Positions 1-64,000 of a stretch of 64,000 nt of DNA are shown here, one piece after another (position 1 is the stretch's first letter; every line of letters starts with the position of its first letter). The stretch comes from Chiloscyllium plagiosum (taxonomy: Eukaryota). Where the stretch lies: contig NC_057718.1 of the NCBI RefSeq assembly GCF_004010195.1, forward strand, positions 54,472,749 to 54,536,748, in the 5' to 3' direction. The position numbers and the translations under genes are program-made. Below the pieces are notes generated by a model. The model ran no database searches and was not told the origin of the DNA. It worked only from the letters and a program-made list of their open reading frames with translations.

Positions 1-596
1 GCTTTGATTTAGATCCTCCGGAGGCCTCCTCTACATCTACTGTAGCTTCCCTTTCTTTTGCTGAGGATTGAGGGTCAGGAACAACAACATCCCCGTCCAA
101 CGCCCCTTCGCCCTCCTCTTGTGAGTCTCTGTTCCCTGTCCCTGTCTGTCTGTCTCTCCTCCTCCCCCATTTTCACCTAACCTGATTTTATAGTACGGGG
201 GGGGAACAGCCAAGAGGATCCCAGGGACTAGGTGGGGCAGAGGAGGAATCCTTTGTCTTTACTACCATCATTCCCAAACTGCCCTTCCAACAGGACGCAT
301 AGTCCGCCTCCACTTGACTAAAAGGTTGTTTTTTATTCACATGCAAATCTAAATACTGACAGACCCAATCCTCGTCTGAACCATACTTTGGCCAGAAGAC
401 AGCCGGACGAAGGATTGGGTCTTTGGTCCATACTAAACAACAATATTTAATCATTTTCTTTTTATCTTTTGCCCTTGTACAAGTATTGCTTGTCCATTCC
501 TGCAACATCCTCCCCAACAGACTTTCAGGAGGAATGTTACCAGGGGGTTTTTCTTCTTCCTTTACTCCGTGACAGCTACTCTGCCTATGCCCCCAT
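1..596 (-). pseudogene. gag: ERV gag 5' part (matrix plus proline/acidic region), HERV-I-like, frameshifted; continues off-window
   Basis: ORF 188..517 plus upstream in-frame codons reads NIPPESLLGRMLQEW..KKKMIKYCCLVWTKDPILRPAVFWPKYGSDED..SCW..WDPL, which closely resembles HERV-I-type Gag matrix as I recall it. ATG at 596 gives MGHRQS (myristoylation-like MGxxxS) if one G is removed from a G5 run. A second shift occurs in the G8 run at 197-204. Confidence 0.8.
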
Positions 597-892
597 TTCG
601 CGGGGCCCTCGTCAGTCCCTCAGCGAGTAAATACCCCTTTTCTCGGCCACCAAGGCAATACTTAAAAGTCAGGTTTCTTACCTTGGTCTGTGCACAGAAT
701 TGCCTGGCCCCTTTTCGCCGTATGTTCTATCGAGCTCCTATCACTGTCTGATTCAGATGTCTGTCTTGTGGGATCCGTACCAGTCGCCCAAGAGAGCGGA
801 CCAAACCGGAACACGAGACCGCTCCTCAATGGGGAATGGGACACGTCTTCCCAGTGTCCAAGGCCAGCCACTCCCCCCGGCGATGGAAGAAC

Positions 893-911
893 ACCCCGGA
901 CAGCCGCGAAT
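893..911 (-). other. Candidate degenerate primer-binding site (tRNA-Pro-like)
   Basis: Directly after the LTR end the minus strand reads aTTCGCGGCTGTCCGGGGT, versus canonical tRNA-Pro PBS TGGGGGCTCGTCCGGGAT; several mismatches. Confidence 0.4.
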
Positions 912-1193
912 TGTGAGAAACAAAGCTCACACACTTCAATAATTGCAGTCCGAGACAAAATCTGAATCAGTAGTGTCCTTTATTATACACTTGCAAGAGG
1001 GTGTGATGTCCAGAGACATACACACCCCGAATTCAATTAAGACACAACATTTATATAATTTGGTTTCTTTTGTTTTACATTGCTCCTCCCCTGTTTACAT
1101 CTTCCACTTCCCTAAGACCGGCCCCCATTACTCCTGTTTGTCTCTTGCCTTATCCGGCCTTGTCTGTGACAAAATGCTTTTTTTGGCCTCACA
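912..1193 (-). mobile_element. 5' LTR of the ERV
   Basis: Inverted termini TGTGAG (912) / CTCACA (1188-1193). On the minus strand TATATAAA (1057-1050) precedes AATAAA (984-979), then the PBS-like site, leader and gag. The distal boundary could lie further out. Confidence 0.6.
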
Positions 1194-1225
1194 AGGCCGT
1201 TTGACCTCATCCCGCTGTAGGTCAT

Positions 1226-1855
1226 TGTTAGGCATATTCTTTCTTCATCATTATCTACTCCCTCCATCTGTGCCTTCCCCTACCATACTGATCCTTATGA
1301 CCCTTTTAATTTGGGTTTTTTCCTGTGTCTCTGTAAAAGTGGGAAACAGATGTTTATACCTACTGTTTGTAGGGTGGAATTGTGAGAGACGATTTCGGTA
1401 CAAATAGTTAAGATGTGCATGACCTCAGAGTCTAAGGGGAATAGAGCTGTGGGGGTAGGGTAAAACATGCTTCTCTATAATAAAGGACGAGACATCTGCT
1501 GCTACAGAGTAGAAAAACAAGTCCTTGATTGATAAGACCACTAACTCTGACAGAGAAGAATAAGTCCTTGACTGATAAGACTACAGGGTAGAAAAACAAC
1601 TCGGGAAACTGTTGCAGACTTTGTGAGAATGTGAACCTCGTGACTCTTTAGAGCTATAGAGAAAAAGGCGCGCCAGGCTAACAATGTTTCTGATTAAATA
1701 CAGTACAAGTACTGTACTGTATTTAATCAGAAACATTGTTAGCCTGGCGCGCCTTTTTCTCAGAAGGGTGCCCAACTCTGCAGACTTGCTAATAAAACTT
1801 TGTTTTCCTGAATTTGTCTAGAGCGATTATTGAGAAGCGATTTTCGTTTCTAACA
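1226..1855 (+). mobile_element. Second LTR-like element (opposite orientation)
   Basis: TGTTAG (1226) ... CTAACA (1850-1855); U3-like direct repeats at ~1500-1600 (GTAGAAAAACAA, AAGTCCTTGA-TGATAAGAC); TATAGA 1655-1660; AATAAA 1791-1796. No TSD seen, so the 5' boundary is uncertain. Confidence 0.55.
1659..1761. repeat. Perfect inverted repeat, 49-bp arms, 5-nt loop
   Basis: 1659-1707 (GAGAAAAAGGCGCGCCAGGCTAACAATGTTTCTGATTAAATACAGTACA) is the exact reverse complement of 1713-1761; loop AGTAC. Confidence 0.97.
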
Positions 1856-2578
1856 GCTACAAAGCCACATTAAAAAGAACCCAAACTGCATTTGCCTGCT
1901 GGGACTTAGTGACTGTTAAGTCTGATATTTTCCAGCATCACATTTTTCAACTCTGGTCTCCAGCATCTGCAGTCCTCACTTTCTCCTTATTATAAACTAA
2001 TGTATTGCAAAATATTCATACAGAAATACACACAGCTTTAAGACAGCAACCAAGTTTTGAACACTCACATCTGGGTTCACAAATTTGTCAGACCTTTCAC
2101 TCCCACATAACATTAAAATTACACTTGGCCTTGAACAGCTGAACAAATTCACAGTCGGTTGACTGATAACCTGAGTTGATATTGATGAAATTGTGCAAGG
2201 TATGTCTCAAATATTTATATTAAATTTCCAGGTATGCATTTATGGAGTTCCTCATCTGCAATCCTACTTTCAAAGATCTGTGTAATTGTACAGAGATCCT
2301 CTGTTCCTTTGCTGCAATCACTTTTTCCATGAAAACATGATAATTTGTTCTTATCAAAAATATCTGCTTCACCTTCTGAATTCCATTTTTCACATGTGTC
2401 CATGTTCTTCTGAAGTAGAATGTCCTTTCTTCCTCAGTTTGGCATAGAACCATACAACATTTACATAGGTGGTGGTAATTCAGTTCAAGTTGCTTAACCT
2501 TCTCCAGGAGAACAACCCCAGTTTGTCTAGTCTCACAATATAACTGAAATCTTTCATTCTTGGCAATATCTACTAAGT

Positions 2579-2661
2579 GCTGAAAATGTGTTGCTGGAAA
2601 AGCGCAGCAGGTCAGGCAGCATCCAAGTAACAGGAGAATCGACGTTTCGGGCATAAGCCCT
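2579..2661 (-). mobile_element. Short Penelope-pLTR-derived insertion with truncated hammerhead
   Basis: Minus strand AAGGGCTTATGCCCGAAACGTCGATTCTCCTG...; 10-bp TSD TCTACTAAGT at 2569-2578 and 2662-2671. Confidence 0.75.
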
Positions 2662-4903
2662 TCTACTAAGTATCTTCTGAGCCCTGTCTGTAGCCAAAGT
2701 GTGATGTCCAGTTATTAGACACAATAGACTGTATGGGCCATAACCAGAGGTTAGAATAACTTCTGTGCTTCTATGCCTCCATTTATAAAGCTAAAAATCA
2801 AAAATACCTTTTTAACAGCCTCCTCAACTTGTCCTTATACTTCCAAAGACCGATATAAATACAATGAAAGTTTTTGCACTCCCTTTAAATCATACTTGCA
2901 ATATTGCCTCTCCTCATTCTTCCTACCAAAATTAATGACATGACATTTCTCTGCTTGAAGGAGAACTTGCAGATAGTGGTGTTCCCATGCATCAACTGCT
3001 CTTACGCTTCTAGCTCTCAGGTGGTTTTGTGTTCAAAACACATTTCACTGACTTGAACACAGAAACCTAGGTCCATATTCCACTTTAGCATTGAAGGGTA
3101 GTTATGCTATTAGAGAAGAGGTCTTCTGGACAAGACATTTAACTGAGGCTCAATCTATCTCTCAAGCGAATACAAAAGATCATGTCAGTATTTCAAAGAG
3201 CAGGAGAGGTGTTCTCAGCATTCTAGTAAATTCTTAATACTCAACCAACAACACAAAAATAAAATATCTAGACATTACATTGCAGTTTTTGGGAATTTGC
3301 TGTGCACACATAAATTGGCTACCATGTTTCCTGTACAACGACTTTTCAAAAGTACTTCATTGATTATAAATGGTTTCAGGGAATGTCTGAAGGACTTGAA
3401 AAGCACTGTAAGCAACATCCATCATCCTAAAAGTCACTGCTGAACAGTTATATTTAGATATTGGGAATTCTGAAGTGAATAACTCACTCCAAGCTGTACC
3501 ATATTCCCATTAAACCTCTGATGACCCAACTTTGCTTGATGGCTCACAAAAAAGCTGATACTGTCATTTGTTCTCTTCAGGTACTGTTCCCTGTTCAAAT
3601 ATGCCTTCAACATCCCTCACCAAAGGAAGAAAAAACACTTACCCCCTCAACTCTCCAAATTACCGCCCATTTCCAACCTCCCTTTCCTGTCCAAAGTCTT
3701 TGAACTTGTTGGTGCCTCCCAAATCCATGCTCAGCAATCCTATAACTCAGTATTTAAAACTCTTAAACCAAGTTTCCATCCTGAAAGAGTACGAAAACAG
3801 CTTTTGTTTTTAAATCAACTTGTTCAAACATGTTCCGACACACCTTCAGGGAGGTGACCTCAGACCTTCTGGCCCATAGATAAAGACACAACCAATGCCA
3901 CAAGATCCCCTGAAACAACTTTTGGGATGCAATTTTTAACTTTGATGTGACTTTAACCCTCCTTATCCGTGCTTTAGTTACCTTGAGACTTGACTATTTC
4001 AATATACACCTAGCTGTTCTTGCAAGCTCTTCCTTTAATAAACTTTGGATCATCAAAAACTCTACTATCCTTATCCTAACTCACATCCAATCCCTTTCAA
4101 CCACCACTCATGTGCTCACTGTGCCCCACACTGGTTCCCTCTTAATAAACATCGCAATTTTATCATTTATCATTGTTTCCAAATCAATTCACTGACTTGC
4201 CCCTTCCTGACTCTAATATTATCTAGCACCATAAGTCTCCATTATTTGCACTGCTCAAACTCTGGCCTCAGCATTTCCAAGTATAATTGTTCTAGCATTG
4301 GCAGTGGCTTCAACTGTCAAAACCCTAAGCTCTGGCTTTCCCATCGCCAATACATCTCATTCTTTCTTGAAGATATTCTTATATGCATTTGCCAATTTGT
4401 TCAAATATATATCCCTTTAAAATAAGTTTTGTTTTAGACCACTGTTGGGAAGTTCCTTCAAGTTTTAATCTAAAGGTGCTATATAAATACAGGTTGCTGC
4501 TGTTGTGAGATGGGAGATCCTGGAAAAATTAATATCAATAAAAAGTTATTATGCTCAATGGATGATACCTCCAAATGTTACTGCGCTGCTCAGTAACCGT
4601 TCTTCAATCTTAGGGATAATGAATTTTCAGTTGGTGTCTTTACAGTAGCCATGTAGAAAGCAGTACATTTGATGGCATTCTGATCACATGGAGTTCCAAT
4701 GTCAAATCCCACAGAAAATCTGTGCGCAAGCGTAAATAATTGCCCATTGAGCATAATGATCATAAAGTATTATCCTATAATAAGACAAATGCAAATATAC
4801 TTTTAAACAATATTACAATGTCTGTGGATGTAGCTGCTTAGCTAATAAATATTTTAAATTACAATTCCTGTGCAATTGTAAGCTTTAAAAGTTGCAAGCT
4901 TAC

Positions 4904-5101
4904 CTCCGAGAAAAAGCCATGCACAATGGCGATAGGCAGTCATACAATGGGCACTCTTGGGCATTGGGACTGTAACCTGCCTGTAGTAACATTTTTAAGC
5001 ATGTTTGCTGTCCTCCATACACGGCTGAATAGACTGGGCTCACTTTATTCCTTTCTGTATCACATATTCGATCAGTGATTGGTATCAAAAATTCCAATAC
5101 C
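4904..5101 (-). CDS. ASB3: ASB3 coding exon 6 (198 nt; [30 protein letters not shown]...PLCMAFSR)
   Basis: Matches vertebrate ASB3 ([30 protein letters not shown]...); AG at 5103-5102, GT at 4903-4902; phase consistent with the previous exon. Confidence 0.93.
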
Positions 5102-5619
5102 CTGCCAAAAATCCATGTATGAAATTAGTTTTCATTTGCACACATCAGAAACACAAAAAATGTTTTTGGTTCTTAGCTTAAAATACAAATAGTGCAAGAC
5201 TTTGAATGCTCATACAGCCAATGTAATATTTATAAATTTATTCTAATCAATGTTGTAAAAACACAAGCCATAAAGAATTTTAAGTAGATTGGGCTAGATC
5301 TCTTACAAGTTGATTTAAGATAATTGTTTTGGTTAAGGTTACTCAAGAGAACCATTTCTGTATTTGAGCTGGTATAGTCATCATAGCAATGAATCTCAAC
5401 AAAATGCCAAGTAGAAACACACAGATGGCAATCTAGAAAATGAAAAATATTGTCCTCAAAAGTCAACAATTTCTGAGCAATCCTGATATGTGAAAGCAGA
5501 TAAATACAAGGCCTTTGTAATGTAAGCAATAGGGATATGCAACATTTCTTCACCTTTACTGCGAGGAAAATATATGTGGGAGTCTGAGGGTGAAACCCAA
5601 AACCCTCTCTGATGAAGAA

Positions 5620-5800
5620 AAGTATGCCATATGCCTTCTTGATCACTCTACCAACCTGCATTGCCGCCTTCAGGGAACAATGGACCTGAACACCTAGATC
5701 TCTCTGTACATAAATTTTTCCCAGGACTTTTCCATTTACTGTATAGTCCACTCTTGATTTGGATCTTTCAAAATGCATCACCTCGCATTTACCCGGTGAA
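5620..5800 (-). mobile_element. CR1 LINE RT fragment
   Basis: KCEVMHF..YTVNGKVLG..QRDLGVQVH..LK motif in ORF 5230..5814. Confidence 0.8.
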
Positions 5801-5846
5801 AATTTTCCAAACATAACTTACTCAAAGTATATGTCAGAGCACTCAC

Positions 5847-6024
5847 TTGACTTTCCCCATCTGGGCAGCAGCATGAATGGGCAACTGCCAATCATCTTCA
5901 CTACAGTAAAGGTTTGTATCGGCACCATTTGACAACAGCAGTTCAACACATTCTACATGGCCTTCCTGAGCTGCTATAAACAAAGGTGTGGCCTTATCAA
6001 AGGCCTGGCAATTAACATCACTAC
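5847..6024 (-). CDS. ASB3: ASB3 coding exon 5 (178 nt; [60 protein letters not shown])
   Basis: Manual translation gives ankyrin repeats matching ASB3; TTTTGCAG acceptor and GTGAGT donor. Not in the ORF track. Confidence 0.95.
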
Positions 6025-6744
6025 CTGCAAAATAGATTCAATAGGTTAGTCCACTGCAAATTCAGTTCATGTCTCATGGATTAAAAAAAAGTTATGTTAG
6101 AAGGCTATTGTGCATGAATATTAAAATACAAGCAAACTATTTCGTTACTGAGCATCTAAGCATTTTCACCATTATTTTGTAATTAGACAAAATAATCTGA
6201 ATGCATCTGTATGACAGAAGAATTTATCCAAGTGTTCAATCTAATAAGGCCCAATTTGTATGCAAATCATTTTTATAAAAGCAGCATTAATTATATGGAT
6301 AGAATGCAGTATGACAGCAAATCTTCTTTTAAATTTCACTATTTTTTAGTGTACACTACAATTGAGAACAGTTCTGGATTTCATGTTTCAGGAACATCTG
6401 GCTCTTACATAAGCACTTCTTTTACATGCAAATTCTATGCCAATCCATTTACCCAGCTGATAATGTTAATGGGGAAGACGGAATCCAAATTATTTGTCAG
6501 GTATCAACTGCAGATTAGTTTATTGATACAGAAATCTGAACCATGCTTAAAAGGTATCCCTGCAGATTTCCATCTTTCACCTGCTAAAACTTCTGCTGTT
6601 AATTTTTTAGAACTCTAAATAATATGTTCTCCAATCACACTTGGAAGACAGCTGATAAAGACATAAAAAAACTAAATCAACAGCTTGTAATTCAAATTCA
6701 TCTGCAAAAGTTAACTCACCTTATTTTTTCTGACATGTTACAAT

Positions 6745-7215
6745 AGGAAAGATGTTGTTACACTCGGGAGGGTACAGAAAAGATTTACAAGGATGTTGCC
6801 AGGACTGGAGGGTTTGAGCTACAGAGATAGGCTGAATAGACTGGGGCTTTTTTCTCCCTGAAGAGTCAGAGTCTAAGAGTGACCTTATAGAAGTTTATAA
6901 AATCATAAGGAGCATGGATAACCTGAATAGTCAACGTATTTTTCCTCAGGTGCAGAACCCAAAACTTGAGAGCATAAGTCTACAGTCAGAGGAAAAAGAT
7001 TTAAAAAGATCCTGAGGGGTAGCTTTTTCACACAGAGGGTGGTATGTGTCGAGAATAAGCTTCCAGAGGATGTGGTGGTGGCAAGTACAATTACCACATT
7101 TGAAAGGCATCTAGATGGGTACATGAACAGGAAAGATTTAGAGGGACATGGGCCAAATGCTGGCAAATGGGACTAGATTGGGATGTCTCGTCAGCATGGA
7201 TGAGTTGGACTGAAA
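6745..7215 (+). mobile_element. CR1 LINE 3' fragment
   Basis: Encodes the RKDV..L.RVQKRFTRMLPGLEGLSY.. end of ORF2 and the 3' UTR shared with other copies. Confidence 0.85.
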
Positions 7216-9649
7216 GAGTCATACAGCTTGGAAAGAGACCTATCAAATAATTTAATCAGGCAAAACCAAGAGAAATATGTCTCATTCAAGTGAAAAAGCC
7301 TGCTACTCCAAAGTGTACAAGCAAAGAACTAGCTAAAGCATTGATTAAATACCAAAATGTTCAATCCAAAAAATAGAAGCAATTTCCCAAGCAAACCCTG
7401 TATCAATTGAAATAGTTATTGTACAGCATCTTGCCCAGTTATTTATCAATAGTAACATTCTATCTCAAGTAGCACAATGGGAGAACCTGTTTTCAAGGTC
7501 AACTAATTAGAGAAACAAAGCATTGAATGAAATTGCTTTATTCTCACTGGTTAAACTGGTTTCAGAACATTAGTGGTAGTTTGTTATGGAGGAAATATTC
7601 ATAATTTATGTGCATGCTAAATTTTGTTTATATATTTATCCATGGGAAGTAAATATTGCAGGCAAGACGAACATTTGTTGTTCATCCCTAATTCCCCTCA
7701 ATAAAGTGATACAGAACAACGTTCTTCATCCATTGCCATTCACATGGCACAAGTACAACCACAACGCTGTTAGAAAGAGTTGACTCATCAATAGTAACGG
7801 AATGGGAATACTTTTGAGTTCATGATGGTTTGCAACTTGAAGGAGAACTTGCAGGTAGTGGTGTTCCCATGCATCAGCTGCTCTTACGCATCTAGCTCTC
7901 AGGTTTAGAGTGTGCTGCTTTAGAGAGTTTAGCAAGTTTTTGGCACACTCTGTTAATACAATGTGCTGATGGTAGAGGAAGTGAATGGTTAAGCTGGTGG
8001 ATGGAGTACTGATCCATCAAGCAAATCTGTCCTGGATAACATCCTACCTCTGCGCCAGCACGCCCAGGTTCAAGTCCCACCTGCTCCAGAGATGTGTAAT
8101 GATACCACCAAACAAGTTGATTAGAAAATATTTACAGTGAGTAGCTTCTGCAGAAAATTCCGAAGATGGCTGGTCTCAAATAAACGCAAGTATGTTTCCT
8201 GGCAAAACACAAACTTAAGGCACAAGTTGCAAATGTTGGGGAATTGTGTGAGAAGACAGCTGAGGTTATTCCTAATATTGAAATAACTCATTGCATTTTC
8301 ACATGGAGTTCCAGCTGATGCAATGAGATTCTCACAAGGTACTACTACTCATTAATAGCCTCAGGAACACTGAATCTTGTCTCATTAACATGCAGCTTCC
8401 TATTCTGCCACCCACTGTGAGCAAACTGGACATCAACAATTACCAACATGAAAGTCAGATCAGGTAATTGGCAACTTCAGGTTGCTATTTGCTCCCTCAG
8501 ACTGCCAGCTTGGACATGTGGCAACATCTCAGGACACAGGCCATTTGCATCTCATGTCCATGGGTACAGGCACCTGACAACTAGCAGAACCTTCACAGCA
8601 TTGATCTGGTCCACTTCTGCACTTTAAAGCTTCATTAAGGGGTGCTCCAGCAACTACTATTTAAATGTCGCTGCAAGGAAACTCTGCACGAAGGGATGAG
8701 TACAGGTTGGGAGAACTGACTATACATCAAAGCTCCTTGCGTACTCTCATTGTACTCACTCACTTAACACCTACCTGGATGGTTGTAGCATTCCTCCTTT
8801 GCTTACTCTTGCCTTGGCCTGTCATGTGTTTTCACACATTGACACTTCAGTCAGGGCCTAACTGCTCACAGTATGCCATGCTGACTTGCTGTTTATGCAC
8901 ACAATGAGCAACGCTGCTAACTAGGTTCGCAAATAGCGATCAGTTCAGGCGGACATCTTGCTGTATGGCACAATAAGACATCAATTTCTCACCTACAGCA
9001 GGTGGGAGTTGTCGAGGCAACAAACACACTGCATGATTTTTCATCCAAATGGGTCAGGTCTCATTGTTTATGGGAAGTAGTCCTTCATTAAATCAAAGAG
9101 GGCTGCTGTCATACAGGGAGTCTCACAAACATCAGTTAAACAGAGTCCACACGTAGTCCAGCTTTTGCCACGGTCATTTGCCCACTTGGGACAGTGACTG
9201 TCAGGTAATATCTGATTAAACTCCAGACAGTGGGCTATACTCAATTCTATAAGGCTATTGCAAGCAGTCAGGGGAAATCATGCTTCATCAGTTATGGAAC
9301 TGCAAGGGTAGCAGTCAGCTGCCTAGTCAGTCTTTCCTGGGGCTGTCCATCAAAATCAGTCTTGGAGCTAGAAAACAGTCTGTTCTTGCAGGAGCTCTGT
9401 AGTGACAGTAGATGAATGAAAAAGAAGAAAGCTTTGGTAGGGGAATGAGCAGTGACCACCACAATTATTTCCAGGGGGTAGGGTACAGAACCCCAATGGG
9501 CATCAGTACAGTGTAATGTTGAGGCTCAAGGGCTAGAAGACTAAAGCTGGAGATGGAGCCCTATGTGGTGAATTTCTACATTTTGTGGTGAGACAAGCGA
9601 GAAATTGGAGAAAAATTGGCTATCTGGCTAGAGCAAGATAAAAAGGCTA

Positions 9650-11630
9650 CCATAAGACCACAAGATATTGGAGCAGAATTACGCCATTTGGCCCATTGCA
9701 TCTGCTCCGTTATTCATTCATGGCTAATATATTTCTCAACTCCATTCTCCTGCTTCTTCTTGTAACTTTTGATCACCTTACTAATCAAGAACCTATACAT
9801 ACTTAAAAATACTCAATGGCTTGGCCTCCATAGCCTCCTATGGCAATGAGTTCCACAGATTCATCACCCTCTGGCTGAAGAAATTCCTCCTCAACTCAGT
9901 TCTAAAGGTTTGTCCTTTATTCGGAGGCTATGCCCTCAGGTCCTAGTCTCGCTGACTATTGGAAAGATCTTCTCTATGTCCATTCCAGGCCTCTCAGTAT
10001 GCTGTAAATTTCAATCAGACTCTCTCCTTCAACCTTCGGCACTTAATCGAATACAGTCCCAAGGTCCTCAACTCCTCTCATGACAAGTTCTTTAACCCTG
10101 GGATCATTTTTGGAAACCTTTTCTGGATGATCCCCAATGTCAGCACATACTTCCTTTTATACAGGGCCCAAAAGTGTTCACAATATTTCAAATACGGTCT
10201 CACCAGTGTCTGATACAGCCTCAGTCATACATCCCTGCTTTTGCATTCTAGCCCTCTTGAAACAAATGCTATCATTGCATTTGCCTTCCTAACTGTCAGC
10301 TGAAACTACATGTTAACCTTCAGAGAATCTTGAGCTGGGACTCAAGTCTTTGTGCTTCAGATTTCCAAAGCTTTCTCCCTTGAAAAATATAATCAATGCC
10401 TCTATTCTTCCGACCAAAGTACATGAGCTCATATTTTCACACTGTATTCCCACCCGCCCTTTCTTAGTCCACTCTCCTGGCCTGTCCAAGTCTTTCGGCA
10501 GCCTCCCCACCATCTCAACACTACCTGTCCCTCCACCTATCTTTGTGCCACCTGCTAACTTAGCAACAATGCCCTCAGTTCCTTCATCCAGATAATTAAT
10601 GTATAATATGAATAGTGGTCCCAACTCTGACCCAGTGGAAATCCACTAGTCATCGGCTGCCATCCGGAAAAACCTCTAACTCCATTCTCGTCCATCTGTC
10701 AGTCAACTAGTCCTCTATCCATGCCAGAACTTTGTCCCTAACACCACCGTCTCTTATTTAGTTAGCAGCCTCTAGTGTCGCAACTTATTAAAGGTCTTCT
10801 GGAAATCTAAATAGATCTCGTCCACTGGCTCTCCTTTGCCTAGCTTGCTTGTTATCTTCTCAAAGAATTTTAAACAGGTTTGTCAGGCATGACTTTACTT
10901 TGACAAAGCCATGCTGGCTCAGCCGTATTGTATTCTGCACTTCCAAGTACTCTACAAACTCATCCTTAATATTGACTGTAAAATCTTACCATGTCGAAGG
11001 TGAGGTTAACTGACCTTTAGTTTCCAGTCTTCTGTCTACCTCCCTTCTTAAATTTTCCAGTGCTCTGGGATCATCCCGGACTCTGGTCATTCCTGAAAAG
11101 ATCACCACCAATTCCTCTACAGTCGCCTTGGCTATCTCCTTCAGGAATCTAGGCCGTAGGCCATCTGGGATCTAGGCCATCTGGGATCTGGGCGATTTAT
11201 CCACCTACAGATCGTTCAGCTTCTCCAGCATTAGGGATGGGCACTTCAGTCACCTCTGCCCTCTGACTCCCTTGAAGTTCTGGTATGCTACTGGTGTCTT
11301 ACACCATGAAGATTGACACAAATTACCTATTCAGTTTTCTGTCATTTCTTTATTCTCAATTACTACTTCTCCAGCCTCATTTTCCAGCAGTCCAATTCTA
11401 CTCTTGCCTCTCTCTTACCTTTCATATATCTGTAAAAACTCTTGCAATCTTCTTTTATGTTACTAGTGAGCTTACCCTCATATTTCATCATCTCCCACCT
11501 TCTTGCTTTTTCAGTTGTCCTCTGCTGCTTTTTAAAAGACTTCCCAATCCTCTGGCTTCCCATTAATCTTCATCACATTAAATATATTTTCTTTTGCTTT
11601 TATCCTGTCCCTGAATTCCCTTGTCAGTCC
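9650..11630 (-). mobile_element. CR1-clade LINE (second subfamily), degenerate RT
   Basis: ORF 10313..10624 (LFILYINYLDEGTEGIVAKLAGGTKIGG) and ORF 11363..11563 (LTSNIKEDCKSFYRYMKGK); short-repeat 3' tail near 9650. Confidence 0.8.
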
Positions 11631-11949
11631 ATGAGTATCTTCATTGCTGATTCTTCAATTATGCTGTAATAGATAGTGGTGTACCTCAACAGTGTTTGAC
11701 TAAACTTTATTTGGAAAGGCTGGACAAAGCAAGCAAAAATAGGATCAAAGAATAGGAAAACTCCACCTACATTCCACTTGGGGATGATAATTTGTTATCA
11801 ACTTTAAAGCATGCTCCTGTGTGAAATTGCAGGACTACATAATTTCATTATGAGGACATCATCCAGAGTAACATCCAATCATTATTAATCATTCTTTAAA
11901 AAGTGTGCAAACACGTTTGTGAAATGACAAAGTATTTCTATTTGGTAAC

Positions 11950-12230
11950 ACAGTAAGCTTGCAATTAATGGAATCCAGACATTTTTGTATTCTATTCAAG
12001 AAATCTGGAATTTTTCATCAGAAGGTCCAAGAAGTATAATTGACATCAGCAGATAGAAGTCAGGCTGATAGGAAGAGGGTTATATGGAAAGTGCAGAAAC
12101 AATTTACTCATTCCTCATCACAACAATCAAAGCTACTGTTAATGAATGCCAGAGTTGTGGATAAAGAATACAAATCACTTGTAGAACAGATCACATTACA
12201 ATGTGACATATGTATTAAATATTGAAGGTA
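11950..12230 (+). mobile_element. Degenerate LTR-retrotransposon integrase zinc-finger fragment (Copia-like)
   Basis: ORF 12040..12225 KVQKQFTHSS..LL..A...D......V....CDICIKY resembles an eroded HHCC domain; first His lost. Confidence 0.4.
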
Positions 12231-13034
12231 TGAGACAGAGGGCAGAATATTCATCAATTACATTTTGTAAATATCGATGCTGACAATCAAGGATAGATGA
12301 ACTGTAATGGTCAAAGACTATTAATTTTCTTATTCAACCAAAAGGATAAAGTACTAAAAAGTGATTACTTTTCCATTTTGCCAAGTGTTAGCATCATGCA
12401 ATGCCAGATAAAATTTTATGTTTTGAAGCAGAACATGTTCTCTTCTCCACTCAATACCATACTTTAATTAATATCTTGGAAAAAAAATCACTGGAGTGTA
12501 TTCTTCGGATGCCCTTATGTTCTCTCTGACTGAAATAGTATATTCATATCTATTACAAACTTAGTGGATTTATAGTTACTTTGTTCAAACACATTTTATA
12601 AAATAAAAATTGCTTGTATTTAGACAATGTAGTAGCTTTTCAAGAAGAAATTTCTCAATCAAGTAATGAATTATTATTGGAAACCAGACACTGTTATGTC
12701 AGCAAATAAATAGTCATAGTACTCCAAAAGTACATTGGAACAGTCACTGGATTCATTGGAGGTTCTTAGACTAGCAGAGAACATTTACACTTCAGAAATA
12801 CTGCCTATATGCAAATATTGTTCAAACGCCTGAAACAGCATGCTAGTTAATTTGAAAGGATTTGAGTCACTTTAACTAGGAGTGGAATGATGCGCTTTGG
12901 AATACTGAAAAGCAACAATCTCATTTAAAGAAAACAACACACATACAGCATTTGCAATATTAAGATTTTAAATTAGCCTATCCAAAATTGCCAGCTTACT
13001 GTATTAGATGAAAGTATTAAGACTGAACAATTAC

Positions 13035-13170
13035 CATGTTGCAGAAGAACTCTTATACTTTGCAGTTTTCCATACTGAGCAGCAAGAAACAATGGTGTAA
13101 TTCCATAATCGTCCCTGGCTTCTTTATCAGCACCTTTTTCAAGCAAGAGCTTCAGTATTTCTAAGTGTTC
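13035..13170 (-). CDS. ASB3: ASB3 coding exon 4 (136 nt; [45 protein letters not shown])
   Basis: Ankyrin repeat matching ASB3; TTTTTTAG acceptor, GTAATT donor, phases consistent. Confidence 0.95.
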
Positions 13171-13719
13171 CTAAAAAACATTATAAGTTAAAGGCTGTAG
13201 ACATGATTCTTCTGAAGTTAACTATGATTAGGACTTGTACAAATGCATGTGAAATCTAGTTTAACAGCTCAGCGTAATCATTCAGTTAAATTACCAAGCA
13301 GTTATAAGCTCATGTAACTAAAAAGGGATTACCATTTTTCACTCAATGACAGTTATCCCTTCACCTTAAATTCTTGTCAAAGAACTATTTTAGGATGATA
13401 TCCGTCTCTGCCTAGACGTTAATTACACCTAAACTTCGATCACCCATCTTCCTCACATCAACCAGACAGGGCTGGCATTTACATGATCAACTTTCTAGCA
13501 GGATCACATCAGCAGAATGAACGAATTAACCTTTTCCCAAAAATTAAGCAAACAGTCAGATATAGTCACAAACAAAATGATTACCAACTTTAACATAACT
13601 GTTCACAGCATGTGAAACTTCAATATTAACAGACAAGGTTAAATGACAAATTTAATAATTACATGCGTGTGCATGTCCGCCTGCGCATGCATGTCAGGCC
13701 GAAACAGTGAGTGACTGTA

Positions 13720-14670
13720 AACATATTGAACTCGGATCTTCAGAATGCATTTGTTAAGGTCCAAAATCAAATTTTATTGCAGAAAGTAAAGGCTAATAGT
13801 ATAAGTGGCAACAAATTAGCATGAATTAATGATTACCCAGCTGACAGAAACCAGTCAGTACGCTCAATTGTGTTTTTATCTGATGAGCAGGATTTGATAA
13901 GTGGAGTCCTCCAGAGTTCTGTGCTGGAGCCTCAACTGTGCATAATTTACATCAATAACTTAGATGAAGAAAGTGAAGGAATGGTAACTAAATTTGCAGA
14001 AAACTGCAAAATAGATAGTAAAGTATGCTGTGAAGAAGAAACAAGGAAATTGCAGATAAGTAAGGATATGTAGACTGACTGGCAGAAAATCTGGCAGAAG
14101 GACCATGAAATGGGAAATGTGAAGATATACAATTTTGCTAGGAAGAATAACAAAGCAAAGCATTATTTAAATGGAGAATGACTGGAATTCCAAGGGAGGG
14201 AGGGATTTGGGCATTCTAGTACATAATATGTTAATATGCAGGTACAGTTTGTAATCCAAAAGGTCAACAGGATCCTCTCCAGAAATGAACCGAAAAGTAT
14301 GGAAGTTATGCTTCAATTTTACAAGGTATAGTTGAAACCACATCTCAAACACTCTGTGTGGTTTTGATTTCCTAGTAAAGGAAGGGTGTAAATGCACTGG
14401 AGGCAGTTTAGAGGAGGTGTACATTGAATCAATGCCAGGAATGAGTGAATTATCTCATGAGGATAGGATGAGCAGTTTGGGCTTATTTGCACTGGAGTTT
14501 AGAAGAGTGAGAGATGGCTTGATTAATATCTTGAATAGTCTTGATGTTCCACTTGGATGGAGTCCAGACTGGACGACACTACTGTAAAATTAGGCCTTTC
14601 AGCAACTTTTGAATCTCTGCCTCAGAAGGCGAGGGAAGTAGGGTCAATAAATAGTCTTACAACACAGGTG
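13720..14670 (+). mobile_element. Old CR1 LINE fragment
   Basis: SGVLQSSVLEPQLCIIYINNLDEE..KFAENCKI, an eroded RT motif. Confidence 0.75.
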
Positions 14671-14682
14671 GGCACACAGCCC

Positions 14683-17550
14683 TAGAGATGTACAGCACGG
14701 AAACAGACCCTTCAGTCCAACTTACACATGGCTGATGAGATTTCCTAAATGAACCTAATCCTGTTTGCCAGCATTTGGCCCATGTTCCACTAAACTCTTC
14801 CTATTCAGACATCCATCCAGATGCCTTTTAAATGTAATTGCACCAGACTCCACCACTTCCTCTGGCAGCTCATTCCATGCACGTACTACCCTTTTAAAAA
14901 TTTTCCCTCTCACCTTAAACCAATGCCCTCTAGTTTTGGACTCTCACACTTTGGGTAAAAGAACATGGCTCATCCTTTCCATTCCCCTAATGATTTTATA
15001 AACCTCTATAAGGTCCCCCCTCAGCCTCTGAATCTCCAGAAAAAATGCACCCTGTCTACTCAGCACCTCCCTATAGCTCAGACCTTCAAAGCCTGCCAAG
15101 ATCCTTGTAAATCTTTTTTGAACCCTTTCAAGTTTCACAACATCCTTCCTATAGTGGGATGACCAGAATTGCATGCAGTATTCCAATAGTGGTCTAACCA
15201 ACGTCCTGCACATGCTGCAACACGACCTCTCAACTGCTACACTCAATGCATTGACTAATTAAGACAAGCATACCAAATGCCTTCTTCACTATCCTGTCTA
15301 CCTATGACTCCACTTTCAAGGAACTACAAACCTGCACTCCAAGATCTCTCTGTTCAGCAACACTCCCCAGGACATTATCATTAAGTGTATAAGTCCGGTC
15401 CTGACTTGCCTTTCCAAAATGCAGCACCTCACATTTATCAAAACTAAACTCCCATCTGCCACTCCTTTGCCTGTTGGTCCATCTGATCAAGATCGCATTG
15501 TACTCTGAGTTAGCCTTCTCTGCTGTCGAGTACACCTTCAGTTTTGGTGTCATCTGCAAATGTACTAACCATCCCTCCTATGTTTGCATCCAAATCATTT
15601 ATATAAATGACAAAAAGCAGTGGATCAAGCACCAATTCTTGTAGAATGCTGCTGGTCTGAAAAGCAACCGTCCACCACCACCCTCTAAATTTTACCATCG
15701 AGCCAGTTTTGTATCCAAATGGCTAGTTCTCCCTGTATTCCATGTGAACTAACCTTGCTAACTAGTCTATCATGCAGAACCTTGTCGAACGCCTCACTGT
15801 AGCCCACGGAGATCACATCCACCTCTCTGTCCTCATCAATCCTGTTTGCTTCTTCTTTAAACCAACTCAATCAAGTTAGTGAGACACAGTTTCCCACCCA
15901 CAAAGCCATGTTTACCATCCTTAATCAATCCTAGTCTTTCCAAACATGTCAATCCTGTCCTTCAGAATTACCTCCAACAACTTACCAACGTCAGACTCAC
16001 CATCCTATAATTCCCTGGTTTTTCCTTACCATCTTTCTTAAATAGTGGCACCACATTAGCCAACCTCCAGTCTTCCTACACCTCATCAGTGCCTATCAAT
16101 GATACAAATATCTCAGCAAGGGACCCAGAAATCTATTCCCTAGCTTCACAGGATAGACATGAGCAGGTCTGGGTATTTATCCACCTGTATGCATTTTAAA
16201 ATGCCCAGCTTCTCCTCCACTGTAATGTGGACAGTTTTCAAGATGTCACTATTTATTTCCCAAGTTCTCCAGCTTCCATATCTTTCTTCACAGTAAACAC
16301 TGATGCAAAATACTTGCTTAGTATCGCTCCCACTTCCTGTGGTTCCACACATAGGTGGCCTTGCTGATCTTTGAGAGGCCCTATTCTCTCCTTAGTTACC
16401 ATTTTATCCTTAATGTATTTGTAGAATCCTTTTGGATTCTTCTTAACCCTCCTTAACATGTCCCATGTCCCCTTTTTGCCCTCCTGATTTCCCTTTAATG
16501 TATACTTCTATTCCATTTATACTCTTCTAGCTAACGTATGCTTCTTTCTTTTCCTTGACCAAAATCTCAATTTCACTCATCATTCAGCATTCCTCACACC
16601 TACCAGACTTGCCCTTCACCCAAACAGGAACATACTGTCTCTGGACTCTATCTCATTTTTGAAGGCTTCCCATTTTCCAATTGCCCCTTTATCTGCAAAC
16701 ATTCCTCCTCCCCTCCTATCCACCATCAACTTTTGAAAGTTCTTGCCTAAAACTGTCAAAATGGTCCTTCCTCCAATTTAACTTTTAGATCTGGTCTATC
16801 CTTCTCCATTATTATTTAAAAACTAATAGGATTATGGTCACTGGCCCCAAAGTCACCCCCACTGACACCTCAGTCACCTGCCTTGCCTTATTTTCCAAGA
16901 GTAGGTACAAAACTTTACCTTCTCTAGTAGGTACATTCACAAACTGAAATCAGAAAGTTTTCTTGGACACGCTTAAAAATTCCTCTCCACCTAAACCCTT
17001 AACACAATGGCAGTCCCAGTCTATGTTTGCAAAGTTAAAATCCCCAACCATAACCACCCTACTATTCTTACAGATAACTGAGATCTCCTTACAAATTTGT
17101 TTCTCAATTTCCCTCTGACTATTAGAGGATCTATAATACAATCCCAATAAGGTGATCATCCCTTTCTTATTTCTCAGTTCCACTCAAATAACTTCCCTGG
17201 ACATATTCCCAGAAATACCCTCTGTAAGTACAGCCGTAATGTTATCCCTATTCAAAAACACCAAGCCTCCTCCTCTCTTGCCCTCTCTTTTTATTGCATA
17301 TACCCTGGAACATTAAGCTGCCAACCCAGTCCATCCCTGAGCCACATCTCTATAATTGCTAAAATATCCAGTCCCATGTTACCAATCATGTCCTGAGTTC
17401 ATTTGCCTTACCTGTTAGGCCTCTTGCAATGAAATAAATGCAGTTTAATTACAAGTCCTACCCTGTTCTCTGCTTTGTTCCTGCCTGCCCGACCAGTCTC
17501 AGACTGATCTCTTTCCTCACTATCTCCCTGGATCCCAACCTCCACCCCCT
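14683..17550 (-). mobile_element. CR1 LINE, most of ORF2 (APE endonuclease + RT), inactivated
   Basis: Serial minus-strand ORFs: VVMVGDFNFANIDW, KKNPKGFYKYIK, AFDKVLH, FVIYINDLD..FADDTK, LERVQKRFTR. Confidence 0.92.
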
Positions 17551-17584
17551 CCCCCATTAGAATCTATAATGAATGTAGCAGTAC

Positions 17585-17697
17585 CTGATAAGCAGCCTGA
17601 TGCAGAACACTCCATAAACACGCAGAATGGGGCCCATTAATTCTTCCTCCATGCTTTAAAAGAGTCTTTGAAACAGCAATGTCACCTTTCTCAATCG
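17585..17697 (-). CDS. ASB3: ASB3 coding exon 3 (113 nt; AIEKGDIAVSKTLLKHGGRINGPHSACLWSVLHQAAYQ)
   Basis: Aligns to ASB3 [38 protein letters not shown]; AG at 17699-17698, GT at 17584-17583; phase 1 to 0. Confidence 0.9.
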
Positions 17698-18868
17698 CTT
17701 CAAATAGGCCAAGTTGGGACAAAAACAAAATCAAACTTTTGCTTCAACATAATACAATATAAAAGCATTTAAGCTTGTAGCAATATGAATACATAGAAGA
17801 TACACAGACTCATTTAAAGTCCTAGTTATATTGTACGAAAAATTAACCAGAAACTTAAATGATAACCAGTTGAGATATAATTCCAAGTAGAAACTGAAAA
17901 TTTTATATCTAGAATCCACATGATTGCTGCTTTGGATTTTGTGGGCTGATTCTTTTATAGCTGCAAGTAATTTTATTTCCATAATTCGGAGATACTTTCC
18001 TGTTTTAATTATTACACCGAGATCACCTTCCCTCAATCTGGTTCAAGTATGTACACCATTAGTGCATTTTTGTTGCTAATTGATTGCACAAGGGCAACAT
18101 ATTAATTCCCAGAATGTATTGAAAGTGTGTTTGATAGTTATCTAATGATCAATGATGTCCCTGTGGAAGAAAGATGTGCCTTTTTTATGAAATTCCATGC
18201 ACAACTGGGATCCTTAACCTTGGCTGTACAGTAATCAGGATCTCTGGACTAAGGTAAGCTGTGATGTGTCCTTACTGAGAGAAACTGTTTCTACTCTTAC
18301 GTAAATTTATCAGTAGCTTAGATACTGATACTATGTTGCTCTGACAGAACAGAAAAATTGACTAGAGACAAGCATGCAAACAGCTGGAATTCATCTTTAG
18401 AGAATTGTATTCAGTTATGTACAAGTGTCACTGTACTGAAGAGAGTAAGAGAGTAGTAGAGTAAGGATGAACTAGGAATGGATGAGACTAAGAAGAATGG
18501 CAGATTAAAAAAAGAAAGCAACCTCAAAGTGTATCTGTGGACATCATCAGGGTATCATTTATCAAAGTACTGACAACCAACAGCTCCCTTCTAAGCCTAC
18601 CCAAGTATTCCCAGCCTACCACCCAGTCATTTGGCTATTCACAAATGGAGCTTTACTGACCCCATGGCAAGACTTGTATTATCTCAAACAAAAAAACATC
18701 AAGCCCTGGTTTCTCTCCCTGTGATGGAAACATCTAACAATTTAAACTACTCGCCTTGCAGAAATTTTTAAACCCTGCAACTGCAAAAGTAAGTCTCAAT
18801 AATTAAAGACACTTCAAATTTCTTATGTGAAGATTATGAACCAAATATTCACGATTTTAGAACCTTAC

Positions 18869-19027
18869 CTAGAAAAAGTGGTGTTACGTTTTCATTTGTG
18901 ATGGCATTCGGATTTGCCCCAGCCTTTAGCAGAATCTGAACAATTTTTAAATGGCCACATTTTGCAGCAAGATGTAGAGCTGTTTCACCTTCAAAAGTCT
19001 TTAAATCTATGTACTGAGCAGAAGAAG
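18869..19027 (-). CDS. ASB3: ASB3 coding exon 2 (159 nt; [53 protein letters not shown])
   Basis: Within ORF 18849..19055; canonical ankyrin repeat; AG/GT boundaries in phase. Confidence 0.95.
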
Positions 19028-19499
19028 CTAGAGGAATACACACAAAAATTAGCAATTCTTATCCAAATGAAGATAGTTTCTTCAAATGCTTACATAATAT
19101 ACTCCAGTATCTCAGGCTCTATTGCCCTCTCCTTTGTTCTTATAATTTTGTGTTTTTCATTCACTGCTCCTCTGCTTCTTGCTGTCCCATACTGTCCAAT
19201 TTCACATCTCAGCAAACCAGAAGAACTCATGCAGTTGAGTACACAGATGACACACACTAGAAAAAGGTCAAGAGCCATTTACACTGGACTGACATAGAAA
19301 CAAACAGGCAAGATAAGCCAATCGTTCTGAAGGAATTTCAGAAATGGAAAAAGGAGAATAGGGTGGGAGGCATTCCGGACCTATTTAAATTTATCTTCCC
19401 CTGAACATGACAATAGGTAGCAAAACCTCACCACTGACTCTGATCTATTGCAATCTGAGTAGATTACTGTTCTTGAAAGTCATTCTTAAATGTTTATTA

Positions 19500-19930
19500 C
19501 CAAGTTTTTTTTAAAAATACTTCCTTCCCTTTATACCTGTCCAGTTGACTGCTACTTTGGTGGGGCATATGTCTGAAGGCAACATATGTTTCAGTTTCAG
19601 CATCTCTGAGCAGACCTCTGTCATTCCAAGTGATGTCCAAGATCTTACAGAGATAACCCTGGTGGGAGATGTCCAAATTACATGACACCTTTGATGTTCT
19701 TTTCAATGTCTTTCTGACAGTCATTAAAGTTGGTACGACAATAGACATGTGGATTCAGCTTCGTGGCCATGTTGATCATTTTGTGAGCTCACACCATGAT
19801 TGCTATAAGCTCAATTATGCCTTGCCCGTTTTTGTATGGATGTTAAGTAAGCAGACAAGGTTTCAAGCAGTCCAGCTTTGCAATATGACCGAGACAAATA
19901 CAGTGTCAAGCTGTCCTGACCCATCCAGAC
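19500..19930 (-). mobile_element. RTE-like LINE fragment
   Basis: ISHQGYLCKILDITWNDR resembles the RTE C-terminal FHQRCLRKILGITW.D motif. Confidence 0.5.
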
Positions 19931-20507
19931 TTATTGCCAACATTCATTAACCACCAACCTAATTCCCTATCATCCCATCATATCTTTTGGTTCCTCGACT
20001 TACCAATACTAATCACTGTCAGATTGCAGTGCAAGAGTCAAACAACAGATGAGATAGCTAAAACATCATCTTGGATTATTAGGCTAAATTCAATATATAT
20101 AAACCCCAAACTGGTTCACAGCTGTGCATAAAAATGGATATTGAGTCAATAAGGATAAGTTTAGAAGAGGTTATAGAATTGAGCAATTACGAAATTTTGA
20201 AATAAAGAATATGTTTCAAGATGACTGAAAGCACGACCAGTCAATTGCCTGGTTTGAAAGGAAGAGACAGGGGAAGAGGTGAAATGCACAGAAGGCTGCA
20301 GCCAGAGGAATAAAGCCTTTAGGAGTAGGGAAGGATGAAATTGCATAGTGTGTGAAAAGGCCACAATGATGGAGAAATTTGCAAACAAGAATTTTAAATG
20401 TTATTGTTGAGCACATTGAGAATGTAGGTCAGCAAAAATTGGAATAGACCACACTTAGTAAGATTTCAATCAAGTTAGAGAACAGTACCACTCTGGTGAA
20501 ATGTAAG

Positions 20508-23300
20508 GATAAGGGATAACATTACAGCTGTATTTAGGGAGGATATCCTGGGAATACGTCCAGGGACATTATTTGGTGGAAATGAGAAATAAGAAAGGGA
20601 TGATCACCTTTTTGGGATTGTATTATAGATTCCATCCCCCAACTCCCCAAAATAGTCAGTTGTAAATTGAGAAACAAATTTGTAAGGAGATCTCAATTAT
20701 CTGTAAAAATAACAAGGCTGTTATGGTAGGGGATTTTTAACTTTCCAACCATAGACTGGGACTGCCATAGCGTTAAGGACTTGAATGAAGAGGAATTTGT
20801 GAAGTGTGTACAAGAAAACTTTCTGATTTAGTATGTGGATACATCTACTGGAGAAGGTGCAAAACTTGACGTACTCTTGAGAAATAAGGCAAGGCAAGTG
20901 ACTGAGGTGTCAGTGGGGGAGCACTTTGAGACCAGTGACTATAATTCTATTAATTTTAAAATAGTGATGGAAAAGGATAGACCAAATTTACAAGTTAAAG
21001 TTCTCCAGCATCCACGGTCCTCACTTCCTACTACCGGAAGGTCAATTCTGACAATTTTAGACAAGAACTTTCAAAGGTTGACTGGGGGCAGATGTTCGCA
21101 AGTAATGGGACATCTGGAAAATGGGAAGCCTTCAGAAATGCGATAACGAGAGTCCAGAGACAGCATATTCCTGTTGGGGTTAAGGGTAAGGCTCGTAGGT
21201 GTAGGGAACACTGGATGATGAGAAAAATTGAAGTTTTGGTCAAGAATAAGAAAGAAGCAGATATCAGCTATAGACAGCAGAAATTGAGTGATTCCCTTGA
21301 AGATTATCAAGGTAGTAGGAGTATACTTAAAAAGGAAATTAGGAGGGCAAAAGGGGCACATGAGATAACTTTGGCAAATAATGTTAAGGAGAATCCAAAG
21401 AGATTCTACAAATACATTAAGGATAAAAGGATAACTGGGGAAGAACAGGACACCTTAAAGATGAACAAGGCTACCCATGTATGGAACCACAGGAAATAGG
21501 GGAGATACTAAACAAGTATTTTGCATCAGTGTTTACTGTGGAGATGGAAGCCAGAGAATTTGGGGAAATAAACAGCGACATCTTGAAAAGTGCCCATATT
21601 AGAGAGGAGGAGATGCTGGACATTTTAAAACACATAAAAGTGGATAAATCCCCCCCGGACCTGATCAGATGTATCCTAGAACACTGTGGGAAGCTAGGGA
21701 AGAGATTGCTGGGTCACTTGCTGAGATATTTATATCATTGATAGCCACAAATGAGGTGTAGAAAGACTGGAGGCAGGCTAATATTTAAGAAGGGTGGCAA
21801 TGATTAGCCTGGGAACTACAGAGAAACTTCGATTAGCTGGCATTCGATTATCTGAATTTTGGATTACCTGGCAAGAGTGCAAGGTCCCGATGCGCAGCTA
21901 AACTACGTTATCTGGTAATTGAATATCCGGAATTTGATTAATCGAACAAAGTACTCCCTGCCTGTGTCCTTCGGAATATAGAGGTTCCTCTGTATTGACT
22001 GGTGAGCCCGACAACAATGGTGGGCAATTGGTTAGAGGGAATCCTGAGGGGCAGGATTTACATGTATATGGAAAGACAAGGACTGATTTGGGATAGTCAA
22101 CAGGGCTTTGTGCATGGGAAATCATGTTTCACTGACTTAATTGAATTTTTTGAAGTAGTAACACAGAGTAATGATGAGGGCAGAGCAGTGGATATGATCT
22201 ATATAGACTTCAGCAAGGTGTTTGACAAGGTTCCATATGGTAGACTAGTTGGCAAAGATAGAGGGAGAACTACCCTTTTGGATACAGAACTGACTTGAAG
22301 GTAGAAGACAGAAAGTCTTTTCAGACTGGAGGCCTGCGACCAGTAGTGTGCCACAAGGATCAGTGCTGGGTCCATTGCTTTTCATCATTTACATAAATGA
22401 GTTGAATGTCAACATAGGAGGTGTAGTTGGTAAATTTGCAATTGCACTAAAATTGGAGCTGTAGTGGACAGCAAAGAAGATTACCTTAGAGTACAACGGG
22501 ATCTTGATCAGATGGACCAAGGAGTGATAGATGGGAGTTTAATTTAGATCAGAGCAGGACTTATACACTCAATGGTAAGGTCTTGGGGAGTGTTACTGAA
22601 CAAAGAGACCTAGGAGTGCAGGTTCAAAGTTCCTTCAAAATGGAGTCGCAGATATACAGGAGAGTGAAGACGGTGTTTGGTATGCTTGCATTTATTAGTC
22701 AGTGCATTTAGTACAGGAGATGGGAGGTCATGTTGCAGCAGTACAGGTCATTGGTTAGGCCACTACTGAAATACTGCACGCAATTCTGACCTCCCTGCTA
22801 CAGGAAGGATGTTGTGAAACTTGAAAGGGTTCAGAAAAGATTTACAAGGATGTGGCCAGGGTTGGAGAGTTAGACCTATAGGGAGAGGCTGAATAGGCCT
22901 GGGCTATTTTTCCTGGAGCATCAGGGACTGAAAGGTTTATAAAATCATGAATGGCATGGATAGGGTAAATAAACAAGGTCTTTTCCCCGGGATGGGGGAG
23001 TATAAAAGCAGACAACATAGGTTTAGGGTGAGAGGGAATAGATATAAAAGGGACCTAAGGAGCAACTTCTTCACGCAGAGAGTGGTGCGTGTATGGAATG
23101 AGCTGCCAGAGGAAGTGGTGGAGGTTGATACAATTACAACATTTATTAGGCATCTGGATGGGTATGTGAATGGGAAGGGTTGAGAGGATATGGGTCAGGT
23201 GCTGGCAAATGGAACTAGATGTATTTAGCATACCTGGTCGGCATGGACGATTTGGACAGAAGGGTCTATTTCCATGCTGTATATTTCTATGACTCTATGG
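20508..23300 (+). mobile_element. CR1 LINE ORF2 and 3' end, inactivated, with nested insertions
   Basis: ORFs with KENPKRFYKYIK, QGFVHGKSCFTDLIEFFE, YIDFSKVFDKVPYGRL, NFFTQRVVRVWNELP; CTATGACT-type tail near 23290. Confidence 0.92.
21819..21992. mobile_element. Tigger/pogo-like MITE inserted in CR1
   Basis: TA|CAGAGAAACTTC ... GAGGTTCCTCTG|TA; TA target duplication; internal TTCGATTATC-like subterminal repeats; interrupts the CR1 sequence GGGAACTA..GACTGGTGAGC. Confidence 0.8.
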
Positions 23301-23399
23301 TTGTAAAAGATATCAAAGCAATATTCAACTTATAACAACAGTTGTTTCGGTGACGGGAACAAGTCTTTTTCAACAATAACAGTAAGGTAACTGCAGTAC

Positions 23400-23595
23400 C
23401 TGCATGAATTAAGAGTCTCAAACATCTCAAAGATTTGTGAGTTGCAGCTTCATGGATTGGGCACCAACCACGGTTGTCTGCAATGTCAAGGCTATGACCT
23501 TTTTGAATCAAGGTTTTCAAAAGTTCTACATTTCCTTTTCTTGCAGCAAATCCAGCAGCTGAACAAGTATTAGAGTATGCCTCACTGAAGTCCAT
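23400..23595 (-). CDS. ASB3: ASB3 first coding exon (196 nt; [65 protein letters not shown])
   Basis: Matches the ASB3 N-terminus ([23 protein letters not shown]...DNRGWMPIHEAA). CAG acceptor just before the ATG implies an upstream non-coding exon; GT donor at 23399. Confidence 0.96.
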
Positions 23596-24559
23596 CCTGC
23601 GGGGTTGAATTATTAAAGCAAGAACATTAAATTGAGTTTAAAAAATGTTAAGTATCATCTCACATCTGCACATTCTATCATTAAAGTTGGTGCCTAAATA
23701 TTCAACAATGGTTGCAATTTGAGTAATAAACTGAAATGAAACAAAACGCGTTCATAAATTCAAAGGTCTCATGCATAATTATTAGAAAATGTGTTCAATA
23801 CCTTATTGCAAATTGAACATACATAAAGTGCCTCCACAGGATTAGAGGCTGAGTAATATCTCTGTAGAAAACCAAACTGCCATGACTATCTAATATTGAA
23901 GCTAAACATTATTTCCCCAATGTAGGTAAAATGTAAGTGTGAGAAAACAAGGAGATGAAATAAGCAGGTAAATTGAGGTAGCCAGGATTCTCTGTATATT
24001 GCTCAAACAGATGCGTGATTAGACAAATGAATCATATAAGTATCAATAACAGTTGGTAATTATATTCCAGAACTAATTTTCACCCACTCGCAATCAAAAG
24101 TATTAGTTAACATTACTAAAATAAAACTCTCCAAAAAGTCTCTGCTGATTACTGACCTGTATTGGAAACTGGTAAAAACAAACCATCAGAAGAGAATAAA
24201 GGCCCGGTTGATATACGAACTACAAACTGATGCACAAGAATTGATGGCGCCATTGCTAAGAACTCTGCCTTACTAAACAAATCCCAATTTCAAGCAAGAT
24301 TCCTCTGAACTTCATAGCATTAAAGTTTCTTCTGTCCAGAGACACTAAAGATTAATATAAAGAAAAGCTATTTATTTCCATTATCCTCACTCATTATAGC
24401 CGTGTTATAATTCTCTGCGTTTAAATATTTATTTTGTTTTCTTTCAAACAGATGCAATTACCTGTCTAAACCACTGTCTGTGGGAAATCATACCATGGAC
24501 TCCCCCACCCCGGGGAAAAGACCTTGTTTATTTACCCTATCCATGCGTGATGGTACCTT

Positions 24560-25195
24560 ACCTATAATGGATGTGTTCTGTCCTATTTCTCTTGCAGAGG
24601 GGTGTTGTCACAATGGTGTCAAAATGTCTCCCTCAGACAGGCAGTTGGTAAGCAGTTGAGTTCTCCTGAATGATTTTCTTGAAATAAGACAAAAAGAATC
24701 TTGAATGGGTAGGGTGAGGGCTCACACAAGGCCAGAAAGGCTTTTAGTTTTGCTTACAGTTAGTTCCTGCCGGCTGCTTGAGTTCTCTGTTGCTAACGTG
24801 AAGTCTTAGACTAAGACACTTTCTCTTAAAAATCAAACGGGAGTAATTATTTCTTTTTCTTCTCGACTGGAAACATGAGAATCATAACTGTTTTGCTGAA
24901 GTGCATTTTTGCCATGGGTGTGTTTTTGGAATGCTGTCTAAATGGGAATAGTTGATGATTAGTGGTTAAATAATATTATCTTATTAAGTATTTTAACAGA
25001 GTAAAGTTATGTCAATTCTTCTCTTAACTGTGTTGTAAGAATAAAGCATGTTTTGATTAAAGATTAGTGGTGGACAAATTTAATCAAATCTGGAACACAG
25101 ATCTTACACTTGCATAATAATAAATATAAAAGTTAGGGTCGAGGCTATCTCCACAATATACTTTGGAGGGGTCTAGTCTGGTCTGGTCCATAGCA
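24560..25195 (+). mobile_element. Probable solo LTR
   Basis: AATAAA at ~25040 and an LTR-like terminus GGTCTGGTCCATAGCA; 5' boundary and TSD not resolved. Confidence 0.4.
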
Positions 25196-27144
25196 CGTTG
25201 CAACAACTCTCTGCTTCAACAAGTTCATAAGCTCCACTTTGAAGAAGAGAAATGCAACAATCTTTGAAATAGCCATTTTCTGACAAAAGTCAAACAAGCT
25301 TTCAATCACAAAGAAGAACTCAAAATTAAGTCTCCTGCATAAAACAGTCATCTGTCCACCTACAAAAGCAAAAGAGCCAACAGCTGATGGTTCTCTTTGA
25401 AGACTGGAATAATAATGACATTACGAAAACCAAAGAGTTAGCATATCCACTTACATGGCCAACATGCATGAAGCCAGGAAGGGATATTGTATGGGAATTT
25501 ATGGAAAGGAGATCAGGAGAAAAGACAACAGGTCTATGGAATGAACCCAGTTTAAAAAGTACAGAGAGGAAGATGGAAGCAAAACTAGAAATAAAAATGG
25601 TTTACAGCAGTGAAGCAAGCAGAGCAGGCACCTTTTGGTGACAAAAAGCTCTATGAGCTCCTTGAGCTTCTCATTAGAGGTGAAAATTGAGGTGTAACGA
25701 TTAAATTATTTTTCAATAATTAATCATGTTGACTTGATCAAATAAACAAAAATTAAATTTGGATTTGTTTAATTGCAAACAGTTTATTTCAGGAAGCAAT
25801 CCAAATGGCTAGATCAAAAGTAAAGTTTAATGTTTTATTGCTTGTTTATAATTGAAGCTAATATAAACTTAAATTAACACTTGAGAATGCTTTGAAATGA
25901 GAAGCTTTGATTCAAGAACACAGCTATGTGTTAAAATACTTAAGTTTTGTAATTTACCACATGTATCACATGTCTGCATGTGAGCTTACGTACAGATGTA
26001 TCAATTTGACCTTTGGGTTGAGTTAACTCACTCAAAAGGTGACATCATATTCTCTAGGCCAGAAGTCTTTTTTGAATGTAAGTACAACCCAGCATCTCAT
26101 TCAAAGAAAACACAGAATACAGATATTTTTTAATGCTATATAAATGTTAAAGAAAGCATACACAATTCTTCATTTTGTCCTTGACTTGCCAAGTTTCTGT
26201 ATGACAAACTGTGACTATACGTTATCTGCCAGTACCTTCAAATCAGGATTGTAGTTTGAAAGTCCAGTCAAACAATTCACCAAATGGTTATCTGTGAGGC
26301 AAGTATGATATTTGGACTGAATTATCTCCATTCGGAAGAATGTCACCTTAGGAGGTATGTGGAATCAAAGTAAACTTTCATTTTGAAAGCAAAGCATGAT
26401 AGAAGTGGGTAGTTTTCTCTGTGAGTCCCCAGAAATCACTGTACCTTGATTGGACTTTCAGCTCAACATCATTTTCCACAGTATCTGCAGTATCAACTCC
26501 ACTTCTTTAAAAACAAATAGCTGATGGAACCGGTAACAAACCCACCAATGTCTACTTGGAGGAATGGATTTGAGACAAATATGACAATTTGTTCATCACA
26601 TCTAATTCCTGAAATCACCTGTTGAATTTCTGTTAATATCCTTGGGTTGTTTTTTAGGACAAATAATTTTCCTTTTATTCCAGTATTTTCTCCAGACTCG
26701 AGGACTACAGTCCCAATTTCAATTTGAACGCTTTCACAGCACTATTATGTGACAAGTTTCTTTCCTTTCAGAGATTTACAGTTCAGCTCATTCAGCTTTG
26801 AGACTATGTCTCTAAGGAGTCTGGAATCAAGCACATTGTCTGACAGTTCACTGCACTAGCTTAAAGGAGCTGTGGGAAACGATGGACAATGCTATAGAAA
26901 AAAAGCATATAAATGTGTTTAATGGAATGGAAAGGAGAAGCAATAGTGATTTACCAGTGCAGTGTCCAGAGGAGGAGAAGGCTACAAAAGAAAAAGACAA
27001 AGCTGCCAATGCACCAATGATGCCAGAATTACAGACAGCCAGACAGATCTCTTTGGAGTTGGATGCAATGGTGTTGCCAACAAGGTGTCAAGCATGTAAG
27101 CCAACACAGCAATCTGACAAAACTTGAGTAAAATCAGTCCTAAA

Positions 27145-27785
27145 TATATCCCTGAAGGTGTCAGCACAGTAAGCAGGGTGGTGAAGGTGGCATACAGGAT
27201 GCTTGCCTCAATTAGCTGGAGCGTAGAATACAGCAACAAAATGTCTTGTTACAACTTTACGAAACATTGGTTATGCCACAGATGAAATACTATATACAGT
27301 TCTGATTGCCACATGATTGGAAGGATGTGATTGCTCTGGAAAGGGTGCAGAGGAGATCCACCAGGTTGTTGCCTAGGATGAAAAGTTTCAGTTACGAGGA
27401 AAGACTGGATAAGCTGGGTTTGCTCTCCTTGGAGCAGAGGAGACTGAGAGGCTGAGCTGACTGAGGGCATAGAAAATTACGAGATGTATAAACAGACTGC
27501 ATCACAAGACTCTCTTCCCCATGGCAGATGTGTCTAATACCAGGGGGCATCAAAGTGAGGAGCAAGAGGTTTAGGGGAAATAAGGAATGTGCTGCCTGAG
27601 AAGACGGTGGAGGTAAAGATTCTCGCAACAATTAAGAAGCATCTGGAGGAGTACAAAAAATTATCAGGACTTAATAGGCTATGGACCAAATGCAGGTAAA
27701 TGGGATTAATTCAGTCTGATGTTTGTTGGTCAGCATGGACACAGTGGATTGAAGCATATTTCTATGCTGGATGACTTTATAGCCC
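27145..27785 (+). mobile_element. CR1 LINE 3' fragment
   Basis: Eroded GGAAGGATGTGATTGCTCTGGAAAGGGTGCAGAGGAGA... through to the 3' UTR. Confidence 0.75.
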
Positions 27786-28964
27786 TGTGAAATTGCAACT
27801 TGGATTGGAGGAGAAGTGGAACACGAGCTTTAGCTGTAAATTTCCTCAAAGACTCCTGCAAGCATTCAAGCAGTGATGGGAATGGAAGTTTTTGATAGGA
27901 TAAGACAGCAAAGTTCTGAATGAGCTCAGGTTTATGTAAGGTGAAAGATGGGACAACGACCAGGACTCCACTGGAATAGTCTACAGGTAATACAGACATA
28001 GAACAGAGTTTTAACAGCTGATGAGCCAACACATATTTTCTAATCAACCTGTTTAAGAGATGTTTTTAACCAATCTGTGGAGCAAGTGGGACTTGAACCT
28101 GGGCCTCCTAGCTAACATTGCACACAGAGCTCCTATTAACCACTGATTAACCACAACAGCAACAGTGATTATAGTGTTTTCATCACATAAAAGTTTAGTT
28201 GGCTTTTCTAATCAACTTGCTCTGAGTTATTACTACACAACACTAGAGCAGATTGAACTTGAACTCGGACCTCCTGGCCCAGAGGTACGGGCATTACCAC
28301 GGTGCCAAAAGGCCACCCTCAATGATGAGTTCTGGCAGGACGGAGACAGAAATGTTCGAGGTAAACATAGATGGTCTTAGCAATGAAGTACAGGTGCTGT
28401 CAAAAACTCATGTCTGGACAAAATAGGACACCTGGTTTGCAAATGTTATTTTTCAGCCTTAAACAAGAGTGAGGTCAAGCACTCAAACAGAGTTTTGACA
28501 AGGATTGAAAATAGTCTCCCTTGTAAAATTGCTGTTGTATACAGCTGTACATGTTAACTGTTTTTTGTAAACTGTGTTTTGTAATTGTTTAATAAAAAAA
28601 AAAATAAGGATAGAATAGGTGGGCCATTCCATCCAGCTGAACAGTAATGGGTAGGTCCTGGAAAAAGATATAGTAGTCAACCTCAAAGACGGCATGTAGG
28701 GTGGAAAGGATGGGGAGGAACAGTTTCTTTCACTCAAGTAGAATACCATTTATTAAAGGAGGTTTGAAGGCACTCAGACTGACGTTACAAGAAAAAGTGG
28801 GCAACATTTGGCTAGAAGAAAGAGAAGTTGGAGAGGGACATTAGTTTGCAAAACCACAATGTCTAGCGTGGATCTGTTTAAAGAGTGGAATGATGACAGT
28901 ATATTTCAAGAGGAGGGGAATAAGGTCTGAGGAAACGATTCACGTTATCAGATAACATAGGGAT

Positions 28965-29220
28965 TATAGAATCCTACAGTGTGGAAAGAGGCCATTCAAC
29001 CCACTGAGTCTGCACTAACCCTCTGAAGTGCATCCCGCCTAGACCTTTACCCTACACCCATAGCCCTACTTTTACCATGGCTTTCCTATTGACCCTGCAT
29101 ATTCCTGGACACTATGGAGCAATTTACCATGGCCAATGCACCTAACCTGTACATCTTTGGTCTGTGGGAAGAAACCCACCCGGATGCCGGGAGAACATGA
29201 AAACTCCACACAAACAGACA
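28965..29220 (-). mobile_element. Degenerate HE1/V-SINE fragment
   Basis: Similar to 54917-55200 (CACCTAACCTGTACATCTTTGG, AAACTCCACAC). Confidence 0.65.
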
Positions 29221-29407
29221 AAAGGTTGATACAAAAGGTTGGCTTTATCAACAGGGCTAGAATACAAATTAAACCATTCTTCAGTTATACTGAAGCCTGC
29301 TCAATTCAGAGCTGAACATTCAATTGTGGCTACCCAAACCCAAAGGATGGATTGGCCGTGCAAAGGCTACTGCACAAATTTCTCAAAATGATACCTAGGG
29401 CTATCAC

Positions 29408-29545
29408 TAAAATAAAACAAAGAACTGTAGATGCTGAAAATTTGAAATGAAAAAAATTGCTGGAGAAAGTTAGCAGATCTGGCAGCAATTGTGAAGAGAA
29501 AGTAGAGTTAACGTTTTGATTCTGGTGACCCCTCTTCAGCACCAT
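29408..29545 (-). mobile_element. PLE pLTR-type fragment with degenerate hammerhead
   Basis: Minus strand CTGAAGA-GGGGTC-ACCA-GAATC-AAAACGTTAA at 29539-29508, followed by the shared pLTR tail. Confidence 0.55.
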
Positions 29546-29797
29546 GACAAATCTGATTCTGCTGAACTGTCAATAAAAGGCAGTTAACAAAATTAAGACA
29601 GAATTCCAGAAAATTAAGACAGTAGAGGCATCATCTAACTTATTTGTTTGATATGGAGGTGCTGGTGTTGGACTGGGGTGTACAAAGTTGAAAATCACAT
29701 AACACAAGGTTATAGTCCAACAGATTTATTTGGAAGCATTAGCTTTCGTAGTGCTGCTCTGGAAGCCAGTGCTTCCAAATAAGCTTGTTGGATTATA

Positions 29798-29934
29798 TTC
29801 CTGAATTCCTGATGAAGGGCTTTTGCCCGAAACGTCGATTTTACTGCTCCTCGGATGCTGCCTGAACTGCTGTGCTCTTCCAGCACCACTAATCCAGAAT
29901 CTGGTTTCCAAAATCTGCAGTCATTGTTTTTACA
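29798..29934 (+). mobile_element. Short PLE-pLTR element (family A) nested in family B
   Basis: 13-bp TSD TTGTTGGATTATA at 29785-29797 and 29935-29947. Confidence 0.85.
29806..29840 (+). ncRNA. Minimal type I hammerhead ribozyme motif, intact core
   Basis: CTGATGA-A-GGGC-TTTT-GCCC-GAAA-CG-TC^GA: full catalytic core, 4-bp stem II, palindromic ACGT stem III, very short stem I. Confidence 0.8.
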
Positions 29935-30292
29935 TTGTTGGATTATAACCTGGTGTTGTGTGATTTTTAACTTTATTTGTTTGAAGTGATAAAAGGATTT
30001 CCCACAATGGGAAATTTAGAAGGAGGGAGCACTTTCCTAAATTAATGTAGTGAAAATATGGAACATTGTCTCTCTCCCCACCTACCTGCTAGACCACCCA
30101 ACACCCTACATGCATCGCCAGCCTGGGCCTGACCAGACCTCCCCCAGCACCAGACCCGAAATGACCCCCTCTCCGACCACCAGACCTGGTATATTGATCC
30201 CCATCAATATACCAGACCTCCCCTCCCCAGTACTGACACCTGCCCTCCCTAACCTGATTTCTTCTATCCACATTGACCTAATCTAAGTACTT

Positions 30293-30495
30293 GGAGATAG
30301 CAAGGACTGCAGATGCTGGAATGTTGGAGTTGATAAAATGTGGAACTAGAAAATGCATAGCAAGTCAAGCATCAAAGAAGCAGAACAGTCAATATTTCAG
30401 GTCAGGATCTTTCAACTGAAAAGTCGACTCTCCTGCTCTTTTGATGCTGCTTGACCTTCTGTGCTTTTTCCAGCTCCACATCTTATCGACTCTAA
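30293..30495. mobile_element. Fold-back pLTR-derived element (family A)
   Basis: Imperfect arms (GAGTTGATAAAATGTGGAACTAGAAAA..AGCATCAAAGAAGCAG / CTGCTCTTTTGATGCT..TTTTCCAGCTCCACATCTTATCGACTC); centre near eroded hammerhead remnants. Confidence 0.7.
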
Positions 30496-30639
30496 TCTAA
30501 ATACTGCATCACTTACTTGGCCCCTTTGCCATCTGGAAGCTGAACTGCTTCCCACATGGCATTCTTCCCCAAACCTGACATCCTACTTACATGGCATTCT
30601 ACCACCTAATCATTTAGCACTTACTTACCTTGAACCTAC

Positions 30640-31423
30640 TGTTACAAAGCCGAAAGAGTGTATGGTCACTTTAAGATAGAAAGTGTTTTCTGAATTTTAA
30701 GTACAGCTACAGCTGCCAGTATAGAGAACAGCTAAGAGACTGGCTGTTCCAAAATAGATCCATGTGACAATTAAATGGCTGCTGTTTTGACAATTCAAAT
30801 TTAAATTAATTGGTTAAATTATGCTGATGATACTAAAACACAATTGAGTTTCAAGTTATTGAATTCACAACATGATGACCAATGACAGGGTATGATGTTG
30901 CGCGGTATAAATTACGAGGGCACTTTAAAATTTGGTCAGAGCAACTGCCACAGAGTCGGACAGCAAATGCCATCCAAGAAAATAAACATCTTGCCCTCAA
31001 AGAAATCTCAGAAGGCACTATCAAAAGATACCTTTTCTTGTAAAAGCAATAATAAGTGAAAAGATGACCCAGGGAGAAGACAGTAGAATTGGAAGACTGG
31101 AAGAAAGACAGCATAAGAGACTGTATGGACTCTGAGTAATTAAGTTAATGTAATTTTAACCATTGCGTTATTGGAACAACATATTAATAGAATTGGGGTC
31201 AGCTAAGCAATAGTGGTTAATTGGGGGAAGAGTGCTCGGTTTGTTAATAGTTTTGGTTAGTGTTCACAGTTAGGATTAAATAAATAAATTGTTACTTTCT
31301 ATTTATACAGTGGAAATCAAGGATCTTCTTTCATTCGCACATTTTTAACAGTAGAAAGTGAGGCGATCACCTCTGGGTATTTTAGTTTAATTAGCAGACG
31401 GGTTTGACTTCCATGTCATAATA
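30640..31423 (+). mobile_element. Solo LTR (784 bp)
   Basis: TGTTAC start, ...GTCATAATA end (CA mutated to TA); 4-bp TSD CTAC at 30636-30639 and 31424-31427; CCAAT 30879-30883, TATAAA 30906-30911, AATAAA 31279-31288. Confidence 0.75.
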
Positions 31424-31679
31424 CTACCACTCTACCCATCTGGAAGCCTACAATCCCAGCAACCAAACATCACACTTACATTATGTACTTACCGTTTGAC
31501 AGCAGTTGTCAAAGTGGCATTCATGATATTTAAATTTCAGAATTTGACAGCTGATTGCTGTGAGAAGTGGGCATAGTTTGCTTTCCCCACAGTTCAACAA
31601 TACAAAACAAACCTATTAGAATACAGAGGTTCATTCTTTCATGACAAAAAAAATGGAATGGAAAATCTGGCCTGATGTT

Positions 31680-31975
31680 TCCACTTGTGGGTGAGTCCAG
31701 AATTAGAGAACAACGTATTAAAATACTGCTTGCCCTTTTGGGCAGAGATGAAGAGAAATATTTTCTCTCAAAGGGTTGTGAAACTTCAGAATTCTCTAGC
31801 TGGATGGAAGCATGGCCATGAAATATTTTTAAGGCAAATCCTTGTTTGGCAAGGGAATCAAAGGTTATCGGAGTTAGACGGAAATGTGCGAATTCAAAAT
31901 GCAACAGATCCGCCGTGATCTTATTGAACCACAATGCAAGTTCGAGGGCCGAATAGTCTATTTTTGCATGTGTGT
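31680..31975 (+). mobile_element. Old CR1 3' fragment
   Basis: EMKRNIFSQRVVKLQNSL motif. Confidence 0.65.
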
Positions 31976-32184
31976 TCATACTCCCTAAAGATTGACCCTG
32001 AACCTGTGCTCCAGTATCCAAGAAGCCGTGTTGTTTGTTTCGAACAACTTCCTGATCCCATTGGAAAAAGCGCTATAGTTTGACACACTGAAAGGACGTA
32101 CATAAGGAAAAGGTAGACAGACATAAAGCACGGTTACCATTCCGGGTTTAAACCAATTCTTGAACAGCCACACGATTACAATGA

Positions 32185-32350
32185 ATAAAAACAGAAAATG
32201 CTGCAAATACTCACCAGGCCAGGCAGTATCGGAACAGCAGCTGCAGGACTACCAACCTGAAACTTTAATTCTCTTTTTCTCTCCGCAGATGATGCCAGAC
32301 CGTTTGCGTGTTTCCTAAGTTTTCTGTAGAGTTTCCAGCATTCGTGATGT
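32185..32350. mobile_element. Old fold-back pLTR-like element
   Basis: AAAACAGAAAATGCTGCAAATACTC..GGCAGTATC versus GATGATGCCAGACC..TTTCCAGCATTCGTGATGTTTT; imperfect arms. Confidence 0.5.
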
Positions 32351-32579
32351 TTTGCTTTTGTGTCAACACTGACATGAACTTCACTTTAAACGATGGCAAT
32401 GAACGAGCAGTCGATAGGTTTCCTCCAGATGCAACACCCCTCACAATCTGGCTCTGCTACGAAAGCACAGTTAAAGGAACGAATGGAAATAGAACCAGAA
32501 AATAAAGTCCATTGCCCAGAAATGCCTGAATGCTCCGTTACCAAGAATCATCATCACCTCGAGACTCAACTTCCTGTTG

Positions 32580-33110
32580 AGCCGAAACCTCGCCAGTGCA
32601 TGTGCGCATGCCCGCTGGCTCGCGCACGTGGCTGGTAACGAATTCGTATGTCGAGCACTAGCCCTTCAGTGATAGGTGGAATCGGGGGCAGGGCGTGTGG
32701 GCTGCCGGGGACTGTAGTCCGCACGGCGCGAGGTCACGTGATATACGTCGGCTGCAGAACTACATTTCCCATGAGGGTTTTGGGGCGCCGTACCGTGCGT
32801 GCATGCGCGGTGCATCCGTTGGTGAGTCGGTTCTTGGGCTGATCGTGGCGGAGACGGTGATCGGTCGGTTTACGGTTAAGAAAGGACGCGGTCGCTGTGC
32901 TGGAGGAAGGTGTCGGCATGTGGATATTCGGGTACGGCTCGCTGATCTGGAAAGTGGATTTCCCTTATCAGGAGAAGTTGGTGGGTTACATTCGGGGCTA
33001 CATCCGTCGATTCTGGCAGGGCAGCACCGACCACCGGGGTGTCCCGGGCAAGGTGAGTCAGGGTAGGCGGCACCGGCACTGGCTGCTCCGAATAACCGTC
33101 CCCAGAAGTG
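32580..33110. promoter_or_regulatory. CpG-island promoter of CHAC2 (possibly bidirectional)
   Basis: Sharp CpG enrichment; NRF1-like TGCGCATGC (~32603); CACGTG (32625); ZNF143/THAP11-type ACTACAnnTCCC at 32718-32708 (-) and 32759-32770 (+); GTCACGTG 32733-32740. Confidence 0.85.
32918..33052 (+). CDS. CHAC2: CHAC2 glutathione-specific gamma-glutamylcyclotransferase 2, exon 1 (135 nt)
   Basis: [45 protein letters not shown]; ChaC signature FGYGSL; AAG|GTGAGT donor. Confidence 0.97.
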
Positions 33111-33336
33111 ACGGCTGTTTAAATCCTGGCGGCTGCCAGTGGGGCTGGAAGGTGTTCCTTCTCAGCCACCTTCCAAATCTTTAGGAGCAGCTGTGTCTCC
33201 TTGTCCAAGCCGCAGAGCTTCCCTGAGGGTTCCCTCTTCTCCATGAGTCACACATCTGCTCAGTAAGCATTTGGAGCAGTGCAGACAGGACTTGTCCCTT
33301 ATGCTAGATACGTAAACAGCCAATGTCTAGAATAAG

Positions 33337-33426
33337 AGTCGAGAGTGTGGTGCTGGAAAAGCACAGCCGGTCAAGCACCACACTCTCGACTTTAATCTCC
33401 AGCATCTGCATTCCTCACTTTCGCAT
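33337..33426. mobile_element. Short fold-back pLTR element
   Basis: Arms GTCGAGAGTGTGGTGCT / AGCACCACACTCTCGAC; 15-bp TSD AATGTCTAGAATAAG at 33322-33336 and 33427-33441. Confidence 0.85.
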
Positions 33427-33580
33427 AATGTCTAGAATAAGTCTAGGCCAATAATATTTGCCTGGCACCATAGCATATGTGACACTAAACAAAACTAAAG
33501 AACTGCAAATTCTGGAAATCAGAAACGCAAGCTGGAAGAACAACTCATTTTCCGTTTGGGGATAGCCTTCAGGCCTTAAT

Positions 33581-33690
33581 TAGGAGAAAGTCAGGACTGT
33601 AGGTGCTGGAGTTGGAAAGGCACAGCAGATCAGGCAGCATCCAAGGAGCAGGATGCTACCTGACCTGCTGTGCTTTTCTGGCAGCACCCT
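33581..33690. mobile_element. Fold-back pLTR element (family A)
   Basis: GCACAGCAGATCAGGCAGCATCC / GGATGCTACCTGACCTGCTGTGC inverted pair. Confidence 0.7.
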
Positions 33691-33994
33691 TTTGAATCCT
33701 CAGATCTCGATGTAGACTTCAACAATTTTTATGGCCAGACCATCTTCTTTGTCATCATCTGGGAAGCTACCAAAATGAGCATGAATCAAACATAAGTAAA
33801 TCATACTATTAGTCTTTGGCCTAATTTTCGCAATAAGCAGTGAAGTAACCATGGTTTACTGTTGATCTCAAAGCTGACTGCAGGAAGTTAAATGCATTAT
33901 TCACCGTAGGGTTTTATTTAAACTTCAGAGTGTTCAATAAATAATTAGGGCATACAGGTATTGAGACTGGCTCTAATGCAACAAGGGGTACATC

Positions 33995-36900
33995 AGGTTT
34001 CAAGTGATCAATTGTGTTAGGGGATTCTCTAGTCCAAGGTACAAACAGATGTTTCTGTGGCCAGCAGTGAAAAAGCAGGGTGGTGTGTTGCTTTCCTGGT
34101 GCCAGGACAAGGATGTCTCAGAGAGAGTGCAGAATGTGCTCACTGGGGAGAGGAGCCAGCAAGAGGTCATTGTCCACATTGGAACCAACGACATTGGAAG
34201 GGAAAAGTTTGAGATTCTGAAGGGAGATTACAGAGACTTAGGCAGAAATTTAAACAGGAGGTCCTTGAGAGTAGTAATATCAGGATTATTCTTGGTGCTA
34301 CGAGCTAGTGAGGGCAGGAATAGGAGGATAGAGCAGATGAATGCATGGCTGAGGAGCTGTGTATGGAAGAAGGATTCATATTTTTGGACCATTGGAATCT
34401 CTTTTGGGGTAGAAGTGACCTGTACAAGAAGGACGGGTTGCACCCAAATTGGAAGGGGACTAAAATACTGACAGAGAGATTTGCAAGAGCTGCTCGGGAG
34501 GATTTAAACTAGTAAGAGCACTCGGGGAGATAGTGAGGAAGGAGATCAATCTGAGACTTGTACATTTGAGAATAGAAGTGAGTCAAACAGTCAGAGCAGG
34601 CACGGACAAGGTAGGACTAATAAATTAAACTGCATTTATTTCAATGCAAGGGACCTAACAGGGAAGGCAGATGAACTCAGGGCATGGTTAGGAACATGGC
34701 ACTGGGATATTATAGCAATTACAGAAACATGGCTCAGGGATGGGCAGGACAGGCAGCTTAATGTTCCAGGATACAAATGCTACAGGAATGATAGAAAAGG
34801 AGGCAAGAGAGGAAGAGGGGTAGCATTTTTGATAATGGATAGCATTACAGCTGTACTGAGGGAGGATAGTCCCGGAAATACATCCAGGGAAGTTATTTGG
34901 GTGGAACTGAGAAATAAGAAAGGGATGATCACCTTATAGGGATTGTATTATAGACCCCCGAATAGTCAGAGGGAAATTGAGAAACGAACTTGTAAGGAGA
35001 TCTCAGCTATCTGTAAGAATAATAGGTGGTTATGGTAGGGGATTTTAACTTTCCAAACATAGACTGGGACTGCCATACTGTTAAGGGTTTAGATGGAGAG
35101 GAATTTGTTAAGTGTGTACAAGACAATTTTCTGATGCAGTATGTGGATGTACCAACGAGAAGGTGCAACACTTGACCTACTCTTGGCAAATAAAGCAGGG
35201 CAGGTGACTGAGATGTCAGTGGGGAGCACTTTGGGGCCAGTGACCATAATTCTATTAGATTTAAAATAGTGATGGAAAAGGATAGACCAGATCTAAAAGT
35301 TGAAGGTCTAAATTGGAGAAAGGCCAATTTTGATGGGATTAGGCAAGAACTTTGGAAAACTGATTGGGGGCAGATGTTCGCAGGTAAAGGGGCAGCTGGA
35401 AAATGGGAAGCCTTCAGAAATGAAATAACGAGAATCCAGAGAAAGTATACTCCTGTTAGGGTGAAAGGAAAGGCTGGTAGGTATAGGGAATGCTGGATGA
35501 CTAAAAAATTGAGGGTTTGGTTGAGAAAAAGAAGGAAGCATATGTAAGGTATAGACAGGATAGATCGAGTGAATCCTTAGAAGAGTATAAAGGAAGGAGG
35601 AGTATACTAAAGAGGGAAATCAGGAGGGCAGAAAGGGGACATGAGATAGCTTTGGTAAATAGAATTAAGGAGAATCCAAAGAGATTTAACAAATACATTA
35701 AGGACAAGGGTAACGAGGGAGAGAATAGGGCCCCTCAAAGATAAGCAAGGTGGCCTTTGTGTGGAGCAGCAGAACATAGGGGAGATATTAAATGAGTATT
35801 TTGCATCAGTATTTACTGTGGAAAAGGATATGGAAGATATAGACTGTTGGGAAATAGATGGTGACATCTTGCAAAATGTCCATATTACAGAGGAGGAAGT
35901 GCTGGATGTCTTGAAATGAGTAAAGGTGGATAAATCCCCAGGACCTGATCAGGTGTACCCNNNNNNNNNNNNNNNNNNNNNNNNNNNNNNNNNNNNNNNN
36001 NNNNNNNNNNNNNNNNNNNNNNNNNNNNNNNNNNNNNNNNNNNNNNNNNNNNNNNNNNNNNNNNNNNNNNNNNNNNNNNNNNNNNNNNNNNNNNNNNNNN
36101 NNNNNNNNATACAGAACTGGCTCAAAGGTAGAAGACAGAGGGTGATGGTGGAGGGTTGTTTTTCACACTGGAGGCCTGTGACCAGTGGAGTGCCACAAGG
36201 ATCGGTGCTGGGCCTTCTACTTTTTGTCATTTACATAAATGATTTGGATATGAGCATAAGAGGTACAGTTAGTAAGTTTGCAGACGACACCAAATTTGGA
36301 GGTGTAGTAGACAGCAAAGAGAGTTACCTCAGATTACAACAGGATCTTGACCAAATGGGCTGAGAAGTGGCAGATGGAGTTTAATTCAGATAAATGTGAG
36401 GTGCTGCATTTTGAGAAAGCAAATCTTAGCAGGACTTATACACCTAATGGTAAGGTCCTAGGGAGTGTTGCTGAACAAAGAGACCTTGGAGTGCAGGTTC
36501 ATAGCTCCTTGAAAGTGGAGTCGCAGGTAGAAAGGATAATGAAGGAGGCATTTGGTATGCTTTCCTGTATTGGTCAGTGTATTGAGTACAGGAGTCGGGA
36601 GATCATGTTGCGGCTGTATAGGACATTGATTAGGCCACTGTTGGAATATTGAATGCAGTTCAGGTCTCCTTCCTATCGGAAAGATGTTGTGAAACCGGAA
36701 AGATGTTGTGAAACCTGAAAGGGTTTAGAAAAGATTTACAAGGATGTTGCCAGGGTGGAGGATTTGAGCTATAGGGAGAGGCTGAACAGGTTGAGGCTGT
36801 TTTTCCTGGAGGGTCGGAGGCTGAGGGGTGACCTTATAGAGGTTTACAAAATTATGAGGGGCTTGGATAGGGTAAATAGACAAAGTCTTTTCCCTGGGGT

Positions 36901-37197
36901 GGGCGGAGTCCAGAACTAGAGGGTATAGGTTTAGGGTGAGAGGGGAAAGATATAAAAGAGACCTCAGGGACAACGTTTTCACACACAGCGTGGTACGTGT
37001 ATAGAATGATCTGCCAGAGGAAGAGGTGGAGGCTGGTACAATTGCAACATTTAAGAGGTATTTGGATGGGTATATGAATGGGAAGGGTTTGGAGGGATAT
37101 GGGCCAGGTGCTGGCAGGTGGGACTAGATTGGGTTGGGATATCTGGTCGGCATGGACCGAAGGGTCTGTTTCCATGCTGTACATCTCTGACTCTAAG
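33995..37197 (+). mobile_element. Long CR1 LINE: ORF1 esterase domain, ORF2 APE + RT, 3' tail; inactivated
   Basis: ORF 34004..34471 VIVHIGTNDIGR..VVISG (SGNH/GDSL-like ORF1); YFNAR..ELRA..IIAITETWL endonuclease start at ~34635; [23 protein letters not shown]; tail CTGTACATCTCTGACTCTA. Confidence 0.93.
35961..36108. other. Assembly gap (148 N)
   Basis: Run of N inside the CR1 copy. Confidence 1.
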
Positions 37198-37239
37198 CGC
37201 ATATCACTCTACTAAAGGCCATTTTTGCTCCTTCACAAT

Positions 37240-37574
37240 CTACAGACCTATAGATCCAGAAAATAACCTCTCCAAAACTCTGTCCCAGGTTAAATTAATA
37301 GTTATGGCTTATATTTTAGGTTTAATCAAGAGATGTATCTCAAAAACCATCATCAAGAAAGAACTCACTCTTCTCACTACTGCAGACGTTCTGTAGGCCA
37401 CACTTAAAACAATTCACTTGTCTGTTTCTGTGCTGTGACTTTACCCAAACAGTTCCTCCAAGATCAGTTGTGAATTTCACTGTTTGTTAATTTTCCCAAA
37501 CGCCCTCCGATGTCCAGCGATACATGATTTCAAACAGCAAAGGCAGTAACTGTGGTGTCAGTTTCTTTTTTCTT

Positions 37575-37608
<34 letters not shown>

Positions 37609-37847
37609 TCTCTCTCCTGCACTGACCTCACCATGTGCTTCCTTTGTCTTTTCTTCTCCCTTTTGAAACTACTGTTGTTTTGACTTTTTTTCCAAATTTC
37701 CAAAACAATGTAACAGCATCTAAGACTGTAATTGCTGCTCCTGCAATTCGAGGAAGTCACCTCCAACACCTAAAATACCTCAAAAAAAGGAGCAGCTGTT
37801 ATAGCCAGAAATTTTTCCCATCCTCCATCTTGGATAATCCAGAATCC
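37240..37847 (-). mobile_element. Probable LINE 5' UTR fragment with internal (CT)n microsatellite (~37570-37616)
   Basis: Minus strand begins GGATTCTGGATTATCCAAGATGGAGG (YY1-like core typical of LINE 5' ends); family not assigned. Confidence 0.4.
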
Positions 37848-39447
37848 ATTATTTCCCCACATTCTGTATCTTCCACATCTTTATTCCATTTTGTCTTTAT
37901 TCTTGATAGGTTACCACATCTAGTCAACTGATTCAGGTTTGTGCTGCTGCAATGCAAAATCTTATCCAACTATTGATGCACTATTAATCAACTGGCAATC
38001 ATGAGTAAAATGATGGAACAACTCAGCAACAGTGCTGTCAGGCAACATTTAACCTGTTATTTGATGTTCAATTTAGATTCTGCCAAGAAGACTTATTCCA
38101 TATCTCACCACAGACGTTGTCCCATTTTGGACATGATTTGTATTCTAGAGCTGAGATGCAAGTGACTGCCAATGTTTATATGTTTCACTGAAAATGAGAC
38201 CTGTTCTGCATTTCAGTTTTTTTTTTATCTTGTGCAGTGTCAGACATTTTGTTTTGAATTCTTTGCTGGGGATTAAATTTGATTATTTTTTTCACTGTCC
38301 TGGACACCACGAGCAAGACCAAATTGTTGCACGTCAATAGTTGCTTTTGAAAAGGTGGTAGTGAACCATCTTCTTGAAATGCTATTACACATCTATTGCA
38401 GCTACACCATTACTACTGTTAGGAAATGAGTTCCAAGATTTTGATTCATTGACAGTCAAGGAATAACAATATGTCTCCAAATGTGATGGTGTGTTGCTTG
38501 AAGGAGAATTTGCAGGTGGTGGTCTTCCCTTGTGCCTTCCTCTTCTATGTGGGAGAAATTAGAGTCTTGGTGAGTTGCTGCTGTGCATCATGTGGTTGAG
38601 GAAGGAAAATGGGGTGTTAATTATATGGGCATCTTGAGTGTTGTCATTGCTACCCTCGCCGAGGCAAGCGGAAAATGTTTCATCATGCCATTGACTTGTG
38701 CCTTGTTTGATGGTGTATAGAAATTTTGAGGACACAAAAAGTAAGTTACTCACTATAGAGTTGTTGTCCTCTAACCTGCTTTTGTAACCCCCACAGTTTT
38801 ATGGGTGGTCAAATCCTGTCCATGTTAATACCCAGCTAGTTGGATGTCAGTAATGTAAATTCATGAACCTGTTCATTTATGGCAAATACAACCTATTATT
38901 TGTTATAGTTGATTATTGATTATGTTTATCACAACTGCTGTATTGATAAAATACCCATTATTTATAAACCAAAAATATCAGAATGATGCATTCAAATATT
39001 TGTTGTTCTTGGCATATTGATGACCTGTATCTTTTGCCCATCTCTAATTGCTTGTGGGCAGTAATGTGGAACTAAATTCTCACGTTTACGGAGTCAGATA
39101 GGCGTGGTAAATTAAGCAATTCAGTTGATTTTTGACTTTTTATGGGCTAGGTAAACTTTTATGATGAACTAAATTATTGATTTGGCTTTACAACTTGACA
39201 TGAGATTTGAACTTTCCATCTGTGACTTGTTCGTCCCAGGCCTTGACTAATAGACTATTGTATTGTGTAATCATTGTTTCTTTCTGAAAGCAGGTTTTTA
39301 AATAAAAATAGTCTAAATTTTGTCAGTGTTTTACTTTGAGTTTATTTCCATTTAAATGAATTGTGTAATTTTTCACTATTTCTATTGTTTGGATAGAATA
39401 AACTTAAGTAAGGCATACTTTGAACATTGGATACCCAATATTTTATA

Positions 39448-39648
39448 CAGGTTGTTCTGCTATAACACGCGTTTCATTAATGCGGATTCGCTGTAACACA
39501 GTTGGGGACACTGTTTCTAAAGCGCGAACTTTACTGACTGTGACCCGATTACATCGGCAACACTTCAAGTGCTGTTCCTAAAGCACAATTTTTTTATAAT
39601 GCAGGGTTGCACAAGAGTGTAACCATTACGTTATAGACGAACTACCTG
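39448..39648. mobile_element. Tc1/mariner-superfamily (Tigger-like) MITE
   Basis: TA|CAGGTTGTTCTGCTATAAC ... GTTATAGACGAACTACCTG|TA terminal inverted repeats with TA duplication. Confidence 0.8.
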
Positions 39649-40060
39649 TAAAAGCGTATGGCTTACAATTCTGATTCGGTACATTCAAAAGTCTAATGTA
39701 CAAAATTGTGTAGCATGATTCACCAATATGGTGACTGACTTTGCCTGATAGCAGTGAGGTAATCTATTACTGTTATACAGTTGGAAAGTCAGGTAAGTCG
39801 GCTGCAGAGTGGTTTCTGAAAGAAAGGGCCACAATTTGTGTAGTTAATAAAGTTTTGATTTAAGTTCTGTTTTGTAACTGGAACCAGTGTATTTACAATC
39901 CAATATATTTTAGTTTTGTCAGAAAGCAAGGAAATGATATTTATTTTGAGGTCTTTTAAAGTTCAACCAAATTTGGCTTGTCCATAATCGTAGTTTAATT
40001 ATACTATGTCATTATGTACCTCGTTAAGACTTTATGTATTTTTTCATTCCATCCCTGTAG

Positions 40061-40096
40061 CCTGGAAGAGTTGTCACACTTGTTGAAGATCCTGAG
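40061..40096 (+). CDS. CHAC2: CHAC2 exon 2 (36 nt; PGRVVTLVEDPE)
   Basis: Polypyrimidine tract and TAG acceptor, GAG|GTAAAA donor; conserved ChaC PGRVVTL motif. Not in the ORF track. Confidence 0.95.
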
Positions 40097-41255
40097 GTAA
40101 AAGAATAATGCATAATTGAAAATTTTAAACTGACTTCAGGACTGATTTACAATTAATTCATAAATGTATTTGAAATATTTGTTTCTGCATAGGAACAACA
40201 GCTATTGCATATTAATTAGCTGATCGAGTGTAAAATGCCAGTAAAATTGTTCTAAATTGTAGCATTGTGTATTATTGTAAAAATCTATAGTTCTGAAGGA
40301 TGCAAGCTTTGTAAAATACAGGTGCTCCATTTGTCAGCTTGCAACTTAAGGCATAGAAACTATGCTTAACTTCAGTATGCTTATTGCACAATACTGAAAA
40401 TTAATATGGACAGGTTGGCTAAAGTCTAGTTTAAAGTTTGTTATCTTGTCTAAGGAGGTGAGGAGAAAATTCAGTAAGATTAACATTAGATCGAAAGTTT
40501 GGACAATTTTAAAAGCCAATAAAGAATCACATTTTAATTCCCCATTTTTTTTTAAGAAAAAGGGACAGCCAGTTTGAAATATAAAAACAGTAAGCATTTT
40601 AACCTGTTTCAAAATAAGTAATTAAGTGTTTGGTCCTCTGCAAAAAGAGAGTCTGGAGAATTAATAATGGAAAACAAGGAAACGATACAAGTGTCATTCT
40701 GGTTTGCTTTCACTGTGTAAAGCATAAAACCATGCCAAAATACTTGGAAAAACAAGGGGTTAAAGGGAGAGATGAACTTAAAACAATCATAATCATCAGT
40801 GAATGGGTACATAGAAAATTATTTCAGCTAAAGTCTCAAGTCCCAAATCTAATGGCTTGCAATCTAGGGTCTTAAAAAATTGGTTGCAGAGACAATAGAA
40901 GCACTGTGATCTTTCAAAAGATCCCAGCAGATTGGGGGGTGAGGAGTTCATGTAAAATCTGTATTCAAAGAGAAAGAAAGTAAAGAATGCAAAAGCCCAT
41001 AAAATTACTATCTGTCTGAAGAAAAATGTTACAGTCCATGATGGAGATTATGCCAAGACATTTGGAAAATCATAAGTATGAGGCAAAATTAACACTTTCT
41101 TCATTAATTTATTAGAGTTCTTTGAGAAATAAACAAGCAATGTAGATTTACAAAAGGTATTTAATTATGTGATGCCACAGAAAAAAGGTTAATACACAAG
41201 ATCTGTTTTATTTATATTCACTCCTCATAGGTCAGTTATGAGGTAGGGTCACTCG

Positions 41256-42932
41256 TAGAGTCAAAATTCATAGAGATGTACAGCATGGAAACAGACCCTT
41301 TGGTCCACCTTGTCCATGCTGACTAGATATCCCAACCCAATCTAGTCCCACCTGCCAGCACCTGACCCATATCCCTCCAAACCCTTCCAATTCATATACC
41401 CCTCCAAATGCCTTTTAAATGTTGCCATTGTACTAGCCTCCACCACTTCCTCTGGCAGCTCATTCCATACACCTACCACCCTCCTGAGTGAAAACGTTGC
41501 CCCTTAGGTCTCTTTTATATCTTTCCCCTCTCACCCTAAACCTATGCCCTCTAGTTCTGGACTTTCCCACCCGAGGGAAAAGACTTTGTCTATTTATCCT
41601 ATCCATGCTCCTCATGATTTTATAAACCTGTATGCGGTCACCCCTCAGATTCTGACGTTCCAGGGAAACCAGCCCCACCTATTCAATCTCTTCCTATAGC
41701 TCAAATCCTCTGACCCTGGCAACATCCTTGTAAATCTTTTCTGAACCTTTTCAAGTTTCACAACATCTTTCCGATAGGAAGGAGACCAGAATTGCACACA
41801 ATATTCCAACAGTGGCCGAACCAAATGCCCTGTACTCAATACTCTGATCAATAAAGGAAAGCATACCAAACGCCTACTTCACTATCCTACCTATCTGCAA
41901 CTCCACTTTCAAGGAGCTATGAACCTGCAGTCCAAGATCTTTGTTCAGCAACACTCCCTAGGGCCTTACCGTTAAGTATATAAGTTCTGCTAAGATTTGC
42001 TTTCCCAAGATGCAGCAGCTCACATTTATCTAAATTAAACTCCATCTCCTCCTTCTCAGCCCTTTGGCCCATCTGATCAAGATCCCGTTGTAATCTGAGG
42101 TAACCTTCCTCATTGTCCACTACACTTCCAATTTTGGCGTCACCAGCAAACTTACTAACTATACCTTTTATGCTCGCATCCAAATCATTTATATAAATGA
42201 CAAAAAGTAGTGGACCCAGCACCTATCCTTGTGGCAGTCCACTGGTCACAGGCCTCCATCTGAAAAATAACCCTCCGCCACCACTGTGTCTTCTACCTTT
42301 TGAGCCAGTTCTGTATTCAGATAGCGAGTTCTCCCTGAGATCTAACCTTGCTCAACAGTCTCCCATGGGGAACCTTGTCAAACGCCTTACTGACATCCAT
42401 ATAGATCACATCTACCACTCTGGCCTCATCAATCCCATTTGTTACTTCTTCAAAAACCTCAATCAAGTTTCTGTGACATGATTTCCCATGCATAAAGCCA
42501 TGTTGCCTATCCCTAATCAGTCCGTGCCTTTCCAAATACCTGTACATCCTGTCCCTCAGGATTCCCTCCAACACCTTGCCGACCACTGACGTCAGGCTCA
42601 CTGGTCTATAGTTCCCTGGCTTGTCCTTACCACCTTTCTTAAACAGTGGCACCACGTTAGCCAACCTCTAGTCTTCTGGCACCTCACCTGTGACTACCGA
42701 TGATACAAATATCTCAGCAAGACTCCCATCAATTACTTCCATAGCTTCCCACAGAGTTCAAGGCACACCTGATCAGGTCCTGGGGATTAATCCACTTTTT
42801 TTGTGTTTCAAGACATCCACTGCTTCCTCGTCTGTAATATGGATATTTTGCAAGATGTCACCATCTATTTCTCTACATTCTGTATCTTCCATGTCATTTT
42901 CCACAGTAAATACTACTGCAAAATACTTGTTT
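41256..42932 (-). mobile_element. CR1 LINE RT and 3' end (5'-truncated)
   Basis: ANVVPLFKKGGKDKPGNYRPVSLTSVVGK, YMDVSKAFDKVPHGRL, YINDLD, LEKVQKRFTRMLPG. Confidence 0.93.
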
Positions 42933-44112
42933 AACTCTGATTTTTCTCCTCTGATTCTGCCAGAATTGCTGAATTTTTCCAGCAATTCTCAGCTTTTGTT
43001 TTCCTTTTGTTATTTCTCACTGTGACCTCAGTCTCTCTTCTTTTTGGTGTACAGTCAGCTGTTGTGCTTTTGGTTGCCTGACCTACTCTGATATACTGTG
43101 TTTAAAGTCCATCTCTTTGATCAAACCTATGATGCCTCCAATCTTTCCCTTTTAGTTGCCATCAAATTTCTCCCTCTGGAGATCCTTAAGTCAATTTTCT
43201 ATTAATGATGCTACATAAATTCAAGTTGTTGATGGCACTCCCAAATTTTGCCAAATATCTATTTCACTATATATCCTTGTTTGTCCTTTTTACTTCATCC
43301 TAATCCTAACTTTTGCTTTCAATCTTTCCCAGTAGGAATATGTCACCTTTACTGAGGTAAATTTGATCTAAAAACATTACTGGATGTAGTTGAAGTTAAT
43401 TCCCCAGAACATCCCCTAACCTGAACCCTATGCTGGTGCTTCCTGGATAGTTCTGTATCTTTCTGACCTGAAAAACATTAACATTGCAGAAATGTAAATA
43501 GTATTTCCTGACTAATAAAAATACAATGTTGATCTTATACTGTGGTACCATAGCACACCAAGTAACATATCCACCAAGTAATACAGTAACTGGATCAATT
43601 ATACCTTAAGCTGTCCATGAGAAAGCCAGGGGCCATCTGTTAATATGAGTTCTATAACCATGAGATTATTCAGACCTAAAGTTTTCTTTGAAGAGGCTGA
43701 TACAAGCAACATTAAACTAGGTCTGCAATCTGATTTTTTTTTTAAACCCCTGCTATTTCAAGAATGTCCAACTTTCAGGAAATCTTTTGTTTTATTTATT
43801 TCGATGAAGGGTTTCATAGAATTACTTTTTGGTTCATTTGTGAATACTTTTGATTTTAGGTATTTATTATAATTCATTCATGGAATATGAGCTTTGTTAT
43901 CCATACTTGCCTTGAGAAAGGGTGCTGAGCTACTGCCTTGAACCACTGCAGTTCATTTGATGGAGGTAGACACACAATAAGGTTTTTGACCCAGGACTAT
44001 GAAGGTGCAACAATATTTGCAGTTTAGGCTGGTGAGTGGCTTGGTGGGGAACATGCAGATGTTTGTGCTCCCATGTATCTGCTAACTTTGTCATTCTGGA
44101 GGGAAGTGGTCA

Positions 44113-44700
44113 GAGAGATATTCAGCATGGAAATGGAACCTTCGGTCCAACTCGTCCATGCCGACCAGAAATCTTAAATAAATCTGGTCCTAGTTGCCAG
44201 TACTTGGGCCATATCTCTCTAAATCCTTCCTATTCATATATTCAACCAGATGCATTTTAAATGTTGTAATTGTACCAGCCTTTACCACTTTGACAGCTCA
44301 TTTCATACACGCACCACACTCTGCTTGAAAAAGATGCCACTTAGGTAGGTCCCTTTTAACTCTTTCTCCTGTCAGCTTAAACTTATGCCCTCTAGTTTTG
44401 GACTCCCTCACACCAGGGAAAAGAACTTGTCTATTTACCCTATCCATGTCCCTCATTTTATAAGCCTCTATAAGGTCACCCCTCAACCTCTGATGCTCCA
44501 GTGAGAACAGTCCCATTCTATTCAGCCTCCCCCCTATAGCTCAAACCCTCCAACCCTAGCAACGTCCTTGTAAATCTTTTCTGAACCATTTTAAGTTTCA
44601 CAACATCCTTCCTCGAGTAGGGAGATCAGAATTGCATGCAGTATTCCAATAGTGGCCTAATCAATGTCCTGTACAGCCGCAACATGACCTCCCAACCTCT
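44113..44700 (-). mobile_element. CR1 LINE 3' fragment
   Basis: GLFSLEHQRLRGDLIEAYKM; 3' UTR shared with other copies. Confidence 0.88.
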
Positions 44701-45928
44701 GTACTAGTATACGGTGCAAAGTATTCCGTCACACTCCTGTCTTGTGCCTTGTAAATGATGGACAGGCTTTGTGGATTCAGGAGGTGAGTTACTTGCCACA
44801 GTATTCCTAACCTCTGACCCACTATTATAACCACTGTGTCTATGTGGTGAGTCCAGTTGAGTTTCTGGTCAATGATAACCCCAGGATGTTGATAGTGGAG
44901 GTTCAGGGATGGTATTACCATTGAATGTCATGGGGAGGTGGTTAGATTGATGGCCGTAGCCTGACATTTGTGTGGCACAAATGTTACTTGCCACTTGTCA
45001 GCACAAGCCTGGATGTTATCCAGATATTGTTGCATTTGAACACTGCTTCAGTATCTGAGGAGTCATGAATGGTGCTGAACATTGTGCAATCATCAGTGAG
45101 CGTCTGCACTTCTGACCTTGTGTTAATGCAGCTGTTTCATCGCACTTCTGACTTGGGTCTCGTAGGTGGTGAACAGGCTTTGGGGAGTCAGGTAGTGAGT
45201 TATTCACTACAGGATTCTTAGCCTCTGAACTGATCTTGTAGCTATAGTATTTATATGGCTAGTCCAGTTCAGATTCTGGTCAATGGTAACCCCTGGATGT
45301 TGCTAATGATGCCCTTTGAATGTCAAGGGGGCATGATTGGATTCTGTCTTGTTGGAAATGGTCATTCCCTGGCATTTGCGCAAATACTTGCGATTAGTCA
45401 GCCCAAATCTGGATGTTGTCCAGCTCTTGCTGCATTGAGAGAGACTGTATATTCAGTATCTCAGGAGTCATGAATGATGCTGAACATTGTGCAAGCATGA
45501 GAGAACATACCCACTTCTGAACTTATGATGGAGGGAAGGTTATATTACAAGGCAGCTGAAGATGATTGGGCCTAGAACATGACTGTGAGGAACTCCTTCA
45601 GAAATGTCCTGGAGTTGAGATGACTGACCTCCAACAAGCATTATCATCTTCTTTGTGTCAGGTATGACTTCAAACAGGAAGAGTTTTTCCCAGGTTCCCA
45701 CAGACTCAAATTTTGCTAGATATCCTTGATGCTTTGCTTGATCAAATGCAGCCTTGTTTTTAAGGCCAGTCACATGCCTCACCTCTGGAATTTAGCTCCA
45801 GTGTGCATGTTTGAAGCAAACCTGTAATGGCATCAGGAGCTAATTGATTGGCCCTGGCAGAACCCACACTGAGCACCAGTGAACATTTTGGATATAAGTT
45901 GTTCACTAAGCTAGAAGGTTCGTTTTCA

Positions 45929-45962
45929 GACGTTTTGTCACCATATTAGGTAACGTCATCAG
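45929..45962 (-). ncRNA. Hammerhead motif in 3' pLTR (G12 mutated)
   Basis: Minus strand CTGATGA-C-GTTACC-TAATAT-GGTGAC-AAAA-CG-TC. Confidence 0.65.
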
Positions 45963-47352
45963 CGAGCCTCCGGATGAAGCATTGGTGGTATGGCCCACTT
46001 TTTGTGTGTTTAGGTTTCCTTGGGTTGGTGGTGTAATTTCCTTTTTTTTTCTTATGTGGTAAATGGGATCTAAGTCAATGGGTTTCTTGACAGAGTTCCA
46101 GTTGAAATGCTTCTAGGAATTCTCGTGCATGTCTCTGTTTGGCTTGTTCTAGGATGGATGTGTTGTCCCAGTCAAAGTGGTATTGTTCCTGACCAGTGTG
46201 TAAGGATACTAATGAAAGTTGGTCTCATTTTGGAGATGTCTTTGATGTAGGGGAGAGTGGTTAGGATTCCTGGACATGTTTTGTCTGCTTGTTTGGGTTT
46301 GTTGCTGAGAAATCGGCAGACTGTGTTCATTGGGTACACGTTCATTTTGCATACACTGTACAGGTGATTTTACTTTTCTCTTTGTAGCTCCTCTGTGCTG
46401 CAGTGTGTGGTGGCTCGTTGAAATAAGGTTCTCGTGCAGCATCGTTTATGGGTGTTGGGATGATTGCTTCTGTCATTCAGTATTTGGTCTTGTGTTGTTT
46501 TCCTATAGACACTGGTTTGAAGTTTTCCATTGGCTGTTCGCTCTACTGCGACATCGAGGAAAGGCAGTTTGTTGTTGTTTTCCTCCTCCTTAATGAATTT
46601 TATGCCAGTAAGGGTATTATTGATGGTCTTGAAGGTTTCCTCTAATTTATTTCGTTTAGTAATGACAAAGGTGTCATCCATGGAGTGGATCCAGAGTTTG
46701 GGTTGGATGGTTAGCAGAGCTGTTTGTTCGGGTCTCTGCATTACTGCCTTTGCTAAGAACCCTGATATCGGAGATGCTATTGGTGTTCCGTTGGTTTGTC
46801 TGGAGTTTTGTTGTTGAAGGTGAAATGGGTGGTAAGGCATAGGTCCACTAGCTTGATGATATTATTATTGCTGATGAAGTTGGTGGTGTTTGATGTATAT
46901 GCCTTTGGTTCTTCTAATAGTGTAGTCAGTGTTTTCTTGGCCAGGTTGATGTTGATAGATGTAAACAGGGCTGTTATGTCAGAGGAGACCATTATTTCAT
47001 CCTCTTCTATCTCGGTGTCTTTGGTCTTCAGATGTTCTTGGGTGGAGTGGATTGTGTGATGTGAGTCTTCTACTCGGTGTTCTAGTCTTTGATGTAACTC
47101 CTTGGCCAATCTGCAAGTTGGTGTTCCAGGTAGCGAGACTATGGGTCTGAGGGAGGCTCCTAGTTTGTGAATTTTGGGTAATCTGTAGAAGCGGGATGTG
47201 TTGGGTCCGTCTGGTTTCATTTACCACCCCCCAGATTTTACAAAAAAGAAGGAAATTACATCCCCACAGGAAAATGACATCACCAACCCAAGGATACCTA
47301 AACACGCAAATAGAAAGCGGGCCATGCCACCAGTGCTTCAACCGGAGGTTTG

Positions 47353-47386
47353 CTGATGATGTTACCTAGTATGGTGACGAAACATC
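47353..47386 (+). ncRNA. Hammerhead motif in inverted pLTR
   Basis: CTGATGA-T-GTTACC-TAGTAT-GGTGAC-GAAA-CA-TC; core intact, stem III CpG decayed. Confidence 0.7.
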
Positions 47387-49052
47387 TGAAAATGAACCTT
47401 CCAGCTTAGTGAGCAAACCTACATCCAGAACCTCAACCTGAACTACAAATCTTCTCAAAACTCGCTAGTGAACACTTTATTGCTAAATAAGTGCTGCCTA
47501 ATAGCACTGTTGATGACACTTTCCATCATTTTACTGATGAAAGTAGACTGATGCAGTAATTAGTGGGGTTGTATTTGACTTGCTTTTTGTGTATAGGACA
47601 TTGGTATCTACCCAATACTGTGGAAAATTACCTATGTTGCTGCTGTACTGAAACATCTTGGCAAGTGGCATAGCAAGTTCTGGAGCAGATATCTTGAGTA
47701 TTATTGACAGAACGTCATCAGGTCCTTTTAGAGTATGTAACACCTCCACCTGTTTCTTGATCTCTCATGGAGCGACTTAAATTGGCCTAAAGACTGTTTT
47801 GGCTAAATCTATCTTGCTGGGGATGTCTAGAGATGGATCATCCACTCAGCACTTGAGGCTAAAAATGTTGCAAGTACATCAGCTTTATTTTGTGCATGGG
47901 CTTTCCCCATCTTTGAGAATGGAGATATTCTTGGAATCTCATCACATCCAGTGGGTTGTTTAATTGTCCACCACTACGTGGCAAGACTAAATCACTTAGC
48001 CCTCTCTGGCACATGTTGCTTATGCTGTTCGACATGTAAATAGTCCTGCTGTGTGCCTTCACCAGATTGGCACTTGTTATTTTTCAGTATGCCTTGTGAC
48101 ATACATGGCTTTGTGCACTTTTCTTTGAACCAAGGTTGATCCTCTGGCTTTATGCTGAGAGTAGAGTCAGGTATATGCTGGCCCGTGAAATTACATATTG
48201 TGTGCTGAAGTAAACTATGCTACCAGTAATGGCCCACAGTGCCTAGTCTTGAGTTGTTAGATCTGTTTGTAGGCCAGACAGTAGTGTTCCTTTCCAAAAA
48301 ACACAGTAGTGAACCACATGGGCTTGTACAACAATCAAGATTGACTTTCTTCATATCTGTTGTGGTAGGATTCAGACATAATCTGGGTATCTGGATTACT
48401 AGCTTAGTGATAATACCACTATGCCATTGGGGTATTTTTTTCCAAGTTGAATTTCTGATCTTGCCCCAAGATGTTGGGAGTCAAGCATATTTGTACAAAA
48501 AATCAAACCAAGGCTTTACCTGGAATAGGATTGCTTCTGGTAAGAATGTTGGATGGGGAGAGAGAAAGAAGGGTGGAATTTCTAATATGGGTAGGGAAGT
48601 TTCATAACAATTCATCTTTTACACATTGCATGTCAGGTCAGTAATTTAAAATGTATAATTCAAGATAGGAGATAACGGGTTACTAACATTGTGCAATTGT
48701 AGTGTTGTATGACAACATTATAAAACAGCACCAATAACAATTAGGGTGTGAAATATACAAAGGACTTGTTTTATTTCTTGCTAATAAATGTTCTACAGCA
48801 TTAAGATTTGCAATGCTATTAATATGGGATGATACAAAACATGAATATTTGCATTGATACATTAACATAATTAAGGTTGTATTATAGAATATTGAACCAA
48901 ATTTTAATGCAGATAGCCCATTCCAAGTTTATGAAATATGAATAATGTCCTTTAAAATTTATTTTCTTTAGTACATAAATACAATTTATTATTGAATATG
49001 ATTTATTCTAATTTTGGACAAATACATTACCGTATTGTATGTTTATATTCAG

Positions 49053-49436
49053 GGCCTCGTGTGGGGTGTGGTGTATAAACTTCCAGATGGAAAAGAAGAA
49101 GAAGTGAAGGAATATCTTGACTTACGAGAAAAGGATGGTTATAGGACTATTACAGTTACGTTTTATCCAAAGGATACTTCAATAGATCCTTTCCCTGTGA
49201 TGCAATACATAGGAACATGTGATAATCCTAATTACTTGGGTCCAGCACCCTTGGAAGACATGGCTTTGCAGATTTTAAATGCTGTTGGGCAAAGTGGAAG
49301 GAACACAGAGTACCTATTTGAACTTGCTGACTCCTTACGAAAGATCGTTCCAGAAGATACAGATGAGCACCTCTTTTCATTAGAGAAAATGGTCAAGGAA
49401 CTCTTGGAGAGAAATGGAAAAAGTAACTGTATATGA
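49053..49436 (+). CDS. CHAC2: CHAC2 exon 3 (384 nt including stop); total CDS 555 nt, 184 aa
   Basis: [30 protein letters not shown]...[28 protein letters not shown]; CAG acceptor; E74 and E83 retained. Confidence 0.97.
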
Positions 49437-49447
49437 AGGATTCCTAC

Positions 49448-49453
49448 AATAAA
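49448..49453 (+). terminator. Proximal polyadenylation signal candidate for CHAC2
   Basis: AATAAA 12 nt after the stop codon. Confidence 0.4.
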
Positions 49454-49795
49454 GTAGGGCTGGAATAGAGACTATCTTCAATTTAAACCCTCACTCTCTT
49501 ATCTAATTTATACTTGCTGTGTCATTATTATTCCTGACAGTGTCCACCAAAACATAGAGTAAAAGGTATTACAAGCAATTCTGATGACCATAGTCTGATA
49601 TTAAAAATACATGTGTCCATGTATTCTGCATATCAAAATGTTCTCATTATTTAACCATGGACCTTGGTGAAGTCATGCTTACTCTGTAAATATAATTGTT
49701 GACAAACCTGATGACCGGATTGGTTTGCACTGACATACTCTGAATATTGGGTATTATTTTAAAATAAGTAATTTTTAATGTTTCCATAAATTTTA

Positions 49796-50066
49796 TGATG
49801 TGGTGGAGCCAGTGTTGAACTGGGGTGGGCAAAGTTAAAAATCACACAACACCAAGTTATAGACCAACAGACTTATTTGGAAGCACTATCTTTCAAATAT
49901 CAAGTAGCTGTGGAACAGGGCCATAAGACACAGAACTTATAGCTAAATTCTGTCTCTTCTGGTCCTGCTCCACAACTATCTGATAAAGGAGCAGTGCTCT
50001 GAAAGCTAGTGCTTCCAAATAAACCTGTTGGACTAATAACCTGGTGTTGTGTGATTTTTAAATTTG
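49796..50066. mobile_element. Fold-back PLE-derived element (family B) with hammerhead-like motif
   Basis: Long imperfect palindrome; CTGATAA-A-GGAGC-AGT-GCTCT-GAAA-GC-TA at 49980-50008; 13-bp TSD TCCATAAATTTTA at 49783-49795 and 50067-50079. Confidence 0.82.
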
Positions 50067-51392
50067 TCCATAAATTTTAAGTGGAGAAGTTGCAAATCAA
50101 GTCTCAATGTGGCAGGATTATCGGATTATCCAGTAATTGTTACTTATACAGCTGCACCCCTTGCCTTTTTAGTTGCTGGAAACAAATGACATCCGAGGAT
50201 TGTATCACATGTGCAATAGATGAATCTTGGAATACAAAATTAGTCCAAGAGGTTTATGTTGTCTGTACTGCATATGATGAAGTATTCTTTACCGAACCAT
50301 TGTAAACTATTGGCCCATAGCACATCTGAATACACCCTGGAGAATACTTAACTAAAAAGCAAAAAACGCTGGAAATATTCAGTAGCATCTTTTGAAAGAG
50401 AAACAGAGTTAAGCTTTCAGATCAATGATGTAGCTCTGTTGGCTGGATGACTGGTTTATAATGCTGCCAACAACATGGGTCCAATTCCCACACTGGCTGA
50501 GGTCACCATAATGGTCCTGCCTTCTCAACCTCTCCCCTTGTCGGTGTCTTGGTGACCCACTGATTAAACTTACCACTGGTTGTCTTTCTGATGAGAGAAC
50601 AGTCCTATGGTCCTTTAGTACTATGTCAATTTTATTTTTACCTTCATAACACTGCTTTCATTTCTTTCAAATGTGAAGTTCTGGCAGTACTGCTGTTGAT
50701 ATTCACAGTTCCTTTTGATCAATGCTTTCTTTCCATGTGCCATCACAAGAATCTCTCTTTTTGACTTTGCAGTGTCATCCCCTTTTATTTAATCATTTTA
50801 GTCTTCTACATATAACAGATCATTAGTTCTGGTGTAAGGATATTAATGTGAAAAATTCTATTTTTCCAAGCATTTTTAAAAATGTTTTTCAGTTTTGAGT
50901 GTGAGCAGCATTATGTTCTTGTAATAGAAAGTATTTATATTGACTATCCTATGTAATTTATCTAAGTCCAACTAGAAAACATTTGAGTTGCACTCAAGCT
51001 TGTGTACCTGGTTTACTCTGCCTCATACTTCAGGATTTAAATACTAATTGATATGCTGATTTTTTTTCAAATACATACATTGATATTTGGAAAAGATGAG
51101 ATCTTAAACAATGTTCCAATAATTATTTTCAGACTGTAAAAGTTATCATTAGAAACATCTCCTCATGGTTTAAGTTATAGTAGAAGTATCTGAATTTTCA
51201 CTTGCACTGAAAACCATTTAAATTGGGATTCCATTAAGGTACCTTTGTAATTCACATTTGTCAAGCTGCTGTTGTCTAGCATGTGTGATCCTGTGTTTCA
51301 TGAATGTAACCTATTGTAATATTGGCATTATCAAACTTTATTTACCAGTTTTGAACAAACCTCAAAGAAACACTAAGCAATTTTTAGAAAAA

Positions 51393-51398
51393 AATAAA
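51393..51398 (+). terminator. Distal polyadenylation signal candidate for CHAC2
   Basis: AATAAA followed by a T/GT-rich tract (~51430-51452). Confidence 0.4.
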
Positions 51399-54300
51399 TC
51401 CAATATCATTAATAAGAATGTTGATTAAAATGTATTTGTTCTTTGCTGTTTACTATTGGATGCTGTCAAACTCTAAAAATTTTAAAACATCAATCTTAAT
51501 TTTTGATTTGAAATTCCTTACTAACCAGTTTAACTATACAACTGTTTTCACAGCTTCAAGTTGGATTAATTTCTAGAATCCATTCCTTTACAATTTTAAA
51601 AAGAGAATTTCTTAAGTGTCTTGCAGTGCAGAACTTTCATTGGTCAGTTCTTTGAAAAATGAACACCTAGTTTAGTCCCACCCCAGTTTTCTCTTTAGAA
51701 CTCTGAACGTTGGTTTTCTTAAAATGCATAAAGGCAAAATATTGCAGATACTGGAATTCTGTAACTAAGTGTTGAAGAAACCTAGGAAGTCTGGCAGCAT
51801 CTATACAGAAAGAGAAAGAATTCCAAGTGGGGTACAACTTCATACCAGATGTAAAATGTTAACTTTGTTTCTTTCTCTTCAAATGCATATCCAATTGCTT
51901 TTTGAAAGTTACAATGGAATCTGATTCTACCCAGCTTTCATGGGATCAGTTATAAGTACCTCTACAAAACAATTTCTCCCTTTTGTTCTTTTGCAAAATT
52001 TTTAATATCTATGATCTCAGGTTACCAACCCACTTGCAAGAAGAAACCCTTACTTCCTACTTGCTCCATCAAAATTCCTCCGATTTATCCATATCGGAGC
52101 TTAATGTTAACTAAAAATGAGCTGAGGAGACAGTGGCATAATGATTGTCAGTGGGCAATTAATCCATTGTCTAGACTAATGTTGTGGAGTATGGCTTCAA
52201 ATGCCACCATGGCAACTGATAGAATTTAAATTTAGTTCATGAAGTCTGAAATTATAAAGCTAATCTGGGTAATGATGACCATCAAATTATGACTGATGTA
52301 AAAACCCATTCAGTTCACTAATATTTTTTAGGACATATCCAATGATATTAGATATTATGGCCTGCCTGTGACTCCAGTTCCCTCAGCAATATAAATGTCT
52401 CTTAGCTGCCCTCTGAAATGACCCAGCAAGCCACTCAATTAAAGACTTTTAGGGATCAGTAATAGTAGCTGATCTTGTCAGTGATATCCACTTCCCATGA
52501 AAGAATGTTCCCATGAAATTACTTTTGAAACTAATTGTTCTAATGTATTACCTGTATTATAATGCAAATCTGTCAAGTATCTACTGTGGCTTTGCTTAAT
52601 TTTCTCAATCCCAGCATCTCCAATTTCTTGCATAACTCAAATGCCAGGTTCCTTGGTATAAATATTGTAAACATCACTGTCACGTCACTGTGACATTCTT
52701 CCTAAAGTGTGAACGTGGAATTCTACCCACTATTGCATCTGAGGCCAAATCAATTTTGTTCTGAACATTATTCTGTAGTTTTATATTACATTGATTAGCC
52801 TGCAGTAACAGTTGTATCCTTTTCTCTTGGTTACAGTTTTATCCTTACAATGTTTTTATACATAAAAGAAACATTGCAATCCTTTTGGGCCTTTGGCACT
52901 ACTCCCTTGTCCAACAGGTTTGAAAATCCTGCAGCTCCACTCTAACTTTTCTCAGCAGCCCAAGATTCATTCCTTTTTAATCAGGTCCATAGTAATTTTG
53001 TGATGCCAATTGTTTTGGTGCTGTACAATATCTCTGCTCCTTATCTCTCACCCTGCTAACTACTACAATATTAACTTCGTCCTTTGTGAAGACTCAGTGA
53101 AAGTATTCATTCACTGTACCTTCAAGATTTCCTTCCTTGTCTTTAATTGGACCCACCATTCCTTTAACACTTGTCAATTTGACACATTTTTGAGTGTTTT
53201 GGGTTCCTTTTCAATGTTTCTACCTCTGGGCAAAGAGGCAGTATGAGAAACTGTTATGATCTTAGTTAATGTTATCACTGGACAAGTCAGATCCCAGACT
53301 GAAATCTGGATGGAAAGATCCCATCTTGTTTCTCTTTTGTTTTAATGAGGCATGCTGTCATGAAAAAACAAAACCAAGTTTGCAATATTGTGTGCTTAAC
53401 AGAAGTGTAATGCACAAAGGAAATTAAGATAAAATACAACAAACCAAACTATTTACATATAATACAAGTTTAAAAATATTGAAACACATGATAGAAATCT
53501 AATGCCAAAGCATCTTTTTTTTTTACAGCTCTTTCACTGGGGAAAATTTCCTAATATTCCTACAGCACTTAGTTTAATTGCGACTTCAACTCCCATTCCT
53601 GCGAATCTGATATCCTCTTCCTGAGGCCTTCATACAGCTAAACTTGCACACTCTCAGCTTCAAGTAACTACTTCAAGGTTTCTTGTGATATTGATTAAGG
53701 GATTAATTTTGTCTTGGAACTCTGTGGAATTAATCTTCTTCATTAAGATTGGCATATCCCCTGTTCTTTTGCTTCCTCTCGCCTCACTACTGCTATTATT
53801 ATGACATTCCCACCCTGACAACACTATTTAAATCAACATTTAAAAAATTACATCAATATTGTAAAGGACCAATTTGCCCCAATACTTGTCTTCATGCTCT
53901 AGAAGTTTGAGACTCTCCCTCTGCACCACTTGTCCAGCACACTTCTTTACCTACACTTTTTCTTTGCTTCCAGTACCACATACTAATAACAATGCAAATA
54001 ATAAAATTTGCCAAAACGTTCTTAAATTGGTAAAGAAAATTAAAGTCTGGTCCTATTAGGACTTAAAAACATGAATTCCACTGCCTCATGTGATCATTGA
54101 TGTTGAGACTCCTAATGTATATACGAATCAGCTATACAGAAAATAAGAAAAACAGCAGCTGTGGATCATATAACCTCAAGCCTCCTCTTAACATTCAATA
54201 TAATCTTCTGCTTCAACTCTGCTTTCTTGCCCTCGCCCAATCTCCCTTGATTTCCCTGAGACCAAAGATCATTCAGTCTTCATGATACTCAACATTGAAG

Positions 54301-54916
54301 AACCCCATGATTGCCTAGGGTAGAGAATTTCAAAGAACCACGACCCTTTAAATGAAAAATGCTCTCTTTTCAAAAAAAATCCTAAATAATCAGTGCTGTT
54401 TCCAGAGACTACATCCCTGCCAGATGTTCCCACCCGTGAGAAATAACTGCTCGGTGCCCTTCCTGTCAGGTCCCTTCAGAACTTTGTGCTTAAATAAGAT
54501 GACTTTCTGGAGTTTTTTAAAAAATGAGAAGCAAAGACGTAATTTGCTCAGCCTTTCGTCACTGAACAGCTCTCTGATCACAGGACCAATCTGGAGAAGC
54601 TTCACTGTATAACCTCCAAGGCAAGTACATTTATTCTTCATACAGAAATGAAAACTGCACACAATAATTGAGAAATGCTGCATAAAAGTCCTATCTAACT
54701 ATAGGATTCTGTACCTTTATTATGTTTTAAAAGAAATCGTCAATGCTATAGAATATTTATAATTATTAAACTTTCACAAAGATTCTTCGCCCAATCTTCC
54801 ATGCCACTGTTCAAAATTCAAACTCTAAGATTAATCACATTAAAATAGATTATAAATCACACCTGCCAAAATACTGAAATATGGAAGTAAATCACTCACC
54901 ACTGATACAAGAATTT

Positions 54917-55200
54917 AGATTAGATTACTTAGTGTGGAAACAGGCCCTTTGGCCCAACAAGTCCATGCCAACCCGCCGAAGCGCAACCCACCCATACATT
55001 TACCCGTTCACCTAACACTACGGGCAATTTAGCATAGCCAATTCACCTGACCTGCACATCTTTGGACTGTAGAAGGAGACCAGAGCACCCGGAGGAAACA
55101 CACACACAGATACGGGGAGAATGTGCAAACTCCACACAGTCAGTTGCCTGAGGTGGGAATTGAACCTGGGTCTCTGGCACTGTGAGGCAGCAGTGCCACC
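54917..55200 (-). mobile_element. HE1-type (V-SINE) tRNA-derived SINE
   Basis: Minus strand B-box GGTTCAATTCC, core GTGTGGAGTTTGCACATTCTCCCCGT, LINE-like tail and (ATCTA)n end. Confidence 0.85.
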
Positions 55201-55204
55201 CACT

Positions 55205-56135
55205 TTATCTCCCTCATCTAGGAGGAGAGCTGATCTCCAATATGTTGTAATTGTGACTGTCTTCAAAAAAGGAATAAACACAAATTGCAGGAACTACAAA
55301 GGGATATTTCCCTGAGGTTTGTGATAGGGAAGGTCATTGCAAACATTCTCCTCAACAACTTCCTTCCAGTAGCTGAAGAACTCCTTCTTGACTCATGGGT
55401 TCCGTCCACCAAGAAGCACAATGGACATGATCTACACGATAGGACAAATTCAAGAAAAATGCAGAGCAGCAACAGCCTCCATATATAGAATCCCTATAGT
55501 GTTCAAGTAGGCCATTTGGCCCATCAGAATTTTCAGCAGAAGAAATGACCGGGGTTTTGAGATGGACAGTGCAAGATGAATAAGGTAGAAAGTCATTAGA
55601 CAGATGAAGAAGGAGACTACAATGGTTGATTTCAGACAGGAGACGTGAAGATATTTGTTTAAGTGGATGACCTAGGAGACATAAAGGTGGACTATCAGAT
55701 GAGACATTGCAGTTAACTTTTGAGTGAACAAAGTAACTGAATTGCCAATTGGGAAGGAAGAATTTTGCTGGACCCCATGGCTGAGATTAATATCATTTAT
55801 GCTGAAGGGACTATCTGAGAAATCAGAGATATATATATGATCACCTTCAATCTCACAAACACTTCCAACTCTGTCAACCAAAAGGGACTATGGGACATTC
55901 TCTTCAAATTTGACTGCTCATAGAAATTTTGTCATCAAATTCCACCTGCTGCATGACAAAATGCAAGCTGTGATCCTCAACAATAGATTTACCACTTACC
56001 CAGTTATAAATAACCTGGAATCAATCAAGAATGTCATTGCTCTCCTTTAACTTCCATGCTGCGACACCCCACCCCAAAAGCCATCATGTTTCCCCTGGAG
56101 TGGAGCTAATTTGCAGATCATGCAGGAAATTGTTA
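55205..56135 (+). mobile_element. RTE-clade LINE RT fragments (interrupted ~55490-55870)
   Basis: VIVTVFKKG..TNCRNYKGI, GKVIANILLNNFLPVAEELL. Confidence 0.65.
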
Positions 56136-56159
56136 GACCTACATTTCCTCTTTTGGTTC

Positions 56160-58793
56160 TGTGCCATCACGCAGAAGTGAAGAACTGCACTCGATGAAGT
56201 GTACAATGCTACTAACAGTCTTGCAATGGAATACCCCAAAGCCTTGTTCGTTGTAGCCGATGACTCCAACTAGGCCAACCACAAGAATGTGCTACTAAAA
56301 TTCCACCACCACATCTCGTGTCTCACCAGTGGTCCTTACATTCTTGACCATTGTTGCACAGTCATAAAAAAGTGCCTACTACTCCATCCCCCATCCACAC
56401 TTTGGAAAATCAGATCACAATGCTGTGTTCCTCCTTCCAGCTTACAAGCAGAAATTGAAACATGAGGATCCAGTACAGAAAGTAGTGCAATGTTGGTCTG
56501 AGGGCTTCTACGGGACTGCATAGTCAGTGGACTGGTCCATATTCAAGAACTCAGTGGCCAACCTAAACAAGTATGCCATTACAGACTTCAATAGTAAGTA
56601 TACAGATGACTGCATGCTGAAGAAGTCAATCCAAACATTCCCCAAACAGATATCATGGCTGAAGGGTGACGTTATAGGGGTTTACAAAATTATGAGGGTA
56701 ATGGAAAGGATAAATAGATAAAGTCTTTTCCCTGGGGTTGGGGAGTCCAGAACTAGAGGGCATAGGTTTAGGATGAGAGGGGAAATATATAAAAGAGACC
56801 TAAGGGGCAACGTTTTCACACAGAGGGTGGTTTGTGTATGGAATGAGCTGCCAAAGAAAGTGGTGGAGGCTAGTACAATGCAGCATTTAAAAGGCATTTG
56901 GATGGGTGTATGAATAGGAAGGGTTTGGAGGGATAGGTGGGACTAGATTGGGTTGGGATATCTGGTTGGCATAGACAGGTTGGACCAAAGAGTCTGTTTC
57001 CGTGCTGTACATCTCTATGGACTCTAATCAGGGATCCATTCCCTACTGAAGTCCAGTTTTTTGGCATTCAAGTCAGGCAACCCTGACCTATACAGGAAAT
57101 CTAGGTACAACTTTCACAAGACTATCAGGGATGCCAAGAGGCAATACCAAACTAAGCTTGAGACCCAAACCAACCTCACAGACACCCATCACTTGTCTCA
57201 AGGCTTGCACAATATAATGGGCTACAAAGCGAAGTCGAACAGAATTGTAGGCAACAGTCCATCCCTACCTGATGAGCTCAATGAATTCTACACTCACTTT
57301 GAACTGAAGGACAGTGTCCCATTAGCCTCGGGCACCTATACACTCGGTCACTGCTGCAGATGTTAGATCGGCCTTAAGGGTGAACCTGTGGAAAGTGACT
57401 AGAGTCCTTAGTCATGCACTCAGACTCCGTGCAGACCAGCTGGTGGGAGTATTTGCAGATGTCTTCAGTTTCTCCTTACTATGATCTGAAGTCCCCACTT
57501 GCTCCACCATCAATTGAGTGCCAATGACTACTGCCCAGTGAATCTGACATCCATGAGTATGAAGTACTTCGAGAAGTTGATCATGACTCACATCAACTCC
57601 AGTCTCCCAGGTTGCCTTGATCTCCTGCAATTCGCCTCCTGGTGCAACAGGTGCATGGTAGGGAGTCACCATCTCCCTGGCCCGACAATCATCCCTGGAA
57701 CATCTGGACAACAAGGATACCCAAGTCAGGCTCCTACTTATTGAACGCAGCTCCACCTTCAACACCATAATTCGAAACAAACTCATCTCCAAACTCCGGG
57801 ATCTAGGTCTCTGTTCCCCCTCTCTGTAACTGGATTCTTGACTTCCTGATCAACAGACTGCAGTCAATAAGGATACGTGACAACACCATCTCCATGATCG
57901 TCCTCAACTACAGTGCCCGTGAGGCTGTGTACTCAGTCCCCTACCATACTCCTTATACAAGCACAACTGTCTGGCCAAATTCTGCACCAACTCCATTCAC
58001 AAGGTCACTGTTGTAGGTCAGATATGAAACAATGAGAGGGAGTAAGGAACGTGATAGAGTGCTTAATGGCATGGCATAAAGGTAAGATCTCTCCATCAAC
58101 ATCAGCAAAACAAAGAAGCTGGTCATTTACTTCAGGAAGCAGAGTGGAGGGTACCCTGTCTGCATCAATCACACTGAGATGAAGATGATCGAGAGCATCA
58201 AGTTCCTGGGAATGACAATCACCAACATTAAGTCCTGATCCACCCACGTTGACACTACGTTCAAGAAAGCCTCTACTTCCTCAGGAGGCTAAAGAAATTC
58301 GACATGTCCATAAAGACTCTTACAAATTTATATAGATGCATCACAGCGTGATATGCTCTTACCAAGGCTAAAGGAAACTACAGAGAGTTGTAAACACAAC
58401 TCAGTCCGTTATGCAAACCAGCCCCCCCACCAATTTACTTCACCTATATTTCCTGCTGCCTCAGAAAAGCAACCAACACAATCAAAGACCTCTCCCACCA
58501 TCCCGGCTATACTACTTTCACCCTCTTCTATAGAGCAGAAGATACAACCTTTTGTATCCACATACAAACATATTCAAGAACAGCTTTTTCCCTGCTGGTA
58601 TATCAGACTTTTGAATGCACCTCTTTAATATTAATGTTGATCTCTCTCTGCACCTTCTCACCAGCTGTTACATTGTATCCTACATTCTGGTCTGTTACAC
58701 TGATGCTCTTGTATAGTACGATCGGCCTGTAAAGCAAATGAGACATTTTTCACTGTACCTCGGTGCATATGACAATAATAAATCAAATCAAAT
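56160..58793 (+). mobile_element. Rex1/Babar-like LINE, degenerate, interrupted by CR1
   Basis: DWSIFK, AFKSGNPDLYRKSRY..IRDAKRQY, NDYCPVNLTSMSMKYFEKLIMTHI..LDLLQFA; (AAATC)n tail at ~58780-58793. Confidence 0.75.
56656..57027 (+). mobile_element. CR1 3' fragment nested in the Rex1-like LINE
   Basis: LKGDVIGVYKIMR.. through CTGTACATCTCTATGGACTCTA tail. Confidence 0.88.
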
Positions 58794-59429
58794 ATGCACT
58801 TCTCATCCTCAAATTGTAAAGATTTTGGTTACCATATTCAATGATGAGTTTTAATCATTATTTTAATTTGCAATATCATGTAGAATAGATACTCAGTAAA
58901 CAACACAGATGCACTTCTTTTTCATTCATTCACAGAATGTGGGTGCCATTGGCCTATGCCAATTGTCTTTGAAGAGGTGATGGTGAGCTGCCTTGTAGAA
59001 CACCTGCAGTCCATGGCAGTGTTGGTACAATCAGAATGGTCTTCAGAGGGAGTTCAGGATTTTGACTCAGCAACAGTGAAGGAACAGTGATGTAGTTTCA
59101 AGTCAGGTGGTTTATGGCTTTATGGGGAACTTGTAGGGAATGATTGCCACATATTTTCTGATCTTGTCTTTCTGAGTGTCCCAGGTCACCAGTTTGGAAG
59201 GTCGGCATGGACGGGTTGGACCGAAGGTTCTGTTTCCATGCTGTACATCTCTATGACTATAAGTGTAGGTTAGTATCATACATAAAAATTTGCAGTCAGT
59301 ACCACCGCACAGTTCAACTGTGCACACAGACAAGAATAGAGACCAAACCATTCTTTGATAATAACAAAGATACTTAACTGACTGCAATTAAGCTTGCACT
59401 TTCAGCAGCATTCAGGCAATTTATATTTA

Positions 59430-61295
59430 CTCCAAGGAGGCTGAGAAATAAATAGGAGGGAGGTGTGGCTGGGGGTTGGTAGTGAGGAAAATGATAGTAG
59501 ATTGAGGTAGGGGGTGATGGAAAAGCACAACCGGTAGGGGGAGAGGAAATGAGGAAACTAGTGAAATCAACATTGATCCCGTGTTTTTGGAGGGTCCCAA
59601 GGCAAAAGATGATCTGTTCTTCTTGCAGGCATCAGGTGGCTAGGCTTTCGTGGTGGAGGAGGCCAAGGACTTGCATGTCCTTGGCAGAGTATGAGGGGGT
59701 GTGAATTGGCCAGCAACTGGGCAGTGGGGTTGTTTAATGCGTGTGTCCCAGAGATGATCTCTGAAATGTTACGCAAGTTGGCGGTCCTGTCTCCCCAATG
59801 TAGAGGAGACCACATTGAAAGAAATGGACAGAGCAGATGAGGTGTTTGGATGTGTTGGAAAATCTCTGCCTTTGGGGCCTTGGATGGAGGTGAGGGGGGG
59901 GGGGGGGGGGGGGGGGGGAAGAGATGTGGGTGCACGTTTTACACCTCTTGTGGTGGCAAGGGAAGGGGCTAGGAGAGGAGGGTTGGACCTAATGAGGGAG
60001 TCTCTGCGGAATGCTGAAAGGGGTGGGAAGGGAAATATATCTCTGGTGGTGGGGTCTGACTGTAGGTGGTGGAAATGATGGAGGATGATGCATTGTATCT
60101 GGAGATTAGTGGGATGGAAGGTGAGGACTGGGGGTTCTATCCTTGTTGTGGTTGGAGGAATGGGGTTCAAGGATAGCAGTGCAGGAAGTGGAGGAGATGC
60201 ACTGGAGGGCATTGCTGACGAGGTGTGGGGAAATTGCAGTCCTTGGAGTAGGAGGCCATACTTCAAGGACCACAATTTGTCCTCCTACATGGTCAACAAT
60301 GCCATCCAGAGCATCTCCTCCACTTCCCGCACCTCCACCCTTGAATCTCATCCCTCCAACCACAACAAAGATAGAGCCCCCCAGTCCTCACCTTCCACCC
60401 CATCAATCTCAAGATACAATACATCATCCTCCACCATTTCCACTACCTACAGTCAGATCCCACCACCAGAGATATATTTGTCTCCCCATCCCTTTCAGCA
60501 TTCTGCAGAGTCTATTCCCTCCGTGACTCCCTCATTAGGTCCACACTCGCCCCCCCACCCCACCAACCCACCCTCGAATCCTGGCACCTTCCCTTGCCAC
60601 TGCAAGAGGTGTAAAACCTGCACCCACACCTCACCAACCACTTCCCTCCACCTCCACCTCCACCCCGACCCCATCCAAGGCTCCAAAGGATACTTTTACA
60701 ACCAGCAGAGATTTTCTTACATATCCAAACACCTTATCTACTGTGTCTGTTGCTCTTGATGTGGTCTCTTCTACACTGGGGAGACAGGACGCCAACTTAC
60801 AAAATGTTTCAGAGAATATCTCTGAGGCACACGCACTAAACAACCCCCCACCCTGTGGCCAATCACATCAACTCCCCCTCCCATTCCGCTAAGAACATGC
60901 AACTACTGGGCCACCTCCACTGTCAAAGTCTAGCCACCCAATACCTGGAGAAAGAACACCTCATCTTCTGCCTTGGGACCCTCCAACCACATGAAATCAA
61001 TGCCAATTTCACCAGTTTCCTTGTCTCCTCTCCACCCAGCTTATCCCAGATCCAATCCTCCCACTCAGCACCGCCCTCTTGAACTGTCCTACCTGTTCCA
61101 CCTATCCACTCAATCCTCTGCTCTGACCTATCACCATCACCCTACCTTCATGTACCTATCGCCTTCCATGCATCTTCCTTCTGCCCTCTCTCACCAACAC
61201 CCCCCCCCCCCCCCCCCAGCTCCTGATGATGGGCTTATGCCTGAAATGTTGACTCTCCTGCCCCTTAGATGCTGCATGACCTGCTGTGCTTTTCG
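59430..61295. mobile_element. Neptune-type Penelope-like element 3' region as a head-to-head inverted duplication
   Basis: Plus arm from ~60260 reads PGTFPCHCKRCKTC...HLIYCVCCS*CGLFYTGETGRQL (Cys-rich linker + GIY-YIG) and ends in a pLTR with a hammerhead; 59430-60260 is a diverged reverse complement. Confidence 0.85.
61220..61253 (+). ncRNA. Hammerhead motif at the 3' end of the Neptune arm
   Basis: CTGATGA-T-GGGC-TTAT-GCCT-GAAA-TG-TT-GA; a CpG-decayed version of the 29809 motif. Confidence 0.7.
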
Positions 61296-61640
61296 ACCCT
61301 GGCAACATGATGGCAGTGGTACTAAGGATGTGTGCTCTGGAACTAGCCACACACCAGAGCAAGCTGTTCCAGTACAGCTACAAAACAGCTGTCTCCCTGA
61401 CAATGAAAAACATTGCCCAGGTAAATCCTAATCATAAAAAATTAATTCTGGACCATTCCTGTCCTACCAACAGATTGGTGAATGGCAGTGTTGATAATAG
61501 TTATCAAATGATACTTAAACAGCAATAACCTTTCAAATTCTGCCAGGGCATTTTTGCCAGTGGCTACATTACACCCTGGGATCAAGTGTAAACGGAAGAG
61601 CTGAAGTCTACAGGTAAGGTCCCTGTGTAACCACATTTAG

Positions 61641-61762
61641 GAGGGCTTTTGCCCGAAACGTCGATTTTCCTGCTCCTCGGATGCTGCCTGACCTGCTGTG
61701 CTGTTCCAGCACCACTCTAATCTAGAATGTGGTTTCCAGCATCTGCAGTCCTTGTTTTTACC
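61641..61762 (+). mobile_element. Short family A pLTR element, 5'-truncated within the hammerhead
   Basis: AGGGCTTTTGCCCGAAACGTCGATTTTCCTGCTCCTCGGATGCTGCC..., highly similar to 29816-29933. Confidence 0.8.
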
Positions 61763-61899
61763 TTTACTAACTGAAAGGTCTATCATTGATAGATTTAAAT
61801 GAGATAGGGGATAGATGGACATATTGGTAGAGATAGCAGTGTAAGGAAATTACCATTAACATCAGTGGTTCAAGATTCTGGTCCTGTACTGCTCCAGTG

Positions 61900-62230
61900 G
61901 ACAATGTCCTGACCCAGGAAGTAGTCCTGCAGCAACCTACCGGAAGTAGACGTGGCAGATGGAGCGGTTACCCAATGTGAACCTGGTTCGGTGTAGCCGG
62001 CTCCCGGAGGCCGGGCTTCAGTCCCTGTCGGCTGCTGCCTCCGTGTGAATGCCGGAGAGACGGCCGGTTTTTACCGTCAGGATGTTGTGTAAAGGGCTGC
62101 CGGCCGGGCCCGCCTTGCTGCTGGTATCTGCTGTGGTGAAGATTAGTTGGAGTAGGACAGCTCCTGTGTTAAGTGATGATGTCCCGTTCAGGATAACATG
62201 GCCCGGGGCCGAGTTCACGCTGGTCAGTAC
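61900..62230. promoter_or_regulatory. CpG-rich ERLEC1 promoter / first exon
   Basis: ETS/GABP site CCGGAAGT 61940-61947; CAGGAAGTAGTCC at ~61915; local CpG enrichment. Confidence 0.7.
62049..62222 (+). CDS. ERLEC1: ERLEC1 (ER lectin 1 / XTP3-B) coding exon 1; start at 62049 or 62082; gene continues off-window
   Basis: Signal-peptide-like GPALLLVSAVV then PVLSDDVPFRITWPGAEFTL, matching ERLEC1 [29 protein letters not shown] donor; known synteny with ASB3 and CHAC2. Confidence 0.9.
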
Positions 62231-62930
62231 ATCAGGCAGACCACTCGGGTTGTCTTTGTCAACCGTCCAGCATCAACCATCCTGGGATTTCTGGGGGTTA
62301 ATGATAACTCTCCACCAACAAACTGCGGGGGGGACCCCCACGGGCATTCTTTTATTTTGAATAGTCGAACACTTAATAATGTTTTTTTCCCCAAAATATT
62401 GCGCGGAGAGTGAATATACTGTCTTTGACAGTCAAGAGTTACCCAATTGGATAGCAAAATATCTGTTTTGTGTGGGAAGACAGGGTGTTTCAAGATAGGT
62501 GTGTCTACTGACCATTGGTGTGGTCGTAGGATTTGGGAAGTGCTATGCTGAAATTTCTTGCTGTACATCCAGCCAGATTTGACAACTCTCGTTGTTCCGC
62601 CCTAATCATGAGAGGTAGCACTGGTGATCGGGATTTAGTGATAAAATGGGTACAGTGTGTAAATGAGCAGTACAGTACATAGACATTGGAGGAAGTATTA
62701 CAGTTAAAGGTTGTATCTACAACAAAGTATTGTATCTGCTAGTAGTGACGTTAACTAATGCTTCCCTGTTTGTTGCCAGGCTAATTGTTATGGACTAGCA
62801 GAAGTGAATGGTTGGCATTTTGTAATTAGCTACAAATTGACACTTTTTAAAGATTTTCTTTAATCTGTTAGATTATTACATTAATTGTTTACCCTTCTTC
62901 CACTTCTTTCTGTGGCTTCTCTCACAATCT

Positions 62931-63240
62931 GGGTGGCATGGTGGCTCAGCGGTTTGCACTGCTGCCTCACAGCACCAGGGTCCCAGGTTCAATGTGTGGA
63001 GTTTGCACATTCTTCCCGTGTCTGCGTGGGTTTCCTCCAGGTGCTGTGGCTTCCTCCCACAGTCCAAAGATGTGCAGGTCAGGTGAATTGGCCAAGCTAA
63101 ATTGCCCGTTGTGTTAGGTGCGTTAGTCAGAGGGAAATGGGTCTGGGTGGGTTACCTTTCGGAGGGTCGTTGTGGACTAGTTGGGCCGAAGGGCCTGTTT
63201 CCACACTGTAGAGAAATTAATCTCTAGTCTAATCTGATCT
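62931..63240 (+). mobile_element. HE1-type (V-SINE) SINE
   Basis: A-box TGGCTCAGCGG, B-box start GGTTCAAT, core TGTGGAGTTTGCACATTCTTCCCGTG, tail GGGCCTGTTTCCACACTGT. Confidence 0.85.
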
Positions 63241-64000
63241 GTGTTTCATTACATCATAAGATAGTTTGTCCATTTTCCTTTTGCAAGATGTCAGAATTTG
63301 TAACAGACTGCACAGCATCTACAAGTATTTCAAAGTAGTATGAATTTTGTCCTTGGTCCTCAGGACAGTGCACTAAATAACTTTGAGTTATGTCCCCAGT
63401 TTTGTACTGATGTACTGCTAAAATAGTTTTTCTTCATCTAAAAGTGGTTGTGTATCAAGTATTATGTTATTGGTGGAGAAAGGAGTGAAAGGAGTTGCAT
63501 TATTTGAAAGGTCCTCAATTGAAACTGCACAGTTTAAGATAAGGGAGAAAATTTGAACCTACAATTATGCTTGAAAGTTTCAGTAGAAGTTAAAGATGCA
63601 GTCAATTTTATTCCCTGTTTGGGTATCTCAATTACATTTGCAACAAAAGTAGAGAGCTTTTTTTTAAGCAGCATTATTTATTGTGATTTTTATTGTATGT
63701 CTATATCATTATTGTGCCTATATATTTTGAGATTATTTGCAATGTAAAAACTAGTCACTCTTTAAAACTTGCTATTATACAATTCAGCAAAAATTTAAAC
63801 TAAGCTAATGAATAAAACCCTTTCTTTAAATACAAAACTTGGTTAAATTGGGATGGTAGCATGGGTAGTGTGTCTTACCTGCACCAGATGAAACTTGATG
63901 GGGACCAGTTAGAAATCAAACAACTGTGTCTACAATGTCAGCGACATGAGGGAATTGGCTGGACATTTTGTTCCAGGCGACAGTCATAGTCCTTAAAGTA

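What the first reader, a model, noticed from the sequence alone, without database searches (positions are those of the whole stretch)
2579..61762. Hammerhead-ribozyme-bearing mini-elements and a putative Neptune partner (retrozyme-like system)
Seen: at least three hammerhead variants recur in the window. Family A has stem II GGGC-TTWT-GCCC (2641-2661, 29809, 61223, 61642), family B has GGAGC-AGT-GCTCT (49980), and family C has GTTACC..GGTGAC (45962, 47353). The family A sequence is the terminus of the GIY-YIG-encoding arm at 60260-61295, yet it also occurs alone as 80-200 bp non-coding insertions with TSDs of 10-15 bp. Known: PLE pLTRs carry minimal type I hammerheads with palindromic stem III that are thought to act as dimers, and retrozymes are non-autonomous hammerhead retroelements. 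Inference: an abundant ribozyme-linked retroelement system in this genome, either very short PLE truncations or true non-autonomous elements. I cannot tell whether these families are already catalogued.
Basis: partly seen in the sequence, partly recalled or inferred. Interest (0 to 1): 0.75.

Follow-up and report, generated by a model that had tools for sequence, protein, structure and literature searches.

The report
Shark Penelope retrotransposon hammerhead end-stubs
These short repeats are end-pieces of Penelope-type jumping genes carrying an already described minimal self-cutting-RNA motif, not a separate ribozyme-driven element; most copies begin at the motif's first letters, one family ends cellular RNAs at a poly(A) site just behind it, and they are likely short DNA copies that ran off the front of the element's RNA.

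Summary
The motifs are real but mostly damaged, and they are not retrozymes. Only 29809 has an undamaged core; the A copies at 2641 and 61642 lack CUGAUGA, B and one C copy carry core mutations. Family C is the inverted terminal-repeat pair of an RT-bearing Poseidon-type remnant, not a mini-element. Family A ends a Neptune-type endonuclease arm. The stubs show standard Penelope-like (PLE) anatomy: head-to-head pairs, optional tail, 10-15 bp TSDs (6 of 15 loci), no tandem units. Public runs add three things: stubs outnumber the coding body about 45-fold (A); most start within about 10 nt before the core, not at the cut site; and family B has a TATAAA box about 32 nt upstream and a poly(A) site used in RNA (1551 of 2812 reads) about 27 nt after the predicted cut, before both element ends. 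Best reading: integrated run-off ('strong-stop'-like) cDNAs of the front of PLE RNA, likely dead on arrival. Cleavage is untested; Dfam/Repbase could not be checked. The scan reported the same readings on other DNA of this and related genomes. Known kind, with a testable clue to PLE replication.

The parts
2579..2661 (-). Family A stub, no CUGAUGA (starts in helix II), no tail; 10-bp TSD at 2569-2578 and 2662-2671
1924..1988 (+). Family A tail-only stub, starts well past the motif; no TSD found
29405..29541 (-). Fourth, A-related family (D) stub with CTGAAGA core at 29539-29533, worn helix II; no TSD found
29652..29972 (.). Family B head-to-head pair; both arms start in helix II (offsets +9 and +15), left arm with tail; 12-bp TSD at 29640-29651 and 29973-29984
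29798..29934 (+). Family A stub nested in the B right arm; only undamaged core (29809-29836, predicted cut after 29836); starts 4 nt before C3 after a short duplication of its own first 7-8 nt; tail present; 13-bp TSD at 29785-29797 and 29935-29947
30299..30520 (.). Old family A head-to-head pair, junction in the helix II region, no core
32199..32344 (.). Old A/D-like head-to-head pair
33337..33426 (.). Family A head-to-head pair starting past the motif, one arm with tail; 15-bp TSD at 33322-33336 and 33427-33441
33490..33707 (.). Composite: short endonuclease C-terminal remnant and an A head-to-head pair (33587-33707) starting past the motif
45890..47250 (-). Family C long arm: 5'-truncated, internally deleted Poseidon-type element (RT about 47238-46202, endonuclease C-terminus 46224-46100, worn hammerhead at 45962-45929, no tail)
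47251..47466 (+). Family C inverted terminal repeat with worn hammerhead (47353-47386) and tail; 12-bp TSD (1 mismatch) at 45878-45889 and 47467-47478
49796..49945 (-). Family B left arm: TATA box at 49941-49936 (family majority TATAAA), helix II deleted, tail present
49946..50066 (+). Family B right arm: hammerhead motif 49980-50008 (G8 to A in this copy), AATAAA 50018-50023, family poly(A) site at 50033-50036, GU-rich tract, no tail; 13-bp TSD at 49783-49795 and 50067-50079
59537..60249 (-). Neptune-type linker/endonuclease arm, inverted partner, 75% identical to the plus arm; ends before the hammerhead
60260..61294 (+). Neptune-type arm: RT-thumb end, CX4CX2C linker, GIY-YIG endonuclease with stops and frameshifts, pyrimidine-rich 3' region, worn family A hammerhead at 61223-61250
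61642..61764 (+). Family A stub, no CUGAUGA (starts at offset +7), tail present, no TSD found

Best explanation
The stubs are terminal-repeat pieces of at least four Penelope-like retrotransposon families, inserted singly or head-to-head with target duplications, and most are likely short cDNAs that the element's enzyme started inside the front copy of the repeat and ran off the 5' end of uncut RNA, so they would be dead-end by-products rather than a self-copying ribozyme element. Shown: PLE identity of A and C, insertion anatomy, excess of stubs over body, 5' ends piled at the front of the motif, copies spanning the cut site, and for B a TATA box upstream and a used poly(A) site upstream of both 3' ends. 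Inferred: the repeat is laid out like U3-R-U5 (promoter, RNA start at helix I, hammerhead, poly(A) site, two RT start sites); a polyadenylated 3' end lacks the RT start sites, so priming would occur at the front copy or on read-through RNA; run-off there gives 80-140 bp stubs, fold-back or re-priming at helix II gives the palindromic pairs, and a template jump or tandem read-through would be needed for long copies. The ribozyme is likely selected only in active master elements and works as a dimer or with protein help; inserted copies decay.
For: Arm homologues are RT plus C-terminal GIY-YIG proteins; 102 of 117 hits with the core motif (of 150 listed) have the upstream CX2-5CxxC. C matches RT+GIY-YIG proteins without that linker at 70-80%, and its frame opens at helix II with the tailed end 108-111 nt from the ATGs, as in Anolis Poseidon where RT starts 111-118 nt into the ORF on unprocessed RNA (PMC11167929). 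Depth on the A motif-to-tail bin is 22.2 M against at most 0.50 M on the endonuclease body (X1), 16.1 M against 0.36 M (X11), 2440 against 47 (raw RNA X21). Loose ends before 61642 (2052, 2188, 944, 284 records) agree only over the last dozen letters, then dissolve into A-rich sequence (agreement 0.46-0.51); B does the same before 49980/49986 (413-440 contigs each, agreement 0.38-0.41). At 49936 the majority letter makes TATAAA in 5697 of 6417 (X1) and 3071 of 4193 (X11) depth units, 38 nt before C3. 1551 of 2812 laid RNA reads leave B into poly(A) at 50033-50036, where DNA contigs go on in element sequence. The 29798 stub repeats its own first 7-8 nt, as two run-offs at one end would.
Against: In the window itself 5' ends are spread: of 16 A/D-like arms aligned (one a long arm, one a weak match), best-alignment starts run from -2 to +73, one at +28 next to the cut offset (an ambiguous D-type copy) and about half past the cut, which plain truncation also gives. 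Depth ratios are inflated by the age of the reference arm (two arms only 75% alike) and by clipping at four mismatches near 49975-49985; the tool says contig depth is no copy number and that some loose ends in X1 were not counted. Only the top loose-end rows were shown (24 of 3642 and 18 of 814). Contig counts favour old copies. No RNA 5' end was seen (table 6 empty in both lays). A TATA box was tested only for B; Drosophila Penelope has a TATA-less internal promoter and an intron ending at helix I (PMC2377424, PMC4209133), and the A arm has a pyrimidine tract and AG just before helix I, so a splice boundary could also explain the 5' pile-up. No coding parent of B was found. No poly(A) pile-up is among the rows listed for A. 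RNA evidence is one sample (X22 gave 0 reads).
Confidence: 0.6

Rival explanations
1. Ordinary extreme 5' truncation of 3'-primed PLE cDNA: the enzyme starts at the 3' repeat and falls off early, often at the hammerhead hairpins.
For: High 5' truncation, inverted copies and solo repeats are standard for PLEs (PMC8557442, PMC3846280). Starts in the window are spread over +5 to +73 and several junctions lie in helix II.
Against: It does not predict a pile-up just upstream of helix I in two unrelated families and two species, 32 nt from a TATA box, nor a 45-fold or larger step. In B a polyadenylated 3' end lacks both start sites, though read-through RNA would supply them.
Confidence: 0.2
2. SINE-like non-autonomous PLE derivatives: the stubs are themselves transcribed and recopied in trans by the PLE protein, family B being the best candidate.
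For: Very high abundance, fairly fixed ends, RNA reads present; repeat sequences suffice in cis for mobilisation (PMC3846280); non-autonomous PLEs exist in Chlamydomonas (PMC8557442); no coding parent of B seen; Penelope has an internal promoter (PMC2377424).
Against: Typical B stubs start downstream of the TATA box and their poly(A) site would cut off the RT start sites; A and C are collinear with coding elements; G8 of B is no better kept than its neighbours (89% against 87% and 91% in X1).
Confidence: 0.13
3. Non-LTR retrozymes: tandem hammerhead units cut to monomers, circularised and reinserted.
For: A 2026 preprint finds tandem units, derived from PLE repeats, in one cartilaginous fish (10.64898/2026.07.22.740005); a few backward joints are listed on A (table 5c).
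Against: No tandem unit in the window; no circular permutation in any stub; copies span the cut; no listed loose-end pile-up at the cut; minimal rather than canonical helices (PMC7229834).
Confidence: 0.05

Closest known systems
Minimal hammerheads (min-HHR) in terminal repeats of metazoan PLEs (Cervera and de la Pena 2014, PMC4209133; parts 1-2 of 4 read)
   Same: Type I core, extra base before helix II, palindrome in place of helix III, several co-varying families per genome, thousands of solitary motifs taken as truncated PLEs, reported from fish Neptune/Poseidon, coelacanth and Xenopus.
   Different: Sharks are not named in the parts read; 5' end positions, promoter and poly(A) site were not mapped there.
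Poseidon_Ac of Anolis (Frangieh et al. 2024, PMC11167929; parts 1-2 of 4 read, supplement text search found none of my terms)
   Same: Family C: frame opening at helix II, cut about 26-28 nt after the start codon, tailed end about 110 nt into the frame, two 3' ends; uncut RNA is the template.
   Different: The parts read do not describe run-off stubs or a poly(A) site; family C here is a dead, deleted copy.
EN+ PLE insertion anatomy (Arkhipova et al. 2013, PMC3846280; Craig et al. 2021, PMC8557442; passages)
   Same: Head-to-head inverted 5'-truncated copy, 30-40 bp tail on one arm, TSD of about 8-10 bp, solo repeats; Neptune/Nematis linker motif.
   Different: Here most insertions consist of the repeat alone, TSDs run 10-15 bp, and stubs outnumber the body by tens to hundreds.
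Animal non-LTR retrozymes (Cervera and de la Pena 2020, PMC7229834, passages; Li et al. 2026, 10.64898/2026.07.22.740005, parts 1-3 of 5, supplements not seen)
   Same: Short, non-coding, type I hammerhead, related to PLE repeats.
   Different: Defined by tandem 150-450 bp units and circular RNA; these stubs are dispersed monomers or inverted pairs of 80-140 bp, mostly without a whole motif.
Clec2 3' UTR hammerhead of rodents (as described in PMC6765202, passage)
   Same: A hammerhead cut site upstream of a poly(A) signal, so that cutting would remove the tail.
   Different: Family B is a mobile repeat with a minimal motif 10 nt before the signal; cutting is not shown.

Membership tests
EN+ Penelope-like element | RT with C-terminal GIY-YIG endonuclease | tested here: met
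   C: RT in window, relatives RT+GIY-YIG. A: arm matches C-termini of 590-891 aa RT+GIY-YIG proteins. Pfam GIY-YIG scores are often under the curated cut-off, and the worn window frames give no GIY-YIG hit themselves.
EN+ Penelope-like element | Coding parent for families B and D | tested here: inconclusive
   None in the window; no whole genome held. Filed by anatomy (pairs, tail, TSD, motif); D also by likeness to A.
EN+ Penelope-like element | Inverted 5'-truncated copy, one-sided 30-40 bp tail, TSD | tested here: met
   Pairs at 29652, 33337, 45890, 49796 with one tailed arm and 12-15 bp TSD; no TSD found at 9 of 15 loci.
Neptune clade (family A) | CX2-5CxxC linker before the GIY-YIG core | tested here: met
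   CX4CX2C in both arms; 102 of 117 core-bearing hits. Shared with Nematis.
Neptune clade (family A) | RT phylogeny separating Neptune from Nematis | not tested
   No RT core in the arm and no named references at hand.
Penelope/Poseidon clade (family C) | No CX2-5CxxC linker | tested here: met
   Absent in 3 of 3 closest relatives examined; the window copy has this region deleted.
Minimal type I hammerhead | CUGANGA, extra base, helix II, GAAA, palindromic helix III, UH, helix I | tested here: met
   Whole at 29809, worn at 61223; family majority restores G8 in B (89-95%). Other listed copies fail singly.
Minimal type I hammerhead | Self-cleavage, as dimer or with protein help | not testable with these tools
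   Predicted folds of single and paired copies do not give the active form; no RNA ends piled at the cut, but these libraries could not show them.
Non-LTR retrozyme | Tandem units each with a whole hammerhead | tested here: not met
   None in the window; not excluded elsewhere in the genome.
Non-LTR retrozyme | Cut-to-cut monomer and circular RNA | tested here: inconclusive
   No such joint among the rows listed; poly(A)-primed library and contigs are poor tests.
Catalogued Dfam/Repbase family | Match to a curated consensus | not testable with these tools
   No such library is offered.

The most novel reading that the evidence does not exclude
The PLE 'pseudo-LTR' is a working U3-R-U5 unit: TATA box, RNA start at hammerhead helix I, poly(A) site about 27 nt after the cut, then two RT start sites. 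Shark genomes are filled with integrated strong-stop cDNAs of it, so PLEs need a retrovirus-like strand transfer or read-through to make long copies. Family B stubs have also seeded poly(A) sites that end cellular transcripts, each with a minimal ribozyme placed to remove the tail.
Probability: 0.4. Interest if true: 0.7.

Novelty: new member of a known kind. Interest (0 to 1): 0.38.

Why it matters
How PLEs copy themselves and what their hammerhead does are open questions. If stub ends record the RNA start and the RT start sites, a shark genome is a very large natural record of the first step, and it yields direct tests (cap mapping, template choice in vitro). A used poly(A) site just behind the motif ties the repeat to 3' end formation of RNAs and predicts which transcripts could be cut. 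As a claim of a new retrozyme system the finding does not stand.

Tried and rejected
No whole genome was held, so no copy-level statistics. Rfam: no hammerhead hit. Exact family A patterns: 0 loci in metagenome and viral contigs. Word-index protein searches with the Neptune arm found nothing; full HMMER search found 285. Pfam on the worn window frames gave no GIY-YIG hit. Folding of A, B, C stubs is not better than shuffles for A and B (z -0.95, -0.38) and weakly so for C (z -1.94); co-folding gave no active dimer form: no support either way. No RNA holder was listed for the stretch searched; X22 gave 0 reads on B. Rejected: family C as mini-element; excess conservation of the core among inserted copies (G8 89% against neighbours 87% and 91%; G12 changed in 12% of X1 depth); CHAC2 ending in the 49946 copy (depth 0-0.18 on the unique flank in 2% of one run; most reads under 95% alike), which is undecided rather than excluded; genomic A-tract priming as the source of the poly(A) (DNA contigs continue in element sequence). 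Lunse et al. (PMC5785218) was not held; its dimer result is taken from a review (PMC6765202). Sequence look-ups in earlier findings gave nothing.
Full report
Setting. The window is animal DNA spanning a CHAC2-like gene (exons near 32930, 40100 and 49052-49436; ChaC family) and what I recall as the first exon of ERLEC1 (62082 on; name recalled). Its RT remnant is 70-80% identical to proteins that NCBI assigns to Stegostoma and Chiloscyllium, so it is a shark, likely a carpet shark (inference). No whole genome was held; genome-wide statements rest on public runs laid on two stretches.

Check of the observation. A descriptor for the minimal motif, written after seeing the hits, finds 29809 and 61223 (0 in 40 shuffles) and, with one mismatch, 49980 (mean 0.15). 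But the copies at 2641 and 61642 begin inside the motif (offsets +5, +7) and have no CUGAUGA; 49980 has G8 to A; 45962 lacks G12; 47353 has lost the palindrome. One undamaged core remains in 64 kb. Profile searches find 17 A-like, 6 B-like (one weak) and 2 C-like stretches, none on the reversed window. TSDs of 10, 12, 13, 15, 12 and 13 bp flank 6 of 15 loci; 9 have none; random pairs reach 10 in 16 of 297 and 12 in 1 of 297.

What the families are. Family A ends a 1-kb arm (60260-61294) that has a head-to-head partner (60249-59537, 75% identical). The arm matches the C-termini of 590-891 aa RT plus GIY-YIG proteins, and 102 of 117 core-bearing hits among the 150 listed have the CX2-5CxxC linker, which marks Neptune and Nematis (PMC8557442, passages). 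Family C is one 1.6-kb insertion: a 5'-truncated, internally deleted RT/endonuclease arm and an inverted repeat, within one TSD; its relatives lack the linker (3 of 3), so Poseidon type. Its frame opens at helix II and the tailed end lies 108-111 nt from the ATGs, close to Anolis Poseidon, where RT starts at two sites, 111-118 nt into the frame, on unprocessed RNA, and the ribozyme cuts only with protein present (PMC11167929, parts 1-2 of 4). Families B and D have no coding partner here but show the same anatomy: head-to-head arms, a 35-40 bp tail on one arm, TSD. This is the described PLE insertion pattern (PMC3846280, PMC8557442, passages). Across families helix II, helix I and the palindrome differ in sequence while the core is kept, which points to selection in master elements (inference). 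Among inserted B copies G8 is kept no better than its neighbours (89% against 87% and 91% in X1).

Evidence from public runs, family A. The motif-to-tail bin has depth 22.2 M (X1) and 16.1 M (X11, another species label) against at most 0.50 M and 0.36 M on the endonuclease body and 11-13 on unique flank; raw RNA reads give 2440 against 47. These depths are no copy numbers and the old reference arm under-collects, so the 45-fold step is an upper-leaning figure. Loose ends before 61642 number 2052, 2188, 944 and 284; they agree over about the last 12 letters (the core and 4-6 nt before it) and then dissolve into A-rich sequence (agreement 0.46-0.51). A smaller RNA set (131 reads) has a pyrimidine-rich upstream part, as long copies would. 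3' loose ends fall at 61711-61723 and past 61752: the untailed and tailed ends. No pile-up at the cut (61663) is among the 24 rows shown of 3642. Ten of 15 listed joints are opposite-strand, 8 of them within or between motif copies; three backward joints appear in table 5c of X1.

Family B. Depth falls from 8.0 M at 50012-50022 to 10-25 thousand 15-35 nt before the core (X1), partly through clipping at this copy's mismatches. Loose ends before 49980 and 49986 (413-440 contigs each, both species) dissolve within about 6 nt before the core (agreement 0.38-0.41). In the longer copies the majority letter at 49936 makes TATAAA (5697 of 6417 in X1, 3071 of 4193 in X11), 38 nt before C3 and about 32 nt before the usual 5' end. 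In the poly(A)-primed run X21, 1551 of 2812 laid reads leave the element into a poly(A) run at 50033-50036, 10-15 nt after AATAAA (ATTAAA in 22-29%), before a GU-rich tract; DNA contigs continue in element sequence there. First-mate depth on the minus strand drops from 1876 to 379 across the site. 2519 of the 2812 reads are under 95% alike to this copy and several positions vary at 19-60%, so more than one locus contributes; how many, and whether host genes or elements, is not known. Reads run across the predicted cut (after 50008) without a step; cut products of 27 nt could not be seen. This is one sample; X22 gave no reads.

How it likely works. Shown: identity, anatomy, excess of stubs, 5' pile-up at the motif's front, two 3' ends, TATA box and used poly(A) site in B. 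Inferred: RNA starts at helix I; a polyadenylated 3' end in B lacks both RT start sites, so the enzyme would prime at the front copy of the repeat (as the Anolis data allow) or on read-through RNA; run-off gives the stubs, re-priming at the helix II hairpin gives pairs such as 29652-29972, whose junction lies in helix II. Stubs without the TATA box would be dead ends. I put this at 0.6. Against it: in-window starts are spread, no RNA start was seen, Drosophila Penelope has an internal TATA-less promoter and an intron ending at helix I (PMC2377424 passages; PMC4209133), and the A arm has an acceptor-like tract there. Plain truncation (0.2), SINE-like spread (0.13) and retrozymes (0.05) are the rivals.

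Comparison with what is known. Minimal hammerheads in PLE repeats, in several families per genome and mostly solitary, were described in 2014, with about 4,000 in coelacanth and 9,000 in Xenopus (PMC4209133). Retrozymes are defined by tandem units and circular RNA (PMC7229834); a 2026 preprint derives them from PLE repeats and finds them in one cartilaginous fish (its supplements, which name the species and families, were not seen and may bear on novelty). The stubs work like PLE insertion products and fail the tandem test. Nine searches of the held library listed no paper on shark PLE hammerheads, and none joining PLE repeats with 'strong-stop' in a relevant way or with a used poly(A) site; the library lacks most subscription journals, and Dfam/Repbase were not available.

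Earlier notes of the scan. I noted the run-off idea before reading them. Many report the same reading, with a cap-derived extra G and U6 fusions at the cut site that I did not test, and several report the B poly(A) site. One prompted my TATA check. They are not counted as support.

Verdict. Real motifs, known class, not a retrozyme system; new members of a known kind with a testable clue on PLE replication and 3' end formation. Interest 0.38.

Noticed in passing
window 1658-1762: Near-perfect 104-bp palindrome (gives spurious miRNA hits), next to short direct repeats at 1500-1600; likely the end of another repeat element.
   Followed up: no
window 14680-17530, 20500-23300, 34500-37200, 41270-42935, 44110-44706, 56657-57027: Many copies, 68-85% alike, of one LINE with an apurinic-type endonuclease (Pfam hit at 34508-34936); CR1/L2-like by recall.
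   Followed up: partly
window 54931-55204, 62948-63207, 29109-29184: Copies of a tRNA-type SINE resembling the shark HE1 family (name recalled).
   Followed up: no
window 44729-45527: Two adjacent 390-bp copies, 70% alike, of a LINE-like segment.
   Followed up: no
window 49434-50066: The B right arm lies in sense 510 bp after the CHAC2-like stop codon; a nearer AATAAA is at 49448-49453. Whether CHAC2 RNA can end in the B copy is undecided.
   Followed up: partly
window 61642-62082: An A stub sits about 320 bp before the start codon of the ERLEC1-like first exon, at the edge of its GC-rich region.
   Followed up: no
window 61200-61220: Pyrimidine tract plus AG directly before helix I in the Neptune arm, like a splice acceptor; the tailed A end is also pyrimidine-rich.
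   Followed up: no
window 49796-49812 (loose ends): The family B tail ends at or next to an ATG in the loose-end line of X1, possibly the start codon of the unseen parent element.
   Followed up: no
window 42939-43010: A worn D-type stub whose alignment starts at offset +28, near the predicted cut; boundary ambiguous.
   Followed up: partly
window about 35960-36110: A run of 148 N (assembly gap) inside a LINE copy.
   Followed up: no
protein P0009: A skate protein model joins a DUF4518 domain to a Neptune-type endonuclease end; may be an annotation fusion or an exapted piece.
   Followed up: no
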